This document shows positions 1-64,000 of a stretch of 64,000 nucleotides of DNA, piece after piece. Under the pieces are notes generated by a model that was not told the DNA's origin, did no database searches, and was given only the letters and a program-made list of their open reading frames with translations. Position 1 is the stretch's first letter. Every line of letters starts with the position of its first letter. The position numbers and the translations under genes were made by a program. Source of the DNA: Alphaproteobacteria bacterium (lineage in GTDB: Bacteria > Pseudomonadota > Alphaproteobacteria > SP197); contig OZ219920.1 in the NCBI GenBank assembly GCA_964291415.2, positions 672,001 through 736,000 of the forward strand, written 5' to 3'.

Positions 1-285
1 GTCGCGGATCAGCGCTGGAAAGGTCTCGAACGGCTGGTGCGCCGACAGCATGTCGTTGTACGCGGTCACGATGCCGATGTTGCCGGCGCTCCCGCCGGTC
101 TGGCGCATCTTGTCTGCCTGCGAACTCGCGGCGAAGGCATGTGCAAGGTTGCCGCAGGAGAGATGCGCGCGTGCCGGCGCGGCCTCGGCGGTGCGTGCCA
201 TGCGTTCGAGATAGTCTGTGCGAAGGTCCAGGCTCCTCGCCCGGATCCGCTCGGTGACCTTGTGCACGGTATCGTTCAGATGCAT
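1..285 (-). CDS. edd: Phosphogluconate dehydratase, 5' part (runs off window start)
   Basis: My translation from ATG at 285: MHLNDTVHKVTERIRARS...LSCGNLAHAFAA...NIGIVTAYNDMLSAHQPFETFP, the typical Edd N-terminus; follows zwf-pgl. Confidence 0.93.
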   Translation of the reverse strand, partial: MHLNDTVHKVTERIRARSLDLRTDYLERMARTAEAAPARAHLSCGNLAHAFAASSQADKMRQTGGSAGNIGIVTAYNDMLSAHQPFETFPALIRD

Positions 286-306
286 CGGCTTCTCACGGTC
301 ATTGCT

Positions 307-960
307 TCATGGAGCCCAGTAGACGCGGGCAGGGTTCGGCCCGTCCAGGACCAGCCGGACCGGGGCGTCGGAAGGCCCGGCCGCTGCCCATGCACGCTCG
401 AGAGCTGCGCGTTTCCCTGCGCCATGGATCAGCACGCAACGCTGCGCCGCCCCGGTCAGCGCCGGTGCGGTCAGGGTGATGCGCTCCTCCTCGGCGCCGG
501 GAGCGCGCAAGCGCAGAGCCGGCGTGCCGCACTCCGCCGAAAGCGCTTCGTCCAGGCGGTCGGCTTCGGGAAAGAGCGAAGCGACATGCAGATCCTCCCC
601 CATGCCGAGCACGCAGGCATCAAGCGGCAGAAGCGCCGAGAGCGCCTGCGCATCTTCGAGTTCGACGTAGCGGGCTGCACGGGCCGGGCCGGCGAAGAGC
701 GTCTCGTGGAGCAGGCGTCGGTTCGAGCGCGGGTGATCGGGCGCGACACAGCGCTCGTCGGTTGGCGTGACCGCCACCGCCGCCCAGTCGAGCTCGTGTC
801 CGCCGAGTGCGACCAGGAAAGCCGCCGGAGTGCTGCCACCTGGAACCGCCAGCGCGGCGCCGCCGGCACTCTGGATCGCCGCTTCCAGCACCGCCGCGAT
901 GTCGTCGGCCAGAAGTCGGGCGAGCGCACCCCGGTTCGCGGCCTCGATAACGGGCATCAT
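307..960 (-). CDS. pgl: 6-phosphogluconolactonase
   Basis: LAVPGGSTP, TDERCV, HPRSN, LGMGEDLHVASLFP, RITLT motifs; ATGA overlap with zwf stop. Confidence 0.93.
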   Translation of the reverse strand: MMPVIEAANRGALARLLADDIAAVLEAAIQSAGGAALAVPGGSTPAAFLVALGGHELDWAAVAVTPTDERCVAPDHPRSNRRLLHETLFAGPARAARYVELEDAQALSALLPLDACVLGMGEDLHVASLFPEADRLDEALSAECGTPALRLRAPGAEEERITLTAPALTGAAQRCVLIHGAGKRAALERAWAAAGPSDAPVRLVLDGPNPARVYWAP

Positions 961-2420
961 GCCGCGAGAGCCCGCCAACGCCGGCCGTCGCGGTGCATCA
1001 GCATCATCGCATCCTCAGGTCCCGATGAGTAGTTGTCGTAGGGTTGCGGGCCCTCGGGCGCGGAGTCCGCCGAGGCAATGATCGGATCGATCCAGCGCCA
1101 GGCCGCTTCGACTTCATCATCGCGCATGAACAGCGTCTGATCGCCACGGATCACGTCCATCACGAGCCGCTCATAGGCACCCGGAATCCGCAGGCCTTGC
1201 GCGCCCAGGGCATTGGCGAAGGTCATGTCGAGCGGCACCTGGCACAACCGCATGCCGCCAGGCCCCGGTTCCTTGATGGTCAATCTCAGCGTGATCCCCT
1301 CGTCCGGCTGCAACCTGATCGCCAGCGCGTTCGGAGTTGTGCCACCCGCACTCGCAGGAAAAATGGAATGCGGCGTGTCCTTGAAGATGACGGCGATCTC
1401 GGACATTCGGGCCTGAAGTCGCTTTCCGGTGCGCAGATAGAACGGCGTTCCGTTCCAGCGCCAGTTGGCGATCTCTACCTTGATCGCCGCAAAGCTCTCC
1501 GTGCGCGATTCGGGATTTCCAGCATCCTCGACATAGCCAGGCTCGCCATTGGTGCCGCGATACTGGCCGAGCACGACGTCGCCAAGTCCTTCAAGCGGTT
1601 TCAGGCTGCGCAACACCTTGAGCTTCTCGTCGCGTACCGCGTCCGGTTCAAAATGCGCCGGAGATTCCATCGCGATGAGGCAAAGCAGTTGCAGAAGATG
1701 ATTCTGCATCATGTCACGAACGGCGCCGTTCTGGTCGTAGTAGGCGCCGCGGCCGCGGACGCCGACCCGCTCGGCGACGGTGATCTGCACATGGTCGACA
1801 TGGCGTGCGTTCCAGATCGGTTCGAACAGCGCATTGGCGAAGCGCAACGCCATGAGGTTCTGAACCGTCTCCTTGCCGAGAAAGTGGTCGATCCGGTAGA
1901 TCTGGCGCTCGTCGAATATCGTCGCAAGTTGGCGATTCAGATTGTGCGCGCTCGCGAAATCGTGACCCAGGGGCTTCTCGACGACCAGCCGGGTGTCCGG
2001 AGTCCGGCAGCCACTCGTCGCCAGCCGCTCGCTGATCGGAGCGAACAATTGTGGCGCCACCGACAGATAGAAGACCCGCATGCGCTCCGAGTCCCTGAGC
2101 CGGTCAAAAAGCGCAGCCCATCCGCCGTCGCCCGCCGCATCGGCGCGAACATAGTCGAGCGTGGCAAGAAACTCTGCCAGTCGGTCGGGGTCGAGCTGCT
2201 CGGGACCCACATGTTCGCGGAGCGCCGCCTCGACCCTGCGTCGAAAGCTGTCGGCGTCGAGGTCTCGTCGGGCAACGGCGATGATCCTCGAATCCGGCAA
2301 GGCCTGCCCTTCGAACATCCGGCGATAGAGCGCGGGCAAAAGCTTGCGCTGCGCGAGATCGCCCGTCCCGCCGAAGACCACGAGATCGAAGGGATCGACC
2401 GGAATGACACGCGCGACCAT
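957..2420 (-). CDS. zwf: Glucose-6-phosphate 1-dehydrogenase
   Basis: FGGTGDLA, EKPLG, YRIDHFLGKETVQN, FYLRTGKRL; start set at MVARVIPVDPFD (2420), not the ORF-track start. Confidence 0.96.
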   Translation of the reverse strand: MVARVIPVDPFDLVVFGGTGDLAQRKLLPALYRRMFEGQALPDSRIIAVARRDLDADSFRRRVEAALREHVGPEQLDPDRLAEFLATLDYVRADAAGDGGWAALFDRLRDSERMRVFYLSVAPQLFAPISERLATSGCRTPDTRLVVEKPLGHDFASAHNLNRQLATIFDERQIYRIDHFLGKETVQNLMALRFANALFEPIWNARHVDHVQITVAERVGVRGRGAYYDQNGAVRDMMQNHLLQLLCLIAMESPAHFEPDAVRDEKLKVLRSLKPLEGLGDVVLGQYRGTNGEPGYVEDAGNPESRTESFAAIKVEIANWRWNGTPFYLRTGKRLQARMSEIAVIFKDTPHSIFPASAGGTTPNALAIRLQPDEGITLRLTIKEPGPGGMRLCQVPLDMTFANALGAQGLRIPGAYERLVMDVIRGDQTLFMRDDEVEAAWRWIDPIIASADSAPEGPQPYDNYSSGPEDAMMLMHRDGRRWRALAA

Positions 2421-3179
2421 GGCTAGGCCACTCCCGACCGGATCAGCTTTCGAGGAGCGCGCGCGTGGAACCCGGTCAAGGCGGTCCGCGAGGCCACCGG
2501 GCCGGGAATTCGCACGGTCGTGCGGCACGGACTTGCGTGGCTCCGCAATTGTCGGCAATCCCGCATGCCGAATGCGGGGTTGAACGGAGCATCTCCGGTT
2601 GTCCGGCCGATCGAGCGGGCGCGGCGGCCCACTGTCATGCCGCCGAGGCGGGCTCGCATCGATTCGGAACATCGTGATCGCAATGAAATGGGCGCCAGGG
2701 AGCAGGTTTTCGCGCCCGGGGCTGGAATCTCAGATTTCGGTGCTTTCTCGGTCGTCTGCCGTGGTTTCAGGAAGCCGGGGAAGCGGCATCCCTTTCGCCG
2801 TTTCGGAATTCTCGACGCGTCCGCGTGCTTCTCCCGGACACAGGCGCAGACGCCGTCGAACCGGTTGATGCGCTCCGGCGAACCCGTGTCTTGCGTGGCC
2901 CTGGACAGTCCCTCAACTTCCAGCGACATCCGACGCCCAGTTGCAATGTGGATCGTCTTGCCAGGAAGGTCGATATCGAAGCCCGTCTCCGACAGCGCAC
3001 ACGGCTTCATCGTGTCACAGGTGGCCATCGTGATGCTCCCTATCGGTATGCCTGTCGCGGTGACCCTGCACAATCCGAAGTTAAACGATTGATATAGGGT
3101 CGTTTATGTTCCATGACCGGCTGCACTGGAACGGATCCGCAACCGTCCGCTTCCTGTGTGCAGCCCGAACAAGGACAAC

Positions 3180-3360
3180 GCTCGTGGTCGCAGACAACCC
3201 CGGCGATGTCCACATCAAGGCGCTCAACGCCTGCAGGACCGCATACGCCATCCGCGACGGCAAAATCAAGGCCTTGGGCGTCCGGATGCTGCCTTCGGGA
3301 GCGATCCGCTTCTTCGTTCGAGGCCCGTGTTGAGGGAAAGGGCGTGGATGATCGTCAGCG
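3180..3360 (+). pseudogene. Remnant of tyrosine integrase N-terminal Arm DNA-binding domain
   Basis: DVHIKALNACRTAYAIRDGKIKALGVRMLPSGAIRFFVR, then frameshifted ERAWMIVSDA; resembles Arm-DNA-bind domains (..YxIRDxxxxGLGVRVxPSGxKxF..); no catalytic domain follows. Confidence 0.6.
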
Positions 3361-3526
3361 ACGCAGTATTCGAGTCCACGGCCAGGCGTGCCCGCCGCGA
3401 GGAGCACAATTCACCCTGGATCCGCTGTGGCGGTGCATCCCGTCCGATCCTTGCGAGAACAACGGCGGCCCGCGACGCGAATTCCATGTGGTGCGGAACA
3501 GGGACGGACCAGCCGGCAAGGAGTGA
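3358..3526 (+). pseudogene. NYN/LabA-DUF88 domain gene 3' remnant, copy 1 (frameshifted)
   Basis: SDAVFESTARRARRE/GAQFTLDPLWRCIPSDPCENNGGPR resembles the NYN C-terminal pattern GDSDFVPAAKLARREGxxFILDPxW..I..DL.EHIDGL. Confidence 0.55.
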
Positions 3527-3915
3527 CGTTGCCCGGATGTCAGGGCCGCTGGATGTTCGGGAGCTGAAGAGATTGCCTCTGGTTCGGCGTTGCGGATGTG
3601 AAGGCATCCATCACTCTGCACCGCCTTGGGGTCAGGGGGGTGCCGAGAGCAGGAATTCGACAAGTTCGGGTCGTCGCCAATTGCAGTTCAACCCGCCTCG
3701 GAACCGGAATGCCACTCAGGACGGGTGTCCCCGGGAGACGGAAGGCCTGTAGGCGAGGGTGAGGGTGGCCCGGTGGTCGGTGACGGTGGCGGCGCGAGGT
3801 GCGAATTCGACCTGGCGGTAGGCGTCGAAGACGGAGGCGGACTGGTGCTCGAGAAATCCGGCACAGGATGACGGTGGTGGCGCCAACGGCGTGGACCATG
3901 CCGATGAAGGGGGGC
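3360..3915. repeat. Diverged direct repeat, copy A (NYN remnant + spacer + decayed prmA 3' end)
   Basis: Aligns by eye with 4603-5115 (shared cagggacggacc..ggcaaggagtg, gggggtgccgagagcagga, tcgtcgccaattgcagttcaacc, ggcgagggtgagggtggccc); carries an extra ~45 nt near 3560-3610. Confidence 0.9.
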
Positions 3916-4007
3916 GACGGCGCACCACGATTGCCGGCCACCGATCCCGGCATGGGCAACGACTGTCCAGGCAGGCTACACTGCAGCCCAGCGAGGAGTA
4001 TCGGCAC

Positions 4008-4265
4008 ATGCGCACCGTCGTTCGCGCACGCATCGACGAGAAGACCAAGGAAGAGGCCGCCGACGTGCTCGCAGCAATCGGCCTCACCGTGTCGGATGCC
4101 TTCCGTCTGATGATGGTGCGGATAGCGACCGAAAAACGCCTGCCCTTCGAGCCGCTGGTGCCGAACGCGGAAACCATTGCCGCTATGAAGGCGGCGAGGC
4201 GGGGCGAGCTGGTCACGGTCGGCGACGTCAACGGCCTGATTGCCGATCTCCATGCGGACGATTAG
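4008..4265 (+). CDS. dinJ: RelB/DinJ-family antitoxin
   Basis: MRTVVRARIDEKTKEEAADVLAAIGLTVSDAFRLMMVRIATEKRLPFEPLVPNAETIAAM; overlaps the toxin start. Confidence 0.9.
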   Translation: MRTVVRARIDEKTKEEAADVLAAIGLTVSDAFRLMMVRIATEKRLPFEPLVPNAETIAAMKAARRGELVTVGDVNGLIADLHADD

Positions 4266-4533
4266 GCGGACCGCGGCCTTCAAACGAGACTACCGGCGCG
4301 AAGAGAGAGGTCGTTTCGCCGGGACCGTCGATGCCGAACTGGCGCATGTCGTGACCAATCTTGCGGAGGACCGGCCGCTGGCGCCGCGCCATCGGGACCA
4401 CGCGCTTGGCGGTCAGTGGTAGGACCACCGGGACTGTCATGTCCGGCCCGACCTGGTACTGATCTACCGCAAGCCCGACGCCGATCATCCCGATCTGGTG
4501 CGGCTTGGCTCGCACAGCGAACTCGGCCTCTGA
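4252..4533 (+). pseudogene. yafQ: YafQ-family mRNA interferase toxin with in-frame amber stop at 4420-4422
   Basis: MRTIRRTAAFKRDYRR...RDHALGGQW*DHRDCHVRPDLVLIYRK...LVRLGSHSELGL; otherwise full length and in frame. Confidence 0.88.
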
Positions 4534-4602
4534 CAGGCCGCACCGTGTGCGGACCTCGATCCCTGCCGCCCAACATGCGGCCTGCTGCCCTGTAGAATGT
4601 TC

Positions 4603-4770
4603 GGTGCACTCTTCGTGCCGGCGGCCAAGCTCGCCCGCCGCGAGGGCGTAGAGTTCATTCTGGATCCGCTGGGGCAACGTAGCCCGTCCGGTCTTTCCGG
4701 GCACACCAACGGCCTGCGCAGCGGGTTCTGTGTGGCGAGGCACAGGGACGGACCATCCGGCAAGGAGTGG
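4603..4770 (+). pseudogene. NYN/LabA-DUF88 domain gene 3' remnant, copy 2
   Basis: GALFVPAAKLARREGVEFILDPLGQRSPSGLSGHTNGLRSG closely matches the NYN C-terminal motif; no N-terminal part upstream. Confidence 0.65.
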
Positions 4771-5115
4771 CGTTGTCCGGATGTCGGGGCCGCTGGATGT
4801 TCGGCAGCCGCGATCACTTTGCACCGCCTCGGGTCGAGGGGGTGCCGAGAGCAGGAGTTCGACATGTGCGGATCGTCGCCAATTGCAGTTCAACCGGCTT
4901 CGGAACCGGAATGCCACTCACAACGATTGTGCCCGGGAGGCGGAAGGCCTGTGGGCGAGGGTGAGGGTGGCCCAGTCGTCGATGACGGTGGTGGCGCGGG
5001 GCGCGTATCCGGCCTGGCGGTATGCTTCGAGGACGGGGGCGGACTGGTGTTCGAGAAAGCCTGACAGGATGACGGTGCTGGCGTTGATGGCGGGGGCCAT
5101 GGCGATGAGGGGGCG
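4603..5115. repeat. Diverged direct repeat, copy B (includes the functional prmA 3' end)
   Basis: Homologous to 3360-3915. Confidence 0.9.
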
Positions 5116-5727
5116 GGCCAGGATGTTGGCGATGACGAGATCGAGGTGTGCCGGGGAGAAGGCGCCGAAGGCGCTTGCGCAGACGAGGTGGATGCGGTCG
5201 GCGAGGCCGTTCTCCGCGATCTGGCTCTGGGCAAAGGAGAGGGCGAGGGGGTCGTTGTCGACGGCGATGATGTGGCAGTCCCACAAGACGGCGGCGGCGA
5301 TCGAGAGAATGGCCGACCCGCATCCCATGTCGAGGACGGTGCCAGGCGATGGGTCGAGGGCGGCAAGGGCCTTCAGGCACCCGGCGGTGCTCGGGTGCTC
5401 GCCGGTGCCGAAACCGGCCCCGGCCCTCATGCGGATGAGGTGCCGAGATGTGTCCGCCGGGTCATCGCCGTGAACGATGGTGAAGGGCCCGACGACACGG
5501 GGCGGAAAGGAGCGGATGTTGTCCGCGACCCAGTCTTTCGCCGGCAGTTCATGGAGGGAGGGCGTGACGCCGAGATGTGTCTCGAGGTGCCGGCGCGCAC
5601 GTTCGGCTTCCTCGCGGCTGGCGAAGAGGGCCTGGACGCTCGAGCCGAAGAGGGACAGCGCCAGGGGCTCCAGGTCCTCGAGGAGGTCGTGTGCTCCTTC
5701 GTGCTCCGCCTCGAGCTGCCAGGTCAT
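4918..5727 (-). CDS. prmA: 50S ribosomal protein L11 methyltransferase
   Basis: GFGTGEHPST, VLDMGCGSAILSIAA, ANILARPL, ILSGFL motifs; coupled to uvrD. Confidence 0.92.
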   Translation of the reverse strand: MTWQLEAEHEGAHDLLEDLEPLALSLFGSSVQALFASREEAERARRHLETHLGVTPSLHELPAKDWVADNIRSFPPRVVGPFTIVHGDDPADTSRHLIRMRAGAGFGTGEHPSTAGCLKALAALDPSPGTVLDMGCGSAILSIAAAVLWDCHIIAVDNDPLALSFAQSQIAENGLADRIHLVCASAFGAFSPAHLDLVIANILARPLIAMAPAINASTVILSGFLEHQSAPVLEAYRQAGYAPRATTVIDDWATLTLAHRPSASRAQSL

Positions 5728-7931
5728 GCCGGCGTGACGAAGGCCGCCATGACTTTCTTGCGGCCGGCCTTGTCGAAGGCGATGTCGAGCTTCTCGCCGT
5801 CTGCCTTGAGGACGCGGCCATAGCCGAACTTGTCGTGGAAGATGCGGGTGTCGGGCGCCGGCGGCGGGCTGGCGTCAGGCGCTGCCGGGGCGGTGCGGGA
5901 GGGAAACTGCTGCTGGCGGCGGGCGAGGGTGCGGGCGAAATTGCTGTCGGTGACGGCCGCGCCGAACTGGGACATGTTGCGGTAGCCGACGAGGGGGGAT
6001 TCATCCGTCAGCACGTGCTCGTCCGGAAGTTCGGCGAGGAAACGCGAGGGAATGTTGGACACGGTCTGGTTGTAGATCCGCCGGGTGGCCGCATGGAAGA
6101 TGGCGACGCGCCGGCGGGCACGGGTGAGAGCGACGTAGGCGAGACGGCGTTCCTCCTCGAGACCCTGGTTGCCGCTCTCCTCGAGGGCGCGTCGGTGGGG
6201 AAAGAGCTCCTCTTCCCAGCCGGGCAGGATGACGGTGTCGAATTCAAGGCCCTTGGCCGCATGGAGCGTCATGATGCTGACCATGTCGCCGTCGATGGCG
6301 ACATCCCCGTCGGTGACCAGGCTCACGTGGTCCAGGAACTCCTCGATGTTCTCGAAGTCGGCCAGCGCGACGACGAGTTCCTTCAGGTTCTCGAGCCTCG
6401 TCGGGGCATGGATGGACTTGTCCTTCTGCCACATCTCCGTGTAGCCCGATTCTTCGAGGACGATGGCGGCGATCTCCGCCGGGGCCTTGCGGCTGGCCTC
6501 GGCGCGCCAGCGGTCGATGTTCTCGATGAAGAGACGCAGGGTGCGCCGCCGCGCCGGCGGCAGCGTGGTGTCGCCCGCGACGTGGCGCGCGGCGCCGAGC
6601 AGACTGGTCCCGGCCTTGCGCCCATGGTCATGGAGAGGGAGCAGGGACTTCTCGCCAAGGCCGCGCCTGGGGAGGTTGATGATCCTCTGGAAGGCGAGGT
6701 CGTCGTCGTCCTGGCGCACCAGGCGCAGGTAGGCGAGGGCATCGCGGATCTCGCGGCGTTCATAGAATCTCAGGCCCCCGATGATGCGGTAGGGCACGCC
6801 AAGCGTGATGAAGCGCTCCTCGAAATGACGTGTCTGGTGGCCGGCCCGTACCAGCACCGCCATCTCGTTGAGCTGGTGCTGCTTCCTGTGGAGGTTCTCG
6901 ATCATGTCGCCCACGGCATGGGCCTCGTCCTCGCCGCTCCACACGCCGTTGACGGCGATGGGTTCCCCGGCGTCGTCGCCATCGGGTGTCCACAGGGTCT
7001 TGCCGAGCCGGGAGCGGTTGTGGGCGATGAGGCCCGAGGCCGCGGCGAGGATGCGGGGTGTCGAGCGGTAGTTGCGCTCGAGGCGCACGATGGTGGCCCC
7101 GGGAAAGTCCTGTTCGAATTTCAGGATGTTGCCGACCTCCGCGCCGCGCCAGCCGTAGATCGACTGGTCGTCGTCGCCGACGCAGCAGATGTTGCCCGAT
7201 CCGCGGGCGAGCAGGCGCAGCCACAGGTACTGGATCGCGTTGGTGTCCTGGTACTCGTCGACGAGGAGGTAGCGAAAACGCCTGTGCCAGACTTCAAGCA
7301 CATCCGGGTGGTCGAGGAGGAGGCGGTAGGGCTTGAGCAGCAGGTCCCCGAAATCAGCCGCATTGAGGGATTCGAGGCGTTCCTGGTAGGCGCGGTAGAG
7401 GGCCTGGCCCCGACCGTGGGCGAACGATGCCGCCTCCTCCCCGGGGAGTTCATCGGGGGTCCATCCCCTGTCCTTCCATTTCTGGATCAGGAACGAGAGC
7501 ATGCGTGGAGGCCAGCGCTTGTCGTCGATGTTGGCCGCTTCGAGGAGTTCGCGCGCCAGGCGGACCTGGTCGTCGGTATCGATGATGGTGAACCCGGACT
7601 TCAGGCGCACGAGCTCCGCATGCCGTCGCAGCATGCGCGCGCCGATGCCGTGAAAGGTGCCGATCCACAGGCCGGCCGTGGACTGTCCGATGAGCGCGCT
7701 CACCCGTTCCGACATCTCGCCGGCGGCCTTGTTGGTGAAGGTGACCGCGAGGATCTGACCTGGCCAGGCCCTCCCGGTTTCGATGAGATGGGCAAGGCGC
7801 ACGGTCAGCACGCGAGTCTTTCCGGTGCCTGCACCGGCGAGCACGAGAACCGGCCCGTCCAAGGCCTCGACCGCCTCGCGCTGCGCCTCGTTGAGACCTT
7901 CAAGAAGGGGGGTTGGAGGAGAGCCCTGCAT
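5724..7931 (-). CDS. uvrD: UvrD/PcrA ATP-dependent DNA helicase
   Basis: LAGAGTGKT, VTFTNKAA, DEYQDTN, VGDDDQSIYGWRGA, LERNYRST, MTLHAAKGLEF, EEERRLAYVALTRA. Confidence 0.96.
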   Translation of the reverse strand: MQGSPPTPLLEGLNEAQREAVEALDGPVLVLAGAGTGKTRVLTVRLAHLIETGRAWPGQILAVTFTNKAAGEMSERVSALIGQSTAGLWIGTFHGIGARMLRRHAELVRLKSGFTIIDTDDQVRLARELLEAANIDDKRWPPRMLSFLIQKWKDRGWTPDELPGEEAASFAHGRGQALYRAYQERLESLNAADFGDLLLKPYRLLLDHPDVLEVWHRRFRYLLVDEYQDTNAIQYLWLRLLARGSGNICCVGDDDQSIYGWRGAEVGNILKFEQDFPGATIVRLERNYRSTPRILAAASGLIAHNRSRLGKTLWTPDGDDAGEPIAVNGVWSGEDEAHAVGDMIENLHRKQHQLNEMAVLVRAGHQTRHFEERFITLGVPYRIIGGLRFYERREIRDALAYLRLVRQDDDDLAFQRIINLPRRGLGEKSLLPLHDHGRKAGTSLLGAARHVAGDTTLPPARRRTLRLFIENIDRWRAEASRKAPAEIAAIVLEESGYTEMWQKDKSIHAPTRLENLKELVVALADFENIEEFLDHVSLVTDGDVAIDGDMVSIMTLHAAKGLEFDTVILPGWEEELFPHRRALEESGNQGLEEERRLAYVALTRARRRVAIFHAATRRIYNQTVSNIPSRFLAELPDEHVLTDESPLVGYRNMSQFGAAVTDSNFARTLARRQQQFPSRTAPAAPDASPPPAPDTRIFHDKFGYGRVLKADGEKLDIAFDKAGRKKVMAAFVTPA

Positions 7932-8087
7932 GATGCGCCTCTCCTATCACAGGTCCGCGATCCTGTTCAGATGAGGCATGTGGACAGCCTGGATTCACTG
8001 GGAAGCGGTTGAGTGCCATGATACCGCCCTCCACGGCGTGCCAGGGTTCTCACCGGAACACTCCGGACATGAAGGAGACGGGTAAGG

Positions 8088-11000
8088 TTGCGCAAGGCTT
8101 TCTGGATAGCGGCAGCCCTCGTGGCCGTATTGCTGGCCGCCGGGGCGTTCTGGCACCTGACACGCGATCTCGACCGGTACCGTGGCGAGGTCGAGAAGCA
8201 GCTCGAGGCGCTGACCGGCCGCAACGTGACGGTTTCCGGCGACCTCGGCCTGGCGCTGGTTCCCGATCTCAAGGTGGCGTTGAGCGACGTCACCATCGGC
8301 GACGAGCATGCTCCCTGGCTCACCTTGCCGGAAGTCCACGCGGTCGTTTCCCTGACGTCGTTGCTCACCCTTGATCTCGCCATCGAGCGGATCAGGATTG
8401 TCGGGCCGGCGCTCACCATCGGCGGATCCGACATGGCCGGATCCCTCACCGCCGTCGGGACGACTCAGCATCCGGCGGTCAGGATCGACGCCGTCGAGAT
8501 CGTCGACGCCACGGTCACCTGGCACAGTGCGCTCCAGGGGACCCGGGTCTACGAAGGTCTCGATCTTGCCGTCGAGTCGAAGGGCGTGGACGGTCCCTTC
8601 GAGATTACCGGCAGCCTTTCGGGGAATGCCGGGGACTGGACACTCGACGGCGCCCTTGGACGGCTGACCCGACCGTCTCTTCCGGTGAGCCTTGCGATCG
8701 TGTCCGACGAGGGCGCCTCATTGCGGGCATCCGGGAGTCTCCAGGACTGGAAGCGAGAGGCCAGGTTTGCCGGCACCGTGAGACTGGATGTCCCCGATCT
8801 CGGAAGGCTGACCGGGCTCGCCGCGGCTCGAGCGCTGCCGGCGTCGTTTGATGCCGTAATGGCGATCAGCGCCGATGCGGTCGAGATCGGCGATCTCGCC
8901 CTGCAGCTCGACGATTCTGTCGCCTTCGGCGCCATTGAATCGTGGGAAGATCGGCTGGCGGTCCGCATGACCTCCAGCAAGCTTGATCTCGATCGCCTCG
9001 TGGCGCTGGCCGGGGAGATGGAGAGCGACCATCCGGCGATCGCCTGGCTGCGGGGACGCCATGTCTCCATGGATGTTGCGGTCGAGCATGCCCTCTACCG
9101 GAACCGGACGGCGCGACAGGTCGAGGTGGTGGCGTCCGTGGCCGATGGCACGGTTGACATCGAGCGGGCCGCCGCTCTCCTGCCGGGCAACACGAACGCC
9201 ATGGTGACCGGCGTCGCCACCATCAAGGGTGACGTGCCGATCTTCCGCGGCCCGCTTGACGTCACGTCGAGTGATCTCAGGAGCACACTCGCATGGCTCG
9301 GGGTGGACCTGGAGGGCATTCCCCGGGACCGGCTGAGGACTGCCCGGTTGTCGGCGCACTGTGAAGCGACGCCGGGTTCCGCGGTTCTGTCAGCCATGGA
9401 CCTTGTCCTCGATTCATCCCGTGTAACCGGGACACTCATCAGCCTCTTCGCCGGGAAGAGGAGTTTCATTGCCGATCTCGCCATCGATGAACTGGCGCTC
9501 GATGCCTATCTTCCCGCCGGCCTGCCGGACACCCTCCCGGGGACCGACTGGTCCGGAATCGCTCTCGATGTCAGGAGCGAGGTCGGAACACTGGTCATGG
9601 GCGATGTCGTCGCCGCCGAGGTGTTTGTCGACGGCGCCCTGAACCAGGGGACCCTGGAGTTTCGACGTCTCGAGGCACGAGATGTCTCGGGCGCCGCCGT
9701 CAGGGCCACGGGGACGATCGAGCCGGCTCACCGGACCCTGGCGTTCGACGTCGAGGCCGGGGCGGCCGACATTGGCGCCATCGCCCGCCGGGCAGGCATC
9801 GAAACGCCGTTCGATCTGCAGAAGCTGGGGACCGTGGACCTGTCGCTTTCCGCGCAGGGGACATTCGACGACATCGATCTCGAGGGCGCGTTGGCGACTG
9901 CGGTCGCGGAATTCTCCGTCCGGGGCCGCCTGGACCGGCCGCTCGCCGACCCGTCGTTCCGGGGCAACCTTGACGTCGAGGGCGAGAGCCTTGCGGCCGC
10001 AGCCGGCGTTGTCGGGCTGGATGTGCCGGGAGGAGAGGGAGAACCCTTCACACTGTCTGCCGACATCGATCTCGCACCTCCCGAGATGAGCCTTGCCGTC
10101 GCTGTCGAGACCCTTGGCGCCACGCTCGACGCCAGTGGCCGCCTGCGGAACGCGGTTCTGGATGGGGGCCGCGCCGTTCTCAAGCACGCCGATTCCGGGG
10201 ACCTGATGGACCGCTGGGGCCTTGCCGGGAGCGCGGACCTGGAAGGGCCGCTCGATATCGCCGTCAGGGCTGCCGGGTCGCTTGACGAGGGAAGGGTCGA
10301 GTTCGAGCGGGCAAGCGTCGGGCCGTCCTCGTTCGAAGGCGCGGCCGCGTGGTCGACAGCGGCCGCCCGGCCGATCATCCATCTTCGTCTCGCAGCGGAC
10401 ACCATCGTTCTCGATGCGCTGGCCAGCCGGATTCCCGGGATCGTCGAAGACGTGGATGGACGCATCGACCTCGCGGCGGATCGCCTCGTCGTCGGCGGCA
10501 TGACACTCGACGACGTTCTCCTGCGGTCTGCGGCCGAAGGAGGTGTCCTTCATATCGAGAGCCTGTCGGGATCCCTCTTTGGCGGGACGATTCTCGTCTC
10601 CGGCACAGCCAGCCACGGCCTTCCCCACGAGGTGACCTACTCCCTTGTCCTCGAAGACGGTGAACTGAGGGAGATTCTCGCTGCCCTGGCGGGACGGAAG
10701 ACGCTCTCCGGCCGTCTCCAGCTCGCGGTCGACGGAACAGCGCGTGGGCTCACCGGCGAAGACCTCCTGCAGAGCCTTGCCGGCGAGGGACGGATCTCGC
10801 TCCGGCGTGGCGCGGTGGAAGGTTTCGACTTTCAGGCCATGGCGGGTCTGCTGGCCGATGGCGGGGAGAGTTCCGACATTGCAGAAGAGATGTTGCGTTC
10901 CACCGGCGAGGGCACGTCGGAGATCATCACGGCCGGCGCCTCCCTTTCCGTGTCGAAGGGTGTCGCCCGGTCGGACGATCTCTCCGTCATCTTCAACGGC

Positions 11001-11450
11001 GCCGAAGGCATCTACGAGCTCGAGCTCGACCTGCCGCGCCGCTGGATCGATCTCGAAGGATCGGTGCAGCTGACCGGCGGCACCGGTCTTCCGGCGGTCG
11101 CCATGACCGTTGCCGGTCCCCTGGACGAGACGGACCTCGTCTTCGATACCAGGCTGCTGGAGACACATCTCGTCAGCGAACCCATTCCACTGCCGGAAGA
11201 CAAGCCGCCCGTTCCCTCCGATGAGACCGTTGACGACGATATCCTGGCAGCGGCCGAATCCGACGCGCCGGAGAGCGAAACCCTCGTCAACGAGCCACGG
11301 GAAGATGACGGCTCACTGCTTCTCTGGGTCCTGGATGAGGATGAAGGAGGTACTGAATTGCCGGAACCTCAGCCAGCCGAAACGGACGAGGGTGACCAGG
11401 ACGTCAAGGGAGATGAGGAAAACGGCAGTATCCTGCGTCTGCTCGACTGA
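8088..11450 (+). CDS. AsmA-family envelope protein
   Basis: N-terminal TM followed by DLDRYRGEVEKQLEALTGRNVTVSGDL; long beta-rich body; AsmA-like C-terminus (GAVEGFD..); acidic tail. Confidence 0.8.
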   Translation: MRKAFWIAAALVAVLLAAGAFWHLTRDLDRYRGEVEKQLEALTGRNVTVSGDLGLALVPDLKVALSDVTIGDEHAPWLTLPEVHAVVSLTSLLTLDLAIERIRIVGPALTIGGSDMAGSLTAVGTTQHPAVRIDAVEIVDATVTWHSALQGTRVYEGLDLAVESKGVDGPFEITGSLSGNAGDWTLDGALGRLTRPSLPVSLAIVSDEGASLRASGSLQDWKREARFAGTVRLDVPDLGRLTGLAAARALPASFDAVMAISADAVEIGDLALQLDDSVAFGAIESWEDRLAVRMTSSKLDLDRLVALAGEMESDHPAIAWLRGRHVSMDVAVEHALYRNRTARQVEVVASVADGTVDIERAAALLPGNTNAMVTGVATIKGDVPIFRGPLDVTSSDLRSTLAWLGVDLEGIPRDRLRTARLSAHCEATPGSAVLSAMDLVLDSSRVTGTLISLFAGKRSFIADLAIDELALDAYLPAGLPDTLPGTDWSGIALDVRSEVGTLVMGDVVAAEVFVDGALNQGTLEFRRLEARDVSGAAVRATGTIEPAHRTLAFDVEAGAADIGAIARRAGIETPFDLQKLGTVDLSLSAQGTFDDIDLEGALATAVAEFSVRGRLDRPLADPSFRGNLDVEGESLAAAAGVVGLDVPGGEGEPFTLSADIDLAPPEMSLAVAVETLGATLDASGRLRNAVLDGGRAVLKHADSGDLMDRWGLAGSADLEGPLDIAVRAAGSLDEGRVEFERASVGPSSFEGAAAWSTAAARPIIHLRLAADTIVLDALASRIPGIVEDVDGRIDLAADRLVVGGMTLDDVLLRSAAEGGVLHIESLSGSLFGGTILVSGTASHGLPHEVTYSLVLEDGELREILAALAGRKTLSGRLQLAVDGTARGLTGEDLLQSLAGEGRISLRRGAVEGFDFQAMAGLLADGGESSDIAEEMLRSTGEGTSEIITAGASLSVSKGVARSDDLSVIFNGAEGIYELELDLPRRWIDLEGSVQLTGGTGLPAVAMTVAGPLDETDLVFDTRLLETHLVSEPIPLPEDKPPVPSDETVDDDILAAAESDAPESETLVNEPREDDGSLLLWVLDEDEGGTELPEPQPAETDEGDQDVKGDEENGSILRLLD

Positions 11451-11651
11451 ATGCACGCTTGTCATACGCTCTGAGCAGGTCCGGCAGTGCGCATCCGGGC
11501 CAGGATTTCGGCCCGGATTTGTTCGAGCAGAAACAGACCGTCCCCCCTTTGGCGCTGGCCGACCTCGTGATCAGACATGCGGACTGCGCCCGGGATACGG
11601 GCGCCGCAATGCGGTCGAAGTCCGCCCCGAATCGTGCAGATTATCGCTACG

Positions 11652-12286
11652 TTACGGAATGTTCCCACGTGAATGGCGCCAGGCGATCATGCCCTGCAGG
11701 AGTTCGGCAGTCGAATAGTCCCGGATGTCGTCATCCGAGAATCCAAGACTGCTCTGGCGCTGATGGTACCAATCCTGGAAGTTCTCGTAGTCGGTCAGAA
11801 CCCGAGAGGCGCCGATGGCCTCGAAGCCCGGCAATCCGGCAAGCCAGTTCCGTACTTCCTGACGGCGACTTGGTAGTCTCCATAATGGGCCTCAATGTCT
11901 GAACCGGCGAGGTCCGAGATTGCTGCCTGGTACCGATATCGCTCTTCTTCAAGTACGAGAATGACCTTGTCCTTCATCTGTCCCGCACCGAAGCGGCGGC
12001 ATCCGAAGTCCAGACCCAGTTCGAAGGGCATGTTGAGGCGATAGTACTCTCCCCCGACCCGGGCCTGACATCGGCACAGATCATGAATGGAGTATCGGGA
12101 CGATTGGATGAGTTCGACTATCTTGCTGATACGTGTCTCGCCTGCATCGCTGCGTTCGGCGGCAATTCGCGGTTTCAGATCGAATCGCACCAGGCAAAAC
12201 AGCGCGGCTTGCAGAATGTGATCGTAATCGTCGTCCAAAGGGCAATTCACGAAGACGTTTCGATCGAAATCACTGTTCTTTGGCAA
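11652..12286 (-). pseudogene. Nucleoside 2-deoxyribosyltransferase/TIR-like Rossmannoid protein, frameshifted near 11855
   Basis: FDRNVFVNCP...RISKIVELIQSSRYSIHDL...RLNMPFELGLDFG; adding one G (AAG-GTA-CGG-AAC-TGG) joins ...VAVRK to VRNWLAGLPGFEAIG...ELLQGMIAW. Confidence 0.7.
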
Positions 12287-12292
12287 AGGGTG

Positions 12293-12517
12293 CTATCCGC
12301 GCGATCGAGAAGGCTCGGTCCCGCAGGAATCACGTTTGCGAATGCGGCCATCTGGTCCGTAGATGAGCACTTCGCCGCCTTGATTGCGGACGATCCCTCG
12401 AGCGACCTTGATCGCTTCCTGCTGGGTGTCGAAGTGGCGCGTAACCCTTTCAGCGCCCGATTTGTGGATCGCCCATCTCTTCCCGCGCGGAACAACATGC
12501 TGGTTCTTGGTCGTCAC
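12293..12517 (-). CDS. DUF2188 family small protein
   Basis: KNQHVVPRGKRWAIHKSGAERVTRHFDTQQEAIKVARGIVRNQGGEVLIYGPDGRIRKRDS, the typical DUF2188 pattern. Confidence 0.85.
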   Translation of the reverse strand: MTTKNQHVVPRGKRWAIHKSGAERVTRHFDTQQEAIKVARGIVRNQGGEVLIYGPDGRIRKRDSCGTEPSRSRG

Positions 12518-12716
12518 TGGCTGGTCCCGCGGATGGTGCGACAACCAATGTACCACGACATTCGTGAAGGTACTCGGTTACACCATTGCGAAACGCCGCG
12601 ACCGGGATTCCGGCTTTGGCCGCATCATTGCAAGCCCCTGAGGGAGGGCCAGGCAAGACGCAGGGACATCAGTGCAGCCCCAGCCTCATGTGAGGTCGAG
12701 AGTCATCACCGGCTCT

Positions 12717-12793
12717 GACAATGATAATCATTCGCAAAAGTGTTGACATGCAGTCGGCGATGCTTCAAAGGTGCGCTAATGATAATCATTCGC
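12717..12793 (+). promoter_or_regulatory. Two Fur-box-like operators flanking a TTGACA -35 upstream of futA
   Basis: gacAATGATAATCATTCGC (12717-12735) and gctAATGATAATCATTCGC (12775-12793) resemble the Fur consensus GATAATGATAATCATTATC; TTGACA at 12743-12748. Confidence 0.8.
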
Positions 12794-12808
12794 AATGAAG
12801 AGGAGAAC

Positions 12809-13822
12809 ATGATGTTCGTGCGAATTGTTGCGCTCGCTCTCGCTGTCCTGTCGCTGCCGGCGGCGGCGGATGGCGAGGTCAATCTCTATACGGCACGCCA
12901 CTACGATGCCGACGCCCAGCTCTACGAGGCCTTCCGCGAGGCTACCGGGGTCACTGTCAACGTCATCGAGGACAAGGCCGGGGCCCTGATGGAAAGGATG
13001 AGGATCGAAGGCGAGAACAGTCCCGTCGATGTCTTCATGACCGCCGATGCCTCGAACCTGATGTCCGCCGCCCTCGATGGTCTGCTCCAGGGCATCTCCT
13101 CGGCAGAACTGGAGTCCCGCATACCCGCTTCCCTGCGCCACCCCGATGGCGAATGGTTTGCCTTCACCAGGCGCGCCCGCGTGATCATGGTGAGCAGGGA
13201 TTTCGACGCGACGGGTCTCGAACGCTACGAGGACCTCGCGGATCCGCGGTTTGCCGACACCATCTGCATCCGTTCATCCGGAAACATCTACAACCAGTCT
13301 CTCGTGGCCTCGCTCATCGTCGCCAATGGCGATGACGACACCGCCCGATGGGTGAAGGGGCTGGTGGCGAACATGGCGCGCGAACCGGAATCCAACGATA
13401 CCGGCCAGATCAAGGCGGTGGCCGCCGGCCAGTGCGAGATCGCTGTGGCCAACACCTACTACCTGGCGCGCCTTGCGGGGTCCGACGATCCGGCCAATCG
13501 CGATATCGCCGATGCCATCCGTGTCATCATGCCGAACCAGGGTGACCGCGGGGTCCATGTCAACATTTCAGGGGCCGGTGTGGCCGCCAACGCTCCCAAC
13601 CGCGACAACGCCATCGCCTTCCTGGAGTTCCTGGCCAGCGACATGGCGCAGCAGGTCTTTGCCGACAGCAACAACGAATGGCCGGTGGTCGACGGCATCG
13701 CCCATGCGGACGTGCTCGACGACCTTTATGGAGACTTCGTCGCCGACGAACTCGATGCGGCGGTGTTCGGCGCCAACCGCGCCCGCGCTCTCGGGATCAT
13801 GGAAGAGAACGGCTGGAAGTAG
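12809..13822 (+). CDS. futA: Fe(3+) ABC transporter substrate-binding protein (FutA/FbpA)
   Basis: Signal peptide, EVNLYTARHY, EGENSPVDVF, ICIRSSGNIYNQSL, ANTYY, GVHVNISG; RBS GAAGGAG. Confidence 0.92.
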   Translation: MMFVRIVALALAVLSLPAAADGEVNLYTARHYDADAQLYEAFREATGVTVNVIEDKAGALMERMRIEGENSPVDVFMTADASNLMSAALDGLLQGISSAELESRIPASLRHPDGEWFAFTRRARVIMVSRDFDATGLERYEDLADPRFADTICIRSSGNIYNQSLVASLIVANGDDDTARWVKGLVANMAREPESNDTGQIKAVAAGQCEIAVANTYYLARLAGSDDPANRDIADAIRVIMPNQGDRGVHVNISGAGVAANAPNRDNAIAFLEFLASDMAQQVFADSNNEWPVVDGIAHADVLDDLYGDFVADELDAAVFGANRARALGIMEENGWK

Positions 13823-13835
13823 TCGTCCGGCCATC

Positions 13836-13869
13836 CCCGGTCACGGCCGTGATCCCGGCCGTGACCGGG
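13836..13869. terminator. Perfect hairpin between convergent futA and futB
   Basis: cccggtcacggccg-tgatcc-cggccgtgaccggg, 14-bp stem overlapping the futB stop; no U-tract. Confidence 0.5.
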
Positions 13870-15507
13870 CGATCCTGCCGGAGAGCAGGATGACCGGGAG
13901 AATTCCCGCCAGCACAATGGCCAGCGCCGCCGTCGAGGCCTCGGCCAGCCGTTCGTCCGCCGCCAGTCTCCACGTCCTGGTGGCCAGGGTCTCGAAGTTG
14001 AAGGGGCGCACCAGCAGGGTGGCCGGCAGTTCCTTGAGAACATCGACGAAGACCAGCAGGCCGCCTGTGAGGAGGCTGCCCCGCAACAGCGGGGCATGGA
14101 TTTCGGCCAGGGTGGAGAAGGGGCTGCGTCCCAGCGACCTCGAGGCGCCGTCCATGGCCGGGGTCACCCTGGCGAGTCCCGCATCGGTACTGTTGTAGGC
14201 AACGGCGAGGAACCGGACCACATAGGCAAGGAGCAGCGCAGCGATCGAGCCGGTCAGCAGCAGGCCTGTCGACACGCCGAAAGCCGCCTCCATGAAGGAA
14301 TCGAGACGGTTGTCGAACCAGGCAAGGGGGACCAGGACCCCGACCGCGATGACCGATCCCGGGATGGCATAGCCCATGGAGGCGACCCGTGCGGCGCCAA
14401 TCGTCAGCGGGCCGGCCGCGAGGCGCGCCGCGTAACCCAGCGTCAGGGCCGCACAGACGGCCAGGACGGCAGCCAGTCCGGCCACCAGGACCGAGTTTCC
14501 GGCGTAGGTCGTGAACGCCGCAAGGGGCATCGAATCGCCCGAGGCGACCGAGAGTTCGAGGAGCAGGGAGACCGGCACCACGAATCCCAGCACGACCGGC
14601 AGGACGGTGGCAAGGAAGGCGGCCCAGGCCCTGATTCCGCCAAGGGCGAAACGCGGCAACGGCTGGAAGCGGCCCGTTCCCGTCACATAGCGGGCCCGGC
14701 CCCGGGAACCCCTCTCCAGGAGAATCACGGCCAGGGCGAAGAAGAGCAGGATGTTGGCCAGCTGTGCCGCGCCTTCCGGGGAGCCCCTGATGAACCAGGT
14801 GCGGTAGATCCCGGTGGTGAAAGTCTGGACCCCGAAGAACTCGACGGTTCCGAAGTCCGCGAGCGTTTCCATGAGTGCCAGGGCGAGGCCGGCGGCAATT
14901 CCGGGGCGGGCCATGGGTACGGCAACGCGGGCGAATGCGGACCACGGGCCGAGGCCCAGCGAACGGGCGACACCGAGCGCCTGGACCGACTGTGACAGGA
15001 ACGCGTTGCGCGCCAGAAGATAGACATACGGGTAGAGCACCAGCGACAGCATGGCGATGGCACCGGGCGTGGAGCGGATTTCGGGGAACCAGTAGTCATG
15101 GCGGCTCCAGCCCGCGAGATCGCGAAGGAGGGTCTGCAGTGGCCCGGCGAACTCCAGGAAATCGGTGTAGGCGTAGGCGATGACGTAGGCCGGAGCGGCG
15201 AAGGGCAGCAGCAGCAGCCATTCCATGTGGCGCCGGCCCGGAAACTCGCACATGGTGACGAGCCACGCGGTTCCGGTGCCGATGGTCCCGGCAACCACGG
15301 CCACTCCGGCCAGCAGGACCACGGTGTTGACGACATAGACCGAGAGAATGCGATCGACGAGGCCGGCCCACACGACGCCGCTGCCGGTGAAGAGATTCGA
15401 GACCACGGCAAGGATGGGAAGGGAGACGATGGCGGCGATGACCATGGCCGCCGCGGGGAAGAGCGGGCGCCAGCCGGAAGCGGGCCGAAACTGTCCGACC
15501 GACAGCC

Positions 15508-15511
<4 letters not shown>
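13841..15511 (-). CDS. futB: Fe(3+) ABC transporter permease (FutB/FbpB)
   Basis: Two permease halves; [57 protein letters not shown]. Confidence 0.92.
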
Positions 15512-16911
<1,400 letters not shown>

Positions 16912-16998
16912 GGACTTAGAGGTCCTACGTCAATTCAGGTTCCTCTTACCACACTGCGCCGCGGCCTTGCGAACGATTCTCAGTCGTGGATTGCGGCG

Positions 16999-17454
16999 CT
17001 ACTTCTTGCGGAAGGAATCGAGGGAGACGATGGTGCCGCCGCTTTCAGGCTGCTCCGGCTCTTCCTCCTCGGAAGGCTCTGTTTCCTCGAAAGGCACGCC
17101 CTCGTGACTCTTGAAGTTCAGCCCGAACTTGACGCTCGGGTCGACGAACGAGGTGACGGCGGTCCAGGGAACGCCGAGTTCGTGGGGCATGCGGTCAAAT
17201 GAAAGACCGATGGAAAAGCCTTCTTCGTCGACCTCGAGATTCCAGAACTGATTCTGGATGACGATCGTGATGTCTTCGGGATAGCGGGCCTTCAGGGCCT
17301 TGGCCATCCTGACGCCGGGGTGGTCGGTGCGGAAGGTGATGTAGAAGTGGTGGTCTCCGGGCAAGCCGTCACGCGCGGCGATTTCGAGGGCGCGGGCGAC
17401 GACGCTGCGCAGGGCGCCGTCAACCAGGAGTCCATAGTGGATGGAATCATTCAT
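16999..17454 (-). CDS. sspB: Alphaproteobacterial SspB, ClpXP adaptor for ssrA-tagged proteins
   Basis: GLPGDHHFYITFRT..PGV, YPEDITIVIQNQFWNL, FVDPSVKFGL, C-terminal IVSLDSFRKK; directly downstream of ssrA. Confidence 0.93.
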   Translation of the reverse strand: MNDSIHYGLLVDGALRSVVARALEIAARDGLPGDHHFYITFRTDHPGVRMAKALKARYPEDITIVIQNQFWNLEVDEEGFSIGLSFDRMPHELGVPWTAVTSFVDPSVKFGLNFKSHEGVPFEETEPSEEEEPEQPESGGTIVSLDSFRKK

Positions 17455-17485
17455 CGTTCGACCGGACCGTCAGGGACCGACATGA

Positions 17486-17740
17486 TGGAGGGCTTCTGTT
17501 GCCCGGTGCCCTCCAAACCGCGCTTGTCGCTCAAGCGGCGACAGCGAACGCCTCATTGTCGTTGGCGTTTGTGTGATTGACCCGATAACGGCGGTATCAT
17601 ACCGGGCGAAAATCGCACCTTTACCACGCACGTCGATCCTGGTTCGCCCCCATAGGTTTATGGTGGAGGCGGCGGGTACTGCCCCCGCGTCCGCAACGTC
17701 TATTCCGAACGACGTTTATCGCCATAGCCCGGCGCACCGG
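17486..17740 (-). ncRNA. ssrA: tmRNA, circularly permuted two-piece type; tag (A)ANDNEAFAVAA*
   Basis: Acceptor piece ends ...CCCGCCGCCTCCACCA at 17661; short spacer; coding piece starts GGGGGCG at 17651 (7-bp stem with G3.U70); tag frame 17566-17531; GGAGGGC/GCCCTCC 3' hairpin. Confidence 0.95.
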
Positions 17741-17749
17741 GCAACCCGA

Positions 17750-17779
17750 CATATAGGCGCAACGCCGCTGCCATGCAAC
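17750..17779 (-). promoter_or_regulatory. Putative sigma70 promoter of ssrA
   Basis: Minus strand TTGCAT-N16-CTATAT just upstream of the acceptor piece; decayed in the right repeat copy. Confidence 0.55.
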
Positions 17780-17829
17780 CCTTTTCCGGGCGACCCCGCA
17801 GCAAGCGGATGCGAAGAGCCTCAGCCGCC

Positions 17830-18060
17830 ATCGCCTGCCCGGCAGATCCGAAGAGCGGCTTGCCGTAGCCGTCGCACACGATTCTCCGAAGGCCCCGGAG
17901 TCTGGACCAGAGAGACCCCCGGTTTCCTGCGGTTCAGCGCCCGCAATTCCGGGAAGGTGCGTGCCGGCGGCACGCTGAAGACGGCACCGGAGTGGCAACC
18001 TCCGGCCCGGCGCAACGCCCTGCCGGCTACCTCCGCCGGGGCGTCATGATCCGCCGTGGA
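17830..18060 (-). pseudogene. Possible LysR substrate-binding-domain relic
   Basis: EVAGRALRRAGG..SGAVFSVPP..LRALNRRKPGVSLVQTPGPSENRVRRLRQ weakly resembles the start of a LysR effector domain. Confidence 0.25.
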
Positions 18061-18154
18061 ACATCGTCGCACGACCAGACCGGCCATGCCCATCCCGGGC
18101 AGGCTCCGACCACCGCACGACACGTCAGGGTCGTGCGGCGCACGCTCCCGGGAC

Positions 18155-19762
18155 CTAGGCCGGGCCGATGCGACGCGGACGAATGCGCGCGTTCGGAATG
18201 AAGTTCATGTTCACGTGATCGCGCACCAGCCAGCCGATCTGCACGTGGTTGATCGGCACGTAGGCGGCGTCCTCCCACATGAGCTGCATCATGCGCTGGT
18301 ACTTCTGGTCGCGCTCTTCCGCGACGACCGACGTGAACGCCTCCTCGTTCAGCCGTGTGTACTCGTCGCTGCGCCAGCGTTCCCAGTTCCAGTCGCCGAC
18401 GCCGGCGGTGGTGAACCATTGCGTCGCGCGGTTCGGATCGGGCGACGACGTCCACTGCTGGAAGATCAGCTGCAGGTCCTTCCAGTCATCGCCCTTCACC
18501 TCCAGCCCCAGGTTCCAGAAGGTCCCGCCTTCGTACTTGCGCACTTCGACGTTGACGCCGATCTGTGCAAGTTGCGCCTGGATGATCTGGCAGGCCGCCA
18601 CCTGCGCGTCGGAGTTGAGCACCGTGATGTGGGTGTCGAAGCCGTTCGGAAACCCGGCTTCGGCCAGCAACTGCCTGGCTTTCTCGAGGTCCGGTTTCGG
18701 TCGCTCCACGTCCCAGTAGCCCTCCAGGCCGGGCGCGATGATACCGGTGCCTACCGTGGCGGCGCCGAAGTAGGCGCCATCGTTGATTTCCTCGGCATCG
18801 ATGGCGGCCTGGATCGCACGGCGAACGCGAACGTCGCCGAACGGCTCGTGATCGACGTTCATGCCCATCCACGTGAAACCGGTCGTCTGCGCGGTCACCA
18901 GCTTGGAATTCTCCGGCACGTTTTCCCTGAACTCGGGAATCGAGCTTTCGGCGATGTCGGTCGCCTGGAGGTCACCCGCCAGGTAGGCAAGCTCGGCCGA
19001 CTTGTGGCTTGCGACATGCGTGAAACGCAACTCGTCCCAATACACCTCGTCGACGCCTTCCACGCCAGCCGCGTTGGGGTACGGCGTATGCTCGTCGTTG
19101 CGAACGAGTACCACGGTACCCGTGGTGGGGGAGAATTCGCCGATCTTGTAGGGCCCGGACCAGGCCGGCGGTTCGAAGGTGAACTTGCCACCGATCTCTT
19201 CCATCGCCTCCTTGCAGACGATGGCGGCCATGTCGCGCGGCAACGTGTTGGTGAACAGGTTCGCCTGGGGCGCCTTCATGATGATCACGCCATCCTGCGG
19301 GCCGTCGACGCCGACCTCGATGAGCTGCGTCCATTCCATGCGGTTGGTCGCCGTCTCGGTGAACGCGATACGCTCGATGGAATACTTGAAATCCTCGACG
19401 GAAACGTTGCCGTATCCGCCGCTCCACGTGATGCCGGGGCGCAGGCGAAAACGCAGTCGGGTGGGCGTTTCGTATTCGATCATCTCGGCAGCAGACAGGT
19501 GCCAGCCCCACGTGTCGCCGCTGTTGTACTCGACCAGGCGCTCGAACAGGGCGTGCATCACAACGGTATCGGTTTCAGAAATCGTGATCAGCGGGTCGAA
19601 TGAATGATACTCGTTGCGAACCCGTATGTTCAGGACCTTGCCGTCCGCAGCCCATGAGACATTGGGACCAGCGAACGCCAGGACGCCGGCGGCGCCGGCG
19701 TGCTGCAACACTTGTCTGCGGTTCAGTCTGATTGGTGGTAGCACGGTTGTCTCCTCCGTCAT
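18155..19762 (-). CDS. ABC transporter substrate-binding protein, family 5 (peptide/nickel type), Tat-exported
   Basis: LNRRQVLQ Tat motif, FRLRPGITWS, SGPYKIGEF, PFGDVRVRRAIQAAID, DLEKARQLLAEAGFPNGF. Confidence 0.9.
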   Translation of the reverse strand: MTEETTVLPPIRLNRRQVLQHAGAAGVLAFAGPNVSWAADGKVLNIRVRNEYHSFDPLITISETDTVVMHALFERLVEYNSGDTWGWHLSAAEMIEYETPTRLRFRLRPGITWSGGYGNVSVEDFKYSIERIAFTETATNRMEWTQLIEVGVDGPQDGVIIMKAPQANLFTNTLPRDMAAIVCKEAMEEIGGKFTFEPPAWSGPYKIGEFSPTTGTVVLVRNDEHTPYPNAAGVEGVDEVYWDELRFTHVASHKSAELAYLAGDLQATDIAESSIPEFRENVPENSKLVTAQTTGFTWMGMNVDHEPFGDVRVRRAIQAAIDAEEINDGAYFGAATVGTGIIAPGLEGYWDVERPKPDLEKARQLLAEAGFPNGFDTHITVLNSDAQVAACQIIQAQLAQIGVNVEVRKYEGGTFWNLGLEVKGDDWKDLQLIFQQWTSSPDPNRATQWFTTAGVGDWNWERWRSDEYTRLNEEAFTSVVAEERDQKYQRMMQLMWEDAAYVPINHVQIGWLVRDHVNMNFIPNARIRPRRIGPA

Positions 19763-19919
19763 TTCTTCGTTAAACGACACGCTGGATCTTCGATCCCGAC
19801 GAAACGGGAGCACGACAGACAAGCGCCGCGAAGATCAGCCAGCGATGAACTTCGGATCCTCCGTCCGATCATAGCATCGAAGGAACGGCGTGACCAACGG
19901 CGCGCCTTGTGCGCCCATG

Positions 19920-20903
19920 TCAGATGTCGGATTCGATCGGGAAATGACAGGTGAAGCTGTGACCCCGGGCCGTGCGCGTCGCGGGTGGCGCCACCTCGGA
20001 GCAGCGCGCCTGCGCCACCGGGCAACGCGGGTGGAATTCACAACCGCGCGGGCGCTCGATATTGCTTGACACCTCGCCCTTGAGCTGGAGCGGCGGGCGC
20101 ACGGCGTCGGGGTCGGGTTCCGGACTCGACGACAGGAGTGCCCGCGTGTAGGGATGGCGCGGCCGCTGGAACATTTCGCTCGCCGGGCCCTGCTCGACGA
20201 ACCGGCCCAGATACATGATCCCCATGCGATCGGCGAAATGCAGCACGACCTTCAGGTTGTGCGTGATGATCAGTATCGCGATGCCATGACGTGCCTGCAG
20301 TTCGAGCAGCAGGTTGAGCACTTCGCCCTGCACCGAGACATCCAGCCCGGCTGTGGGCTCATCGGCGATGAGCAGCCGCGGGGACAGCGCCAGCGCGCGC
20401 GCGACGCCGACCCGGCGAGCCTGTCCTCCGCTCAACTGGTGCGGATAGCGGCCGAGAAACTCCTCGCTCAGCCCGACCATCTGCAGCAGACGGCGCGCCT
20501 CGTCGTTGAGATCGACATCCTTGATGGCGTGGATCTTGAACGGCTCGGTGACCAGCCGCTTCACCGTCAGACGCGGGCTCAACGAGCCGGCCGGATCCTG
20601 AAACATCATGCTCAACTGGCGGCGGTACGGCTTGTAGGCGTTCTTCGAAAGTCCGCACAGTTCCTGGCCGTCGAAGCGGATCGAACCGGCGTGCGCGGTC
20701 TCGATGCCCACGATGGTCCTGGCGAGCGTGGACTTGCCCGAGCCCGATTCGCCGACCAGCGCGAAGGACTCGCCGGCGCTGATCGAGAACGACACGCCGC
20801 ATACTGCCTGCAGATAGGCTTCGCGCTGCTTCAGCCTGGCGCGCAAGGGCGACAGCACGCGGTAGCGTACCCTGAGGTCGTCCACTTCCAGGAGTCCGGG
20901 CAT
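19920..20903 (-). CDS. Oligopeptide-type ABC ATP-binding subunit (OppF/DppF-like)
   Basis: GESGSGKST, YPHQLSGGQ, ADEPT, HPYT..GCEFHPRCP. Confidence 0.92.
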   Translation of the reverse strand: MPGLLEVDDLRVRYRVLSPLRARLKQREAYLQAVCGVSFSISAGESFALVGESGSGKSTLARTIVGIETAHAGSIRFDGQELCGLSKNAYKPYRRQLSMMFQDPAGSLSPRLTVKRLVTEPFKIHAIKDVDLNDEARRLLQMVGLSEEFLGRYPHQLSGGQARRVGVARALALSPRLLIADEPTAGLDVSVQGEVLNLLLELQARHGIAILIITHNLKVVLHFADRMGIMYLGRFVEQGPASEMFQRPRHPYTRALLSSSPEPDPDAVRPPLQLKGEVSSNIERPRGCEFHPRCPVAQARCSEVAPPATRTARGHSFTCHFPIESDI

Positions 20904-20911
20904 GCAATCCC

Positions 20912-21886
20912 TCAGTACAGATGGCAGGCGACCGCGTGCCCGGGGGCGACGGTTCGCGTGTCCGGCGCTTCGGCCGCGCACTGTTGCAGGGCGCGATGGC
21001 AGCGCGCGCTGAAAATGCAGCCTGACGGAGGGTCCACGAGATCGGGAAGATCGCCAGGTATGGTCGGAAATGCGCGCTCGGTCGACCGCACGATTCGTGC
21101 AGGGTCACATTCCATCAGTTTCTCGGTGTAGGGATGGCGCACATCGTGGAAGAGATCCCGCACGCTTCCCTGCTCGACGACCTCGCCGGCGTACATCACG
21201 ACCACGTAGTCGCACAGGTCCGCGACCACCCCCAGATGATGGGACACGAACAGGATCGAGCACTGATAGCGGCGTTGCAGCTCCTTCAGCTCATGGATGA
21301 TCTGCACCTCGAGGGTTGCATCGAGCGCCGTGGTGGGCTCGTCGGCGATCAGCAGCTTGGGCTCTTCGATGATCGTCATCGCGATCGCGATACGCTGGCG
21401 CATGCCCCCTGAGAACTCGTGCGGGAAGGCATCCATGCGCGCGGCGGGATCGGGAATGCCCACCTGCGAGAGCGCCTGAATCGCGCGTTGTCTCTTGCTG
21501 TCGAGACCACCGCCGTCGCGGTGTTGCACGTCGATCAGCTGACGTCCGATTGAGACCACCGGATTCAGCGACGTCAACGGGTCCTGGAAGATCATCGAAA
21601 TGTCGGTGCCCCGCAGCGACTGCATGTCCGCCTCGGGCAGTTTCAGCAGATCACGCCCGCCGAATTGCACCTTGCCCTGCGTGATCGCCGCGTTTGGCGC
21701 GAGCAGTCGCATGACTGCGAGAATCAACGTGCTCTTGCCGCATCCCGATTCACCGACGACGCCAACTATTTTTCCTGTCGGCACGTCCAGGCTGACGTCA
21801 CGCAACGCCTTTATCACGCGTTTTCGGGCCTTGAACTCGACGCTCAGGTTGCGGACCTGCAGGATGTTCTCGGTCGGATCGGCCAT
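20912..21886 (-). CDS. Oligopeptide-type ABC ATP-binding subunit (OppD/DppD-like)
   Basis: [38 protein letters not shown]. Confidence 0.92.
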
Positions 21887-22752
21887 CACTCTTCCTTTCT
21901 GAGCCGCGGATCGAGAATGTCGCGCAGGGCCTCGCCGAGAAACGTGAATCCCAGGGTCGTCAGAATGATGGGCAGACCGCCGAACAGCAGCGGCCACGGC
22001 GAATTGCGCACGTAAGTGAATCCGTCATTGAGAATGTTGCCCCAGCTTGGCGCCGGCGGGCGCACACCGAAGCCGAGGAAACTCAATCCCGCTTCGGTCG
22101 TGATCACGACCGGCACTTCCATGGCCGCCAGGATCATGATCGGGCCGAGCACGTTCGGCAGCAGATGCACCGCCATCAGGCGACCAAGGGACGCGCCCAT
22201 CGCGATTTCAGCGTGGATGAACTCGCTGCTCTTCAAGGCCAGCGTCTGCGTGCGTACGGCGCGTCCGAACAGCGGAATCGAAAGAACCACCACCACGAAG
22301 ATGATGGTCTCCAGGCTTGGCCCCACCAGCGTCACGACGGCCAACGCGAACATCACCACGGGAAACGAACGCAACGTGTCGAACAGCAGCAGCAGCGAAT
22401 AATCGAGCCAGCGTGGCCCCATGCCGGCCAGCATGCCCAGCACCAGACCGATACCCGCCGACAGCGACACGGCAACCACCGCCGCCGTCATCGCGATGCG
22501 GCTGCCCGCTACCACGCGGGAGAAGACGTCCCGGCCCAGGAAATCGGTGCCGAACGGGTGCGCGAAAGACGGCGGCAGGAACTTGTCGCGGATCGACAGT
22601 GCCAGCGGATCCTCGGGCGCCAGGAAATCGCCGAACAACGCGGTAAACAGAATCGTAACGACGAGAATCAGTCCGGCGATACCCAGCACCTGGCGACTCA
22701 GCAGCTGGAGCCCACCGCCTACGCCTTGCCACCATGTATCGGAGCCGTTCAC
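21886..22752 (-). CDS. ABC permease (OppC/DppC-like)
   Basis: [42 protein letters not shown]. Confidence 0.92.
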
Positions 22753-22761
22753 GTCCGTGCC

Positions 22762-23706
22762 TCACAAGCGCGAGCGAATGCGTGGATCGAGCAGGGCATT
22801 GAGTATGTCGGACAGCGTTGTTGCGATGACGAACAAAGTCGTCGTGACCAGCACCGTGCCCATGATCAGCGGAAAGTTCCGCTGCTGCACGGCAACGAAA
22901 ATGAGTTTGCCCAGACCCGGTCGTGCAAAGATGATTTCTGCGAACACCACTCCGGACAGCATCGCGCCGATACCGATGCCGATGATGGTGACCGCCGGAA
23001 GGATCGCGATGCGCAACACGTACCGGTACAGGATCACGTTGTGCGGCAGGCCATGCGCACGGGCGTGCCGCACGTGGTTCTCTGCCAGCACCTCGAGCAT
23101 CGATGCACGCACCAGTCGTGCCAGATAGCCGACCCAGCCGAGACCAACGGCGAACGCGGGCAACACGAGGTGATGCAACTGACCGAACCAGCCCTTTTCC
23201 TGGCCGCCACCGATCACGGGGAACCAGCCGAGTGTGACCGCAAACAACAGCAACGCGTACAATCCGACCACGAAAGGCGGCATCGCGATAAAGGCGACCG
23301 AAGAAACGCCCGCTGCCTTGTCCATCCAGCTGTCCGGGTGCGTCGCCGAGTAGACTCCGAGCGGCACGCCAAGCAGCAGGGCCCACGACATGCCCGCCGC
23401 CACCAGAATCAGCGTGTAGGGCAGGACGCCGATGATCGTCTCGGCAACCGGTCGTTCGGCGAACACGTCGACGCCCAGATCCCCGGACAGCACCCGCCCG
23501 AAGAACGACACGATTTGCATCGGCAACGGCTTGTCCAGGCCCATGCGTTGTTCCATCGCCGCGATCAGCTCTGGTGTCGCTCGCGGACCGAGCATGACGG
23601 TCGCCGGATCGCCCGGCACCGCGTGGATCATCAGATACATGAGAGTGACGGCCAGCATGATGATCACGATCCCCAGGGCGGTTCGTTTCACCATGTACAG
23701 AATCAT
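22762..23706 (-). CDS. ABC permease (OppB/DppB-like)
   Basis: VPGDPA, GLDKPLPMQ, HLVLPAFAVG, ARAHGL, FARPGLG, LLDPRIR. Confidence 0.92.
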   Translation of the reverse strand: MILYMVKRTALGIVIIMLAVTLMYLMIHAVPGDPATVMLGPRATPELIAAMEQRMGLDKPLPMQIVSFFGRVLSGDLGVDVFAERPVAETIIGVLPYTLILVAAGMSWALLLGVPLGVYSATHPDSWMDKAAGVSSVAFIAMPPFVVGLYALLLFAVTLGWFPVIGGGQEKGWFGQLHHLVLPAFAVGLGWVGYLARLVRASMLEVLAENHVRHARAHGLPHNVILYRYVLRIAILPAVTIIGIGIGAMLSGVVFAEIIFARPGLGKLIFVAVQQRNFPLIMGTVLVTTTLFVIATTLSDILNALLDPRIRSRL

Positions 23707-23869
23707 GCGTGCCTGCCGTCCGCGGTGATCCCGGTTTCGGTTTGCAGGCCGTCGCGCGGCGCCCGGACTCGCTCGGGGCCGGTGCCGCAACGCCGGTCAA
23801 CGCCCGGCGTGGGCCGGCTCGCGACCCGGGATCGGGCGTTCTTCAGAATTGGCGTTGGTGAGGCGGCTT

Positions 23870-24368
23870 CGCTGAAGAACCGGTGCAGGTTGGCGAACAT
23901 TCCGACCCCCGCACCGGCAAGACTCTGCCCGTCCCGGCACTCGGCGGGAACGATTGCCGGCCGAAAGTCGTTGTCGAACATGTTGCTGCCCTGTGGCGTC
24001 TGCTCCATCCCTGGAGGCGCCATGCTCGACATTGAGACAGCAAACCAGGCCTCCTCGGTCGCAGCCCGATCGCGAGCCCGTCGTGCGAGCGCAACGGCCC
24101 GACGGTTGATGGCCGGTCCCTGAGCGCCCGACCCGACGGCCTCGAGCGCATGGTGCACAGGCGCACAGGCAATCGCGGTGATCACGCCAGCCCCGGCGGC
24201 ACTTTACTCGTCGTGTGCCTGGCGAAGGATCGTGCGGATGCGAGTCGTGGCGCTGGCACTCGACGCCGTTGCGTCCTTGGCGACGCCGTGCGATTCGATC
24301 TGTGCGCCGACCCGACCGTCGAGAACGAGAAACGCACCCCATTCGATACGCGCGAGAATGCTAGGCAT
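23870..24368 (-). pseudogene. Homocysteine S-methyltransferase-family pseudogene (internal stop, truncated)
   Basis: My translation from ATG 24368: MPSILARIEWGAFLVLDGRVGAQIESHGV...ILRQAHDE*SAAGAGVITAIA...INRRAVALARRARDRAA...SMSSM; TAA at 24204-24206 where the family has H.dY..AGA. Confidence 0.75.
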
Positions 24369-25227
24369 GGCATGGCGGAATGGTTGTTCACAGTATCGGC
24401 GAGTGATCTACATTAGTACGCTGACTCGCAAACACGCAACCGGATGCCAATCGCCGCACGTGTGACGAACGCGAGGAATGTCACCTCCGTTCCCGGCGTC
24501 GGGTGGCAACTTGGCGGCAGTGCTCCGTCCGATCGAAGAGGCGCCCGATCAGGTTTCGATCACGGATCCGGTGCCGGATCTCGTCTTCGCCAGTCGGCCG
24601 GCGGACTGAAGGGGACGCGCCCGGACGCCGCGCAGCCGGTCGTTGCCGGCACTCATCACGTCCTCGCCGTGTCTCGACGCGATTGCGCAAGAGCGGTCTG
24701 GCACGTCGGCGCGGAGCCCGCCTTCGGACCAGCCCTTCGGTCGTCGAGTTGGCGAGAGCGCCTGCGAAGGGATGGTGCGGCTTGTCCTGATCGGCGCCGG
24801 CGTTGGTGCGGACGCGGCGCGAGGGTGCGACACCGGAACGGTCGGCAGCCAAGGTTTCGAGCGGATTGCGCTCGACGCAGGCTGTGTCCGCTCACCAATC
24901 GAGTTTCCAAGCATGCATCGCAGCCCGATAGGGGCGCCTGCGTCTGACCCGCCTCGAGGTGAGCGACTGGTGCCGCAAAGGCAGCACGGCTCGTCGAATC
25001 GGGTCCGCGCCGCGCTTCCTTCCGGCACGTGTTCGCGCTGTTCAGCCACGCGTAGGACACCTGCGCATTGCAACCCTTCGGCAATCCCGGCCCCCGCTTC
25101 CCGGGCTGCCAGTGTTCGTGCGCTGTCGATTGTCGCGGCGACAGGCATGTCGAGATCACGTTGCAGGCTGTCAGCGAATTCGCGATTGTATGACGCATGT
25201 GCCAGCCCGCAGATCGGAAGCACAGGC

Positions 25228-26295
25228 ATGATCCACCTTGACAGCACCGGCACGGCTTACGAGATCGGCAGGCAGCACGGTCGGGACTGCGCAACCGCCG
25301 TGCACGCCGCCTACCGGGCCTGGGGACCGGCAGACGCCTTCGACCAGCGCGAGCGCAGCGACGGTTTCCAAAGGGTTGCGACATCGCTCGACCAGACCTT
25401 TCCGGCGTTGCTTGACGAGATGCAGGGTATCGCCGACGGCGCCGGGCTCACGATCGAGGAGATCGTCGCGCTCAACTGCCTCGACGAGTACCGTTCGCGC
25501 AGGACGCCGCCGCGGCAGTGTTCAAGCATCGCATTCCAGGCTTCCGATTGCGGCGTGTTGCTCGGAAAGACAGCCGACTGGACAATCTCGGATGTTGCGG
25601 CATTTTCGCTGTCGCAGCGCTACCGACCTGTGCCGGGTGAAGGCAACGCGTTCTTTCACTACGGCTGCGCGGGGACGCTCTGGTGTGAAGGAGGGCTCAA
25701 CGAAGCCGGGCTTGGCATGGTTCTGAACGGGTTGGCCGGTCGCGGCGCCGGCGGCGCCAGCGTGCCGACGATGGCGCTCACACGAGGTGTGCTGCAGCAC
25801 TGCCGTGATGTCCAGGATGCGCTGAGCTGGCTGCGGCAGCACGACGTGATGAACTGGGGATTCAACCTCACTCTCGCCGACTCGTCCGGCGACCTGGCGT
25901 TCGTGGAAGTCGTGCCCGGCAGCCAGTGCTCCGGGCGGGCCCGCGACGACTATCTCATTCACACGAATCACTGCCTGCTGGATTCGGCGTCCGGCAGGCA
26001 CGACGCCGACATCGGCATGGTGCCCGGCTATCCCGGGCTGATGGAGAACAGCCGCCTGCGCCTCGACAACCTGATCGACAAGGTTCCGAGCACGCCGCGA
26101 TCGCTACGGAGCATGCAGCTGTTGCTGCAGGATCGCTCGCCCTCCGGCGCCATCAGCCAGAACGGCGAGCACGGCATGCACACCGTGTACGCCATGATCG
26201 TGGCGCCGGAGCGCGGCGAAATCTGGGGCGCGGAGGGCTTTCCGCCTGACGTACCCTTTGTCTCACACACGGTACAGCGGGGTCATGATCGATGA
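25228..26295 (+). CDS. C45-family autoproteolytic acyltransferase/hydrolase (Ntn)
   Basis: GTAYEIGRQHG, EMQGIADGAG, QC|SSIAF nucleophile Cys, LGKTADW, GLNEAGL, IHTNH. Confidence 0.85.
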   Translation: MIHLDSTGTAYEIGRQHGRDCATAVHAAYRAWGPADAFDQRERSDGFQRVATSLDQTFPALLDEMQGIADGAGLTIEEIVALNCLDEYRSRRTPPRQCSSIAFQASDCGVLLGKTADWTISDVAAFSLSQRYRPVPGEGNAFFHYGCAGTLWCEGGLNEAGLGMVLNGLAGRGAGGASVPTMALTRGVLQHCRDVQDALSWLRQHDVMNWGFNLTLADSSGDLAFVEVVPGSQCSGRARDDYLIHTNHCLLDSASGRHDADIGMVPGYPGLMENSRLRLDNLIDKVPSTPRSLRSMQLLLQDRSPSGAISQNGEHGMHTVYAMIVAPERGEIWGAEGFPPDVPFVSHTVQRGHDR

Positions 26296-27074
26296 AGGTT
26301 CTCATTACCGGAGGCCTCGGCTGGCTGGGGAAAGCCTTGTCGGAGCAGGTCAGCACCCGGCACCGGGTTTGTGCGTTCGACCTGGAGAGTCCGGATGTCG
26401 AGCGCGAGCGCAACGAATTCGAGGGCGACGTGCTTTATGGCTCGGTGACGGAGTATTCGGACGTGCTCGCGGCCGTCGAGGGACAGGACGCTGTCATCCA
26501 TGCGGCGGTGGCGAGCACGGTCACCCGTGGCCAGTATCACGACGTCACCGATACCGCACCGTTCGACGTCAACCTGCGAGGCACCTGCAACGTGCTGGAA
26601 GCCATGCGGCGGCAGGGCGTGACGCGCTTCATTCAGATCGCGTCGGCGGAAACGCACGTGGAGCACCCGGCCGGAACATATCTCGATGACCGTGCCACCT
26701 ACTTCGGTCGACCCAGCTACTATGACTTGACCAAGTGCCTGCAGGAGCAGATCTGCCAGTGGTTTGCCCACCACCATGAACTCGACATCACATTGTTGCG
26801 TCTGGGCGATATCGTCGATACGGCCCAGGGCCGCAGCAAACACGGCGAGCACTCCTGGAATGCGTCCATGGCGACCGACAGCTGGATCGACCGCTATGAT
26901 GTGGGCAAGGCGTGTCTGCAATTGCTGGAACAATCGAAGACCGGCGTCGGGATCTATCATCTGGTGGGGGCGCCGGCGGCTCGCGAGCGATTCGACATCG
27001 ATCGAACGATCGCTGCATTGCAGCTGTCGCTCACCACAGAGATCGACAAGCGCCCCGCCAGTCAACGCGGGTGA
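26292..27074 (+). CDS. NAD-dependent epimerase/dehydratase
   Basis: VLITGGLGWLG, DAVIHAA, VNLRGTCNVLEA, YDLTK. Confidence 0.88.
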   Translation: MKVLITGGLGWLGKALSEQVSTRHRVCAFDLESPDVERERNEFEGDVLYGSVTEYSDVLAAVEGQDAVIHAAVASTVTRGQYHDVTDTAPFDVNLRGTCNVLEAMRRQGVTRFIQIASAETHVEHPAGTYLDDRATYFGRPSYYDLTKCLQEQICQWFAHHHELDITLLRLGDIVDTAQGRSKHGEHSWNASMATDSWIDRYDVGKACLQLLEQSKTGVGIYHLVGAPAARERFDIDRTIAALQLSLTTEIDKRPASQRG

Positions 27075-27092
27075 CATCCGGAGGAGGTCGTC

Positions 27093-28448
27093 GTGACTCA
27101 ACTCTATGCCGGCGTTGGACGGGAATTGATCACGCCGAGCGGGGCCGGCTACCTCGCCGGTGACGTGCTCGACAGCGACGCCGAAGTACGGCGAGTACAC
27201 AAGGACCTCTATGCACAGAGCCTGTTTCTGACGGACGGGACAACCCGGCTTGTCCTGATCACCGTCGACGTCTGCAAGGTCAGCGCTGCGATGGTCAGGG
27301 CGGTCGTGAAAAGGCTCGGCGAGGAGCTCGACCTGCCCGGCGCCGCGATCATGATCGCAGCGTCTCACACCCACTCGGCACCGCACACGATCGAGAACGA
27401 CGCCGTGCCGGGCGCTTTCGACAAGGGGTTCGCGGAGCAGGCTGCGGCCGGAATGATCGCTTCGGCTCTCCAGGCAGCCGGGAAGCTCGAGCCGGTCAGT
27501 TTGCGGTACGAGAAGGGGCATTCGGAGCTCGGTGTCAACAAGCGCCTGGGCACACCCTGGGGTGTGCTCATGCGTGCCAACCCGGCCGGCGCTTTCGATC
27601 CCGAGGTGGGCGTGCTGATCGCGCAAGGAGCCGCCGGGAATCCGGTCGCGGTGCTGTGCTGCTACGCGAGCCATCCGATCGGCCACCTGCGCAGCGAGGT
27701 CAGCAGCGACCTCACCGGCTTTTTGCGCGATGAGCTGGAGGCGGCGTTCCCGAATTCCATGGGCTTCCATGCGCTGGGTTGTGCCGGAGACGTTTCGCCG
27801 CGCATGCGCTGGGACGGCACCGACTACGAAATCGGCAACCCGCACACCGGCGCCGGACGCCGCCTGTTGCCGGAGGCGACGTTCAAGAACATGATGGAGA
27901 CCGCCGGCAAGGAACTCGCAAGCAAAGCCATCGAGTTGGTGAATGAAGGCAGCGAGGAACCCTTCGTTGGCCGGCTGTCCACCTGTGTTGCGACCGTGGA
28001 ACTCGCCTTGGGCCCGCCGCTCTCGCTGGAGCAAGTCGAAGCCGTCGCGTCGCTGCCGTTCAATCACCTCCACGCCAGGTGGGCCGCGCACATGCGAGCG
28101 AAGCTCCTGACCGGTGAGCAGATTCCGCGGAGCGTTCCCTATCCGATGCAAGTGTGGCGAATCGCCGATCGCCTGTGTGTCGTCGCGCTCGGCGGCGAAG
28201 TCTTCGCCAGTATCGGATTGCGCATCAAGGCTGCGCTGTCACCGCTTCCCTGCCTTATGATCGGGCATGCCAACGAATACCGGGGGTACGTGCCTACGGG
28301 CGCCGCAATCCTCGAAGGCGGCTACGAGGCGGAATCCTTCTACAACACGATGCTGCCGGCGCCTTACGCAACCGGGATCGATGACGTTCTTGTCTCGGCC
28401 GCAGTGAACCTGGCGAGAGGAACCGGCGATGGACCCGACGCCGCGTGA
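27093..28448 (+). CDS. Neutral/alkaline ceramidase N-terminal-like amidohydrolase
   Basis: AGVGRELITP, VHKDLYAQSL, ASHTHSAP, YASHP, GCAGDVSP, LGGEVF, GYVPT..EGGYE. Confidence 0.75.
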   Translation: MTQLYAGVGRELITPSGAGYLAGDVLDSDAEVRRVHKDLYAQSLFLTDGTTRLVLITVDVCKVSAAMVRAVVKRLGEELDLPGAAIMIAASHTHSAPHTIENDAVPGAFDKGFAEQAAAGMIASALQAAGKLEPVSLRYEKGHSELGVNKRLGTPWGVLMRANPAGAFDPEVGVLIAQGAAGNPVAVLCCYASHPIGHLRSEVSSDLTGFLRDELEAAFPNSMGFHALGCAGDVSPRMRWDGTDYEIGNPHTGAGRRLLPEATFKNMMETAGKELASKAIELVNEGSEEPFVGRLSTCVATVELALGPPLSLEQVEAVASLPFNHLHARWAAHMRAKLLTGEQIPRSVPYPMQVWRIADRLCVVALGGEVFASIGLRIKAALSPLPCLMIGHANEYRGYVPTGAAILEGGYEAESFYNTMLPAPYATGIDDVLVSAAVNLARGTGDGPDAA

Positions 28449-29448
28449 GTATGCGATCGGCGATCTGTCGCTCGAATCCGGGTGCGTCATCGAGAATTGC
28501 CGGGTGTCGGCCTGCGTTCACGGCAGCGCATCGCGGAAACGCAACAACGTGATCCTTGTTGCGGCGTCGCTGGGCGGCGATCATCGACGGCTCGAGTTCC
28601 TGATCGGACCGGGACGCGCACTCGACACCCGGCGTTACTGCGTTGTTGCGACCAGCGCGCTCGGCAACGGCCTGTCGTCGTCGCCGAGCAACAGCCGGAC
28701 ACAGCCGGGCGACTCGTTCCCCCACTTCAGCGTGCGCGACATGGTGGCATCGCAACGAAAACTGCTGGAGCACCTGGGTGTGACGCGTCTCTTCTGCGTG
28801 ATTGGCGCCTCCATGGGCGGCATGCAGGCGCTCCAGTGGGCCGTCAGCCATCCGCGTCACATGGATTGCGTTGTCGCCTTGACGCCGATGGCCCGCACGT
28901 CGGCATGGTCGAAGGCCGTCACGCTGATTTCCCGTCAGCTGTTGTCGGCGGACCCCGGCTGGCGTGACGGGCATGCTTCGGCGGAGACCTGGCGCGCGTG
29001 GACCGCCCTGTTGCAGGTCATCGCCGGAAGGACGCCGGCGGCGATCGCGCACGATTGTCCCGATGACGATGCGAAGGCGCTGCTCGACCGCGAAGCACAG
29101 GCCATCATGGCCGAACCGCCCGATCCAAGGGATTGGATCTGGCAAACCCGTGCGTACGACGAACACGATCTCGGTGATACGCCAGGCTGCAACGGCGACA
29201 CGCACACGGCTTTGCGGAGAATCCAGGCGCCGACATTGATCATGGCGGCAACCGGCGATCTGATGAACCCGGAGTGCGGGGCAAAGTGGGCCTCGGGGCG
29301 CATTGCCGACTGTGTCTATCGCGAGATTCCGTCGCGGCAGGGCCACCAGGCAGCATCGTCGCTGCACGCAGCCGAGGCGTCGTTCATGAATGCGGAGATC
29401 TCCCGATTCCTCCAGGCGCACGACACGGGTCCGGCGCGAGCCGGGTGA
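28429..29448 (+). CDS. Homoserine O-acetyltransferase (MetX)-like alpha/beta hydrolase
   Basis: LIGPGRALDT, GNGLSSSPSN, FPHFSVRDMV, GASMGGMQALQWA, GHQAA. Confidence 0.85.
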   Translation: MDPTPREYAIGDLSLESGCVIENCRVSACVHGSASRKRNNVILVAASLGGDHRRLEFLIGPGRALDTRRYCVVATSALGNGLSSSPSNSRTQPGDSFPHFSVRDMVASQRKLLEHLGVTRLFCVIGASMGGMQALQWAVSHPRHMDCVVALTPMARTSAWSKAVTLISRQLLSADPGWRDGHASAETWRAWTALLQVIAGRTPAAIAHDCPDDDAKALLDREAQAIMAEPPDPRDWIWQTRAYDEHDLGDTPGCNGDTHTALRRIQAPTLIMAATGDLMNPECGAKWASGRIADCVYREIPSRQGHQAASSLHAAEASFMNAEISRFLQAHDTGPARAG

Positions 29449-29570
29449 TTCTCGTGCGGCCTGGCGATGTCACCGCGGCCCCGGAGATCTGCACCGATGG
29501 CACGTTCGCAGTGCCCGTCGCTCGTCCCGGCCTCGGCATTGACATCATTCGTGGCCCACTGCAGAAGTGA
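29445..29570 (+). pseudogene. C-terminal relic of an enolase-superfamily (mandelate racemase-like) gene
   Basis: DVTAAPEICTDGTFAVPVARPGLGIDII..LQK* matches the G...vP..PGLGi.i terminus. Confidence 0.55.
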
Positions 29571-29596
29571 CTGCGTGTCGAGTGAACTCGAGGGAG

Positions 29597-30427
29597 ATGA
29601 CGACCGGCGAACTGTCAGATCGGACTGCGCTCGTCACCGGCGGGGCGTCGGGAATTGGCCGGTCGATCGCACTCGGACTGGCGAGGCGCGGCGCCAGGAT
29701 CGCGCTCATGTCGATGAGCGGAGACAATCCGAGCAGGGTGCCCGCCGAGCTCAAGCACTTCGCATCGCCCGGGGAACTCGAGACGACGCGGTCGGACATT
29801 CGCGCGCTCGGCGGCGAATGCCTGAACTTCGATGGTGACGTCGCCAGCGAGGAGGACGTCGCACGAGCGGTGCAGGGTACCGCCGGGGCGTTCGGCGGCA
29901 TCGACGTGTTGATCAACAACGCCGCCACCAACTGTGTTCACCCGGTCCACGAGCACGACAACCAGGCGTGGAAACGGATCATCGACGTCAACCTCTATGG
30001 CGCCTATCTGTGCACCAGGGCAGCGTTGCCCTTCATGCTGCGGGCGAAGTGGGGGCGCATCATTTCGATTGCATCGACCAACGCTCACGTCGGCACGCCG
30101 GAGTACAGCGCTTACGCGGCATCGAAACACGGCTTGCTCGGGTTCAACCGCTCGCTGGCGCTGGAGATAGCCGACCATGGCATCACCGCCAACACCATCA
30201 GTCCCGGCATCGTCGAGACGCCTTCCGGCGCACTGCATCTCAGGAAGTGGGCGGAACGTGAGCAGGTCCCGACAACGAAACTGCGCGAGCGGTTCATGGA
30301 GAACTATCCGGCGAAGCGTTTCATCGCGCCCCAGGAGATCGCCGATCTGGTTTGCTTCCTCTGCGACACGCGTGCCGCCGCCATCAACGGGGAGGATATC
30401 GCGATCACCACCGGAGCGGCTTTCTAG
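29597..30427 (+). CDS. Short-chain dehydrogenase/reductase (YAASK), with insertion after beta2
   Basis: TGGASGIG, INNAA, YAASK, ISPG. Confidence 0.9.
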   Translation: MTTGELSDRTALVTGGASGIGRSIALGLARRGARIALMSMSGDNPSRVPAELKHFASPGELETTRSDIRALGGECLNFDGDVASEEDVARAVQGTAGAFGGIDVLINNAATNCVHPVHEHDNQAWKRIIDVNLYGAYLCTRAALPFMLRAKWGRIISIASTNAHVGTPEYSAYAASKHGLLGFNRSLALEIADHGITANTISPGIVETPSGALHLRKWAEREQVPTTKLRERFMENYPAKRFIAPQEIADLVCFLCDTRAAAINGEDIAITTGAAF

Positions 30428-30446
30428 TGTGGGAGGGCAATGCCTG

Positions 30447-31229
30447 ATGGACCTGGGTCTCGACAATCGCGTCGCCATCGTCACCGGTGCCAGCAAGGGT
30501 ATCGGGCTGGCCATTGCCCTCGAACTGGCAAGGGAGGGCGCCAGCGTGGCGATCTGCGCACGCGGTGCTGAGGCCCTGGAGGCCGCCGCGGAGCAGCTTC
30601 GCGCGCAAACCGGCCGGCCAATCCTTGCCATTGCAGCGGACGTGACCGATCAGTCAGCGGTGAATCGCGTCGTCGAATCGACGGCCTCCGCGCACGGGGG
30701 GATCGACATCCTGGTGAACAATGCCGGCAGTCCCGTCACCGGGACTTTCGAGGAGGTCAACCTGGAGGACTGGCGTGCGGACCTGGACGTGAAGCTGTTC
30801 GCCCCGGTCTACTGTATCCGTGCGGCGCTGCCGTTTCTCAAGCAAAGCAATCAGGCCCGCATCATCAACATCAACTCGATCGTCGGCAAACAGTCGACGC
30901 CGGACTACATCGCCAACAGCGCCGATCGCGCCGCCTGCCTCGGCTTCAACAAGGTACTGTCCGACAATCTCGCCAAGTACGGAATCCTCGTCAACAGCGT
31001 CAACCCGGGCAACGTCAAGAGCGAAGCGTGGGACAGCACGCTCGACTATTTTGCGCCTGGTTCCGAGCTCGAGGACTGGTACCGGGAGCTCGCCAGGATC
31101 ACACCGCTGCGACGCGTGGCGGAAGCGCACGAGATCGCCGCGGTGGTCGCGTTTCTGGCCGGCAAGCGGGCGAGCTATCTGACCGGCGCCTCGATCGACG
31201 TCGACGGCGGACTGACACGACACATCTGA
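30447..31229 (+). CDS. SDR, atypical active site (NSADR)
   Basis: MDLGLDNRVAIVTGASKGIG, VNNAG, NSADRAA in place of YxxxK, VDGG. Confidence 0.88.
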   Translation: MDLGLDNRVAIVTGASKGIGLAIALELAREGASVAICARGAEALEAAAEQLRAQTGRPILAIAADVTDQSAVNRVVESTASAHGGIDILVNNAGSPVTGTFEEVNLEDWRADLDVKLFAPVYCIRAALPFLKQSNQARIININSIVGKQSTPDYIANSADRAACLGFNKVLSDNLAKYGILVNSVNPGNVKSEAWDSTLDYFAPGSELEDWYRELARITPLRRVAEAHEIAAVVAFLAGKRASYLTGASIDVDGGLTRHI

Positions 31230-31243
31230 CGGGTGATCGATCC

Positions 31244-31978
31244 ATGGCAACGCTGACCCTACCGGCCCGGCACTACCGGATGTACCCGCAGGACAGACAC
31301 CTGGGCCACACCGAGCGTTCACTGGAGATCGACACGACAGCCACCGCGCTGCTCGCGGTCGACGTGGGCGGCATGGGTCTGGCAAGCATGGCCGACATGG
31401 AACATGACGTCATCGTCCGGCGCATCGTGCCGGCCATTGCCGCTGCCCGGACAATCGGTCTGCCAATCGTATACACGAACAACTCGGCGCCGCGTATCGC
31501 AATTCATCGCTCTGAGCTGGGACGAATCGCCAGACGGAGTTTCGAACTCGACTGGGAGGAGTGGGGCCAGGAGGCAAACGTCGATCCGCGCGAGTACGCG
31601 CTGGGAGAGCCGGATGCGCTCAAGTTTCCCACCCGGCTTGAACCACAGGAAGGCGACTACTTCGTCCGCAAGCACTCCTACAGCGGATTTTTCGAAACGC
31701 GCCTCGATGGCCTGTTGCGCAATCTCGGGATCAAGACGCTGGTGTGTGTCGGCTTCTCGCTCGACGTCTGCTTGCACTCCACGATGGTCGATGCCATGAG
31801 CCTCAACTACGAAATCGTGCTGGTTCGGGACGCCACGCTCGCACAGGAGTTGCCTGGAGATCTCGATGAACTGCGCTTCACCAAGCGGTTGATTGTGTTG
31901 GCCGAGTATTCGCTTGGTGTCAGCACGACGTCCGCCGCGTTCATCGCGGCCTGCAAGTCCGCGGCCGGCACTCAGTGA
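31244..31978 (+). CDS. Isochorismatase-family cysteine hydrolase
   Basis: TALLAVD, KHSYSGFFET, GFSLDVCLHST. Confidence 0.85.
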   Translation: MATLTLPARHYRMYPQDRHLGHTERSLEIDTTATALLAVDVGGMGLASMADMEHDVIVRRIVPAIAAARTIGLPIVYTNNSAPRIAIHRSELGRIARRSFELDWEEWGQEANVDPREYALGEPDALKFPTRLEPQEGDYFVRKHSYSGFFETRLDGLLRNLGIKTLVCVGFSLDVCLHSTMVDAMSLNYEIVLVRDATLAQELPGDLDELRFTKRLIVLAEYSLGVSTTSAAFIAACKSAAGTQ

Positions 31979-32121
31979 ACTGAGAAGTCTGCAGCGACGA
32001 TGCCACCGATCCGTCACGTCGAAGACGACGGTTTTCCGGCGCTGAAGAACGTGTTCACTGACGCAGCTCGGCAATCGCCGGTCGGTGATGTCGGATCAGC
32101 CGCCGAGCGTGGACGGCCCGC

Positions 32122-32589
32122 TCAGGCCCGATCGAGGCGGATGACGCCGGCGCCTTCGAAGCGGCGCGTTCGGCACCAGTCGGCGAGCCCCTCGAGACCC
32201 TCGTCGACCTGCCCGAAGATGACGAGCGTGTTGTCGCCCGAGGGCAGGCGGCATTGCGCCGTGCCGTAGGTCACGGTCAACTCGCCGAACTTGGGATCCC
32301 AGCCCATGTCGCCGGGTCGCGGCAGGTGGACCGCGTTCTCCATTTGCCGGGCATCGAAGGTGTAGGCCCGGGTCGACATCACCATGTCGCCACTCCAGGC
32401 GACGTGGACGACCGGAATCTCGAAGGGAAGGTGCCGGACGACCTCGGCGACGGTGCGCGGCGCGCCCTGATCATAGAGCGTTGCGATGGCCGAACCGCCT
32501 TCGTAGACCAGGCGCACGCGAGTCGTGCCGCTGCGGAAATCGGTCCAGGTCTTTTCCCAGTACCAGGTCCTGGCGTCGGGCTCGCTCAT
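32122..32589 (-). CDS. Cyclophilin-like fold protein (DUF3830-like)
   Basis: APRTVAEVVRHLP, HVAWSG, ENAVHLPRPGD, ELTVTYG, VIFGQV. Confidence 0.65.
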   Translation of the reverse strand: MSEPDARTWYWEKTWTDFRSGTTRVRLVYEGGSAIATLYDQGAPRTVAEVVRHLPFEIPVVHVAWSGDMVMSTRAYTFDARQMENAVHLPRPGDMGWDPKFGELTVTYGTAQCRLPSGDNTLVIFGQVDEGLEGLADWCRTRRFEGAGVIRLDRA

Positions 32590-32894
32590 GGCTGGCAGCC
32601 TCCCGGAACCGCGCCGTAGACCTCGACGGTGGCGCTGACATGCGGCTCGAACTCCGCCCAGCCGCGTCGGGCGGCGAACTCCGCGCTCTCGAGCGCTTCA
32701 GGCCGCTCGAGTGCGTAAAGCGCGATGTAGCGGCGTCCCTCGGCACTCTCGGCCTTGTAGCGGCGGCTCGCGATGAAGCCCGGGCAGGCCGTGATCTCGG
32801 GCAGGTGCACGTCGTTGTACCAGCGGTTCCATGCGCTCTCGACCTCGACCGCCACCTGTGCGCGGACGACGAGCATGCAGTCGGGCAGGTCCAT
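32586..32894 (-). CDS. EthD/DUF4286-like dimeric alpha-beta barrel protein
   Basis: WNRWYNDVHLPEITACPGFIASRRY..YIALYAL. Confidence 0.75.
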   Translation of the reverse strand: MDLPDCMLVVRAQVAVEVESAWNRWYNDVHLPEITACPGFIASRRYKAESAEGRRYIALYALERPEALESAEFAARRGWAEFEPHVSATVEVYGAVPGGCQP

Positions 32895-33121
32895 CCCGGG
32901 CCTCTCCTTGTGGGTCACCACCTGGAGCGAGGCTGGCACGGCGGTCTTGCGATGTGCGTCCGGAAACGCCCGATTTCCGGCCACAGACGCCAGCCTTGCC
33001 GTGGCCGCGTTGACGGAAATGGAAAAATGCGGGAGCCTCGGCAGGACGATCGAGGGGGCCGGGGCTCCGCCGCGTCGTTCGAGCGAAGGGAATGCGTCTG
33101 GTGGCGGCGACAACGAGCGTC

Positions 33122-34117
33122 ATGTCGTCCTGGGACAAGAGGCCCGTATCGAGCCCGCGACGTTACGCGTTCCTTCTGGTCCCCGATTTTCCCCTGATGT
33201 CCTTCTCCTCGGTCGTGGCGGTGTTGCGCACGGCCAACTGGATCAGCGGACGGACGCTCTACGACTGGATCGTGTTGACGACCGACGGCGGGCCGGTGAC
33301 CGCGGGCACCGGGCTCACCCTGATGGCCGACGCGGCGATAGACGACGTCGAGCCTCCTGCGCTGATCCTGGTCGGCGCGGGCATCGGCGGCTGGTCCTAT
33401 CAGGATGCGCGAACCTTTGCCTGGCTGCGCGGCCTCGGCCGCCGCGGCGCCGTGATAGGCGCCTTCGAGACCGGCAGCTGGCTACTCGCGCGGGCGGGCG
33501 TGCTGCGTGGTCATCGCTGCACGGTCCACTGGGAGGACATTGCGAACTTCCGGGAGAGCTTTCCCGACATCGAGGTCACGGACAGTCTCTACGAGATCGA
33601 CGGGCGTCGCGTCACCTGCTCGGGCGGCTCCGCGGCGCTCGACCTGATGCTTCATCTGGTTGCGAACGACCACGGCCAGGACTTGGCCGGGGCGATCGCC
33701 GAAGCATTTTTCCACGATCAGGTGCGGGACGGCGACCGCCACCAGCGCATCAGTCTCGACAAGCGCATGGGCATCGACGACGACCGGCTGCTCGCCGCCG
33801 TGCTGGCCATGGAGCAGCACATCGAGGATCCCCTGTCACTGCAGCAGATCAGCCGTGTCTGCAAGGTTCCCATGCGCAGCCTGGAACGTCTGTTCAAGAT
33901 GCACCTGGGATGCGCGCCGAGTGCCTACTATCGCGACCTGCGCCTGAAGACCGCACGGCGCATGCTGCTGCACGGCTCGGAATCAATTCTCGACGTGGCG
34001 CTCGCCACGGGCTTCGTCTCGGCCTCGCACTTCGCGCGCTGCTATCGGTCGGCCTACGGCCGGTCGCCCCGCGACGACCGCATCCGCATGGGCATGCGCA
34101 GGCCGCTGTTGCCCTGA
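33122..34117 (+). CDS. GlxA-family AraC regulator with DJ-1/amidase domain
   Basis: FLLVPDFPLMSF, LRTANW, TVHWED, TCSGGSAALD, C-terminal double HTH (RSLERLF; GFVSASHFARCY). Confidence 0.92.
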   Translation: MSSWDKRPVSSPRRYAFLLVPDFPLMSFSSVVAVLRTANWISGRTLYDWIVLTTDGGPVTAGTGLTLMADAAIDDVEPPALILVGAGIGGWSYQDARTFAWLRGLGRRGAVIGAFETGSWLLARAGVLRGHRCTVHWEDIANFRESFPDIEVTDSLYEIDGRRVTCSGGSAALDLMLHLVANDHGQDLAGAIAEAFFHDQVRDGDRHQRISLDKRMGIDDDRLLAAVLAMEQHIEDPLSLQQISRVCKVPMRSLERLFKMHLGCAPSAYYRDLRLKTARRMLLHGSESILDVALATGFVSASHFARCYRSAYGRSPRDDRIRMGMRRPLLP

Positions 34118-34130
34118 GGATGCCGCCCGA

Positions 34131-35117
34131 TCACTTCGCGGCAGCGCTTTCGGCCTCGTCGAGCACGACCTCCTCGATGGCGTACTGCCCGCCGGCCTTG
34201 ACTGTGATGCGACAGCCCTTGCCGATGCGATAGTCGATCAGGCATGGGCACAGGTAACCCGGCAGGGCGGGGCCCAGGTCGTCGAAGCGGGTCAGGAAAC
34301 GGTTGCCGTGCTGGTGCCCGAACAGCACGGCGAACCTCTGATCCGGCCGCCGTGCCGAGGCCGTGTCCACAATGGCGGCCAGCGCTCGGGCCGCCGCGGG
34401 TTCGAACTGGGTCGTCCTGCCGTCACCGCCGTAGGGGTCATGCGCGAATGCGCGGTGTGGACCGTGATGCATGGCGAGGAAGACCACGGGTTCGGTTGCT
34501 GCGGCGAGCTCCGCCTCGATCCAGGCAAGGGTCCCGGGCAGCAGGGTTCCCGTGTAGCACCAGTGCAACGCATCGGCGCCGAGGCTGCTGTCGACCAGGA
34601 TGAAGCGAGCCCTTGCCTTGCCGTCCTCGAGGACGACACTGCGATTGAAAGGGCTGCCCGCCTGCCAGGGTTGGTCGCCCGACTCGAGGAGGCGGGCGAG
34701 TTCGTCTCGCGGCAGCGCCATGACGTCGTGGTTTCCGATCGTCAGCTCCCGCCGCACGCCGGGTTCGATAGCGCGCCAACCCTCCATGAAGTGCTGCAGG
34801 TGGCGCCGGGCATCGTAGTCCTCGTAGGGCCAGGGATGGGGCAGGCGCCCGGCATAGGCCGCAAGTTCGCCGCGGTGGGCCAGCACATGGCGGCGCCACA
34901 GCGTCTGGCTGTCGATGATGTCGCCTGTGCAGAGCGCAAGGCGGGGGCGTTCGGTGTTCACACGCTCGACGAAGGAGGCCAGCCGGCGCGGGCCACGCCA
35001 CATGTTGAGCACGCCGTGGCGTATGCCGTCGGCCTCCCCGGGCCCGTCGCGCGCGTCCGACAGAAGATGCAGATCGGTCATCCACAATATGGTGAAACGA
35101 TCGTCCACGGCCGACAC
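34131..35117 (-). CDS. Calcineurin-like metallophosphoesterase
   Basis: TDLH, TGDIID, IGNHD, MHH, FGHQHG motifs. Confidence 0.85.
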   Translation of the reverse strand: MSAVDDRFTILWMTDLHLLSDARDGPGEADGIRHGVLNMWRGPRRLASFVERVNTERPRLALCTGDIIDSQTLWRRHVLAHRGELAAYAGRLPHPWPYEDYDARRHLQHFMEGWRAIEPGVRRELTIGNHDVMALPRDELARLLESGDQPWQAGSPFNRSVVLEDGKARARFILVDSSLGADALHWCYTGTLLPGTLAWIEAELAAATEPVVFLAMHHGPHRAFAHDPYGGDGRTTQFEPAAARALAAIVDTASARRPDQRFAVLFGHQHGNRFLTRFDDLGPALPGYLCPCLIDYRIGKGCRITVKAGGQYAIEEVVLDEAESAAAK

Positions 35118-35121
35118 GCCG

Positions 35122-35976
35122 CTACCAGAGCGAGCCGCCGGCGATCGTGATGTTCTCGCCCGTGATGCCGCGCGCGCCGTCGCCGCACAGGAAGGCAATG
35201 GCGGCGCCGACCTCCTCGGCGGTGATGTGCCTCCGCTGCGGCAACCGAGCAGCGCTCTCATCGAGGAACGCCTCGACTCCCGTGTCGAGCCCCCGCTGAT
35301 GGATCAGGCTCTCCACGGCTCGCCGCGATTGCTGCGTATCGACGTGGCCGGGGCTCACGGCGTTGCAGGTCACACCGCAGGTTGCGCCTTCCAGCGCGAT
35401 GCAGCGCATGAGGCCGAGCAGTCCGGCCTTGGAGGCGCCGCGCGCCGCGCCGCCATCCTTCTCGCCGACGCTCGCGGCGGTCGAGGCCACGATGACGATG
35501 CGCCCCCAGCTGCGCGCAACCATCCCGGGGAACACGGCGCGCAAGGTGCGGAACGGTCCGGAGAGATTGATGTTGATCACGCGGTCCCAGAACGCGGTGG
35601 TGTGGCCGACCATCGGCATGCGACCGCCCATACCGGCGGTGTGGACCAGGATGTCGACCGGGCCCAGTGCCTTGACGACCGCGGCGTGATGGCTCGCGAC
35701 GCTCTCCTCGTTGCCGGTGTCGAGCGGCATCGCCAGGGCTCTCACACCCGCGGCCTCGATCAGCCGTCGTGCCTCGTCAAGGGTCTCCTCGCTGACGTCG
35801 AGAGTCGATTCGGGGCCGACGCGCTCGCCCATCAGCCCGCGGGTAAGCGAGCCCACGGCGACGTCCGCGCCGCGCCGCGCGAGCGCGAGTGCCGTCGCGC
35901 GGCCGATCCCTGTAGCGCCGCCGGGCACCCAGGCGACCCGACCGCAGAGCATGTCTCCGGCATCCGTTGCTGCCAT
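35122..35976 (-). CDS. SDR with beta2 insertion and RGASK in place of YxxxK
   Basis: PGGATGIG, ASTAA, RGASKAG, NAVSPG, ITGENITIAGG. Confidence 0.85.
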   Translation of the reverse strand: MAATDAGDMLCGRVAWVPGGATGIGRATALALARRGADVAVGSLTRGLMGERVGPESTLDVSEETLDEARRLIEAAGVRALAMPLDTGNEESVASHHAAVVKALGPVDILVHTAGMGGRMPMVGHTTAFWDRVININLSGPFRTLRAVFPGMVARSWGRIVIVASTAASVGEKDGGAARGASKAGLLGLMRCIALEGATCGVTCNAVSPGHVDTQQSRRAVESLIHQRGLDTGVEAFLDESAARLPQRRHITAEEVGAAIAFLCGDGARGITGENITIAGGSLW

Positions 35977-36157
35977 TCTCCTCCTTTCGCACCGCCGTGA
36001 ATTGAACGGATCCGGTGGCGCCTTCCACCGGGCTCCGGCGATGCTCGCGTTGCTTCCCGGTGCACGGTTGAGAGGGTTTCGATCTTGTTGAAGACCGGCG
36101 TGGTCGCGACCCCGACAGGCAAGGGAACACTTGAAGGCGGAGAGCCGGCCCCTGGCA

Positions 36158-38365
36158 TCAGCCCTCCGGCATGGTGAAGGGCGTGGGGTTGCGGAAGCGG
36201 TCGAGCACGTTGCGGGTGATGCGCGAGACGTTGTTCACGCCCCCGTTCCACGGCAGGCTCGAGATCCACGAGATCGAGCCGGTCGAGAAGACGGCGCCGC
36301 CGCCTTCGGTCTCGAAGAAGACGAGGTCCGAGCGCACCTTGTCGTTCTCCGTGCCGCCCAGCATCAGGTGGGTGGAACGGTAGTCCTCGGCCACCAGCAG
36401 CATGTTGTCGCTGTGGCCTTCCGAGCTGGCCAGCACGAGCGCATGCGGCGGGCTGCCGAGCGCGAGATCGTGACGGTCAATCTCCTGGCCCGAGGCGCCG
36501 TTGCCGGCAAAGCCGAAATCGCCGATTCGCTCGTCACAGACACCGTCGAAGATCCACGCTGCCCGTGGATCCTCACAGCCTGGCCGACGTACATAGTAGG
36601 TGCCGCGGTCGAATCCCTGGGCCGCCATTCCGACGCCGACCAGCGAGTTGGGCGTGCGACCGACCCGGCGCCACAGGCCGGAGAGCTCGCCGGTCGAGGC
36701 CAGGTGATACTCGCCGGGTTGGGCCTCCCAGGGACGGCATCCGTCCTCGGCACGGCGTACCTCGATGGCGCCCGGCAGGCCGTCGCTCATGCCGATGCGC
36801 CAGTAAAAGCCGTTGCCGCCCAGGTACATGAGGCGGCCGCCGTCAACGAGCCACCGCTGCAGGCCGTCCCACATCGGCGTCGACCAGTACTCCGGGTGGT
36901 TGCCGGTGAGAACGACCCTGTACGGCGCGAGCAACTCGGCCCCTTCGTGGTGGAGATCCTCGTCGGTGACAACATCGACCTCAACGCCGAGGTGATCGAG
37001 CCACCATGTGAGGTAGCCGTCGCCGGCAAACTGCCAGCGCGGCGTGTCGGGGCGCATGGAGACCAGAGGGCGCAAGCGCGAAGAGAGCGCGACGCCGCTG
37101 CCGTCGGTGTGACTCTCGTAGAGCGAGCCGCCGTATTCGGGATGTTCGGCGAGGAAGATGTCTTCCGGACCCGCGACGAGCAGCGCGCCCTGGAAGGCCT
37201 CGTAGGTCGCCGAGCACTCCATGACGCGGTAGTTGCCATAGGCCAGGTAGGTTGCGGTGGAGGCCAGAAAGCAGACGTCCGAGGTCGCCGTCCCGCGTCG
37301 CGGGCGGACCCAGAAGACGACATGATCGGAGATGCCGCCGTCGTCGAGCTTCGCGGCATAGACGCCCGACGCCGTGCCCTCCGGCACGACCCAGGAGAGG
37401 TCGGTCTGCCAGCCGGCGTCGAAGATGTCGTCGTCGTGGAAGTGGATGGCGCCGTACTGCTCCGGCGCGCGGCGCCAATCGAAGATGTCGGCGGTCCAGT
37501 TGTGGCCGGTCATGGCGCGGCCCGGCGCGTTGACCGTGCGGCCGTGGCGGCCGTGGCCGGAGATGTCGGTGATACGGTCACCCGCCATGTCGCGGGCAAA
37601 GTCCCAGGCGGCGGTGACGCCGGTCGTCAGTGCGTCTGGCACCTCGGCGCCGGCGAGTGCGGCGGCCTCGTCGGGCGAAAGGGCGCCTGAGGCGACGCGG
37701 GGCCGGTCAATCTTGCCGTTGAAGTGGCCGGCCATGGCGTCGGCCGCGGGACCATGGGCGGCGATGGTGAAGCGCCCGTCGGCGGTCGGGAGTCTGACCG
37801 ACACGTCGGCCTCGGCGACGACGGATGTGTCGCTGCCGGACTCCGACGACAGCAGAGTCTGGCGCAGCGTGACCTTGCCGTTGTTGCAGGCGGCGACAAT
37901 CTCCACCCATTGCCGGACCTTCAGGGGACGCCCGGTCGAGACCAGCGCGTTGCCCAGCCTGAGCGTGGGCGCACCGGCTTCGTCGAGACCCAGCAGGATG
38001 TCGGGACCCGTGTCGGTGGCGCGACCCATCACGGTCTGCCAGCGGCCGTGGAGCAAGGTCGGCCAGATGAAAGCCAGGAGCGTGAACGACGGGCCGAGCG
38101 GCAGGTCGTCGACCACGACATAGGAGCCGGCATGGATCCGCTGGCGCCGTGCCGGGTAGCCGCCGTTGCACGATGCCTCGACTGGGTGCTCGACGATGCC
38201 GGGGCCCAGGGCATGGGTGTCGGTGCTCGTCAGGCGCACGATGGTTGTCGTGTAACTCTCGGCGGCACCTTCCTCGCTCACCTTGACGGAAATCGTCTCA
38301 CCCGGCGCGACGCTGAAGCGGTCGGCATAGCCGACGATGGTCTTCTTCTTCACGATGACGGCCAT
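36158..38365 (-). CDS. N,N-dimethylformamidase large (beta) subunit-family protein
   Basis: GYADRFSVAPGETI, LamG-like insert, TATYLAYGN, SLYESH, GNHPEYWS, YLGGNGFYW, VFSTGSISW; true start MAVIVKKK. Confidence 0.88.
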   Translation of the reverse strand: MAVIVKKKTIVGYADRFSVAPGETISVKVSEEGAAESYTTTIVRLTSTDTHALGPGIVEHPVEASCNGGYPARRQRIHAGSYVVVDDLPLGPSFTLLAFIWPTLLHGRWQTVMGRATDTGPDILLGLDEAGAPTLRLGNALVSTGRPLKVRQWVEIVAACNNGKVTLRQTLLSSESGSDTSVVAEADVSVRLPTADGRFTIAAHGPAADAMAGHFNGKIDRPRVASGALSPDEAAALAGAEVPDALTTGVTAAWDFARDMAGDRITDISGHGRHGRTVNAPGRAMTGHNWTADIFDWRRAPEQYGAIHFHDDDIFDAGWQTDLSWVVPEGTASGVYAAKLDDGGISDHVVFWVRPRRGTATSDVCFLASTATYLAYGNYRVMECSATYEAFQGALLVAGPEDIFLAEHPEYGGSLYESHTDGSGVALSSRLRPLVSMRPDTPRWQFAGDGYLTWWLDHLGVEVDVVTDEDLHHEGAELLAPYRVVLTGNHPEYWSTPMWDGLQRWLVDGGRLMYLGGNGFYWRIGMSDGLPGAIEVRRAEDGCRPWEAQPGEYHLASTGELSGLWRRVGRTPNSLVGVGMAAQGFDRGTYYVRRPGCEDPRAAWIFDGVCDERIGDFGFAGNGASGQEIDRHDLALGSPPHALVLASSEGHSDNMLLVAEDYRSTHLMLGGTENDKVRSDLVFFETEGGGAVFSTGSISWISSLPWNGGVNNVSRITRNVLDRFRNPTPFTMPEG

Positions 38366-38667
38366 TCCAGGTCGCGTCCCGTGATCTGCTTCCAGCGCAG
38401 GCGGAAGACGTGCCGCTCGGCTTCCACAAAATCGGAAAAGACGACGTCCTCGTGCAGGGTCGGTGGGACATCGCGGCTGCCGCTCAGTTGCATGAGCATC
38501 CATTCGCGGCCGGGACGGCTCTTGTAGAGCGCGTACTTTCCGGTCACAGGACCGCCGCGCATGGCGCGCAGCAGGCGCTGGAGGTTGGGACTGTGGAAAC
38601 CGTCGGGCGCGGCCATGAATTCGCCGGCAAGCGGCAGGTCGCGGTCCGGGTCGATGCGGTAAGGCAT
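38350..38667 (-). CDS. N,N-dimethylformamidase small (alpha) subunit-like protein
   Basis: EFMAAPDGFHSPNLQRLL..KYAL...F.D..EAERHVFRLRW; overlaps the large-subunit start. Confidence 0.75.
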   Translation of the reverse strand: MPYRIDPDRDLPLAGEFMAAPDGFHSPNLQRLLRAMRGGPVTGKYALYKSRPGREWMLMQLSGSRDVPPTLHEDVVFSDFVEAERHVFRLRWKQITGRDLEWPSS

Positions 38668-38719
38668 GTCCAATCCCTTGGTCCAGGTCGCTCGCAGACC
38701 TTGCGGCCGGGTCATGGCG

Positions 38720-39064
38720 GGCAAGCGTCCGCACGCGCCAAGAATGCGCCCCTCGCCGCAGAACCGTCACAGGCCGTTCGGGGCGCACCGCAACCTGGCG
38801 GCGCCAGACCCGCTTCCTGCGACGCCGGACACGGACATGAAGGTCGAGCCGCGGGCTTCCACTCGGACGACCGGAGTGCCGTCGTGGCCGCCGGTGCCGC
38901 AGGTCAAGGGACATGTCGGCGAGGTCGACGACGTCCCCGAAGGCGCCGGCGATGCCAAGGAGCGGGCCGCGCAGGCTGCCCGTGCGGCCTTCGGCGACGC
39001 ACGCTTCTGCCTTTGCCCGCGGGTGATCGCCGGCATGTGTGAGGGCGCGGTCGGTCATGGCCAC
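38720..39064 (-). pseudogene. Degenerate amidase N-terminal relic
   Basis: RAKAEACVAEGRTGSLRGPLLGIAGAFGDVVDLADM plus shifted frame DGTPVVRVEARGS, echoing GpLhGvP..ikD..d..g / D..vV.rl.aaGa. Confidence 0.45.
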
Positions 39065-39065
39065 G

Positions 39066-40478
39066 TTACAGCGGCGGGCGGTGAGCAGGCCAGCCCAATG
39101 CCATCTCGAGCGCCTGACCGATGCGCAGCACCATGTTGTCGTCGTGGCGCCGGCCGACGATCTGGACCGCCGTGGGCAGGCCGTTGCCGGTGAACCCCGA
39201 GGGCACGGAGAATGCCGGCACCTGGCTTGTGAAGTTGAAGAACTGCGACATGAAGTGGCCGTGGTAGCGCCCCTCGTCGTCGACCCAGTCGAAATCTGTC
39301 TCGGACTGGCTCAGGAGCGGCGCCGGGCCACCCTGGGTCGGGCACAGCAGCGCATCGTGGCGAGCGAGCACCGGCGCGAGCGCCTGCCACGTCTTCGTGC
39401 GGGCGATCTCGAATCGTTTCACGTCCGTGCCGCTGTAGCCTGTGCCGCGCTCGACCATGGCCGCGACCCGCGGCGTCACGCGATCCGGATGCTGCCGGAC
39501 AATGTCGCCCTGCAGCAGTGCGGCGAGCGAGCCGACATCGGCCTCACAGGCGTAGATCGCCTGGCGGTCGAAGACGAGATCGACCTCCTCGATGATGGCG
39601 CCACGCTCTGCGAGCGCGGCGGCGGCGGCGCGCAGGCGGTGCTCGACCTCGGCGTCGACGTGGAAGAAGCCGAAGTCGATGTTGAGAGCGACCTTCAGCC
39701 CCCGGACGTTCCCGGGCGGCGGCACCGGCACGTCGAGGCGCGGCGTCAGCGACTGGATGTCGGCGTCGTCGGGCCCGTTGGCGACCTCGAGGAAGAGCGC
39801 CGCGTCGGCCACGGTGCGGGCGAGTGGCCCAAAGTGAAAGACGGTCGAGAACTGGGTCGGAAAGATGTCGAAGGGGATGCGCCCGAAGCTCGGCTTGAGG
39901 CCCGCAATGCCGCAGCAGGCAGCGGGGTCGCGCACCGAGCCGCCGCCGTCCGAACCTTCGGCGAGCGGCACGCAGCCCGCTGCGACCGCCGCCGCCGAGC
40001 CGCCCGAGGAGCCGCCCGGACTGTGCTCGAGCGACCAGGGGTTGCGGGTCTCGCCGTGAAGTTCGTTCCGCGTGAAGCCGGAGTAAGCGAACTCCGGCGT
40101 GTTGGTCTTGCCGACCATGATCGCACCGGCTTCGAACAGGCGGCGGGCGACCACGGCGTCGTGCTCGCCGACGTGGCCGGCGAAGACGCGGGAGCCGAAG
40201 GTGGTGGGAAAGCCCGCGGTCGGCGTCAGATCCTTGATCGCGACCGGCACACCGTGGAGCGGTCCACGCAGCATGCCGCGCCGCGCTTCGTTCTCGAGCA
40301 TCCGCGCCCGTTCGAGTGCGCGCTCCGGGAAGACCGAGCAGAAGGCGTTGATCATCGGATTGACCTCGTCGATGCGGGCGAGGGCGTTTGTCACCAGGTC
40401 GACGGGCGAAAGCCTGCGGCGCGCGACGAGCCGGGCGAGGTCGAGCGCCGGGGTGAAGCAGAGATCCGAATCGCTCAT
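39066..40478 (-). CDS. Amidase signature-family enzyme
   Basis: GPLHGVPVAIKD, GKTNTPEF, PGGSSGGSAAAVAAG, GSDGGGSVR. Confidence 0.95.
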   Translation of the reverse strand: MSDSDLCFTPALDLARLVARRRLSPVDLVTNALARIDEVNPMINAFCSVFPERALERARMLENEARRGMLRGPLHGVPVAIKDLTPTAGFPTTFGSRVFAGHVGEHDAVVARRLFEAGAIMVGKTNTPEFAYSGFTRNELHGETRNPWSLEHSPGGSSGGSAAAVAAGCVPLAEGSDGGGSVRDPAACCGIAGLKPSFGRIPFDIFPTQFSTVFHFGPLARTVADAALFLEVANGPDDADIQSLTPRLDVPVPPPGNVRGLKVALNIDFGFFHVDAEVEHRLRAAAAALAERGAIIEEVDLVFDRQAIYACEADVGSLAALLQGDIVRQHPDRVTPRVAAMVERGTGYSGTDVKRFEIARTKTWQALAPVLARHDALLCPTQGGPAPLLSQSETDFDWVDDEGRYHGHFMSQFFNFTSQVPAFSVPSGFTGNGLPTAVQIVGRRHDDNMVLRIGQALEMALGWPAHRPPL

Positions 40479-40934
40479 CCCGTTCGGTTCCCGGTCTGGC
40501 GCATGTGCGAAGTCCGGTTGTGGACCTCCGCCTCGATGGCGAACTCGGCACCCGCCGGCGCGAACTCAACGCTGCCTTGACGTTCCCCGCCGCGGACCGG
40601 CCTCGCCATGTTGGGCCCCTTGCGCGAGACGACATGGGACCGAATGGGGGTCATGCCATGGCCCGGCTCGCTCGTGGCATTGGAGCCGTGGGTGGTTCGA
40701 TGGCGCGGAACGGGAAAACGAACCCGCGGTCGGCGAATCGCTGGGCGAGGGGCGCCAGGGTCATGTCGTTGGGGGGCCTCCTTCGGAAGGTTGCGGCAAG
40801 CGCAACAGGACGCACCCGCCACCGGAGACTATGCCTGCGCCAGTCAACGATGCAATTGCGCCCGCCTGGCCCGGCAGGCTTGACCGTGTCGCCGACAGCC
40901 GTGGTACCTATCACGACCGGCTTGGGGAAGGACA

Positions 40935-43286
40935 ATGGCGATCGTACGCTTCGGCGCGCCGTTGCGCAGAATCGAGGACGGCCGCTTCCTGGCCGGCCGC
41001 GGCCGCTATGTCGCGGACATCGTCGCGGCGCGCCAGCTCCACATGATCGTGCTGCGCTCGCCCCACGCCCATGCCAGGATAGCCTCGATCGACACGGCAG
41101 CAGCGCGCGCGGCACCCGGGGTCGTCGACGTGGTTTGCCGCGACGAACTTCGGGTCGACGGGCTGCGCGGCATGCCGACGATCGGCACTGTGGTCAGCAC
41201 GGACGGCACGCCGCAGGCGCGGCCACCCTATCCCGTCCTCGCCGGCGACAGGGTGCGCTTCGTTGGCCAGCCGGTCGCCGCGGTGGCGGCTGAGACGGTC
41301 GAGCAGGCGGCCGATGCGAGCGAACTGATCGAGGTCGATTTCGAGCCCCTGCCTGCCGCCCCCGGGGCGGAGGCGGCGCTGAGATCCGGAGGGCCGCAGC
41401 TGCATGACGAGGCGCCCGGCAACCTCTGCTTCGACTGGGAGACCGGCGACCGGGATGCGGTCGCGCGAGCGTTCGCGGACGCGGCGGCCACGGTCGAGAT
41501 CGAGATCGTCAACAACCGGATGGCGCCTGCCCCCATAGAACCGCGTGGCGCGCTGGGCGAGTACGATGCCTCGAGCGGGCGGCTGACGCTGACGGCCTGC
41601 CATCAGGGTGTTCACTTCCTGCTCGACGATCTCGCCCATGTCCTGGGCATCGCCCCGGCGCGGCTGCGCATCCTGACGCCCGACATAGGCGGCGGTTTCG
41701 GCATGAAGTACACGCCCTACCCCGAGCAGGCGCTGGTGCTCTGGCAAGCGCGGCGCACAGGCCGGCCGGTGCGCTGGATTTCCAGCCGCAGCGAGGCCTT
41801 CATCAGCGACGCCCAGGCGCGCGATCACCGGACCCGCATCGCCCTGGCGCTTGATGGCGAGGGCCGCTTCCTGGCCCTGCGCAGCGACACGGTAGCCGAC
41901 CTCGGAGCCTATCTGACGCAGCATGCCACACGGATTCCGACCAGCGGCGCCACGATCACCCTGCCGGGCCCATACCTGCTGCCCGAGGTGCACGCGCGGG
42001 TGCGCGGAGCCTTCTCCAACAGCGTGCCGGTCGACGCCATGCGTGGTGCCGGTCAGCCCGAGGCGACCTATGCGCGCGAGCGCGTGATCGAGGCCGCGGC
42101 GCGCCGGCTCGGCGTGCCAGGCGATGAACTGCGCCGGCGAAACCTGGTACCACGCGAGGCGATGCCCTATCACACCGCGACGGGCGTGCCGCTTGCCGAC
42201 ACCGACCTCGCAGCGAACCATGCCCGCGCGCTCGAGGCCTCGGACGTCACCGGCTTTCCCGCGCGGCGCACCGCAGCACGCGCCGAGGGCCTGCTTCTGG
42301 GGCGTGCCCTGGTGCACTACCTGGAGGCGACAGGTCGCGGCGAAGTCGGCGACACGACCCGGCTGCGAGTGGAGCCGTCCGGACACGTCACGCTGGTGGT
42401 CGGCAGTATCTCCAACGGTCAGGGCCACGAAACGGCCTATGCCCAGATGCTGTCGGCCGAACTCGGCGTGGCGCCCGGGGATGTGCGCGTGGTGAGCGGC
42501 GACAGCGACGTTGTTGCACCGGGCAGCGGCGGATCGAGCAGTTCGCACTTCCTGCAGGTGGCGGGACCGGGACTGCAGGTGGTCGCCGAGCGGGTGCGTG
42601 ACAAGCTGTGCCGTGTCGCGTCGCACCTGCTGGAGGCCTCCGAAGTCGACATCGATTTCAAGGTCGACGAGCAGCGATTGTGCGTCGCAGGGACGGACCG
42701 TTCGGTCACGTTCCGGCAGGCGGTGCGCGCGGCCCACGATGCCGCGAACCTGCCCGCTGACATCGAGCCCGGGCTCGACGAGACCGCTTACTACCGCCAG
42801 AAGGGTGCTGCCTATCCCACGGGCTGCCATGTCTGCGAGATTGCGGTCGACCCCGATACCGGCATGGCGACAATCCGACGCTACGTCGTGGTCGACGATT
42901 TCGGCAATGTGCTCAATCCGCCGCTGGTCGAGGGCCAGGTCCACGGCGGGGTCGCGCAGGGCATCGGCCAGGCCCTGCTGGAATGCTACGCCTACGATCC
43001 CGAGAGCGGCCAGCCAATGACCGGCAGCCTGCTCGACTACACCTTGCCGCGGGCTGACGACCTCCCCGCCTATGAAGTGACGCTGGAGGGCGTGCCCAAC
43101 AGCAACAACGCCATGGGCGTGAAGGGCTGCGGCGAGGCGGGGACCATCGCCGCCCCGCCCGCCGTGATCAATGCCCTGCTCGACGCGCTTGCCGAACGTG
43201 GCGTGACGACCATCGACATGGCAGCGACACCGGCGTGTATCTGGCGCGCACTGCAAGACGCCGCCGTGAGGGAGGAGAGGACATGA
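40935..43286 (+). CDS. Xanthine dehydrogenase-family molybdopterin-binding large subunit (CoxL form II-like)
   Basis: RIEDGRFLAGRGRY, RSPHAHA, IGGGFG, AMRGAGQPEA, GQGHET, GQVHGGVAQGIGQAL, GVKGCGEAG. Confidence 0.93.
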   Translation: MAIVRFGAPLRRIEDGRFLAGRGRYVADIVAARQLHMIVLRSPHAHARIASIDTAAARAAPGVVDVVCRDELRVDGLRGMPTIGTVVSTDGTPQARPPYPVLAGDRVRFVGQPVAAVAAETVEQAADASELIEVDFEPLPAAPGAEAALRSGGPQLHDEAPGNLCFDWETGDRDAVARAFADAAATVEIEIVNNRMAPAPIEPRGALGEYDASSGRLTLTACHQGVHFLLDDLAHVLGIAPARLRILTPDIGGGFGMKYTPYPEQALVLWQARRTGRPVRWISSRSEAFISDAQARDHRTRIALALDGEGRFLALRSDTVADLGAYLTQHATRIPTSGATITLPGPYLLPEVHARVRGAFSNSVPVDAMRGAGQPEATYARERVIEAAARRLGVPGDELRRRNLVPREAMPYHTATGVPLADTDLAANHARALEASDVTGFPARRTAARAEGLLLGRALVHYLEATGRGEVGDTTRLRVEPSGHVTLVVGSISNGQGHETAYAQMLSAELGVAPGDVRVVSGDSDVVAPGSGGSSSSHFLQVAGPGLQVVAERVRDKLCRVASHLLEASEVDIDFKVDEQRLCVAGTDRSVTFRQAVRAAHDAANLPADIEPGLDETAYYRQKGAAYPTGCHVCEIAVDPDTGMATIRRYVVVDDFGNVLNPPLVEGQVHGGVAQGIGQALLECYAYDPESGQPMTGSLLDYTLPRADDLPAYEVTLEGVPNSNNAMGVKGCGEAGTIAAPPAVINALLDALAERGVTTIDMAATPACIWRALQDAAVREERT

Positions 43287-43654
43287 CAATCGAACGCGTC
43301 TCGCCCGGCGCCGAGTACGGCGCGTTGTTCAGCGCGGCGACGGCGGCCGACCGTTTCGTCTTCGTCGGCGGCACCACAGCCTGGGACGGCCCCAGCGGCG
43401 GCGACGTGGAGAGCCAGACCCGGTTCATCCTCGGCAAGATTGACGGCTACCTCGAGGCCTGTGGCACATCGAAATCGTCGGTGCTGTTCGTCAACGTCTA
43501 TCTCGCCGACATCGAAACCTGGGAGGACATGAACCGGGCCTGGCTCGCCTGGATCGACCCCGAGGCCGTGCCGGCCCGGGTCAGCATCGAGGCCCGCCTG
43601 CTCGAGGGCCTCAAGGTCGAGATCACGTGCGTGGCGCTTCGTCCCCAACCATGA
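43283..43654 (+). CDS. RidA/YjgF-family protein
   Basis: FVFVGG, QTRFILGKID, VYLADI..MNRAW, PAR, KVEI. Confidence 0.85.
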   Translation: MTIERVSPGAEYGALFSAATAADRFVFVGGTTAWDGPSGGDVESQTRFILGKIDGYLEACGTSKSSVLFVNVYLADIETWEDMNRAWLAWIDPEAVPARVSIEARLLEGLKVEITCVALRPQP

Positions 43655-44291
43655 CCGATGCGCCGTCGAGGTGATCGGTCCAGAAGGCCAGGGCGAGCAG
43701 CGGCTCGTTCTCCGTTCGCGTGGAGTGCGGCAGACCCGAGTGGTGAAAGATGAAGCTGCCGGGCGGGCGGGTCACCCAGTCCTCATTGCCGCGCCGCCAA
43801 CGGGCAGTGCCGGCCACGACCCAGTAGACCTCGGGGGCCGGGTGCGCGTGAGGCGGATAGAGCACGCCCGGCCCCTGGATCGTGAAGAAGGCCGAGAGAC
43901 GACCCGAGACGACCAGGCCGCGTGGCCCGACAAGCTCCGCGTAGGCATACTCGGCGCGGAACGCGTCATAGCGTAGATCGCCGGCGAGTTCGGGGTATGC
44001 AGCGCCCCAGGCAAGCGCGTCGCGCGCCGCGAGCAGCGCCTCGGTCACGGCGGCGGGATCGTCCGCAGAGGGGTTCGGCAGGTCGTCGAGGTGCGCGCAT
44101 GGCGGCTGCTCGCTTGGCACGGACAGGCGTCTTTCTGGCGAGTCCAAGACAACGCTCGCAGCGGCCTCAAGGTAGTCGCTGGCTTCATCCCCGCGTGTTG
44201 CCCCCGCCCGCCATGCAGCGACCACGGCCGCGATCAGGCGCTCGACGCGGGCCGCTGCCGGGAGTGAAGTCACCGCGCCGTCGGCGGTCAT
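43623..44291 (-). CDS. DMSP lyase-family (DddQ/DddL-like) cupin
   Basis: YAYAELVGPRG, PGVLYPPHAHPAPEVYWVVAG, HHSGLPHSTRTENEPLLALAFW. Confidence 0.75.
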   Translation of the reverse strand: MTADGAVTSLPAAARVERLIAAVVAAWRAGATRGDEASDYLEAAASVVLDSPERRLSVPSEQPPCAHLDDLPNPSADDPAAVTEALLAARDALAWGAAYPELAGDLRYDAFRAEYAYAELVGPRGLVVSGRLSAFFTIQGPGVLYPPHAHPAPEVYWVVAGTARWRRGNEDWVTRPPGSFIFHHSGLPHSTRTENEPLLALAFWTDHLDGASVMVGDEAPRT

Positions 44292-44367
44292 GATCACCTC
44301 GCCTTTCAAGGGAGGGCCATGGTGGCAGATCGGCGTGACGGCGGGCAAGGGAGAAGAGATCGTGTCG

Positions 44368-46398
44368 ATGAGACCCGTGTCGTCACTGCCCGTGAAGATA
44401 CGCCAGATCGAACATTGCTGGATCCCGATGTCGGACGGCGTGCGGCTGGCCGCGCGAATCTGGCTCCCCGAAGACGCCGAGGCGAGACCGGTACCGGCGA
44501 TCCTGGAGTACATCCCCTACCGCAAGCGCGACGCGATCAGTGAGCGCGACGAGACCATCCATCCCTACTTCGCCGGCCACGGCTATGCCGCGGTGCGCAT
44601 CGACATCCGCGGCTCGGGCGACTCCGAGGGGCTGCTGCTGGGCGAGTACCTGAAGCAGGACCACGACGACGCGCTCGAGGCGCTCGACTGGATTGCCGCG
44701 CAGCCCTGGTGCGACGGCAAGATCGGGATGATGGGACTGAGCTGGGGTGGCTTCGAAGCGCTGCAGGTTGCCGCGCGACGGCCGCCGGCGCTGAAGGCCG
44801 TGATCTCGGTGGGCTCGGTCGACGATCGCTACGCCGACGACATGCACTTCAAGGGCGGCTGCCTGCTGAACGACAACATGTACTGGCACTCGCTCTTCTT
44901 CTCGCTGCTCTCGCGGCCGCCCGACCCGATGATCGTGGGTCAGCAGCGCTGGCGCGAGATGTGGTTCGATCGCCTGGAGAATCTGATCAACCCCATCCAG
45001 GAATGGCTGCCACACCAGCGGCGTGACGCCTTCTGGCGCCACGGCTCGGTGCGCGAGGACTACGGGGCGATCCAGTGCCCGATCTACCTGGTGGGCGGAT
45101 GGGCCGACAGCTACATCAACTCGGTGCCGAGCCTGCTGTCGGGTCTGAAGGTGCCGCGCAAGGGGCTGATCGGACCCTGGGGCCACCAGTACCCGCAGGA
45201 CATGGCGCCACCTGGTCCCTGGTTCGGCTTTCTGCAGGAGGCCCTGCGCTGGTGGGGCCACTGGCTCAAGGGCATCGACACCGGGATCATGGATGAGCCC
45301 ATGTACCGCGCCTGGATGGCGGAGGCGATGCCGCCCGACCCCGGCCTGCCCGAGACCCGGGGCCGCTGGATCGCCGAGCCCGTCTGGCCGCGTTCCGACG
45401 GCCATGCCCGGACCTGGCACCTCGCACCGGGGGGCCTCGCCGACAGGCCCGAGGAAGACGCGGCGCTGACGCTGAGTTCGCCCCTTGATATCGGCACGTC
45501 GAGCGGCTGCCTCTGCCCCTACGGTCTGGGCTCTATCGGCCACGAACTGCAGACGGACCAGCGCGTTGACGACGGCAATTCGCTGTGCTTCGACACGCCA
45601 CCGCTTCGCGAACGCGTCGAATTCTTCGGCGCACCGGTGGTGGAGCTTGAGCTGTCGGTCGACCGGCCGGTAGCGCAAATCTCGGTCAGGCTCAACGACG
45701 TCGCTCCCGACGGCACCTCGACCCGGGTCACCTTCGGCCTGCTCAACCTGACCCATCGGGACGGGCACACCGATCCGCAGCCGATGGAGCCCGGCCGGCG
45801 TACCCGCATCCGGTTGGCGCTCGACAACATGGCCTATGCCTTCCTGCCCGGCCACCGCATGCGGCTTGCCGTTGCGACGGGCTACTGGCCGGTGGCGTGG
45901 CCAACGCCCGAGAAGGCCATGCTCACGCTCCACACGGGCGAGAGCACCCTCGAGGTGCCGGTGCGGAAGCCACGCCCCGAGGACGCCGGCTTGCGTCCGT
46001 TCGAGGAGCCGGAGTCGTCGGAGCCGGAAGCGCGCACCATGCTGGTCGACGCGAGCCGGGCGCGCAGTGTGCGCCACGACGTGGTGACCGGCATCACCAC
46101 GCTTGAGGCGCACAAGCACCGCGGCTGGTTCCGCATCGAGAGCCACGGCCTTGAGATGAGCAGCGAAGGCACCGAGCGCTACAGCGTGCATCGAAGCGAC
46201 CCCTCGAGCGCAACCGGCGAGACCGAGCAGCTCGTACTGATCGGCCGTGGCGACTGGCGTCTGAGGTTGGAGACCAGGACGCGGATGACGTCGGACAAGG
46301 AGGCCTTCCACATCCATTCCGAGATCGACGCGTTCGAGGACGGGGAGAAGTCCTTCACCCGTTCCTGGGACGCCTCGGTGCCGCGCGACCTGGTGTGA
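44368..46398 (+). CDS. CocE/NonD-family hydrolase (peptidase S15)
   Basis: WIPMSDGVRLAARIWLP, EYIPYRK, DIRGSGDSEG, GLSWGG, GGWAD, GPWGH. Confidence 0.92.
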   Translation: MRPVSSLPVKIRQIEHCWIPMSDGVRLAARIWLPEDAEARPVPAILEYIPYRKRDAISERDETIHPYFAGHGYAAVRIDIRGSGDSEGLLLGEYLKQDHDDALEALDWIAAQPWCDGKIGMMGLSWGGFEALQVAARRPPALKAVISVGSVDDRYADDMHFKGGCLLNDNMYWHSLFFSLLSRPPDPMIVGQQRWREMWFDRLENLINPIQEWLPHQRRDAFWRHGSVREDYGAIQCPIYLVGGWADSYINSVPSLLSGLKVPRKGLIGPWGHQYPQDMAPPGPWFGFLQEALRWWGHWLKGIDTGIMDEPMYRAWMAEAMPPDPGLPETRGRWIAEPVWPRSDGHARTWHLAPGGLADRPEEDAALTLSSPLDIGTSSGCLCPYGLGSIGHELQTDQRVDDGNSLCFDTPPLRERVEFFGAPVVELELSVDRPVAQISVRLNDVAPDGTSTRVTFGLLNLTHRDGHTDPQPMEPGRRTRIRLALDNMAYAFLPGHRMRLAVATGYWPVAWPTPEKAMLTLHTGESTLEVPVRKPRPEDAGLRPFEEPESSEPEARTMLVDASRARSVRHDVVTGITTLEAHKHRGWFRIESHGLEMSSEGTERYSVHRSDPSSATGETEQLVLIGRGDWRLRLETRTRMTSDKEAFHIHSEIDAFEDGEKSFTRSWDASVPRDLV

Positions 46399-47039
46399 TG
46401 TTCTACGAGCCGGCACAGGGCCACGGCCTGGAACTCGACCCCTTCAAGAGCCTGGTCGTACCCCGTCCGATCGGCTGGATCACCACGCTCGACACCGAGG
46501 GGCGGGTGAACCTTGCGCCGTACAGTTACTTCAACGCCGTGGCCGACGACCCGCCCGCCGTGATGTTCTCCTCCTCGGCAGGCGAAGGACCCGACCGCCG
46601 GAAGGACTCCTGGCGCAACGCCGAGGCGACGGGCGAGTTTGTCTTCAACCTGGCGACCTGGGAGCTGCGTGAGGAGGTCAACCAGACCTCCGACGCCGTG
46701 CCCAGCGACGTCGACGAGGCGGCGCTGGCGGGCCTCGACATGATTCCGTCGCGGCTTGTCAAGCCCCCCCGGGTTGCACGCTCTCCCGTACACCTGGAGT
46801 GCCGCTGGCTGAAGACGGTGATCGTGCCGCAGAATGGCGACTATGCGCCCGGGGACAACGGGCTGGTGCTGGGCGAGGTGGTCGGTGTGCACATCGACGA
46901 GACGATCATGGCGAACGGGCGCGTCGATCTGTCGCGGATTCGCCCCATCGCACGGCTCGGTTATGCGCAGTATGCCGTGGTCGACACACTGTTCCGCATG
47001 GTCCCGCCCTGGGTGACGAGTGATCCGGACAAGGAGTGA
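46395..47039 (+). CDS. Flavin reductase-like FMN-binding protein
   Basis: PRPIGWITT, NLAPYSYFN, KDSWRNAEATGEFVFN, SPVHLEC, IARLG. Confidence 0.88.
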   Translation: MMFYEPAQGHGLELDPFKSLVVPRPIGWITTLDTEGRVNLAPYSYFNAVADDPPAVMFSSSAGEGPDRRKDSWRNAEATGEFVFNLATWELREEVNQTSDAVPSDVDEAALAGLDMIPSRLVKPPRVARSPVHLECRWLKTVIVPQNGDYAPGDNGLVLGEVVGVHIDETIMANGRVDLSRIRPIARLGYAQYAVVDTLFRMVPPWVTSDPDKE

Positions 47040-47049
47040 AGGCCCGGCC

Positions 47050-47877
47050 ATGGCCGACCCGGAGCAGATCGCCGGGCGCTTCGAGCGGGACGGTTTCGTG
47101 TTCCCGGTTCCGGTGATTTCGCGCGCGGCGGCCGACGGGGCGCGCCGCCGCTTCCTGGAGACGCGGCGGGAGGCCGAGCGCGATCCCCGCATCGCCGACT
47201 ACCTCTCCTACAAGGCCAACGTGGCCTACCGGTGGGTCGACGAGTTCGTGCACAGGTCCGCTCTGCTCGACGCCGTGGCGGCGGTGTTGGGCCCGGACTT
47301 GCTGCTGTGGAGCTGCTCCTTCGTCTGCAAGGATCCGCGCTCGTCGGGCCGCTACTCCTGGCACCAGGACGCCACCTACTGGGGCATGACGCCTCCGGTG
47401 GGACTGACGGTCTGGCTGGCGCTGGGCGACGTGGGCCCGCACAACGGCGGCATGAGCTTCATCCCCGGCGCCCACACGTGCGGCCAGCTCGCCCATACCA
47501 ACACCTTCGCTGCCGACATCATGCTGCCGCGCGGCCAGCAGATCCGTGAGCTGCCCCACCCCGAGCGTGCGACGGCGCTTCAGCTCGCTTCGGGCGAGGC
47601 CTCGTTCCACGGCGTCTTCACGCCCCATGCCTCGGGACCCAATGGCAGCGACGACTATCGCGTGGGCTGTGCCATGGTCTTCATACCGCCGCACGTGAAG
47701 AACCAGACGCTGCGCGAGTCCGCGATGCTGGTGCGCGGCACCGACCGCCACGGGAACTTCGAGCTCGAGCCGCGGCCCAGGGCCGACCTCGACGACGACG
47801 CGGTCGCCGCGCACGGCACGGCAATGAGACGTATGGCGACCTGGCAAAACGAACAGAAGCTCACGAAGCGGGCGTGA
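47050..47877 (+). CDS. Phytanoyl-CoA dioxygenase (PhyH)-family Fe(II)/2OG enzyme
   Basis: FERDGF, WHQDATYW, TVWLAL, PHASGPN..DYR. Confidence 0.9.
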   Translation: MADPEQIAGRFERDGFVFPVPVISRAAADGARRRFLETRREAERDPRIADYLSYKANVAYRWVDEFVHRSALLDAVAAVLGPDLLLWSCSFVCKDPRSSGRYSWHQDATYWGMTPPVGLTVWLALGDVGPHNGGMSFIPGAHTCGQLAHTNTFAADIMLPRGQQIRELPHPERATALQLASGEASFHGVFTPHASGPNGSDDYRVGCAMVFIPPHVKNQTLRESAMLVRGTDRHGNFELEPRPRADLDDDAVAAHGTAMRRMATWQNEQKLTKRA

Positions 47878-47888
47878 GGGAGGACGGC

Positions 47889-48731
47889 ATGGGCGGCAAG
47901 TATCTGAAGGGACGGAGCGCCTGGGTTACGGGTGGTGCCACCGGCATGGGGCGCGCCTGCGCCCTTGCGCTCGCGGAAGCCGGTGCCGATGTCGCCATCG
48001 GCTCGCTGACGTCCAAGGTGAGCAATCCTCGCGTCAGGGGCGAGGCCGCCCTGGTGCTGGATGACGGCGAGCTTGAGGCGACGGGCGGCGAGATCGAATC
48101 CCGGAACGTGAAGGCACTCGCCCTGCCGCTCAACGTCTGTTCGGACGAGTCCTGCGCCATGTTCTTCGAGGCCACGGTGAAGGCCTTCGGCAAGGTCGAC
48201 ATCCTGGTCAACGCGGCAGGCGGTTCGGCCCACCACCCGATGATCGACCATCCCGACGAGCTCTGGCTGCGTACCATCGACGTCAACCTCAACGGCCCCT
48301 ACCGAACCACCAGGCTCTGCTTTGCGGGCATGGTTGAGCGGGGCTGGGGACGTATCGTGAACCTGGCGACGACCGGCGCGCGGGTCGGACACGCGGGACA
48401 TGCGGCCATGTGCGCGTCGAAGACCGGCCTGCTCGGTCTGACCCGCTGCGTCGCGCTCGAGGGCGCGCGCCACGGCGTGACCTGCAACGCGATCAACCCG
48501 GGAAGCGTGAAGACACCGCATGTCGTGCGTTCGGCGCTGCCAAACAAGATCGCGATGCTGGGCATTGACCGCTCTCTCGAGGACTACCTCGACGACACCG
48601 TGAGGACGGTGCCGCAGAACCGCTGGATCGAAGCCGAGGAGATCGGCGCCTTCGCAGCCTTCCTGTGCAGCGAAGGCGCTCGCGGCATCACGGGCGAGGA
48701 TATCCAGATTTCTGGCGGCGCGCACTGGTAG
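47889..48731 (+). CDS. SDR with beta2 insertion and MCASK in place of YxxxK
   Basis: TGGATGMG, VNAAG, MCASKTG, NAINPG; paralog of 35122-35976. Confidence 0.85.
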   Translation: MGGKYLKGRSAWVTGGATGMGRACALALAEAGADVAIGSLTSKVSNPRVRGEAALVLDDGELEATGGEIESRNVKALALPLNVCSDESCAMFFEATVKAFGKVDILVNAAGGSAHHPMIDHPDELWLRTIDVNLNGPYRTTRLCFAGMVERGWGRIVNLATTGARVGHAGHAAMCASKTGLLGLTRCVALEGARHGVTCNAINPGSVKTPHVVRSALPNKIAMLGIDRSLEDYLDDTVRTVPQNRWIEAEEIGAFAAFLCSEGARGITGEDIQISGGAHW

Positions 48732-48818
48732 GCAGCGACGGTCGAACACCGCTTCGTCGGCCGCACCGACGACGAGAGGCCCGGCTGACCCGGGTGCCTG
48801 CTCGACCACATGTTCGAC

Positions 48819-49233
48819 GGCGGCGACGCTGCGCAGGGCGCCGTCAGCCAGCAGTCCATGGCTGATGGAATCAATCATCGCTCGACCGGACCGTCAGGGA
48901 TCGACATGAGGAAGGGCTTTGTTCCCCGGTGCCCTCCAAACCGCGCTTGTCGCTCACGCGGCGACAGCGAACGCCTCATTGTCGTTGGCGTTCGTGCGAA
49001 TGACCCGGTGACAGCGGTATCTTACCGAGCGATAGCCGGACCTTTGCGACGCACGTCGATCCAGGTCCCCCATCGATCCATGGTGGAGGCGGCGGGCAAT
49101 GTCCCCGCCTCCGCAAAGTCCGTTCCGGACGACGCTCTTCGCCGTAGCCCGGCCACCGGGCAACCCGTCACAACGGCGTAGAGCGGCCTCCACGCCACGC
49201 CTTTTCGGGCAACCCTACAGCAGCCGGATGCGA
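48819..49233. repeat. Right, decayed copy of the sspB'-ssrA-promoter repeat
   Basis: Encodes MIDSISHGLLADGALRSVAA (intact sspB: MNDSIHYGLLVDGALRSVVA) and then diverges; homology runs through the tmRNA and promoter region. Confidence 0.92.
48908..49160 (-). pseudogene. ssrA: Second, degenerate permuted tmRNA copy
   Basis: Keeps CCGCCTCCACCA (49081) and tag ANDNEAFAVAA* (48989-48954); has a 3-nt deletion in the 5' acceptor strand (GGGGGACC vs GGGGGCGAACC), altered T-loop, weakened 3' hairpin and decayed promoter. Confidence 0.85.
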
Positions 49234-49500
49234 GTGGCTTCTCCTGTCATCGACACGTTGACATGCACGGAACGCGCTTTGCCTCGTACAGCGCATTGCG
49301 GTCACAGTTCGTGTGGTTCTCCTGTTCCCTGAAGAAGAGGCTGTTGTTCACGTCCGGCGATGATACCGCGTTCGGCATCCGAACCGTGCAGGCTTCACTC
49401 TTCGCCCGACCTCAGTCCCGAACGTTGCATCGCTGGAGTCTTGCGGGTCAATGGCATACTTCCCATGCTACAAGGATACCATGAGTTGACGAGGAGTGTG

Positions 49501-50715
49501 ATGGCTGAGCCCGGCCTGATTGACCGCATCCAACTTGGCGAAGATTCGACACTGGAGTTCAAACGCGTCGAAATCAGCGGACAACGCGTCAGAGATCCGG
49601 ACCGGGGTGCGTTCGCTGATGAACTTGCCGCGATGGCGAACGGGCGAGGCGGGACCGTGATCCTGGGAGTGGACGACAAGAGTCGGGAGGTGCTTGGCAT
49701 TGCGCTGAAGGATCTGGATGTTGTCGAGGGTTGGGTCCGTGAGATTTGCAACGATTCGGTGAGGCCGGCGCTCGACGCCGACATCCGCAAGCTGAGAATG
49801 AAGACCGCTGCTGGCAACCGGGTTCCGATTATCCGAATTGATCTGGCACGCAGTCTGTTCATTCACAAGAGTCCCGGGGGATACTTCCGTAGAATTGGTA
49901 GTTCCAAACGCGAATTGACTCCGGAAGCACTCACCCGGCTGATTCAGGAACGCACCTACAGTCGTCTCATTCGGTTCGACGAAACGATCGTCCCTGGAAC
50001 AGGACGCGCGGATTTGCACTTTGCGCTTACTCGAAGATTCACCCGGAACGACCCTACGGATGACACACTGCGCAAACTCCATATCACGTCGAAGGATGAT
50101 GACGGGGCCGAACGTCTCACGATTGCGGGTGTGCTGCTCTGCACGCCGGAGCCGCAACGCTGGATGGCGCACGCGTACGTGCAGGCTGTCAGCTATGCCG
50201 GAGACCGTACTGATGTTGAGTATCAGACAGATTCGCGGGACATCGGCGGACCACTCGACGAACAGGTTGCCGAAGCGTTGCATTTCGTGCGACGGAACAC
50301 ATTGGTACGGGCAACAAAGAAAGGGCCACGGTCGGACAGACCACAGTTCAGCGAACGGGCGGTTTTCGAGGCTCTCGTGAACGCCGTCGCGCATCGTGAC
50401 TACTCAATCGCCGGCTCACGGATACGTCTTCACCTGTTTGGGGACCGGCTCGAGCTCTATGTTCCCGGTGCGCTCGCCAATACGCTGACTCCGGACAGCC
50501 TGCACCTGAGGCAGGCCAGCAGGAACGAACTCATCGTGTCCTTGTTGGCGCGTTGCCCCGCACCAACCGGACTTGGTCGTTCCCGCTTGATGGATCGCCG
50601 AGGTGACGGTGTGCCAATCATTCGCAAGGAATGTGAACGCTTGACCGGCCAGCTTCCCGAGTACAGCGTGCTGGACGATAGTGAACTGCGTCTCGTGGTT
50701 CGGTCGGCGAGCTAA
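49501..50715 (+). CDS. Schlafen/AlbA_2 domain + HATPase_c_4 protein
   Basis: GEDSTLEFK, AMANGRGGTVILGVDD, RRIGSSKR; EALVNAVAHRDYS, DRLELYVPG, RNELI, RGDGV; no C-terminal HTH. Confidence 0.88.
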   Translation: MAEPGLIDRIQLGEDSTLEFKRVEISGQRVRDPDRGAFADELAAMANGRGGTVILGVDDKSREVLGIALKDLDVVEGWVREICNDSVRPALDADIRKLRMKTAAGNRVPIIRIDLARSLFIHKSPGGYFRRIGSSKRELTPEALTRLIQERTYSRLIRFDETIVPGTGRADLHFALTRRFTRNDPTDDTLRKLHITSKDDDGAERLTIAGVLLCTPEPQRWMAHAYVQAVSYAGDRTDVEYQTDSRDIGGPLDEQVAEALHFVRRNTLVRATKKGPRSDRPQFSERAVFEALVNAVAHRDYSIAGSRIRLHLFGDRLELYVPGALANTLTPDSLHLRQASRNELIVSLLARCPAPTGLGRSRLMDRRGDGVPIIRKECERLTGQLPEYSVLDDSELRLVVRSAS

Positions 50716-50813
50716 GTGCTGCATTCGCCTGCCATGCATGCTCCCGTGGCAGTCTCTGTTCGCGTAGGCTGTTCGGTTGCAAGCGGAATGCGAACGACCA
50801 AAGTGCCGGGGCG

Positions 50814-51509
50814 GTGTCAGTGACCGAAAGCATGCAGATTGTATGTCTTGCAAATTCCCGAAAACTGTCGGGACGATGTGTTGCCGGACGGGAGTGGTCG
50901 GCTGATGGAGGGACAGGACGCTGGATCCGCTTCGTCAGCGAACGAGAAAACCAGGAAGTGTCGGAGTACGAGCGCCAGTACGAAGACGGAAGTGATCCCG
51001 GGATTCTCGATATCATCGAAGTGCCAGTGCTCTCGCCACAGCCGGAAGGATACCAGACCGAAAACTGGTTGCTCGATCCGGATTACTATTGGGAAAAGGC
51101 CGGTGTTTATTCATCATTTGATCTTCCCGATCTGATAGATCCGGTTGAGCCTCTTTGGATTGACGGTTACAGCACATTTCATGGTTGTAATGACACGATT
51201 CCCCTTGAAGAAACGGCAAAGGTGGCCGGATCCCTGCGGTTGATTGCGGTCGAGGAACTTACTATCGAGGTGTTTTCGCCCGGCGAAGCCTTTGGGAACT
51301 CCAAGCGGCGCGTACAGGGCCAGTTCATGCATGCGGGTCAGGATTATGCGTTCTGGGTAACTGACCCCCTGTATGAGATGCGATACCTTGCGAAGCTTGA
51401 TGGCACATACGGGATTGGCGAGTGCCATCTCACCATCAGTCTTGGGGAACTGTACCGGAACTCCGCATTTAAGCTCATCGCCGCCATCATCGAACCTGAT
51501 GGGCAATAG
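50814..51509 (+). CDS. Dual OB-fold domain protein
   Basis: IVCLANSRKLSGRCVAG, WIRFVS, LDIIEVP, YQTENW, SLRLI, Y.FWVTDP, LTISLGE, FKLIAAII. Confidence 0.8.
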   Translation: MSVTESMQIVCLANSRKLSGRCVAGREWSADGGTGRWIRFVSERENQEVSEYERQYEDGSDPGILDIIEVPVLSPQPEGYQTENWLLDPDYYWEKAGVYSSFDLPDLIDPVEPLWIDGYSTFHGCNDTIPLEETAKVAGSLRLIAVEELTIEVFSPGEAFGNSKRRVQGQFMHAGQDYAFWVTDPLYEMRYLAKLDGTYGIGECHLTISLGELYRNSAFKLIAAIIEPDGQ

Positions 51510-51513
51510 AATC

Positions 51514-52149
51514 GTGGGTACGAGCAAGAAAACCATTCTGACGATCGGTCACTCCAGCCATACGTTAGAGGACTTCTTCAAGCTTCTGACCCTGCACGGC
51601 GTCACCGTGCTCGCAGATGTGCGCTCTGCCCCTTACAGCCGCTTCAATCCTCAGTTCAATCGCGAAGGGTTCGTCCGGAGTCTCAAGACTTCTGGATTCA
51701 AGTATGTGTATCTCGGACTCGAGCTAGGTGGGCGATCCGACGACCCTTCCTGCTACGAACGCGGCCGTGTTCGCTACGATCTAGTTGCGCACACACCACT
51801 GTTTCGTAGCGGACTGGAGAGGGTTATGCTCGGCGCAGACCGATACTGCATTGCACTGATGTGCGCCGAGAAGGAACCGCTCGACTGCCATCGGGCGCTT
51901 CTCATTGGACACGAACTGGACAAGAGTGGTGTTGAAGTTGCGCACATTCTGGCCGACGGAACGCTTGAACCGCACGCGAGCACGATGGGTCGCCTGCTTG
52001 ATGAGCTCGGGTTCGAGTCCGAATACGATTTGTTCAACCGACACCGAACACGTGACCAACTCGTAGTGGAAGCGATTACACAACAAGCGAAGCGCGTTGG
52101 GCACGTCAATGAACGAGTGAGTGACGTGGCAAGGCAGAAGGAGCCATGA
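51514..52149 (+). CDS. DUF488 family protein (long form)
   Basis: ILTIGHSSH, LADVRSAPYSRFNPQFN, ELGGR, ALMCAEKEPLDCHR. Confidence 0.9.
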   Translation: MGTSKKTILTIGHSSHTLEDFFKLLTLHGVTVLADVRSAPYSRFNPQFNREGFVRSLKTSGFKYVYLGLELGGRSDDPSCYERGRVRYDLVAHTPLFRSGLERVMLGADRYCIALMCAEKEPLDCHRALLIGHELDKSGVEVAHILADGTLEPHASTMGRLLDELGFESEYDLFNRHRTRDQLVVEAITQQAKRVGHVNERVSDVARQKEP

Positions 52150-52610
52150 AAGTATCGACGATAGGTTTCACCCGCAAATCCGCGCAGCGGTTCTTCGAAC
52201 TTCTGCGCGAGTCAGGCACTAGGCGCATCGTGGACGTGAGACTCCGCAACGGCTCCCAGCTTGCCGGGTTCGCCAAGAAGGGTGATCTCGCCTGGTTTGC
52301 GCGCGAACTGTGCGGCATAGACTATGTCCATGTGCCGGACCTCGCACCCACGAACGAGCTGTTGGGCGCGTATCGACAGGGACGAATCTCCTGGGACGCC
52401 TACGAAGAGCGGTTTGTCGACCTGATGAAGGCCCGCAGGATCGAATCCGTTCTGCCTGGGGACGTTGTGGACAATGCCTGTCTGCTGTGCAGCGAAGACC
52501 AGCCGCATCATTGTCACCGTCGGCTCGTCGCCGAGTATCTGAAGGAACATTGGGGCGATGTGGAGATCGAGCACCTGGGTCTCAAGAAGGATGCGCGCCG
52601 GTCCGCCTGA
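52146..52610 (+). CDS. DUF488 family protein (short form)
   Basis: STIGFTRKSAQRFF, VDVRLRNGSQLAGFAK, LAPT, CLLCSEDQPHHCHRRLVAEYL; ATGA overlap. Confidence 0.9.
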   Translation: MKVSTIGFTRKSAQRFFELLRESGTRRIVDVRLRNGSQLAGFAKKGDLAWFARELCGIDYVHVPDLAPTNELLGAYRQGRISWDAYEERFVDLMKARRIESVLPGDVVDNACLLCSEDQPHHCHRRLVAEYLKEHWGDVEIEHLGLKKDARRSA

Positions 52611-52661
52611 CCGTGTTGGGACAGTCCTTGCGCCGTGAGGACGTGGTCTGCGTCGACAGGC

Positions 52662-53870
52662 TCAGCCTGCCGTCCCGAGGGGCTCGATACAATCCGGTGC
52701 GTCCCAGCCGAATGTGTGCAAGTCCTTCCAAGGGAGCAGTCTGCCCGTTCTCCGGTGCTGGGCGCCGTCGCCGCCATAGACGACGAGGGTGGAGCACCCA
52801 GGGGCCGAATTGACGAGGTGTTGGCGAATGCGGTTGCCACCTTGGAACAGGCTTGATGACGGCGTCATGGATGCCTTTGCCTCGACAACTGCGATGCCAC
52901 CCGGATGTTCGACAATCAGATCGGCCTCGGCCCCATTCCGGTCGCGGTAGTGCGAAATGCCCCTGGTCTCGCCCTGATTGGCCCGATGCTTGACAATCTC
53001 CGACACGACCCAGGTTTCGAAGATCGGGCCGCGCAAGGGGTGTGCTTGGAGCTGGTCAGGATTTCGGATGCCCAATAGCCAGCAGACCAGCCCGGTATCG
53101 CAGAAATGCAGCTTCGGCGTTCTCACCAGTCGCTTGCGAACATTCGTGTGAAAGGCTGGCAGGCGGAAGGCGATGAAGCTGGTTTCAAGTATGCTCAGCC
53201 AGGCCTTCGCGGTCGGCTGCGAGATGGCGCAGTCTCCCGCCAGTGATGAGAGGTTGAGCAGTTGTGCCGTTTGACTGGCACAAAGCGTGACGAAACGCTG
53301 GAATGTCGAAAGGTCGCCCACATTGGCGATCATCCGCACGTCGCGCTCGATGTAGGTCGCGACGTAGGAGCCAAGCCACTCCGGGACATCATGACCTTCA
53401 TCGAAAATTCGCGGGTAGGAGCCGGCAAAGAGAGTCTCGTCGAGAGTCTCTGGATGCTTCGCAAATCGAATCGTCTCGCCCCGTGTCAACGGGAACAGGT
53501 TGCAAAGCGCCGTCCTTCCGGCAAGCGACTGGCTGACCGATTGGAGGAGCGAGAGATTTTGAGATCCTGTGAGAATCCAGCGCCCGGGCTTGGGGTCGGT
53601 GTCGATGATGCCCTGCAGGTAGGAGAACAACCCGGGCACCTTCTGAATCTCGTCGAGAACAGCGCCGCAGGGAAACTGTGCGAGGAAAGCTCGCGGGTCT
53701 TCCATGGCAAAGGCCCGCACGTCCAGGTCTTCCAGCGACTGATACGGATGTTGTGGAAAGAGGGTGCGGCACAACGTGGTCTTGCCGCTCTGCCGGGGCC
53801 CGGTCAGCGTGATGGATGGCCAAGTCTGCGCGGCCTGAATCAGCCTTGGTGCAATGTCGCGTGCGATCAT
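52662..53870 (-). CDS. AAA_14 ATPase with DUF4143 C-terminal domain
   Basis: GPRQSGKTT, LDEIQK, LTGSQ, SLAGR, TPKLHFCDTG, GPIFETWV, YRDRNGAEADLI..EAK. Confidence 0.9.
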   Translation of the reverse strand: MIARDIAPRLIQAAQTWPSITLTGPRQSGKTTLCRTLFPQHPYQSLEDLDVRAFAMEDPRAFLAQFPCGAVLDEIQKVPGLFSYLQGIIDTDPKPGRWILTGSQNLSLLQSVSQSLAGRTALCNLFPLTRGETIRFAKHPETLDETLFAGSYPRIFDEGHDVPEWLGSYVATYIERDVRMIANVGDLSTFQRFVTLCASQTAQLLNLSSLAGDCAISQPTAKAWLSILETSFIAFRLPAFHTNVRKRLVRTPKLHFCDTGLVCWLLGIRNPDQLQAHPLRGPIFETWVVSEIVKHRANQGETRGISHYRDRNGAEADLIVEHPGGIAVVEAKASMTPSSSLFQGGNRIRQHLVNSAPGCSTLVVYGGDGAQHRRTGRLLPWKDLHTFGWDAPDCIEPLGTAG

Positions 53871-54077
53871 GATGCGAAACGTAACAAAGTCACAGGCCAA
53901 ATCAAGATAGGATTTTGAAATGGCCTTGGCTTGCGACTCACCCGGAGCCGCTACGGTCTCCACGCCTGTGGATCGCGAAGTCGAGCGACGGAAGGGCCGT
54001 GCCGGGCCGAACGCCGACAGTGGCAGTGGGCGCTGTTGTCTGTGGAGTTCGCCTGCCGGCTCGTGTATGCCCTTGGC

Positions 54078-54989
54078 ATGGGCATCACGCAGGAACAGGC
54101 GCGGGAGATCAGCGAACAGCGGTCGCGCTCCGAATCGACGCGACGGGTGGTGTCGCCGGGGCTCGAGGCGCTGCTCTACGAGCCAATCGAGGTGCTCGAT
54201 CACGGGTTCGTGCGCGTCATCGACTACCTGGGGGATGACAGCGCCATCGTCCAGGCGGCACGGGTGTCCTACGGGACGGGCACACGGTCGGTGCGTGGCG
54301 ATGCGGCGCTCATTGCCTACCTGATGCGCCACCGCCACACGACGCCCTTCGAGATGTGCGAGATCAAGTACCACGTCAAGCTGCCGGTGTTCGTGGCCCG
54401 CCAGTGGATTCGCCACCGCACGGCCAGCGTCAACGAGGTCTCGGCGCGGTACTCGATTCTCGACCGCGAGTTCCATATCCCGGCGCCTGACAACCTGGCC
54501 CGCCAGTCGACGCAGAACCGGCAGGGACGGAGCGACATTCTCGAGGGCGACGAGGCCGCGAGGGTGCTGGAGATTCTCAAGGACGACGCCAGCCGCGCCT
54601 ATGGACACTACGAAGAGTTGCTCGACGACGAAGGGCCTGGCCTTGCCCGCGAACTGGCGCGCATCAACCTGCCGCTCGGCATCTACACCCAGTGGTACTG
54701 GAAGACCAATCTTCACAACCTGCTTCACTTCCTCGCCCTGAGGGCGGATTCCCATGCCCAGCACGAGATCAGGGTCTATGCCGAGGCGATGCTGGAGACG
54801 GTGAAGGCCTGGGTTCCGCTGGCCCACGAGGCCTTTGTCGAATGCCGGCTTGACGGCGCGGAACTGACGGCGAAACAGCTGGCGGCGGTGCGCCGCATGC
54901 TCAACGGCGAGACGGTGACGGCGGAAACAAGCGGGCTGTCGCGACGGATGTGGGACGAACTGCAGGCCGTGCTGGAGGACCGTCCCTGA
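54078..54989 (+). CDS. thyX: FAD-dependent thymidylate synthase
   Basis: [48 protein letters not shown]. Confidence 0.96.
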
Positions 54990-55013
54990 CGGACGGCGGG
55001 CCGGACCGGCCGC

Positions 55014-56084
55014 TTATTCGATGACGATGCGCGGGCCTTCCGGGCGGGCTCCCGGCAGGCTCTCCAGGACCGCCGAGGCCACCTCCTGATAGGCGTTGGC
55101 AATGGCGCCCCCGGGTTCGGCGGCGACAATGGGAAGACCGCTGTCCGATGTCTCGCGAATCCTGACGTCGAGAGGAATCTCGCCCAGGAAGGGAACCCCC
55201 AGCCTGGCGGCCTCGTGCCTTGCGCCGCCATGGGCGAAGACTTCGGTGCGGTGACCGCAGGCCGGACAGGCGAAATAGCTCATGTTCTCGACAATGCCGA
55301 GGATGGGGACATCCACCTTGCGGAACATGTTGAGTCCCTTGCGGGCGTCGATGAGCGACAGATCCTGCGGTGTGGACACGATCACGGCGCCGGCGAGCGG
55401 CGTCCTCTGGGTGAGCGAGAGCTGGACGTCGCCGGTCCCCGGCGGCAGATCGACGATCATGATGTCGGCCTCGCCCCACGCCACCTGGCGCAACATCTGT
55501 TCCAGGGCGCTCTGCACCATTGGGCCGCGCCACACCATGGGCTGGTCCTCTCCGATCAAGAGGCCGATCGACATGGTCGCGATACCGTGGGCCATCTTCG
55601 GATAGAGCAGTGTCCCGTCAGTCTCCGGCTTGCCCGTCAGTCCGAAGAGGCGGGGCGCCGAAGGGCCGTAGATGTCCGCATCAAGGAAAACGACCTTGCG
55701 GCCCCCGGCGGCCAGGGCCAGCGCCAGATTGGCCGCGGTCGTCGACTTGCCGACGCCACCCTTGCCGCTGGCCACCGCCACGATGGACTTGACGCCGTCG
55801 ATGCCTCCGGCGGGCTCTGCCGGGGCGGCCTGATCGCGGTGAGCGGTCATGACGACGCTGGACGAGAGCACTCCGGGCAGGGCGCGAATGGCGTCTTCTG
55901 CCGCCTTGCGCACCGGCTCGTACGTGTGGCCGCGATCAGCCGGCACCTCCATGACGAACCCGACGTTGCCGTCCTTGACGACGAGATTGGAGACGAGACC
56001 CTCGTCGCTGATCGGTCGGCCGCTCCCGGGATCGATGATCCCGCGAAGGGCCGCTTCAACTGTCTCTTGCGTGACTCGTGCCAT
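55014..56084 (-). CDS. apbC: Mrp/ApbC Fe-S cluster carrier ATPase
   Basis: VASGKGGVGKST, DADIYGPS, WRGPMV, DLPPGTGD, ENMSYFACPAC. Confidence 0.93.
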   Translation of the reverse strand: MARVTQETVEAALRGIIDPGSGRPISDEGLVSNLVVKDGNVGFVMEVPADRGHTYEPVRKAAEDAIRALPGVLSSSVVMTAHRDQAAPAEPAGGIDGVKSIVAVASGKGGVGKSTTAANLALALAAGGRKVVFLDADIYGPSAPRLFGLTGKPETDGTLLYPKMAHGIATMSIGLLIGEDQPMVWRGPMVQSALEQMLRQVAWGEADIMIVDLPPGTGDVQLSLTQRTPLAGAVIVSTPQDLSLIDARKGLNMFRKVDVPILGIVENMSYFACPACGHRTEVFAHGGARHEAARLGVPFLGEIPLDVRIRETSDSGLPIVAAEPGGAIANAYQEVASAVLESLPGARPEGPRIVIE

Positions 56085-56207
56085 CGCTCGTCGTCCTTCC
56101 CGCGTTGCAGGCAACACGCAGGTGACATATAACGCGGGGACCCTTGGCAACAACCCATAAAGTGCGGAACCCGGCTCACCTGGATCCGCCAGGAAGGCAG
56201 CGAACCC

Positions 56208-57263
56208 ATGTCCTGGAATGACGGTGGTGGAGGTGGATGGGGCGGCTCCGGCGGCGGCCCCTGGGGACGGCGTCCCTCGGGCGGCGGCGGCCGCGAATTC
56301 GAGGAACTCGTCCGCAACATGCAAAAGAAGGGCCGGCGATTCCTGCCCGGCGGTTTCGGCGGAATCAGGGGAATCCTGATCATCCTCGTCGTGCTTGTCG
56401 CCGTGTGGCTGGCGAGTGGAATCTACCGGGTCGACACCAACGAGCAGGGTGTCGAGGTTGTCTTTGGACGCTGGGTCAACACGACGACACCCGGCCTCGA
56501 CTACAACTGGCCGGCGCCCGTCGGACAGGTCTTCACGCCGACGGTGACGGAGATCCAGCAGTTCACGATCGGCACGACGCCCAACCAGAGCCTGATGTTG
56601 ACGGGTGACGAGAACATCATCGACGTCAAGTTCGTCGTGAAGTGGAAGATCGACGACGCCGGAAAGTTCCTGTTCAACATCTCCGATCCGGAGGGAACGA
56701 CACGCAACGTGGCCGAGAGCGCGATGCGTCAGGCCATCGGCCGCACCCCGTTGGCGACGGCTCTTGCCGAAGGCCGGGCGGAAGTCGAACAGAAGACACT
56801 GGAGTTGATGCAGACGATGCTCGACGAGTACGGTGCCGGAGTCGAGATCCGTCAGGTCGAACTGCAGAGCGTCGATCCGCCTGCGGCGGTGATCGACGCC
56901 TTCCGCGATGTCCAGGCTGCCCGGGCGGACCAGGAACGCTCGATCAACGAGGCCCAGGCCTACCAGAACCAGATCGTGCCGGTCGCCCGTGGTGATTCGC
57001 AGCGCATGATTCAGGAGGCGGAGGCCTACAAGGAGCAGGTGATCAACACGGCCCAGGGCGATGCCGCCCGCTTCATGTCGGTCTACAACGAGTACATCTT
57101 GGCCGAGGACGTGACGGAGCGGCGCATCTACCTCGAGACCATGGAAACGGTGCTGCGGGACATGGAGAAGATCGTCATCGACACCGGGGCCATGGACGGC
57201 CAGGGGGTCGTACCCTACCTGCCGCTCGACCAGCTGCGGCGAAGCAGCGACGAGGAGGGCTGA
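56208..57263 (+). CDS. hflK: FtsH modulator HflK
   Basis: Gly-rich N-terminus, MLTGDENIIDV, AESAMR, DAFRDVQAARAD, RIYLETME. Confidence 0.95.
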   Translation: MSWNDGGGGGWGGSGGGPWGRRPSGGGGREFEELVRNMQKKGRRFLPGGFGGIRGILIILVVLVAVWLASGIYRVDTNEQGVEVVFGRWVNTTTPGLDYNWPAPVGQVFTPTVTEIQQFTIGTTPNQSLMLTGDENIIDVKFVVKWKIDDAGKFLFNISDPEGTTRNVAESAMRQAIGRTPLATALAEGRAEVEQKTLELMQTMLDEYGAGVEIRQVELQSVDPPAAVIDAFRDVQAARADQERSINEAQAYQNQIVPVARGDSQRMIQEAEAYKEQVINTAQGDAARFMSVYNEYILAEDVTERRIYLETMETVLRDMEKIVIDTGAMDGQGVVPYLPLDQLRRSSDEEG

Positions 57264-57266
57264 GCC

Positions 57267-58163
57267 GTGAACATCAAGATCATTCTCTCGGTCATCGGCC
57301 TTGCCGCCGCCCTGGTGGTCGGTTCCATGTCGGTGTTCACCGTCGCCGAATACGAGCAGGGGATCGTTGTCCAGTTCGGTGACCCCAAGCGGGTGGTGAG
57401 CGAGCCCGGTCTCAATTTCAAGCTTCCGTGGCAGGACGTCATCTACTACGAGAAGCGTGTCATCCAGGTCGACGGAGAGCCCGAACAGGTGACTGCGTCG
57501 GACCAGAAGCGCCTGGTTGTCGACGCCTTTGCCCTCTACCGCATCACGGATCCCCTGAAATTCAAGAACTCGGCGATCACCATCGACCGTTTCGAGGGAT
57601 TCATGCTCAGAACGCTGACCGGCACGTTGCGCCAGCACATCGGCCGGGTGCCGCTGGTCGATGTGGTTTCCGGGGAGCGCGAGACGTTGATGAACGCGAT
57701 TCAGGAATCCCTGGTCAGGGCGACCGAGCAGTACGGCATCGAGGTGACGGACGTGCGCATCAAGCGCACCGACCTTCCCCAGGAAAACAGCCAGGCCATC
57801 TACCGGCGCATGCAGACCGAGCGCGAGCGTGAAGCAAGCGAGATCCGCGCGGAGGGCGAGGAGCAGTCATTGCGCATCCGCGCCGAGGCCGATCGGACCC
57901 GCACCGTGCTGTTGTCGGAAGCAAGGCGCGATTCCGAAATCCTGCGTGGCGAGGGAGACGGAGAAGTGGTGCGCATCTTTGCCGAAGCCTTCGGCCGGGA
58001 TGTCGACTTCTTCACGTTCTATCGCACCATGCAGGCCTACCGTGAGGCGCTCAACTCCACGGACACCACGCTGGTGCTGACGCCGGAGGGAGACTTCCTG
58101 CGTTTCCTGACGAGTTTCGAGGGTCTCCAGATGAGCCCTCGTTCTGACACATTCGCCGAGTAA
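57267..58163 (+). CDS. hflC: FtsH modulator HflC
   Basis: PGLNFKLP, DQKRLVVDAF, DVRIKRTDLP, RMQTERERE, FFTFYRTMQAY. Confidence 0.95.
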   Translation: MNIKIILSVIGLAAALVVGSMSVFTVAEYEQGIVVQFGDPKRVVSEPGLNFKLPWQDVIYYEKRVIQVDGEPEQVTASDQKRLVVDAFALYRITDPLKFKNSAITIDRFEGFMLRTLTGTLRQHIGRVPLVDVVSGERETLMNAIQESLVRATEQYGIEVTDVRIKRTDLPQENSQAIYRRMQTEREREASEIRAEGEEQSLRIRAEADRTRTVLLSEARRDSEILRGEGDGEVVRIFAEAFGRDVDFFTFYRTMQAYREALNSTDTTLVLTPEGDFLRFLTSFEGLQMSPRSDTFAE

Positions 58164-58192
58164 GTGGTGGCGTATCGCCTGACCGGGCGCCG

Positions 58193-58378
58193 ATGACCGA
58201 CCTGGCTGTGGCACTTGCCATTGCCATGTTTCTCGAAGGTGTCGCCTGGGCACTGTTCCCGGGCGCCATGAAGAGGGCCATGGTGCATGTCCTGGCCCAG
58301 CCCCTCTCCACGGTGCGAACGGTCGGTCTGATGGTGGCCCTGGCCGGCGTGACAGCCGTATGGTTGCTGCGTGGCTGA
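58193..58378 (+). CDS. DUF2065 small membrane protein
   Basis: LEGVAWALFPGAMKR..RTVGL; usual position after hflC. Confidence 0.85.
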   Translation: MTDLAVALAIAMFLEGVAWALFPGAMKRAMVHVLAQPLSTVRTVGLMVALAGVTAVWLLRG

Positions 58379-58405
58379 ATGCGAAGTCGATACAGAGGTC
58401 GTGAC

Positions 58406-59878
58406 ATGACGATGAACCGGACCGGTTTCTTCCCTGTACTTGTTCTGACGTTCCTTCTCTCCGGGTTCTCCGGTCCCGGCAGCCATGCACACGGCACTGG
58501 CGAAGGTCATGCCGATCTGGCGGAACGCCTGCTCCCATCGGTGGTGTCGATCTTCACTGAGACCGAAGTCGCCGGAGGCAGCCGTTCAGGAACCAATCCC
58601 TATTCGGGAACGCCATTCGAGGAATTCTTCGAGCGCTTCTTCAACCGGCAGAATCCTGACCGGGAGGACAGCGAGCCGCGCTCGGCCCCGTGGGCGCTGG
58701 GATCCGGGTTCATCATCCACGAAGACGGCGACATCGTGACCAACGCCCATGTCATCGACAAGGCCTCGAAGATTCTCGTGCGCCTCGATGACGGGACCGA
58801 ATACGAAGCCACGGTAATGGCGACGGACTCCAAGACCGATATTGCCCTGCTCAGGGTCGAGGCAGACGATCCGTTGCCGGCAGTGGCCTTTGGCGATTCG
58901 GACGTCGTGCGCATCGGCGATGTCGCCCTTGCCATCGGCAACCCCTTCGGATTCGGCAACTCCGTGACAGCCGGAATCATCTCGGCGCGCCAGCGGGACA
59001 TCAACGCAGGTCCCTACGACCAGTTTCTGCAGACGGATGCGCCCATCAACCGCGGCAATTCGGGCGGACCTCTGTTCAATATCGACGGCGAGGTTATCGG
59101 CGTGAACACGCTGATCTATTCGCCGTCTGGTGGTTCGGTGGGCATCGGCTTCGCCGTTCCCTCCAATGTGGTGGCGCACGTTGTCCACCAGCTCAAGGAG
59201 TATGGCCGGACGCGCCGCGGCTGGCTTGGCGTGCGTATCCAGCCGGTGACCCCGGAGATCGCCGAGGGCCTCGGTCTGCCCGAGGCGAGCGGCGCGCTCG
59301 TGGCGAGTGTCACGCCTGACAGCCCCGCTGAAGCCGCCGGGTTCCAGGTCGGCGACACCATCGTCCGCTTCAACGGCCTTCCGATCGACGACATGCGCGA
59401 GCTGCCGCGCGCCGTGGTGCGCACGGAAGTGGGCCTCGAGGTCGAGGTCGTCGTCATCCGCGACGGCGAAGAACGCGCCATCGACGTGGTGCTCGGAGAA
59501 CTCGAGGCCTACGAAGCCACCCTCGCCGGCGCCACGGACCAGTCAGGTGACAGCGTCGAAGACGTCGAAGAGGTCCAGGAAGAAGTTCTTCTCGGGATGG
59601 AGATCCGCCCGCTCAATGCTGAACTTGCCCGCCAGTTCGAGCTTGAGGACGACGCGACGGGCCTCGTCGTCACCCGGGTCGAACCGGCTGGCCCGGCGTA
59701 CCGTGGAGGCGTCCAGGCCGGTGACATCCTGCTCCATGTCGGGCGCGAGCCCGTGGAGTCCGTCGAGCAGGTGAGGGACCTCCTCGAGGCGGCCAAGGGA
59801 AGAAACGCCCAGTCCGTGGTCGTTCTCATCGAACGTGCGGGCGATCCGAGATACCTGGCCCTGGAAATCGGTGATTGA
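58406..59878 (+). CDS. degP: DegP/Do periplasmic serine endoprotease with two PDZ domains
   Basis: LGSGFII, TNAHV, TDIALL, QTDAPINRGNSGGPL, RGWLGV. Confidence 0.93.
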   Translation: MTMNRTGFFPVLVLTFLLSGFSGPGSHAHGTGEGHADLAERLLPSVVSIFTETEVAGGSRSGTNPYSGTPFEEFFERFFNRQNPDREDSEPRSAPWALGSGFIIHEDGDIVTNAHVIDKASKILVRLDDGTEYEATVMATDSKTDIALLRVEADDPLPAVAFGDSDVVRIGDVALAIGNPFGFGNSVTAGIISARQRDINAGPYDQFLQTDAPINRGNSGGPLFNIDGEVIGVNTLIYSPSGGSVGIGFAVPSNVVAHVVHQLKEYGRTRRGWLGVRIQPVTPEIAEGLGLPEASGALVASVTPDSPAEAAGFQVGDTIVRFNGLPIDDMRELPRAVVRTEVGLEVEVVVIRDGEERAIDVVLGELEAYEATLAGATDQSGDSVEDVEEVQEEVLLGMEIRPLNAELARQFELEDDATGLVVTRVEPAGPAYRGGVQAGDILLHVGREPVESVEQVRDLLEAAKGRNAQSVVVLIERAGDPRYLALEIGD

Positions 59879-60866
59879 CACCCTCGTCGACGCTGACTGC
59901 GCGGACGAAGGAGAGGGTATCGGCCCGGTCATCCTCATTGGCGGGCCGACGGCGTCGGGCAAGTCTCGGCTTGCCATGCGCCTTGCCGACGAGGTGGACG
60001 GCGTCATCGTCAACGCGGACAGCATGCAGGTCTATGCCGACCTCGCGATCCTGACGGCCCGGCCGACTCCTGAGGACGAGGCACGCTGCCAACACCACCT
60101 TTTCGGCTTTCTCGATGCCGCCACACCCTGTTCGGCCGGGTTGTGGCACCGCCGCGCGCGCAGCATCTGCCAGGAGATTTCCTCGACCGGCCGGGTGCCG
60201 ATCGTTGTCGGCGGGACAGGCCTCTATCTCAGGACATTCCGCGAGGGACTGGCGCCGATTCCCGACATTCCAGGGGACGTCCGCGAAAGGGTCCGCCAGC
60301 GACTGGCGATAGAGGGAGCGGAGGCGCTTCACGCCGACCTCGGCGGGATCGATCCCTCCCTGGCGGCGGCTCTCTCGCCCGCAGACAGCCAGCGCATCGC
60401 CCGGGCCCACGAGGTCCACGAGGCAACGGGAACGCGGCTATCGGAATGGATGACGCGGTCCCGCGAGGGAGGATGGAAAGGGGCGCTGTGGCAGATCAGC
60501 CTGCTTCCGGACCGATCGCTCCTCTTCGAGCGCACGGTTGCCCGTTTCGACCGGATGATGGCGGCAGGCGCTCTCGAAGAAGCCGCGGCCTTCGCGGCGC
60601 GCCGTCTCGATTCATCCCTGCCGGCCACACGCTGCGTCGGGCTTGCCAGTCTCACGGCCCATCTTGCCGGACGTCTCACCCTTGACGAGGCGTGTGACGA
60701 GGCGAAGCGGGCAACACGGCGCTACGCCCGCAGGCAGTTCACATGGTTCCGCCACCAATCAGGGGACGCATCGCTCCTCTGTGCCTTCGGCGACGACGAA
60801 AACGCTGGCGACATTGTCGCCAGGGCCCGGTGCTTCCTGTCATCCTCTTCCGCCCACGTACCGTGA
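59871..60866 (+). CDS. miaA: tRNA dimethylallyltransferase
   Basis: GPTASGKS, NADSMQVY, VGGTGLY, TRRYARRQFTWFRHQ. Confidence 0.95.
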   Translation: MIDTLVDADCADEGEGIGPVILIGGPTASGKSRLAMRLADEVDGVIVNADSMQVYADLAILTARPTPEDEARCQHHLFGFLDAATPCSAGLWHRRARSICQEISSTGRVPIVVGGTGLYLRTFREGLAPIPDIPGDVRERVRQRLAIEGAEALHADLGGIDPSLAAALSPADSQRIARAHEVHEATGTRLSEWMTRSREGGWKGALWQISLLPDRSLLFERTVARFDRMMAAGALEEAAAFAARRLDSSLPATRCVGLASLTAHLAGRLTLDEACDEAKRATRRYARRQFTWFRHQSGDASLLCAFGDDENAGDIVARARCFLSSSSAHVP

Positions 60867-61055
60867 CCGCAGTTCCGGAGGGAGCATCCTGACGGGTCAG
60901 GGAACGAACGCATGATGCAGACTTCATTCCGGCGGAGAACACTCAACAAAGCAGAGGGCTGGCGCGCTGGCTCCAGGGATCCGGCGGTGACATCGCTTCC
61001 GCTTTCGGTCGTGTCAGTTAGCCTGTTCACCCCGTGTCGCATTGAGGAGGCCGCC

Positions 61056-61241
61056 ATGGTTGACCGTTACACCAAGATCATTCTGACGATTATCGCGTTC
61101 GCGCTGTGCGTCCTGGCGATCCAGAACAGTGTGCCAACTGCCACCGCAGTCGGCCTCGAGTGCGGAGAGTCGTGGAGTCCCTGCTTCGTCTACGTGATTG
61201 ATGGCTCGATCAAGGTGAGTGGGAGCGTACACACCTACTGA
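61056..61241 (+). CDS. Small membrane-anchored/secreted hypothetical protein
   Basis: Strong RBS GAGGAGG; MVDRYTKIILTIIAFALCVLAIQN hydrophobic N-terminus; CxxxxxxC pair. Confidence 0.6.
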   Translation: MVDRYTKIILTIIAFALCVLAIQNSVPTATAVGLECGESWSPCFVYVIDGSIKVSGSVHTY

Positions 61242-61300
61242 GCCTTCGTGCATCGCACGGCCAGACTTCAAATGGGGACACGTCTCCGCTTCCAGTTGAC

Positions 61301-61342
61301 TTGACATACCCATTTCGGGTACTTAACTACCCAATATGGGTA
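61301..61342 (+). promoter_or_regulatory. Promoter with tandem palindromic operators
   Basis: TTGACA (61301), then TACCC-N5-GGGTA at 61307-61321 and at 61328-61342; the second covers the ATG. Confidence 0.75.
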
Positions 61343-61977
61343 CTGAAACCACGAGATATGTTGCGAACACGTCGCACCGCAAGGGCGATCCGCGAGTCAA
61401 GGCACTTGTCGATGCGCTGTTCACCTCCACGCAGCAGCGTGTACTCGCCTTGCTTTTCGGTCAGCCGGACCGCGAATTTTTCGTATCCGAAATCATTGAG
61501 TTGGCTGGATCGGGGCGAGGGGCGGTGCAGCGAGAACTCGCCCGGCTCGCAGGGAGCGGCCTCGCAGCGGTTTCACAGGTCGGCAACCGCAAGCATTACA
61601 AGGCGAACCGCAATTCGCCTCTCTTTGATGAAGTCTGCAGCATCGTTCGCAAGACCATTGGCTTGGAGGAGTCCGTTCGAAATGGGCTCAAGCCGTTGGC
61701 GGACCGGCTCATCGTCGCCCTACTATTCGGATCGACCGTGCGGCGCACGGACACGGCAACGAGCGATATCGATCTCCTGCTCGTCTCCGACGACGTGACA
61801 CTGGAAGCGGTCTACGCCGTCATGGCGCCGGTGGAAGACATGCTCGGCCGGCGAGTGAACCCGATGATCTACACGTCGGACGAGTTCCGGAAGCGGCGTA
61901 CAGCCAACACCGGGTTTCTGACTCGGATTCTGCAAGGACCGCATATCATTCTCATGGGCAGCCTCGATGGTGATTGA
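61336..61977 (+). CDS. wHTH + minimal nucleotidyltransferase (MNT) antitoxin-like protein
   Basis: ALFTSTQQRVLALLFG..GRGAVQRELARL HTH; LFGSTVRR...SDIDLLLV. Confidence 0.88.
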   Translation: MGTETTRYVANTSHRKGDPRVKALVDALFTSTQQRVLALLFGQPDREFFVSEIIELAGSGRGAVQRELARLAGSGLAAVSQVGNRKHYKANRNSPLFDEVCSIVRKTIGLEESVRNGLKPLADRLIVALLFGSTVRRTDTATSDIDLLLVSDDVTLEAVYAVMAPVEDMLGRRVNPMIYTSDEFRKRRTANTGFLTRILQGPHIILMGSLDGD

Positions 61978-62395
61978 GCACCTGGACAATCTGGTGGCAG
62001 CGGACCGGTTGAAAGCGGAGCCGCCAATTGCCGACGAGGTCTCGGGATTGATTCGATCCGGAGTCGCCCGGCTCGCGGATGCGAAGAATGAGGGCCTCAG
62101 CCTGGAGTCCCGATTTGACCTCGCGTACAACGCCGCGCACGCCTTGTCCCTGGCAGGGCTGCGGAGCACCGGCTATCGCCCGAACAATCGTTATCTCGTA
62201 TTCCAGTGCCTTGAACACACGCTTGGCATTTCGGCCGAGAGATGGCGCGTGCTGGACGACGCGCATCGCAGAAGGAACCTTGCTGAATACGAAGGAGCGG
62301 TTGACGTCGATGAAGCCTTGGTGGCGGCGGTGATTCGGGTGACCGAGGAACTGGCGGCTCGGATCGGGCACGCAGGTGACGGCGCGGCGTCGTAG
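61967..62395 (+). CDS. HEPN-like toxin partner
   Basis: RLADA..LSLESRFDLAYNAAH, GYRP, HRRRNLAEYEG (RxxxxY-type motif); overlaps the MNT gene. Confidence 0.78.
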   Translation: MVIEHLDNLVAADRLKAEPPIADEVSGLIRSGVARLADAKNEGLSLESRFDLAYNAAHALSLAGLRSTGYRPNNRYLVFQCLEHTLGISAERWRVLDDAHRRRNLAEYEGAVDVDEALVAAVIRVTEELAARIGHAGDGAAS

Positions 62396-62933
62396 AGCCC
62401 CGGGGTCCGCGATATTGGTGCCGTCCTTCCCGTGATTGCGGGAAAGGTGGTGGGGCCAGCGTTGTTGACGTGATGGTCTGGACCATTCGGGACCGGAGAG
62501 CGTCGCGGGGTCACGGGGAAGGATCGTCAGGCAATCCGGCAGATCCCGCTTTCGCCCCTCGAGATTCCTCGTGCGGGATCGTGGATGTTCCGGTCGGTCC
62601 GAGCCGGCTGGGTGCGCCGCGGGGGATCGACTGCGCCCGACAATTGCGAACCCCGGAACCCGCTCCCTTGGCAGTCGAAGGCAGGGCTGTTCAGGCGCCG
62701 TGGTGCCATGATGCGCACAATTCGATGACATGGAACTGTCGCCGCACCTCCAGGTGCAAGCCGTCCTGGAGCCCGATACGGTCACCGAGGCCGGGCCGGG
62801 GGCGGTTTTCCGTTGACCGCGGACGGTCATCCGCATAGGTTCCGGCACTTGCGACGCGGCGCCGGACGCGCGCGGGAACTTCCGTCAAGAGACATGTCAG
62901 CGCCGTTGGCGCCTGTTGCGGAGAGATGCACTC

Positions 62934-64000
62934 GTGACCGACAAGCAGATGACAGGTTCAGAGATTCTCGTCAAGGTCCTCCAGGATCTCGGTGTGGACG
63001 TCATCTTCGGTTATCCGGGTGGCGCCGTGCTGCCGATCTATGATGCGCTGTGCCAGCAGAACAGCCTGCGGCACATCCTGGTGCGCCAGGAGGGCGCGGC
63101 GGTGCATGCCGCCGAAGGATATGCCCGCTCGACCGGCAAGGTCGGCGTCGTCCTAGTGACGTCTGGCCCGGGAGCGACGAACTGCGTGACCGGCCTTGCC
63201 GACGCCTTGATGGATTCGGTGCCCGTGGTCTGTCTCACGGGCCAGGTCCCCACGCACCTGATCGGCAACGATGCCTTCCAGGAGGCCGATACCCTCGGTA
63301 TCACGCGGCCCTGTACCAAGCACAACTACCTCGTGAAGGATGTCGATGATCTCGCGCGTGTCGTCAGGGAGGCGTTCCTGGTTGCCGCCAGCGGTCGGCC
63401 CGGTCCGGTTGTGGTGGACCTGCCCAAGGACGTGGTGACGGCCTCCACCGCCTATGCGCGGCCATCGGCGCCGATTCAGCATCCAAGCTACAGTCCCCGC
63501 CTCAAGGGGGACCACGAACGGATTTCCGAAGCTGTCGATCTGCTGGCGGGCGCCAGGCAGCCCCTGATCTATGCCGGAGGCGGCGTCGTCAATTCCGGTC
63601 CCGCGGCGTCACAGCTGTTGACCAATCTGGTCAATATGACCGGCATCCCCACCACGCTCACTCTCATGGGGCTGGGCGCCCTGCCGGCGTCCAACAGGAA
63701 CTTCATCGGCATGGTCGGCATGCACGGGTCGCTGGAAGCCAACATGTGCATGCACGACTGCGATGTCATGCTGTGCGTTGGCGCGCGGTTCGATGATCGC
63801 GTGACGGGCCGGACCGATGCGTTCTCTCCCGAATCGCGCAAGATCCATATCGACATCGACGCCTCGTCGATCAACAAGAACATCCATGTCGATGTGCCCA
63901 TCATCGGCGACTGCGGCTACGTGCTCGAGCACTTCATCAAGCTCTGGAAGTCGCGTCAGGCGCGTTGTGACGGTGACGCTCTTGACCGGTGGTGGACGCA
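62934..64000 (+). CDS. ilvB: Acetolactate synthase large subunit (runs off window end)
   Basis: My translation: MTGSEILVKVLQDLGVDVIFGYPGGAVLPIYDAL..HILVRQEGAAVHAAEGYARSTGKVGVVLVTSGPGATN. Confidence 0.95.
   Translation, partial: MTDKQMTGSEILVKVLQDLGVDVIFGYPGGAVLPIYDALCQQNSLRHILVRQEGAAVHAAEGYARSTGKVGVVLVTSGPGATNCVTGLADALMDSVPVVCLTGQVPTHLIGNDAFQEADTLGITRPCTKHNYLVKDVDDLARVVREAFLVAASGRPGPVVVDLPKDVVTASTAYARPSAPIQHPSYSPRLKGDHERISEAVDLLAGARQPLIYAGGGVVNSGPAASQLLTNLVNMTGIPTTLTLMGLGALPASNRNFIGMVGMHGSLEANMCMHDCDVMLCVGARFDDRVTGRTDAFSPESRKIHIDIDASSINKNIHVDVPIIGDCGYVLEHFIKLWKSRQARCDGDALDRWWT

Follow-up and report, generated by a model that had tools for sequence, protein, structure and literature searches.

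The window, a 64,000-nucleotide stretch of alphaproteobacterial DNA, contains a block of 31 kb bracketed by two diverged direct repeats (positions 17395 to 17833 and 48819 to 49252). Comparison of both regions by blastn returned a single alignment of 439 columns, with 362 identities (82%) and 5 gap columns (E = 4e-115), a match far beyond chance; a search for a second repeat or att-like pair around the block found none besides this one. Reading along the minus strand, each copy comprises about 50 nt of upstream region, a whole permuted alphaproteobacterial tmRNA gene (ssrA), a spacer, and codons 1 to 20 of sspB. A preliminary description of this DNA had reported diverged direct repeats that duplicate the entire tmRNA gene, its promoter, and the start of sspB. 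Our alignment confirmed the repeats, their extent across gene, upstream region, and sspB start, and the inner ends given (17395 and 48819), whereas the outer ends (17814 and 49233) had been placed about 19 nt too short. The upstream region is indeed duplicated; a sigma-70 scan identified no promoter in either copy. A TTGCAT-N16-CTATAT motif upstream of ssrA is conserved in the left copy and in three of the five closest relatives (L001 to L003) and looser in the other two (L004 and L005); judged from the alignment, it may be the promoter. The right copy reads TGGCGT...CGTTGT at this position.

The left, downstream copy (17395 to 17833, minus strand) is intact. Its permuted (two-piece) tmRNA gene (17484 to 17782, minus strand) matched the Rfam model RF01849 over the full length (model positions 1 to 355) with 242 bits, compared with a gathering score of 50, and includes the tRNA-like domain and the tag reading frame. 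ARAGORN also called this gene, with the tag ANDNEAFAVAA. Directly downstream lies the full sspB (16999 to 17454, minus strand), which encodes the tmRNA-tag adaptor and whose SspB domain was identified by Pfam (PF04386; E = 3e-42, 144.6 bits, cutoff 27) at residues 11 to 134; NCBIfam gave no match for SspB at E ≤ 1e-5. Adjacency of ssrA and sspB was present in 46 of the 78 related loci inspected. The conserved downstream flank is fumC (15508 to 16911, minus strand; Pfam Lyase_1 and FumaraseC_C), which is syntenic in L001 to L004.

The right, upstream copy (48819 to 49252, minus strand) is decayed. Its ssrA (48909 to 49163, minus strand) scored 107 bits with RF01849, above the gathering threshold, but matched model positions 38 to 355 only and was not called by ARAGORN. 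The Rfam alignment revealed a 3-nt deletion in the 5' strand of the acceptor stem and several other non-canonical pairs, and this copy retains no intact set of acceptor stem, tRNA-like domain, and upstream signal. Its tag frame is preserved with one synonymous change. By its sequence, we classify the right ssrA as a pseudogene, referred to here with its surroundings as the relic. The adjoining sspB fragment (48819 to 48878, minus strand) matches the left copy over exactly 60 nt, i.e., 20 codons, starting at the ATG (48878), and then diverges (alignment column 638). It abuts the far end of the block, with an 87-nt spacer between it and the stop codon (48731) of the last SDR gene. A 407-amino-acid ORF continuing from the ATG of this fragment had no family match in Pfam or PHROGs and is antisense to a real SDR gene. 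The preliminary description was thus accurate in presenting the left copy as intact and running into full sspB, and the right one as decayed and broken off at about sspB codon 20.

In the relic, 48 changes were unique to this copy at sites identical in the left copy, L002, and at least one of L001 and L003. Relic changes comprised 22 AT-to-GC versus 10 GC-to-AT substitutions, in a background of 61% GC. The divergence between the repeats is uneven, with only 6 mismatches per 100 columns between the tag frame and the start of sspB, both included (permutation p = 0.005). Plain neutral decay does not predict such a well-kept segment, which requires gene conversion or some constraint.

The block between the repeats (17834 to 48818), hereafter the cargo, was inspected using Pfam, PHROGs, NCBIfam, and GC content. 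Pfam matches were obtained for 26 of its 32 ORFs, and all 26 have transport, catabolic, or regulatory functions. The cargo encodes an opp-type ABC transporter, a C45 acyltransferase/hydrolase, an epimerase, a ceramidase-like protein, hydrolases, five SDRs, an isochorismatase-like protein, a GbdR-like AraC regulator, a DMFase-beta-like protein, an amidase, a MoCo dehydrogenase large subunit, RidA, a cupin, a CocE/NonD hydrolase, a flavin reductase, and a PhyH dioxygenase. In agreement with the earlier statement that the block carries no integrase, none of the 32 ORFs examined with Pfam and none of the 23 examined with PHROGs matched a recombinase or transposase. The GC content of the cargo (0.62 to 0.70) was close to that of the flanks (0.63 to 0.68), and two cargo proteins had graded series of relatives (94, 83, 80, and 73% identity and 93, 80, 78, and 77% identity, respectively). 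The cargo is not compositionally foreign and is native-like.

An islet of low GC content (0.57 to 0.60; 49360 to 53900) lies between the decayed copy and thyX. According to Pfam and PADLOC, it encodes a Schlafen/AlbA_2 protein, PDC-M45 A/B/C (DuOB and two DUF488 proteins), and PDC-S01 (AAA_14/DUF4143). The thyX gene (53931 to 54989, plus strand; Pfam Thy1; NCBIfam TIGR02170, 212.7 bits, cutoff 87.9) is the ancestral upstream neighbor of ssrA and adjoins it in L003, L005, and 8 further loci. L003 and L005 present the empty site that had been proposed as a check, thyX followed by ssrA-sspB with distances of 164 and 237 nt between thyX and ssrA, and the block is accordingly an insertion relative to this ancestral order.

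The content of the thyX-ssrA interval varied largely, and the window and its five closest relatives showed five different arrangements upstream of ssrA: nothing but thyX in L003 and L005, a PDC-M45C gene in L001, the cargo in L002, a STAND NTPase and a transposase fragment in L004, and the islet, relic, and cargo in the window. Flanked by the same core genes but differing in accessory content, this interval is a hotspot of variation in this clade of Alphaproteobacteria. The genome L002, distinct from the window at species level and assembled independently, shares the cargo and the left junction with the window, in the order cargo, ssrA-sspB, fumC; its cargo proteins are 74 to 97% identical to those of the window. 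The L002 view spans 10 kb and covers the left junction, the far end of the cargo lying outside. The 321-nt spacer between cargo and ssrA is collinear in both genomes (82 to 83% identity over the aligning parts), and over the repeat, the left copy and L002 are 3.3% different. As for L003, the four-fold-site divergence of sspB was 0.17, on only 65 sites, versus 0.30 to 0.34 for fumC, perm, and thyX, which may hint at more frequent homologous recombination in the core genes beside the interval.

To place the relic, a phylogeny of the ssrA copies was constructed, as the preliminary description had suggested. Nine sites unite the relic with the left copy and L002 against L001 and L003, whereas three sites support the opposite. 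Placement of the relic with or outside L003 was rejected (AU p = 0.025), and a position outside L001 or as its sister was marginally disfavored (AU p = 0.07); support values within the clade of left copy, L002, and relic were weak (62 to 74). These data indicate that the decayed copy belongs to the lineage of the left copy and L002 and was not derived from a distant donor. With the relic inside this clade, any donor would be very closely related; alternatively, both copies would be in-situ paralogues. Furthermore, homology with L001 and L003 starts at about 17795/49214, whereas the repeat continues upstream for another 38 nt, up to 17833/49252, and is therefore copied from sequence of this lineage itself.

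Between the window and L002, four-fold sites had diverged by 0.06 to 0.26 in seven cargo genes and by 0.16 to 0.23 in five flank genes. Since divergence in the cargo is on a par with that in the flanks, the event would predate the split between the window and L002, and this equality argues against recent movement. The divergence of the relic (maximum-likelihood branch 0.32; 16 to 18% raw) exceeds half of the value for four-fold sites in the comparison of the window with L002 (about 0.1), so either the duplication is clearly older than the split or the relic has evolved faster than four-fold sites. If L002 should prove to lack the relic, the timing and the single-event picture would change. A recent or active island is improbable, as L002 shares cargo and left junction and the divergence of the cargo resembles that of the flanks.

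Taken together, the 31-kb block resembles the scar left by an ancient recombination mishap at a variable genomic site rather than an active mobile island. We consider it probable that integrase-independent recombination at the thyX-ssrA hotspot stranded one ssrA copy. The event would have occurred after the L003 lineage, and probably also that of L001, had split off, and before the separation of the window and L002. General recombination or repair machinery, without a site-specific integrase, would have joined 31 kb of clade-typical catabolic and transport genes just upstream of ssrA, leaving two copies of the 439-bp stretch with upstream region, ssrA, and sspB codons 1 to 20. The copy linked to full sspB-fumC would have stayed the working gene, and the other one would have ended up isolated, with the older islet on one side and the far end of the cargo on the other. 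No longer needed and separated from sspB, this second copy would have decayed in a GC-biased manner, losing the upstream motif and breaking the acceptor stem, and the whole structure would have been inherited vertically since.

Several routes may have led to this joining. The preliminary description had named Campbell-type or duplication-linked capture without an integrase as an alternative, and this class continues to offer the best explanation. A single crossover of a circle generates an insert flanked by direct repeats that equal the shared segment, and the window insert is likewise flanked by direct repeats. No circular form and no replication or transfer genes were seen, and the circle would first have needed the cargo beside ssrA. 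The two copies stem from one narrow lineage and one of them has decayed, so that they display no legible mosaic of donor and recipient. Entry of such a circle, bearing the 439-bp stretch, through homologous integration is conceivable but rather doubtful. We tentatively favor a route with one homologous end (ssrA/sspB/fumC) and one illegitimate end at sspB codon 20, in which two haplotypes, one with and one lacking the cargo, would have undergone homology-facilitated illegitimate recombination. Tandem duplication with subsequent deletions appears unlikely, and capture of a fragment at a staggered break with fill-in still more so; other routes together account for the remaining probability.

The main competitor to this reading is the view put forward in the preliminary description, namely, that foreign DNA brought the promoter, ssrA, the sspB start, and the cargo, i.e., the left copy, and displaced the resident right copy. 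The geometry fits, as the relic has kept its ancestral upstream context (islet and thyX), whereas the cargo directly adjoins the intact copy; L002 demonstrates that a haplotype with the cargo next to ssrA exists, and one-ended homologous plus illegitimate joins yield exactly this layout (PMC5361080). However, both copies stem from the same narrow lineage and a foreign donor is not visible. The mirror event, in which islet, ssrA, and sspB start of a cargo-free haplotype were imported in front of a resident cargo, is equally compatible, as is in-situ duplication, and the 3.3% difference between left copy and L002 fits vertical descent as well as import. With the relic grouping with the left copy and L002, nothing supports a foreign origin of the left copy, and either copy may be the older one; we regard this scenario as rather unlikely.

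Far less probable is a degenerate tmRNA-targeting island, in which an element with a tyrosine integrase entered ssrA and later lost integrase and mobility genes. tmRNA genes are favored integration sites at which a regenerated gene and a displaced piece are left (Islander; PMC4383910), the site is empty in relatives, and the transposase fragment upstream of ssrA in L004 indicates that mobile DNA visits this spot. Yet the 32 ORFs contain no integrase or fragment thereof, and there is no unassigned gap big enough to hide one. Instead of a terminal fragment, the duplicate contains ssrA in full together with the region upstream and the first 60 nt of sspB; the polarity is reversed, with the intact copy far from the ancestral upstream flank and retaining its own upstream region; and the cargo is native-like in GC content and in its graded homologue series. 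An assembly artifact or strain chimera joined at shared ssrA sequence is extremely improbable. The close relatives are all metagenome-assembled genomes, the window may be one too, and repeats are classic mis-join points, but a chimeric join at a shared repeat leaves one copy and not two, and an assembler would not confuse copies with 82% identity. In addition, the decay of the relic is coherent, the break at sspB codon 20 is clean, and the independent L002 assembly has the same left junction.

It is also very improbable that ssrA with the sspB start is a working long homology arm and the cargo an integrase-free transferable unit that moves by RecA-dependent single crossover at ssrA, a universally conserved gene. 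In that case, ssrA would be an attachment site without a site-specific recombinase, the block would enter and leave related genomes, and the tag-coding and 3' part of the relic would be kept by gene conversion or selection as a recombination substrate.

We compared the locus with known systems. With the tRNA and tmRNA gene islands of Islander/TIGER (PMC4383910), it shares a large block next to a tmRNA gene, direct repeats of the target gene, and an empty site in relatives. It differs in that the block has no integrase and the repeat (439 bp) includes the whole gene, upstream region, and start of the next gene; whereas those islands leave a displaced terminal fragment, this block has a whole gene at both ends. 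Moreover, its working copy lies away from the ancestral upstream flank, and its native cargo was inherited across a species split. Many hotspots have no integrase, and their content is exchanged through recombination in the core genes on either side (PMC5635113). Similarly, the interval between the core genes thyX and ssrA-sspB differs in content in nearly every relative, and the window version has neither integrase nor transposase (that of L004 carries the transposase fragment). A clean double homologous exchange of this type leaves no duplication, whereas here one end was unclean and a 439-bp duplicate remained.

Displacement of an old copy by a join with one homologous and one illegitimate end has been proposed for T6SS and Rhs loci (PMC5361080). 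As in T6SS effector-immunity arrays and Rhs tips, new DNA adjoins a conserved anchor, and the displaced old copy persists as an orphan that retains part of this anchor; unlike there, the anchor is a permuted RNA gene (ssrA) plus the sspB start and not a toxin core, the displacement is single and not an array, and the orphan has no evident function. tmRNA pseudogenes and ssrA fragments made by islands have been described as genes that lack one end or as fragments (PMC4131195). The relic resembles them as a second, non-functional ssrA-like sequence beside one good gene, but is full length by Rfam (model positions 38 to 355), with internal damage.

The locus points to no new mechanism and opens no long-standing question. 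It does provide a clean natural example of how a large non-mobile block can become established beside an essential RNA gene with no integrase involved, the scar being a full-length tmRNA pseudogene, and it is relevant to the turnover of gene content in hotspots between core genes. Island finders that use tmRNA fragments as end marks would call this block an island despite its having no mobility genes, and tmRNA annotation is affected as well, with the relic scoring above the Rfam gathering threshold.

The window contains a single tmRNA gene according to ARAGORN (17440-17755, reverse strand; tag ANDNEAFAVAA) and two reverse-strand matches to the Rfam model of the alphaproteobacterial permuted tmRNA, RF01849: one to the full model at 17484-17782 (242 bits) and another at 48909-49163 (107 bits, model positions 38-355). 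Comparison of both neighbourhoods by a sensitive blastn search produced a sole alignment, that of 17395-17833 (the left copy) with 48819-49252 (the right copy, or relic), both on the reverse strand, which spans 439 columns with 82% identity and 5 gap columns (E = 4e-115). This alignment confirmed the preliminary description of the repeats and their coordinates, except that the repeat extends about 19 nt further on the upstream side. When 11000-56000 was searched for repeats, no further pair was seen to bracket the 31-kb block between the copies (17834-48818), referred to here as the cargo. The gene sspB (16999-17454, reverse strand; Pfam, 3e-42) is located directly downstream of the left copy and is followed by fumC, and the sspB homology in the right copy begins at the ATG (48878) and ends after exactly 20 codons. 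In transcription order, the ancestral upstream context is followed by a copy, the junction of sspB codon 20 with the far cargo end, the cargo itself, the junction of the near cargo end with a point about 50 nt upstream, a copy and the rest of sspB. A 407-aa ORF running on from the start of the sspB fragment (47655-48878) was considered spurious, since it has no family match and is antisense to a well-supported short-chain dehydrogenase (SDR) gene. Another ORF of 123 aa, antisense to the relic (48810-49181), gave 18 word candidates in the protein collection, 0 of which passed.

A genome scan with SspB found 506 relatives, and 80 loci were kept. The five closest (L001 to L005) belong to metagenome-assembled Alphaproteobacteria with SspB identities of 89, 88, 83, 75, and 55%, respectively, and contain one ssrA each, directly upstream of sspB. 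The same adjacency was observed in 46 of the 78 loci with enough upstream sequence, and in 10 loci thyX (53931-54989, forward strand, in the window) precedes ssrA by 164 to 1087 nt. As these loci represent several orders, thyX followed by ssrA-sspB is an old arrangement. We determined the site contents by tblastn of 43 window proteins against the five closest loci. The empty thyX-ssrA site that the preliminary description had suggested looking for in relatives is present in L003, whose outer flanks are fully syntenic (miaA, degP, hflC, hflK, and thyX on one side and ssrA, sspB, fumC, a permease, a solute-binding protein [SBP], and asmA on the other), and in L005, where thyX adjoins ssrA. Upstream of ssrA, L002, analysed over positions 56105-76539 of contig JAPPGE010000004.1, harbors the cargo SBP, oppF/D/C/B, C45, epimerase, and ceramidase-like genes (74 to 97% identity), and its 321-nt cargo-ssrA spacer is collinear with that of the window (82 to 83% over the aligned parts). 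The corresponding position in L001, a 3.5-kb contig, is occupied by an 88% homologue of the window's islet gene at 52146-52610 (the islet is described below), and in L004 (1401-8044) by unrelated content that includes a STAND-type NTPase of 1235 aa carrying TPR repeats, together with an incomplete Transposase_29 ORF. These differences between relatives mark the region upstream of ssrA as a variable hotspot, and compared with the ancestral arrangement the cargo is an insertion. Self-blast of the tmRNA region in the 53 fetched loci with an ARAGORN tmRNA call did not reveal a second ssrA copy within 10-kb flanks, a range that a copy 31 kb away would escape. The sole match was in another fetched locus, L066 (499-694), where 79 nt of sequence immediately downstream of the tmRNA gene recur about 120 nt further on with 94% identity, an unrelated local repeat.

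The window and L002 genomes share about 92% nucleotide identity. At four-fold sites, five of their flank genes diverge by 0.16, 0.22, 0.20, 0.23, and 0.19 and seven of their cargo genes by 0.16, 0.06, 0.26, 0.18, 0.20, 0.18, and 0.22; the window differs by about 0.25 from L001 and by about 0.30 to 0.34 from L003. Cargo and flanks have diverged together, and the cargo was therefore already at the site in the common ancestor of the window and L002. The divergence of sspB from L003 was 0.17 (65 sites), approximately half of that of fumC, the permease, and thyX (0.30 to 0.34), which hints weakly that the locus has recombined in the past.

The 32 ORFs of the cargo were scanned against Pfam, and the 26 with a match all belong to transport, catabolic, or regulatory families. 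They include the five components of an opp-type ABC transporter, a C45 autoproteolytic acyltransferase/hydrolase, an epimerase, a ceramidase-like protein, alpha/beta hydrolases, five SDRs, an isochorismatase-like hydrolase, a GbdR-like AraC regulator, a metallophosphoesterase, a large DMFase-beta-like protein, an amidase, a molybdopterin dehydrogenase large subunit, RidA, a DMSP-lyase-like cupin, a CocE/NonD hydrolase, a flavin reductase, and a PhyH dioxygenase. The remaining six ORFs overlap better-supported genes or lie within one 1.1-kb divergent intergenic region; a PHROGs rescan of these six gave no match, and a hidden integrase among them was thus discarded. Neither the Pfam scan of all 32 ORFs nor this rescan identified recombinase, transposase, phage, replication, or transfer genes in the cargo. 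The GC content is 0.62 to 0.66 in the left half of the cargo, 0.67 to 0.70 in its right half, and 0.63 to 0.68 in most of the flanks, and the cargo is not foreign by composition. For two cargo proteins, the protein collection contains relatives of graded identity (94/83/80/73% for the SBP and 93/80/78/77% for an SDR), a series that looks like that of a clade-resident gene set rather than an exotic import. We rejected a plasmid origin: when 72,556 plasmid records were searched by blastn with the two ends of the cargo and their repeats, the only matches were to individual transporter or hydrolase genes (65 to 69%), with none to the ssrA repeat and none collinear. Two of the SDR genes, at 35122-35976 (reverse strand) and 47874-48731 (forward strand), are inverted paralogues that are 72 to 82% complementary over stretches of 44 to 109 nt (82% over the last 99 nt). 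Both are located in the right cargo part of higher GC content (0.68 to 0.70), the latter at the far end of the cargo, and the pair is a possible inversion substrate or a possible sign of a composite cargo.

The left copy is in the score range of the single ssrA genes of the five relatives (242 to 248 bits). In the right copy, the acceptor stem lacks three bases on its 5' strand, and several further pairs are non-standard in the Rfam model alignment. The motif TTGCAT-N16-CTATAT upstream of ssrA, of which we take CTATAT to be the alphaproteobacterial -10 consensus, is kept in the left copy and in L001 to L003, is looser in L004 and L005, and is replaced by TGGCGT...CGTTGT in the right copy. This motif alignment suggests promoter loss in the right copy; a sigma-70 scan of the E. 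coli type called a promoter in neither copy and is thus unable to confirm the loss. We counted 48 changes in the right copy at positions where the left copy, L002, and at least one of L001 and L003 agree (alignment columns 211-638). Where the left copy agrees with all of L001 to L003, the changes in the right copy comprise 22 from AT to GC and 10 from GC to AT in an ancestral sequence of 61% GC, the pattern expected when constraint is relaxed in a genome of 65% GC. A tract comprising the tag reading frame, the ssrA 3' end, and the spacer to sspB (17460-17580 and 48885-49005) is well kept. Between the tag frame and the sspB start, the best 100 columns contain 6 mismatches, as compared to 20 to 30% further upstream (permutation P = 0.005), the only change in the tag frame of the right copy is synonymous, and the left copy is identical to L002 throughout this tract. 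The simplest explanation would be gene conversion from the good copy; some form of constraint could be an alternative.

The preliminary description had favored a foreign replacement ssrA brought in by the incoming DNA, an idea that is not supported, as both copies belong to one narrow lineage. Over the repeat, the left copy and L002 are 96.7% identical, and the relic shares 84.0% identity with the left copy, 83.8% with L002, 80.7% with L001, and 77.9% with L003. Nine sites group the relic with the left copy and L002, to the exclusion of both L001 and L003, whereas 3 are contrary. In the maximum likelihood tree, the relic is placed on a long branch (0.32) within the clade of the left copy and L002, with weak support (62 to 74). 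The AU test did not separate the three resolutions inside this clade (P = 0.22 to 0.81), marginally disfavored positions outside L001 or next to it (P = 0.07), and rejected positions with or outside L003 (P = 0.025), and thereby a distant donor of either copy at or beyond L003. Taken together, site counts, tree, and AU test indicate that the copies are paralogues or alleles from very close relatives. On the upstream side, the repeat continues for 38 nt beyond the point where homology to L001 or L003 stops, which fits a copy of the lineage's own sequence.

Among the four defining features of a classical tmRNA-targeting island, we found the empty site alone; no integrase, fragment-type repeat, or signs of mobility were seen. 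The layout of repeats and cargo is that expected of a non-site-specific join, and the integrase-independent capture that the preliminary description had offered as its alternative is supported as a class. Several routes could have led to this layout. A circle bearing the 439-bp stretch may have integrated via a single homologous crossover, or linear DNA of a cargo-bearing haplotype may have entered by a homologous join in sspB/fumC and an illegitimate join at sspB codon 20, or by the mirror image of these events; both routes require that the cargo was beside ssrA beforehand in some genome. No such requirement applies to a fragment captured at a staggered break with fill-in, and a tandem duplication followed by deletions might also be envisaged. 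Published articles describe integrase-free hotspots with turnover through recombination at flanking core genes (PMC5635113), displacement that leaves orphans in homology-facilitated illegitimate recombination (PMC5361080), and pseudogenes and island-made fragments among duplicate calls in tmRNA surveys (PMC4131195). In the literature searched, the coverage of which was limited, we came across no integrase-free block described as bracketed by a full-length duplicate of a permuted ssrA. An assembly artefact is unlikely: a chimeric join at a shared repeat would yield one copy instead of two and copies of 82% identity are not confusable. Furthermore, the relic carries a coherent decay signature, and the left junction is also present in the independent assembly of L002. 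The structure is best read as an old scar at a hotspot that has been passed on by vertical inheritance.

The ssrA relic is separated from thyX by a low-GC islet (49360-53900), whose GC content is 0.57 to 0.60. It encodes a Schlafen/AlbA_2 plus HATPase_c_4 protein (Pfam), the complete PADLOC candidate system PDC-M45 (DuOB and two DUF488 proteins; A, 7.9e-88; B, 5.5e-76; C, 1e-69), and PDC-S01 (AAA_14/DUF4143; PADLOC, 4.6e-100). L001 contains only the M45C homologue, adjoining ssrA, and L003 and L005 contain none of the islet genes. A mechanical 721-aa ORF (52662-54827, reverse strand) overlaps thyX on the opposite strand; its family match begins at residue 338, so the real start of the PDC-S01 gene is probably near 53900. 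Another stretch of lower GC content (0.59), 1.3 kb in length (11450-12740), is located between asmA and the solute-binding gene and contains a 211-aa ORF (12083-12718) without a Pfam or PHROG family; in L002, these two genes are 73 nt apart.

Follow-up and report, generated by a model that had tools for sequence, protein, structure and literature searches.

Prokaryotic Schlafens protect against phage and cut tRNA, and the catalytic motif of this family is defined as E-x4-(E/D)-x-K (PMC13056530). The active nuclease of the SLFN-pAgo Schlatpase is reported to form through ATP-driven tetramerisation (bioRxiv 10.64898/2026.05.29.728809), and the human SLFN11 tRNase is switched on by ssDNA, as indicated in the Discussion of PMC13056530. 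Perez Taboada et al. picked two Schlafen-HisKinase systems for testing, although the synthesis of one of the eight constructs was unsuccessful; defence was obtained with two systems, the DUF262 and Ig-like fusions and, therefore, it was not demonstrated in that study for the Schlafen-HisKinase architecture. The PDCs, of which there are 145, are candidates that constitute predictions only (Payne, Hughes, Fineran & Jackson 2024, bioRxiv 10.1101/2024.01.29.577857). For one of them, PDC-M45, a literature search gave no paper under that name, which is also absent from the main text of the preprint.

Here we describe a four-gene cassette (positions 49501-52610) located in a stretch of 64,000 nt of Alphaproteobacteria bacterium (GCA_964291415.2 OZ219920.1:672001-736000), referred to below as the window. 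It comprises a Schlafen gene followed by the genes of a DuOB protein and of two DUF488 proteins, one long and one short. The last three had been considered uncharacterised in an earlier note on the same DNA, which cannot be maintained: PADLOC models PDLC04653 (PDC-M45A; E 7.9e-88, residues 5-229 against model positions 3-226 of 230), PDLC04657 (PDC-M45B; 2.6e-76) and PDLC04658 (PDC-M45C; 1e-69) matched DuOB, the long DUF488 and the short DUF488, respectively, and the cross-matches of B and C between the DUF488 proteins were far weaker (1e-6 to 3e-13). The trio is thus PDC-M45, an already named system that is itself a candidate only, with the same three components in the same order and in adjacent, co-oriented genes. 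PDC-M45 consists of three genes, whereas in the window and in 66 of the 80 closest loci (the best 80 of 144) an upstream Schlatpase is present as a fourth. It is this fourth gene joined to the trio that is new, the trio itself being already catalogued.

The Schlafen protein has the same two Pfam domains, in the same order, as the prokaryotic Schlatpase supradomain of SLFN-pAgo, the pSlfn HisKinase class and the CRISPR-associated Cash, and the E-x4-E-x-K motif and GHKL ATP-site residues of these proteins are also kept. It differs from the sensor-bearing Schlafens in that no Argonaute, Ig-like, DUF262, Csx15 or HTH is found on the polypeptide; the candidate sensor would be the product of the three downstream genes and not a part of the same polypeptide. 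The Schlafen RNase lobe is homologous to that of human SLFN11 (profile E 9e-5 to 2e-3 for the SLFN11 chains) and is likewise coupled to an ATPase and, in the model proposed below, to a single-stranded-DNA binder. However, the ATPase of SLFN11 is an SF1 helicase, whereas here it is of the GHKL type and DNA binding would reside in a separate tandem-OB protein, and we regard the parallel as an analogy of logic and not as an orthology of systems. In the RecQ-DuOB helicases, a DuOB of the same family, 33-44% identical to that of the window, forms the C-terminal domain of the helicase, whereas here DuOB is a free protein with a Schlafen nuclease-ATPase encoded upstream. Finally, DarTG resembles the cassette in being a small nucleic-acid-directed conflict module; its absence from the locus had been anticipated, and neither PADLOC nor Pfam gave any DarT or DarG match in the five islet proteins, with no ADP-ribosyltransferase and no macrodomain among them.

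Organization and genomic setting of the cassette

The features of the locus are provided in Table 1. As previously claimed, the four genes are co-oriented on the + strand in an AT-rich block, with a G+C content of 52-60% across positions 49000-54000 and of 65-73% in the flanks on both sides. The reading of both junctions within the trio also confirmed the tight coupling attributed to this three-gene module. The DuOB stop codon (TAG, 51507-51509) is separated by 4 nt from the GTG at 51514 that starts the long DUF488 gene (an alternative start, ATG 51499, would give an 11-nt overlap with DuOB), and the long and short DUF488 genes overlap by an ATGA (52146-52149). In the window, 98 nt lie between the Schlafen stop codon (TAA, 50713-50715) and the GTG start of DuOB (50814) and, given this spacer, separate promoters for these two genes are possible. 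An upstream ATG (49360) would extend the Schlafen protein by 47 residues; its homologs align from 49501. With respect to the same-genus copy, dN/dS ranged from 0.07 to 0.28 in all four genes, which are therefore under purifying selection. The PDC-S01 ATPase gene shares the low-GC islet but is outside the cassette, and a homolog of it within 8 kb of DuOB was present in only one of the 80 related loci.

Table 1. Features of the locus, with positions counted from the first nucleotide of the window.
Feature	Position	Strand	Supporting matches
Intact tmRNA gene	17484-17782		Rfam alpha_tmRNA 242 bits
Degraded tmRNA duplicate	48909-49163	-	Rfam alpha_tmRNA 107 bits
Schlafen gene (Schlatpase)	49501-50715	+	Pfam SLFN_AlbA_2 6.2e-14, HATPase_c_4 4.4e-15
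DuOB (PDC-M45 component A)	50814-51509	+	Pfam PF22557 4.1e-65, 220 bits vs cut-off 27
Long DUF488 (PDC-M45 component B)	51514-52149	+	Pfam DUF488 PF04343 1.7e-22
Short DUF488 (PDC-M45 component C)	52146-52610	+	Pfam DUF488 PF04343 4.5e-23, DUF488-N3a 4.5e-13
AAA_14 + DUF4143 ATPase (PADLOC single-gene candidate PDC-S01)	52662-53900	-	Pfam DUF4143 1.7e-49, AAA_14 3.2e-25; PADLOC PDLC04790 4.6e-100

The second tmRNA element is a full-length, now degraded duplicate of the alphaproteobacterial tmRNA gene, which is of the two-piece type, and it forms the left boundary of the low-GC islet. It spans model positions 38-355 and, when aligned with the intact gene, its 5' two-thirds are ~80% identical and its final ~115 nt, together with 30 nt downstream, are ~97% identical. 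The decayed tmRNA copy described beside the cassette is real, but the setting of a classical 3'-end integrase island was rejected, as the cassette lies at the 5' side of this copy, inside the variable tmRNA-thyX gap. Within the genus, the tmRNA-thyX site was empty in one genome, full in one and occupied by remnants in three; in one genome it was nearly empty, with a 1.3-kb gap without any cassette gene. A survey of 400 other genomes from the phylum gave DuOB in 5. The cassette is accessory and is decaying within the genus.

Domains and conserved residues of the four proteins

Pfam confirmed the domain calls that had been made from the sequence, namely SLFN_AlbA_2, HATPase_c_4, DuOB and, twice, DUF488. 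In the Schlafen protein the two domains cover residues 14-139 and 305-397 of 404, with scores of 53 bits for SLFN_AlbA_2 (cut-off 25.3) and 55.9 bits for GHKL (PF13749, cut-off 26). Over 67 sequences, each residue of the E14-x4-E19-x-K21 motif is at least 90% conserved and the GHKL residues N294, H298, R299, D300, Y301, D365, R367, G368 and G370 are invariant; we take the latter to belong to the N and G1 boxes. The Schlafen profile matched the RNase lobes of mammalian SLFN8, SLFN14, SLFN11 and SLFN5 and of CbCash in the PDB, and the SLFN-pAgo models of PADLOC matched in the GHKL part only. Pfam revealed neither a sensor nor an HTH tail at the C-terminus of the 404-residue protein, and the GHKL match stops 7 residues short of the stop codon, so that the protein is devoid of a sensor tail. 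Judging from its sequence, it is a minimal Schlatpase, with a Schlafen nuclease domain and a GHKL ATPase and without a sensor domain.

The DuOB protein covers the whole PF22557 model (positions 1-210 of 210). Its predicted structure (pLDDT 90.7) is all-beta with two barrels, and Foldseek gave weak matches to the tandem-OB DNA binders CST, RPA, Teb1 and HIN (E 3e-4 to 1e-2, TM 0.2-0.4). Among the longer DuOB proteins listed, 106 of 120 carried RecQ-type domains and 3 carried DinG-like helicase domains, and these fusions point to DNA as the ligand. DuOB is a predicted DNA binder, most likely of single-stranded or forked DNA or of DNA ends. In addition, DuOB-DUF488 fusions were seen in five listed clusters, and the one that was read had a clean junction.

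The two DUF488 proteins scored 80.7 and 82.6 bits with PF04343 (cut-off 22.2), and the short one also matched PF22751, of the DUF488-N3a type (50 bits, cut-off 27). They are 24% identical and each matches a different PADLOC model, which agrees with the different subtypes assigned to them in the earlier note. Residues C117, E119, P122, C125, H126 and R127 do not vary in an alignment of 23 sequences from both paralogs, and the T-I-G and D-x-R residues are also invariant in both. Thus, the TIG and DVR motifs first noticed are present in the two proteins, but the motif given as C-x-E-x4-CHR must be corrected to C-x-E-x5-C-H-R. The model of the long DUF488 (pLDDT 92.9) has a C-terminal helical extension and its best Foldseek match was a DUF442 putative phosphatase (E 1.2e-3, TM 0.36-0.46). 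VIA matched this protein to laforin with a Z of 8.3, to KAP with 8.0 and to tetrapyrrole methylases with 8.6; it must be considered that the DUF488 matches fall at Z 7-8.6 and that a Z under 8 can reflect a common arrangement. DUF488 has reportedly been placed in the rhodanese-phosphatase superfamily, for whose enzymes RNA termini have reportedly been suggested as substrates. Both DUF488 proteins appear to have a complete Cys active site on a phosphatase-type fold and may process nucleic-acid phosphate termini or a nucleotide-derived signal. With respect to the trio as a whole, the recognition of damaged or modified single-stranded nucleic acid that was proposed in the earlier note is a conjecture not supported by these results, which point to DNA.

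Linkage between the Schlatpase and the trio

The 80 best of the 144 confirmed DuOB loci, which were used as the linkage sample, have DuOBs of 58-78% identity and belong to 10 phyla; the gene order is the same in related DuOB loci. In the 66 loci indicated above, a near-full Schlafen homolog, 61-92% identical to that of the window, is found directly upstream and on the same strand, and in the rest it is broken (7 loci) or absent (6), one further locus being too short for a decision. The distance from the Schlafen stop codon to the inferred DuOB start is at most 26 nt in 57 of the 66, with an overlap in 15. The pairwise identities of Schlafen and DuOB were correlated (Mantel r 0.72), and none of 999 permutations exceeded 0.17. 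A link of the Schlafen gene to the trio, as had been advanced from the window, is thus supported by a spacing that is mostly operon-tight and by the parallel divergence of Schlafen and DuOB. When three distant DuOBs without Schlafen were used to root the DuOB tree, all 81 in-group rows fell in a single clade (SH-aLRT 98). The presence and absence of the Schlafen gene can be accounted for by six changes and, therefore, most simply by a single gain with several losses afterwards. The cassette has spread horizontally, also between phyla.

It is possible, and in our opinion rather unlikely, that two independent defence systems, the Schlatpase alone and PDC-M45 alone, travel together as a defence islet inherited as a block. 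The 80 loci being one clade of non-independent kin, the count of 66 may reflect a single ancestral fusion, or joining event, spread by transfer. Trios without Schlafen, which would agree with such an independence, make up 6 of the 80 close loci and were also the form seen in the distant genomic loci (4 of 4) and in the plasmid records (3 of 3) that were examined, and Schlatpases 48-56% identical to that of the window were present in 15 genomes of the phylum sample, none of them with DuOB. In the same sense, prokaryotic Schlatpases are described as mostly small stand-alone proteins, and the spacer between Schlafen and DuOB in the window is of 98 nt. Against it, the packing in the clade is of the operon type and the linkage has survived a divergence of 60-70% between the proteins across 10 phyla, and the Schlatpase is without a sensor domain of its own. 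Moreover, its nearest sister clade is hard-wired to a partner: a gene of ~475 aa was located just upstream of the sister Schlatpase in 11 of 11 fetched loci, matching AAA_21 in 7 of 10 tested and, in both of the two compared with PADLOC, the C-terminal half of Ppl (1e-58 and 1.7e-54). These more distant Schlatpases seem to pair with a Ppl-like ATPase instead of DuOB, in what would be a swapping of partners.

The complex prediction for Schlafen and DuOB also speaks against independence. Its score was 0.52 (runs of 0.52, 0.51 and 0.55, with at least 94% of the contacts in agreement and partner pLDDT of at least 86) and that of the best of three controls was 0.01. This result is classed as weak support. 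Among solved complexes 116 of 157 pass the mark, as do 2 of 215 mismatched pairs, and in the band up to 0.60, which holds 18 of the 157 solved complexes and both passing mismatches, wrong predictions outnumber right ones unless the pairing was already a likely one.

The occurrence of Schlafen and DuOB without either DUF488 in 6 loci bears on a toxin-antitoxin-like addiction, in which a Schlafen tRNase toxin would be restrained, or its damage mended, by DuOB and DUF488. This would be consistent with the tight coupling of the genes and with the action on RNA termini that is said to have been proposed for rhodanese-phosphatase enzymes. In addition, Schlafen nucleases are described as arresting growth when active (PMC13056530; 10.64898/2026.05.29.728809). 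Nevertheless, we consider an addiction module highly improbable, given that an intact Schlafen is kept in those 6 loci after the loss of both DUF488 genes, that it persists in the same-genus locus L102, where DuOB appears frame-shifted, and that the distribution of the trio extends well beyond that of its link to Schlafen. Because of this much wider spread, the trio must be considered to have its own function.

Possible role of the cassette

PADLOC matches within 5 kb were obtained in 7 of 20 sampled loci and none in the other 13, in a sample without a matched control. The defence neighbours included type I RM with AbiU, Iet with PDC-M24 and, in L078, HmaB and HmaC, between which the trio is placed; this is the kind of context from which the PDC candidates came. 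On an Agrobacterium plasmid, the trio adjoins CBASS. A nucleic-acid and conflict role for the cassette is plausible.

These neighbours must also be considered in relation to a DNA repair or fork-processing module, in which DuOB would act on ssDNA gaps or forks, DUF488 would clean blocked ends and the Schlafen-ATPase would be an accessory nuclease or a stress brake similar to SLFN11 after damage. The RecQ and DinG-like fusions fit repair as well as defence, and repair would also be in agreement with the phosphatase-type fold with an intact Cys/Arg site, with the 13 loci without a defence neighbour and with the pattern scan of 50,697 phage records and of IMG/VR, which gave no relative of DuOB. 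However, the rare and patchy spread in the phylum, the low G+C content of the cassette in a high-G+C genome, the coexistence of empty, nearly empty, full and decayed sites in one genus and the transfer between phyla argue against it, as do the location of the trio inside an Hma system and beside CBASS, Iet and RM and the lack of a common upstream motif, any 8-mer being present in at most 10 of 67 upstream regions. On these grounds, we regard a repair module as improbable.

The best explanation, which we propose tentatively, is that the cassette is a DNA-sensing and end-processing module controlling a tRNA-cutting effector. The trio of this clade would have captured a minimal, sensor-less Schlatpase. 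DuOB, together with the DUF488 pair, would detect or process a DNA species from an invading or replicating element, and this would license the ATP-driven oligomerisation of the Schlatpase, a step for which the predicted Schlafen-DuOB contact gives weak support. By homology to tested relatives, the E-x4-E-x-K nuclease would then cut tRNA and translation would halt, in a response of the abortive-infection type. The overall logic would parallel that of human SLFN11, a tRNase activated by single-stranded DNA. It is conceivable, if doubtful, that the cassette represents a bacterial version of the SLFN11 logic in split form, in which the tandem-OB protein would read single-stranded or end-bearing DNA of an invader or a stalled fork, DUF488 would edit the terminus or a phosphorylated signal, and the Schlatpase would be switched to an ATP-bound, tRNA-cutting oligomer.

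If this were true, the minimal Schlatpases, the form in which prokaryotic Schlafens most commonly occur, would serve as effectors for sensor operons that can be exchanged for one another, these being DuOB-DUF488 here and the Ppl-like ATPase in the sister clade, and PDC-M45 would be a DNA-sensing module and not an effector.

Organization of the cassette and its catalogued trio

The cassette is formed by a Schlafen gene, a DuOB gene and a long and a short DUF488 gene (Table). It had been described in the earlier note as four co-oriented genes in an AT-richer block beside a tmRNA copy, and this was confirmed by the domain assignments, the gene junctions and the G+C content, which was 52–60% over 49000–54000 vs. 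65–73% in the flanks. Reading of the junctions in the sequence revealed a 98-nt spacer between the Schlafen and DuOB genes, a 4-nt gap between DuOB and the long DUF488 gene (or an 11-nt overlap with an upstream ATG), and an ATGA overlap between the two DUF488 genes. None of the five proteins, i.e., the four of the cassette and the neighboring AAA_14-DUF4143 ATPase, is represented by a model in NCBIfam. The ATPase is unlinked to the cassette elsewhere, being found in 1 of the 80 related loci.

Features of the cassette and its surroundings (window positions)
Feature	Coordinates	Strand	Assignment
tmRNA, intact copy	17484–17782	−	242 bits
tmRNA, degraded full-length two-piece duplicate	48909–49163	−	107 bits; immediately left of the cassette, 31 kb from the intact copy
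Palindrome	49371–49385		GTTC-N7-GAAC
Four-gene block	49501–52610	+	Pfam domain assignments as below
Schlafen gene	49501–50715	+	SLFN_AlbA_2, residues 14–139; HATPase_c_4, residues 305–397 (Pfam)
DuOB gene	50814–51509	+	Full DuOB domain, 220 bits vs. cut-off of 27 (Pfam)
Long DUF488 gene	51514–52149	+	DUF488 (Pfam)
Short DUF488 gene	52146–52610	+	DUF488, also above the DUF488-N3a cut-off (Pfam)
AAA_14-DUF4143 ATPase gene	52662–53900	−	PDC-S01, 4.6e-100; right of the cassette in the same low-GC islet, followed by thyX

The trio of DuOB and the two DUF488 proteins, previously noted as uncharacterised, is a known, candidate defence system already catalogued in PADLOC-DB as PDC-M45, whose models A, B and C matched DuOB (7.9e-88), the long DUF488 protein (2.6e-76) and the short one (1e-69), respectively. 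According to the description given by its authors, the PDC systems are 145 "guilt-by-embedding" predictions that were entered into PADLOC untested (Payne et al., 2024, bioRxiv 10.1101/2024.01.29.577857). The name PDC-M45 was not found in the literature searched.

Linkage of the Schlafen gene to the trio

With one genome scanned per species, 144 DuOB relatives were confirmed, and the best 80 of them (58–78% identity, from 10 phyla) were used. A near-full homolog of the Schlafen gene (61–92% identity) was located on the same strand directly upstream of DuOB in 66 of these 80 loci, while the upstream gene was interrupted or truncated in seven and absent in six, and one locus was too short to judge. 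Near-full-length copies of all four genes were present in 47 of the best 80. In 57 of the 66 loci, 15 of them with overlapping genes, the inferred DuOB start lies no more than 26 nt beyond the Schlafen stop; the spacer of the window belongs to the minority of nine loci with longer ones. Pairwise identities of Schlafen and DuOB were correlated (Mantel r 0.72, with 0 of 999 permutations above 0.17) and, since related sequences share history, this correlation shows co-inheritance and not interaction. In one Paracoccaceae locus (L038:4793–7899), a DDE_Tnp_1_4 transposase gene (7.6e-143) splits the Schlafen gene and the downstream trio is intact.

Three distant DuOBs without a Schlafen gene served to root the DuOB tree, on which the 81 in-group rows formed a single clade (SH-aLRT 98) with the Schlafen-less rows dispersed inside it. 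Six changes suffice on this tree and therefore its simplest reading is one gain of the Schlafen gene followed by repeated loss. The phyla were mixed together down to branch lengths of 0.015, an arrangement that indicates recent inter-phylum transfer. Two cassettes labelled Binatia and Syntrophobacterales (L035 and L036) were only about 0.015 apart, which reflects a very recent transfer between phyla or else a shared contig that was mis-binned.

Two of the listed longer proteins containing DuOB, P0001 (644 aa) and P0006 (747 aa), were considered as Schlafen-DuOB fusions. Each is a single sequence from a single contig, its Schlafen alignment ends at about residue 360, and an Arg/Gly/Pro-rich stretch replaces the conserved Schlafen C-terminus before DuOB, with several such stretches in P0006. 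Both look like frameshift read-throughs and were not counted as fusion support.

The trio and the Schlatpase, the two-domain Schlafen-GHKL ATPase unit, were also found apart. DuOB was present in 5 of 400 other sampled genomes of the phylum, and each of the four loci among these in which DuOB was clear had DUF488 genes alongside it but, in the 1.5 kb available, no homolog of the Schlafen gene. The Schlafen gene is also missing from three plasmid records that carry either the trio or its DuOB-DUF488-DUF4326 variant; in one of them, CBASS is adjacent. On a 10-kb Acinetobacter pittii plasmid (NZ_CP139284.1; L118, locus 5013–6701), DuOB and one DUF488 gene are followed by DUF4326 in place of the second DUF488, which suggests that a protein of a related family can take the place of the second enzyme. 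Schlatpases 48–56% identical to that of the window occurred in 15 of 400 sampled genomes, none of which contained DuOB. Such occurrences bear on an alternative reading in which the cassette may be a set of independent defence systems travelling together; within this clade, the coupling of the Schlafen gene to the trio is real and conserved.

In all 11 fetched loci of the sister Schlatpases (L105–L115), the gene lies directly downstream of a gene for a protein of about 475 aa, which matched AAA_21 in 7 of 10 tested and, in both of those tested, the PADLOC Ppl model over its C-terminal half (best 1e-58). The sister clade thus looks like a putative two-gene system with a Schlafen nuclease in place of Ppl's own N-terminal domain. 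As the partner is the DuOB trio here and a Ppl-like ATPase there, the Schlatpase lineage is repeatedly hard-wired, with a clade-dependent partner, and this difference suggests a modular arrangement in which an effector is combined with swappable sensor operons. The genome of the window has two further SLFN_AlbA_2 genes (G000:C4:303375–304562 and G000:C1:938368–938736), one of them 47% identical to the cassette Schlatpase and contained in a 605-aa open frame.

No publication pairing "Schlafen" with "DUF488", or "DUF488" with "dual OB", was found in the literature searched. As far as these searches reach, supplementary tables being outside that reach, Schlafen-linked DuOB-DUF488 is not in print. 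Burroughs and Aravind are said to have probably defined DuOB and the DUF488-N3 subclades in 2023, and may already describe Schlafen-linked neighbourhoods.

Predicted properties of the proteins

The residues E14-x4-E19-x-K21 were conserved in at least 90% of 67 Schlafen sequences, and a set of GHKL residues was invariant across all of them. Compared with solved structures, the Schlafen profile matched the RNase lobes of mammalian SLFN8, 14, 11, 5, and 12 and also the CRISPR-associated CbCash structure. Between the end of the GHKL match and the stop there are 7 residues; the protein is therefore without a sensor or HTH tail, and a role as a transcription regulator acting through such a tail was ruled out. 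Prokaryotic Schlafens have been shown to defend against phages by tRNA cleavage, with fused domains as sensors (PMC13056530). In SLFN-pAgo, ATP binding by the same GHKL domain leads to tetramerisation and thereby to an active nuclease; the study gives the two-domain unit the name Schlatpase and counts it in 58.6% of 103,533 Schlafen proteins from prokaryotes (10.64898/2026.05.29.728809). Most Schlatpases are small proteins with a short HTH or no other domain. With regard to this nuclease, the cassette may also be a toxin-antitoxin module.

At most 10 of the 67 regions preceding the Schlafen gene had any one 8-mer in common, and a shared operator or SOS box was dismissed on this basis. The palindrome GTTCGGCATCCGAAC of the window, 116 nt upstream of the Schlafen start, is missing in the closest relative (L001) and hence is probably not an operator of the cassette.

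The DuOB model consisted of two beta-barrels (pLDDT 90.7). Its structural matches were weak and all of them were tandem-OB DNA binders (CST, RPA, Teb1, POT1-type, and HIN domains). RecQ-type domains were found in 106 of the 120 listed longer DuOB proteins, with DuOB located C-terminal to otherwise complete RecQ helicases, while three of the 120 had DinG-like helicase domains and one an SMC/ABC-type ATPase. These associations point to DNA as the probable ligand of DuOB. Five of the 120 were DuOB-DUF488 fusions, with a clean junction in the one inspected, an indication that DuOB and the long DUF488 protein are likely to associate physically.

Both DUF488 paralogs kept every invariant residue of the family, and in the alignment the cysteine motif reads C-x-E-x5-C-H-R instead of the C-x-E-x4-CHR of the earlier note. 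The long DUF488 model (pLDDT 92.9) resembled cysteine phosphatases and, in its first half, also tetrapyrrole methylases, with middling scores. Burroughs and Aravind, again in 2023, reportedly placed both fold groups in one rhodanese-phosphatase superfamily and predicted DNA-end processing for the DUF488 clade. The DuOB and DUF488 sequence profiles had no match among solved structures. With helicases so frequent among the longer DuOB proteins listed, the cassette may be a repair module; the favoured mechanism is that DNA sensing and end processing by DuOB-DUF488 would control a tRNase, the Schlatpase.

Complex prediction for Schlafen and DuOB, each supplied as a 67-row alignment, gave a score of 0.52 (runs of 0.52, 0.51, and 0.55), classed as "weak support", the best of three controls reaching 0.01. 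Of 157 solved complexes, 116 attain the mark, as do 2 of 215 mismatched pairs; with a score of 0.60 or lower, it is attained by no more than 18 of the 157 and by both of these mismatched pairs. Contact agreement among the runs was at least 94%, and the partner pLDDT at least 86. With the genomic linkage as prior, the score, which shows no interface, adds a little to the case for a predicted Schlafen-DuOB contact.

Neighbourhood, distribution and mobility

PADLOC neighbours were sought in every fourth locus (20 of 80; 158 flanking ORFs within 5 kb), with E-value thresholds of 1e-10 and 1e-15 in the two parts of the scan, and were found in 7 of the 20. One locus had type I RM and AbiU near the cassette, and another Iet, PDC-M24, and a type I specificity subunit; methyltransferases only were present in three sampled loci and a weak match only in one. 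These counts, without matched control, are suggestive of defence-gene enrichment. At the seventh locus, L078:5105–13100, HmaB and HmaC of an Hma system (PADLOC E 0 to 1e-262) flank a Schlafen-less DuOB-DUF488-DUF488 trio, a textbook "embedded" case.

The gap between tmRNA and thyX was compared in 12 genomes of the same genus. It was empty in one (G410, 294 bp) and nearly empty in another (G405, 1.3 kb). G401 contained the full cassette (83% nucleotide identity), G404 and G412 only the short DUF488 gene, and G406 a long DUF488 fragment, the short DUF488 gene, and the ATPase. G402 has a copy elsewhere, with DuOB spread over two reading frames. In the genus, the behaviour of the cassette is thus accessory and decaying. 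The dN/dS values with respect to G401 were 0.07 (Schlafen), 0.13 (DuOB), 0.28 (long DUF488), and 0.12 (short DUF488), so all four genes are maintained where present. An Mrp-like gene was excluded because its row was inconsistent (93% identity, dN 0.158), probably by coordinate mis-registration.

Identity between the two tmRNA copies is ~97% over their last ~115 nt and ~30 nt downstream, and ~80% over the remainder. The intervening 31 kb carry metabolic genes, namely those for DMSP lyase, a peptide ABC transporter, X-Pro dipeptidyl peptidase, SDRs and a dimethylformamidase-like protein; in a same-genus genome, the right-hand part of this segment lies beside a DUF488 remnant. No integrase was detected among 22 ORFs tested between the copies and the cassette lies 5′ of the degraded one, so a classical integrase island at tmRNA was dismissed. 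ARAGORN found no tRNA or tmRNA within 44000–58000. Phage or virus carriage of DuOB was also dismissed, given that a search of 50,697 phage records yielded no relative and that two peptide patterns for DuOB yielded 44 hits in IMG/VR, none of them confirmed.

If the coupling were false, the cassette would merely be another copy of a catalogued candidate adjoining a common defence gene. As a hard-wired clade, it offers a single testable hypothesis both for how Schlatpases are switched and for the role of PDC-M45, a widespread candidate, and the cassette is a compact four-gene construct for testing DNA-sensing control of a tRNase.
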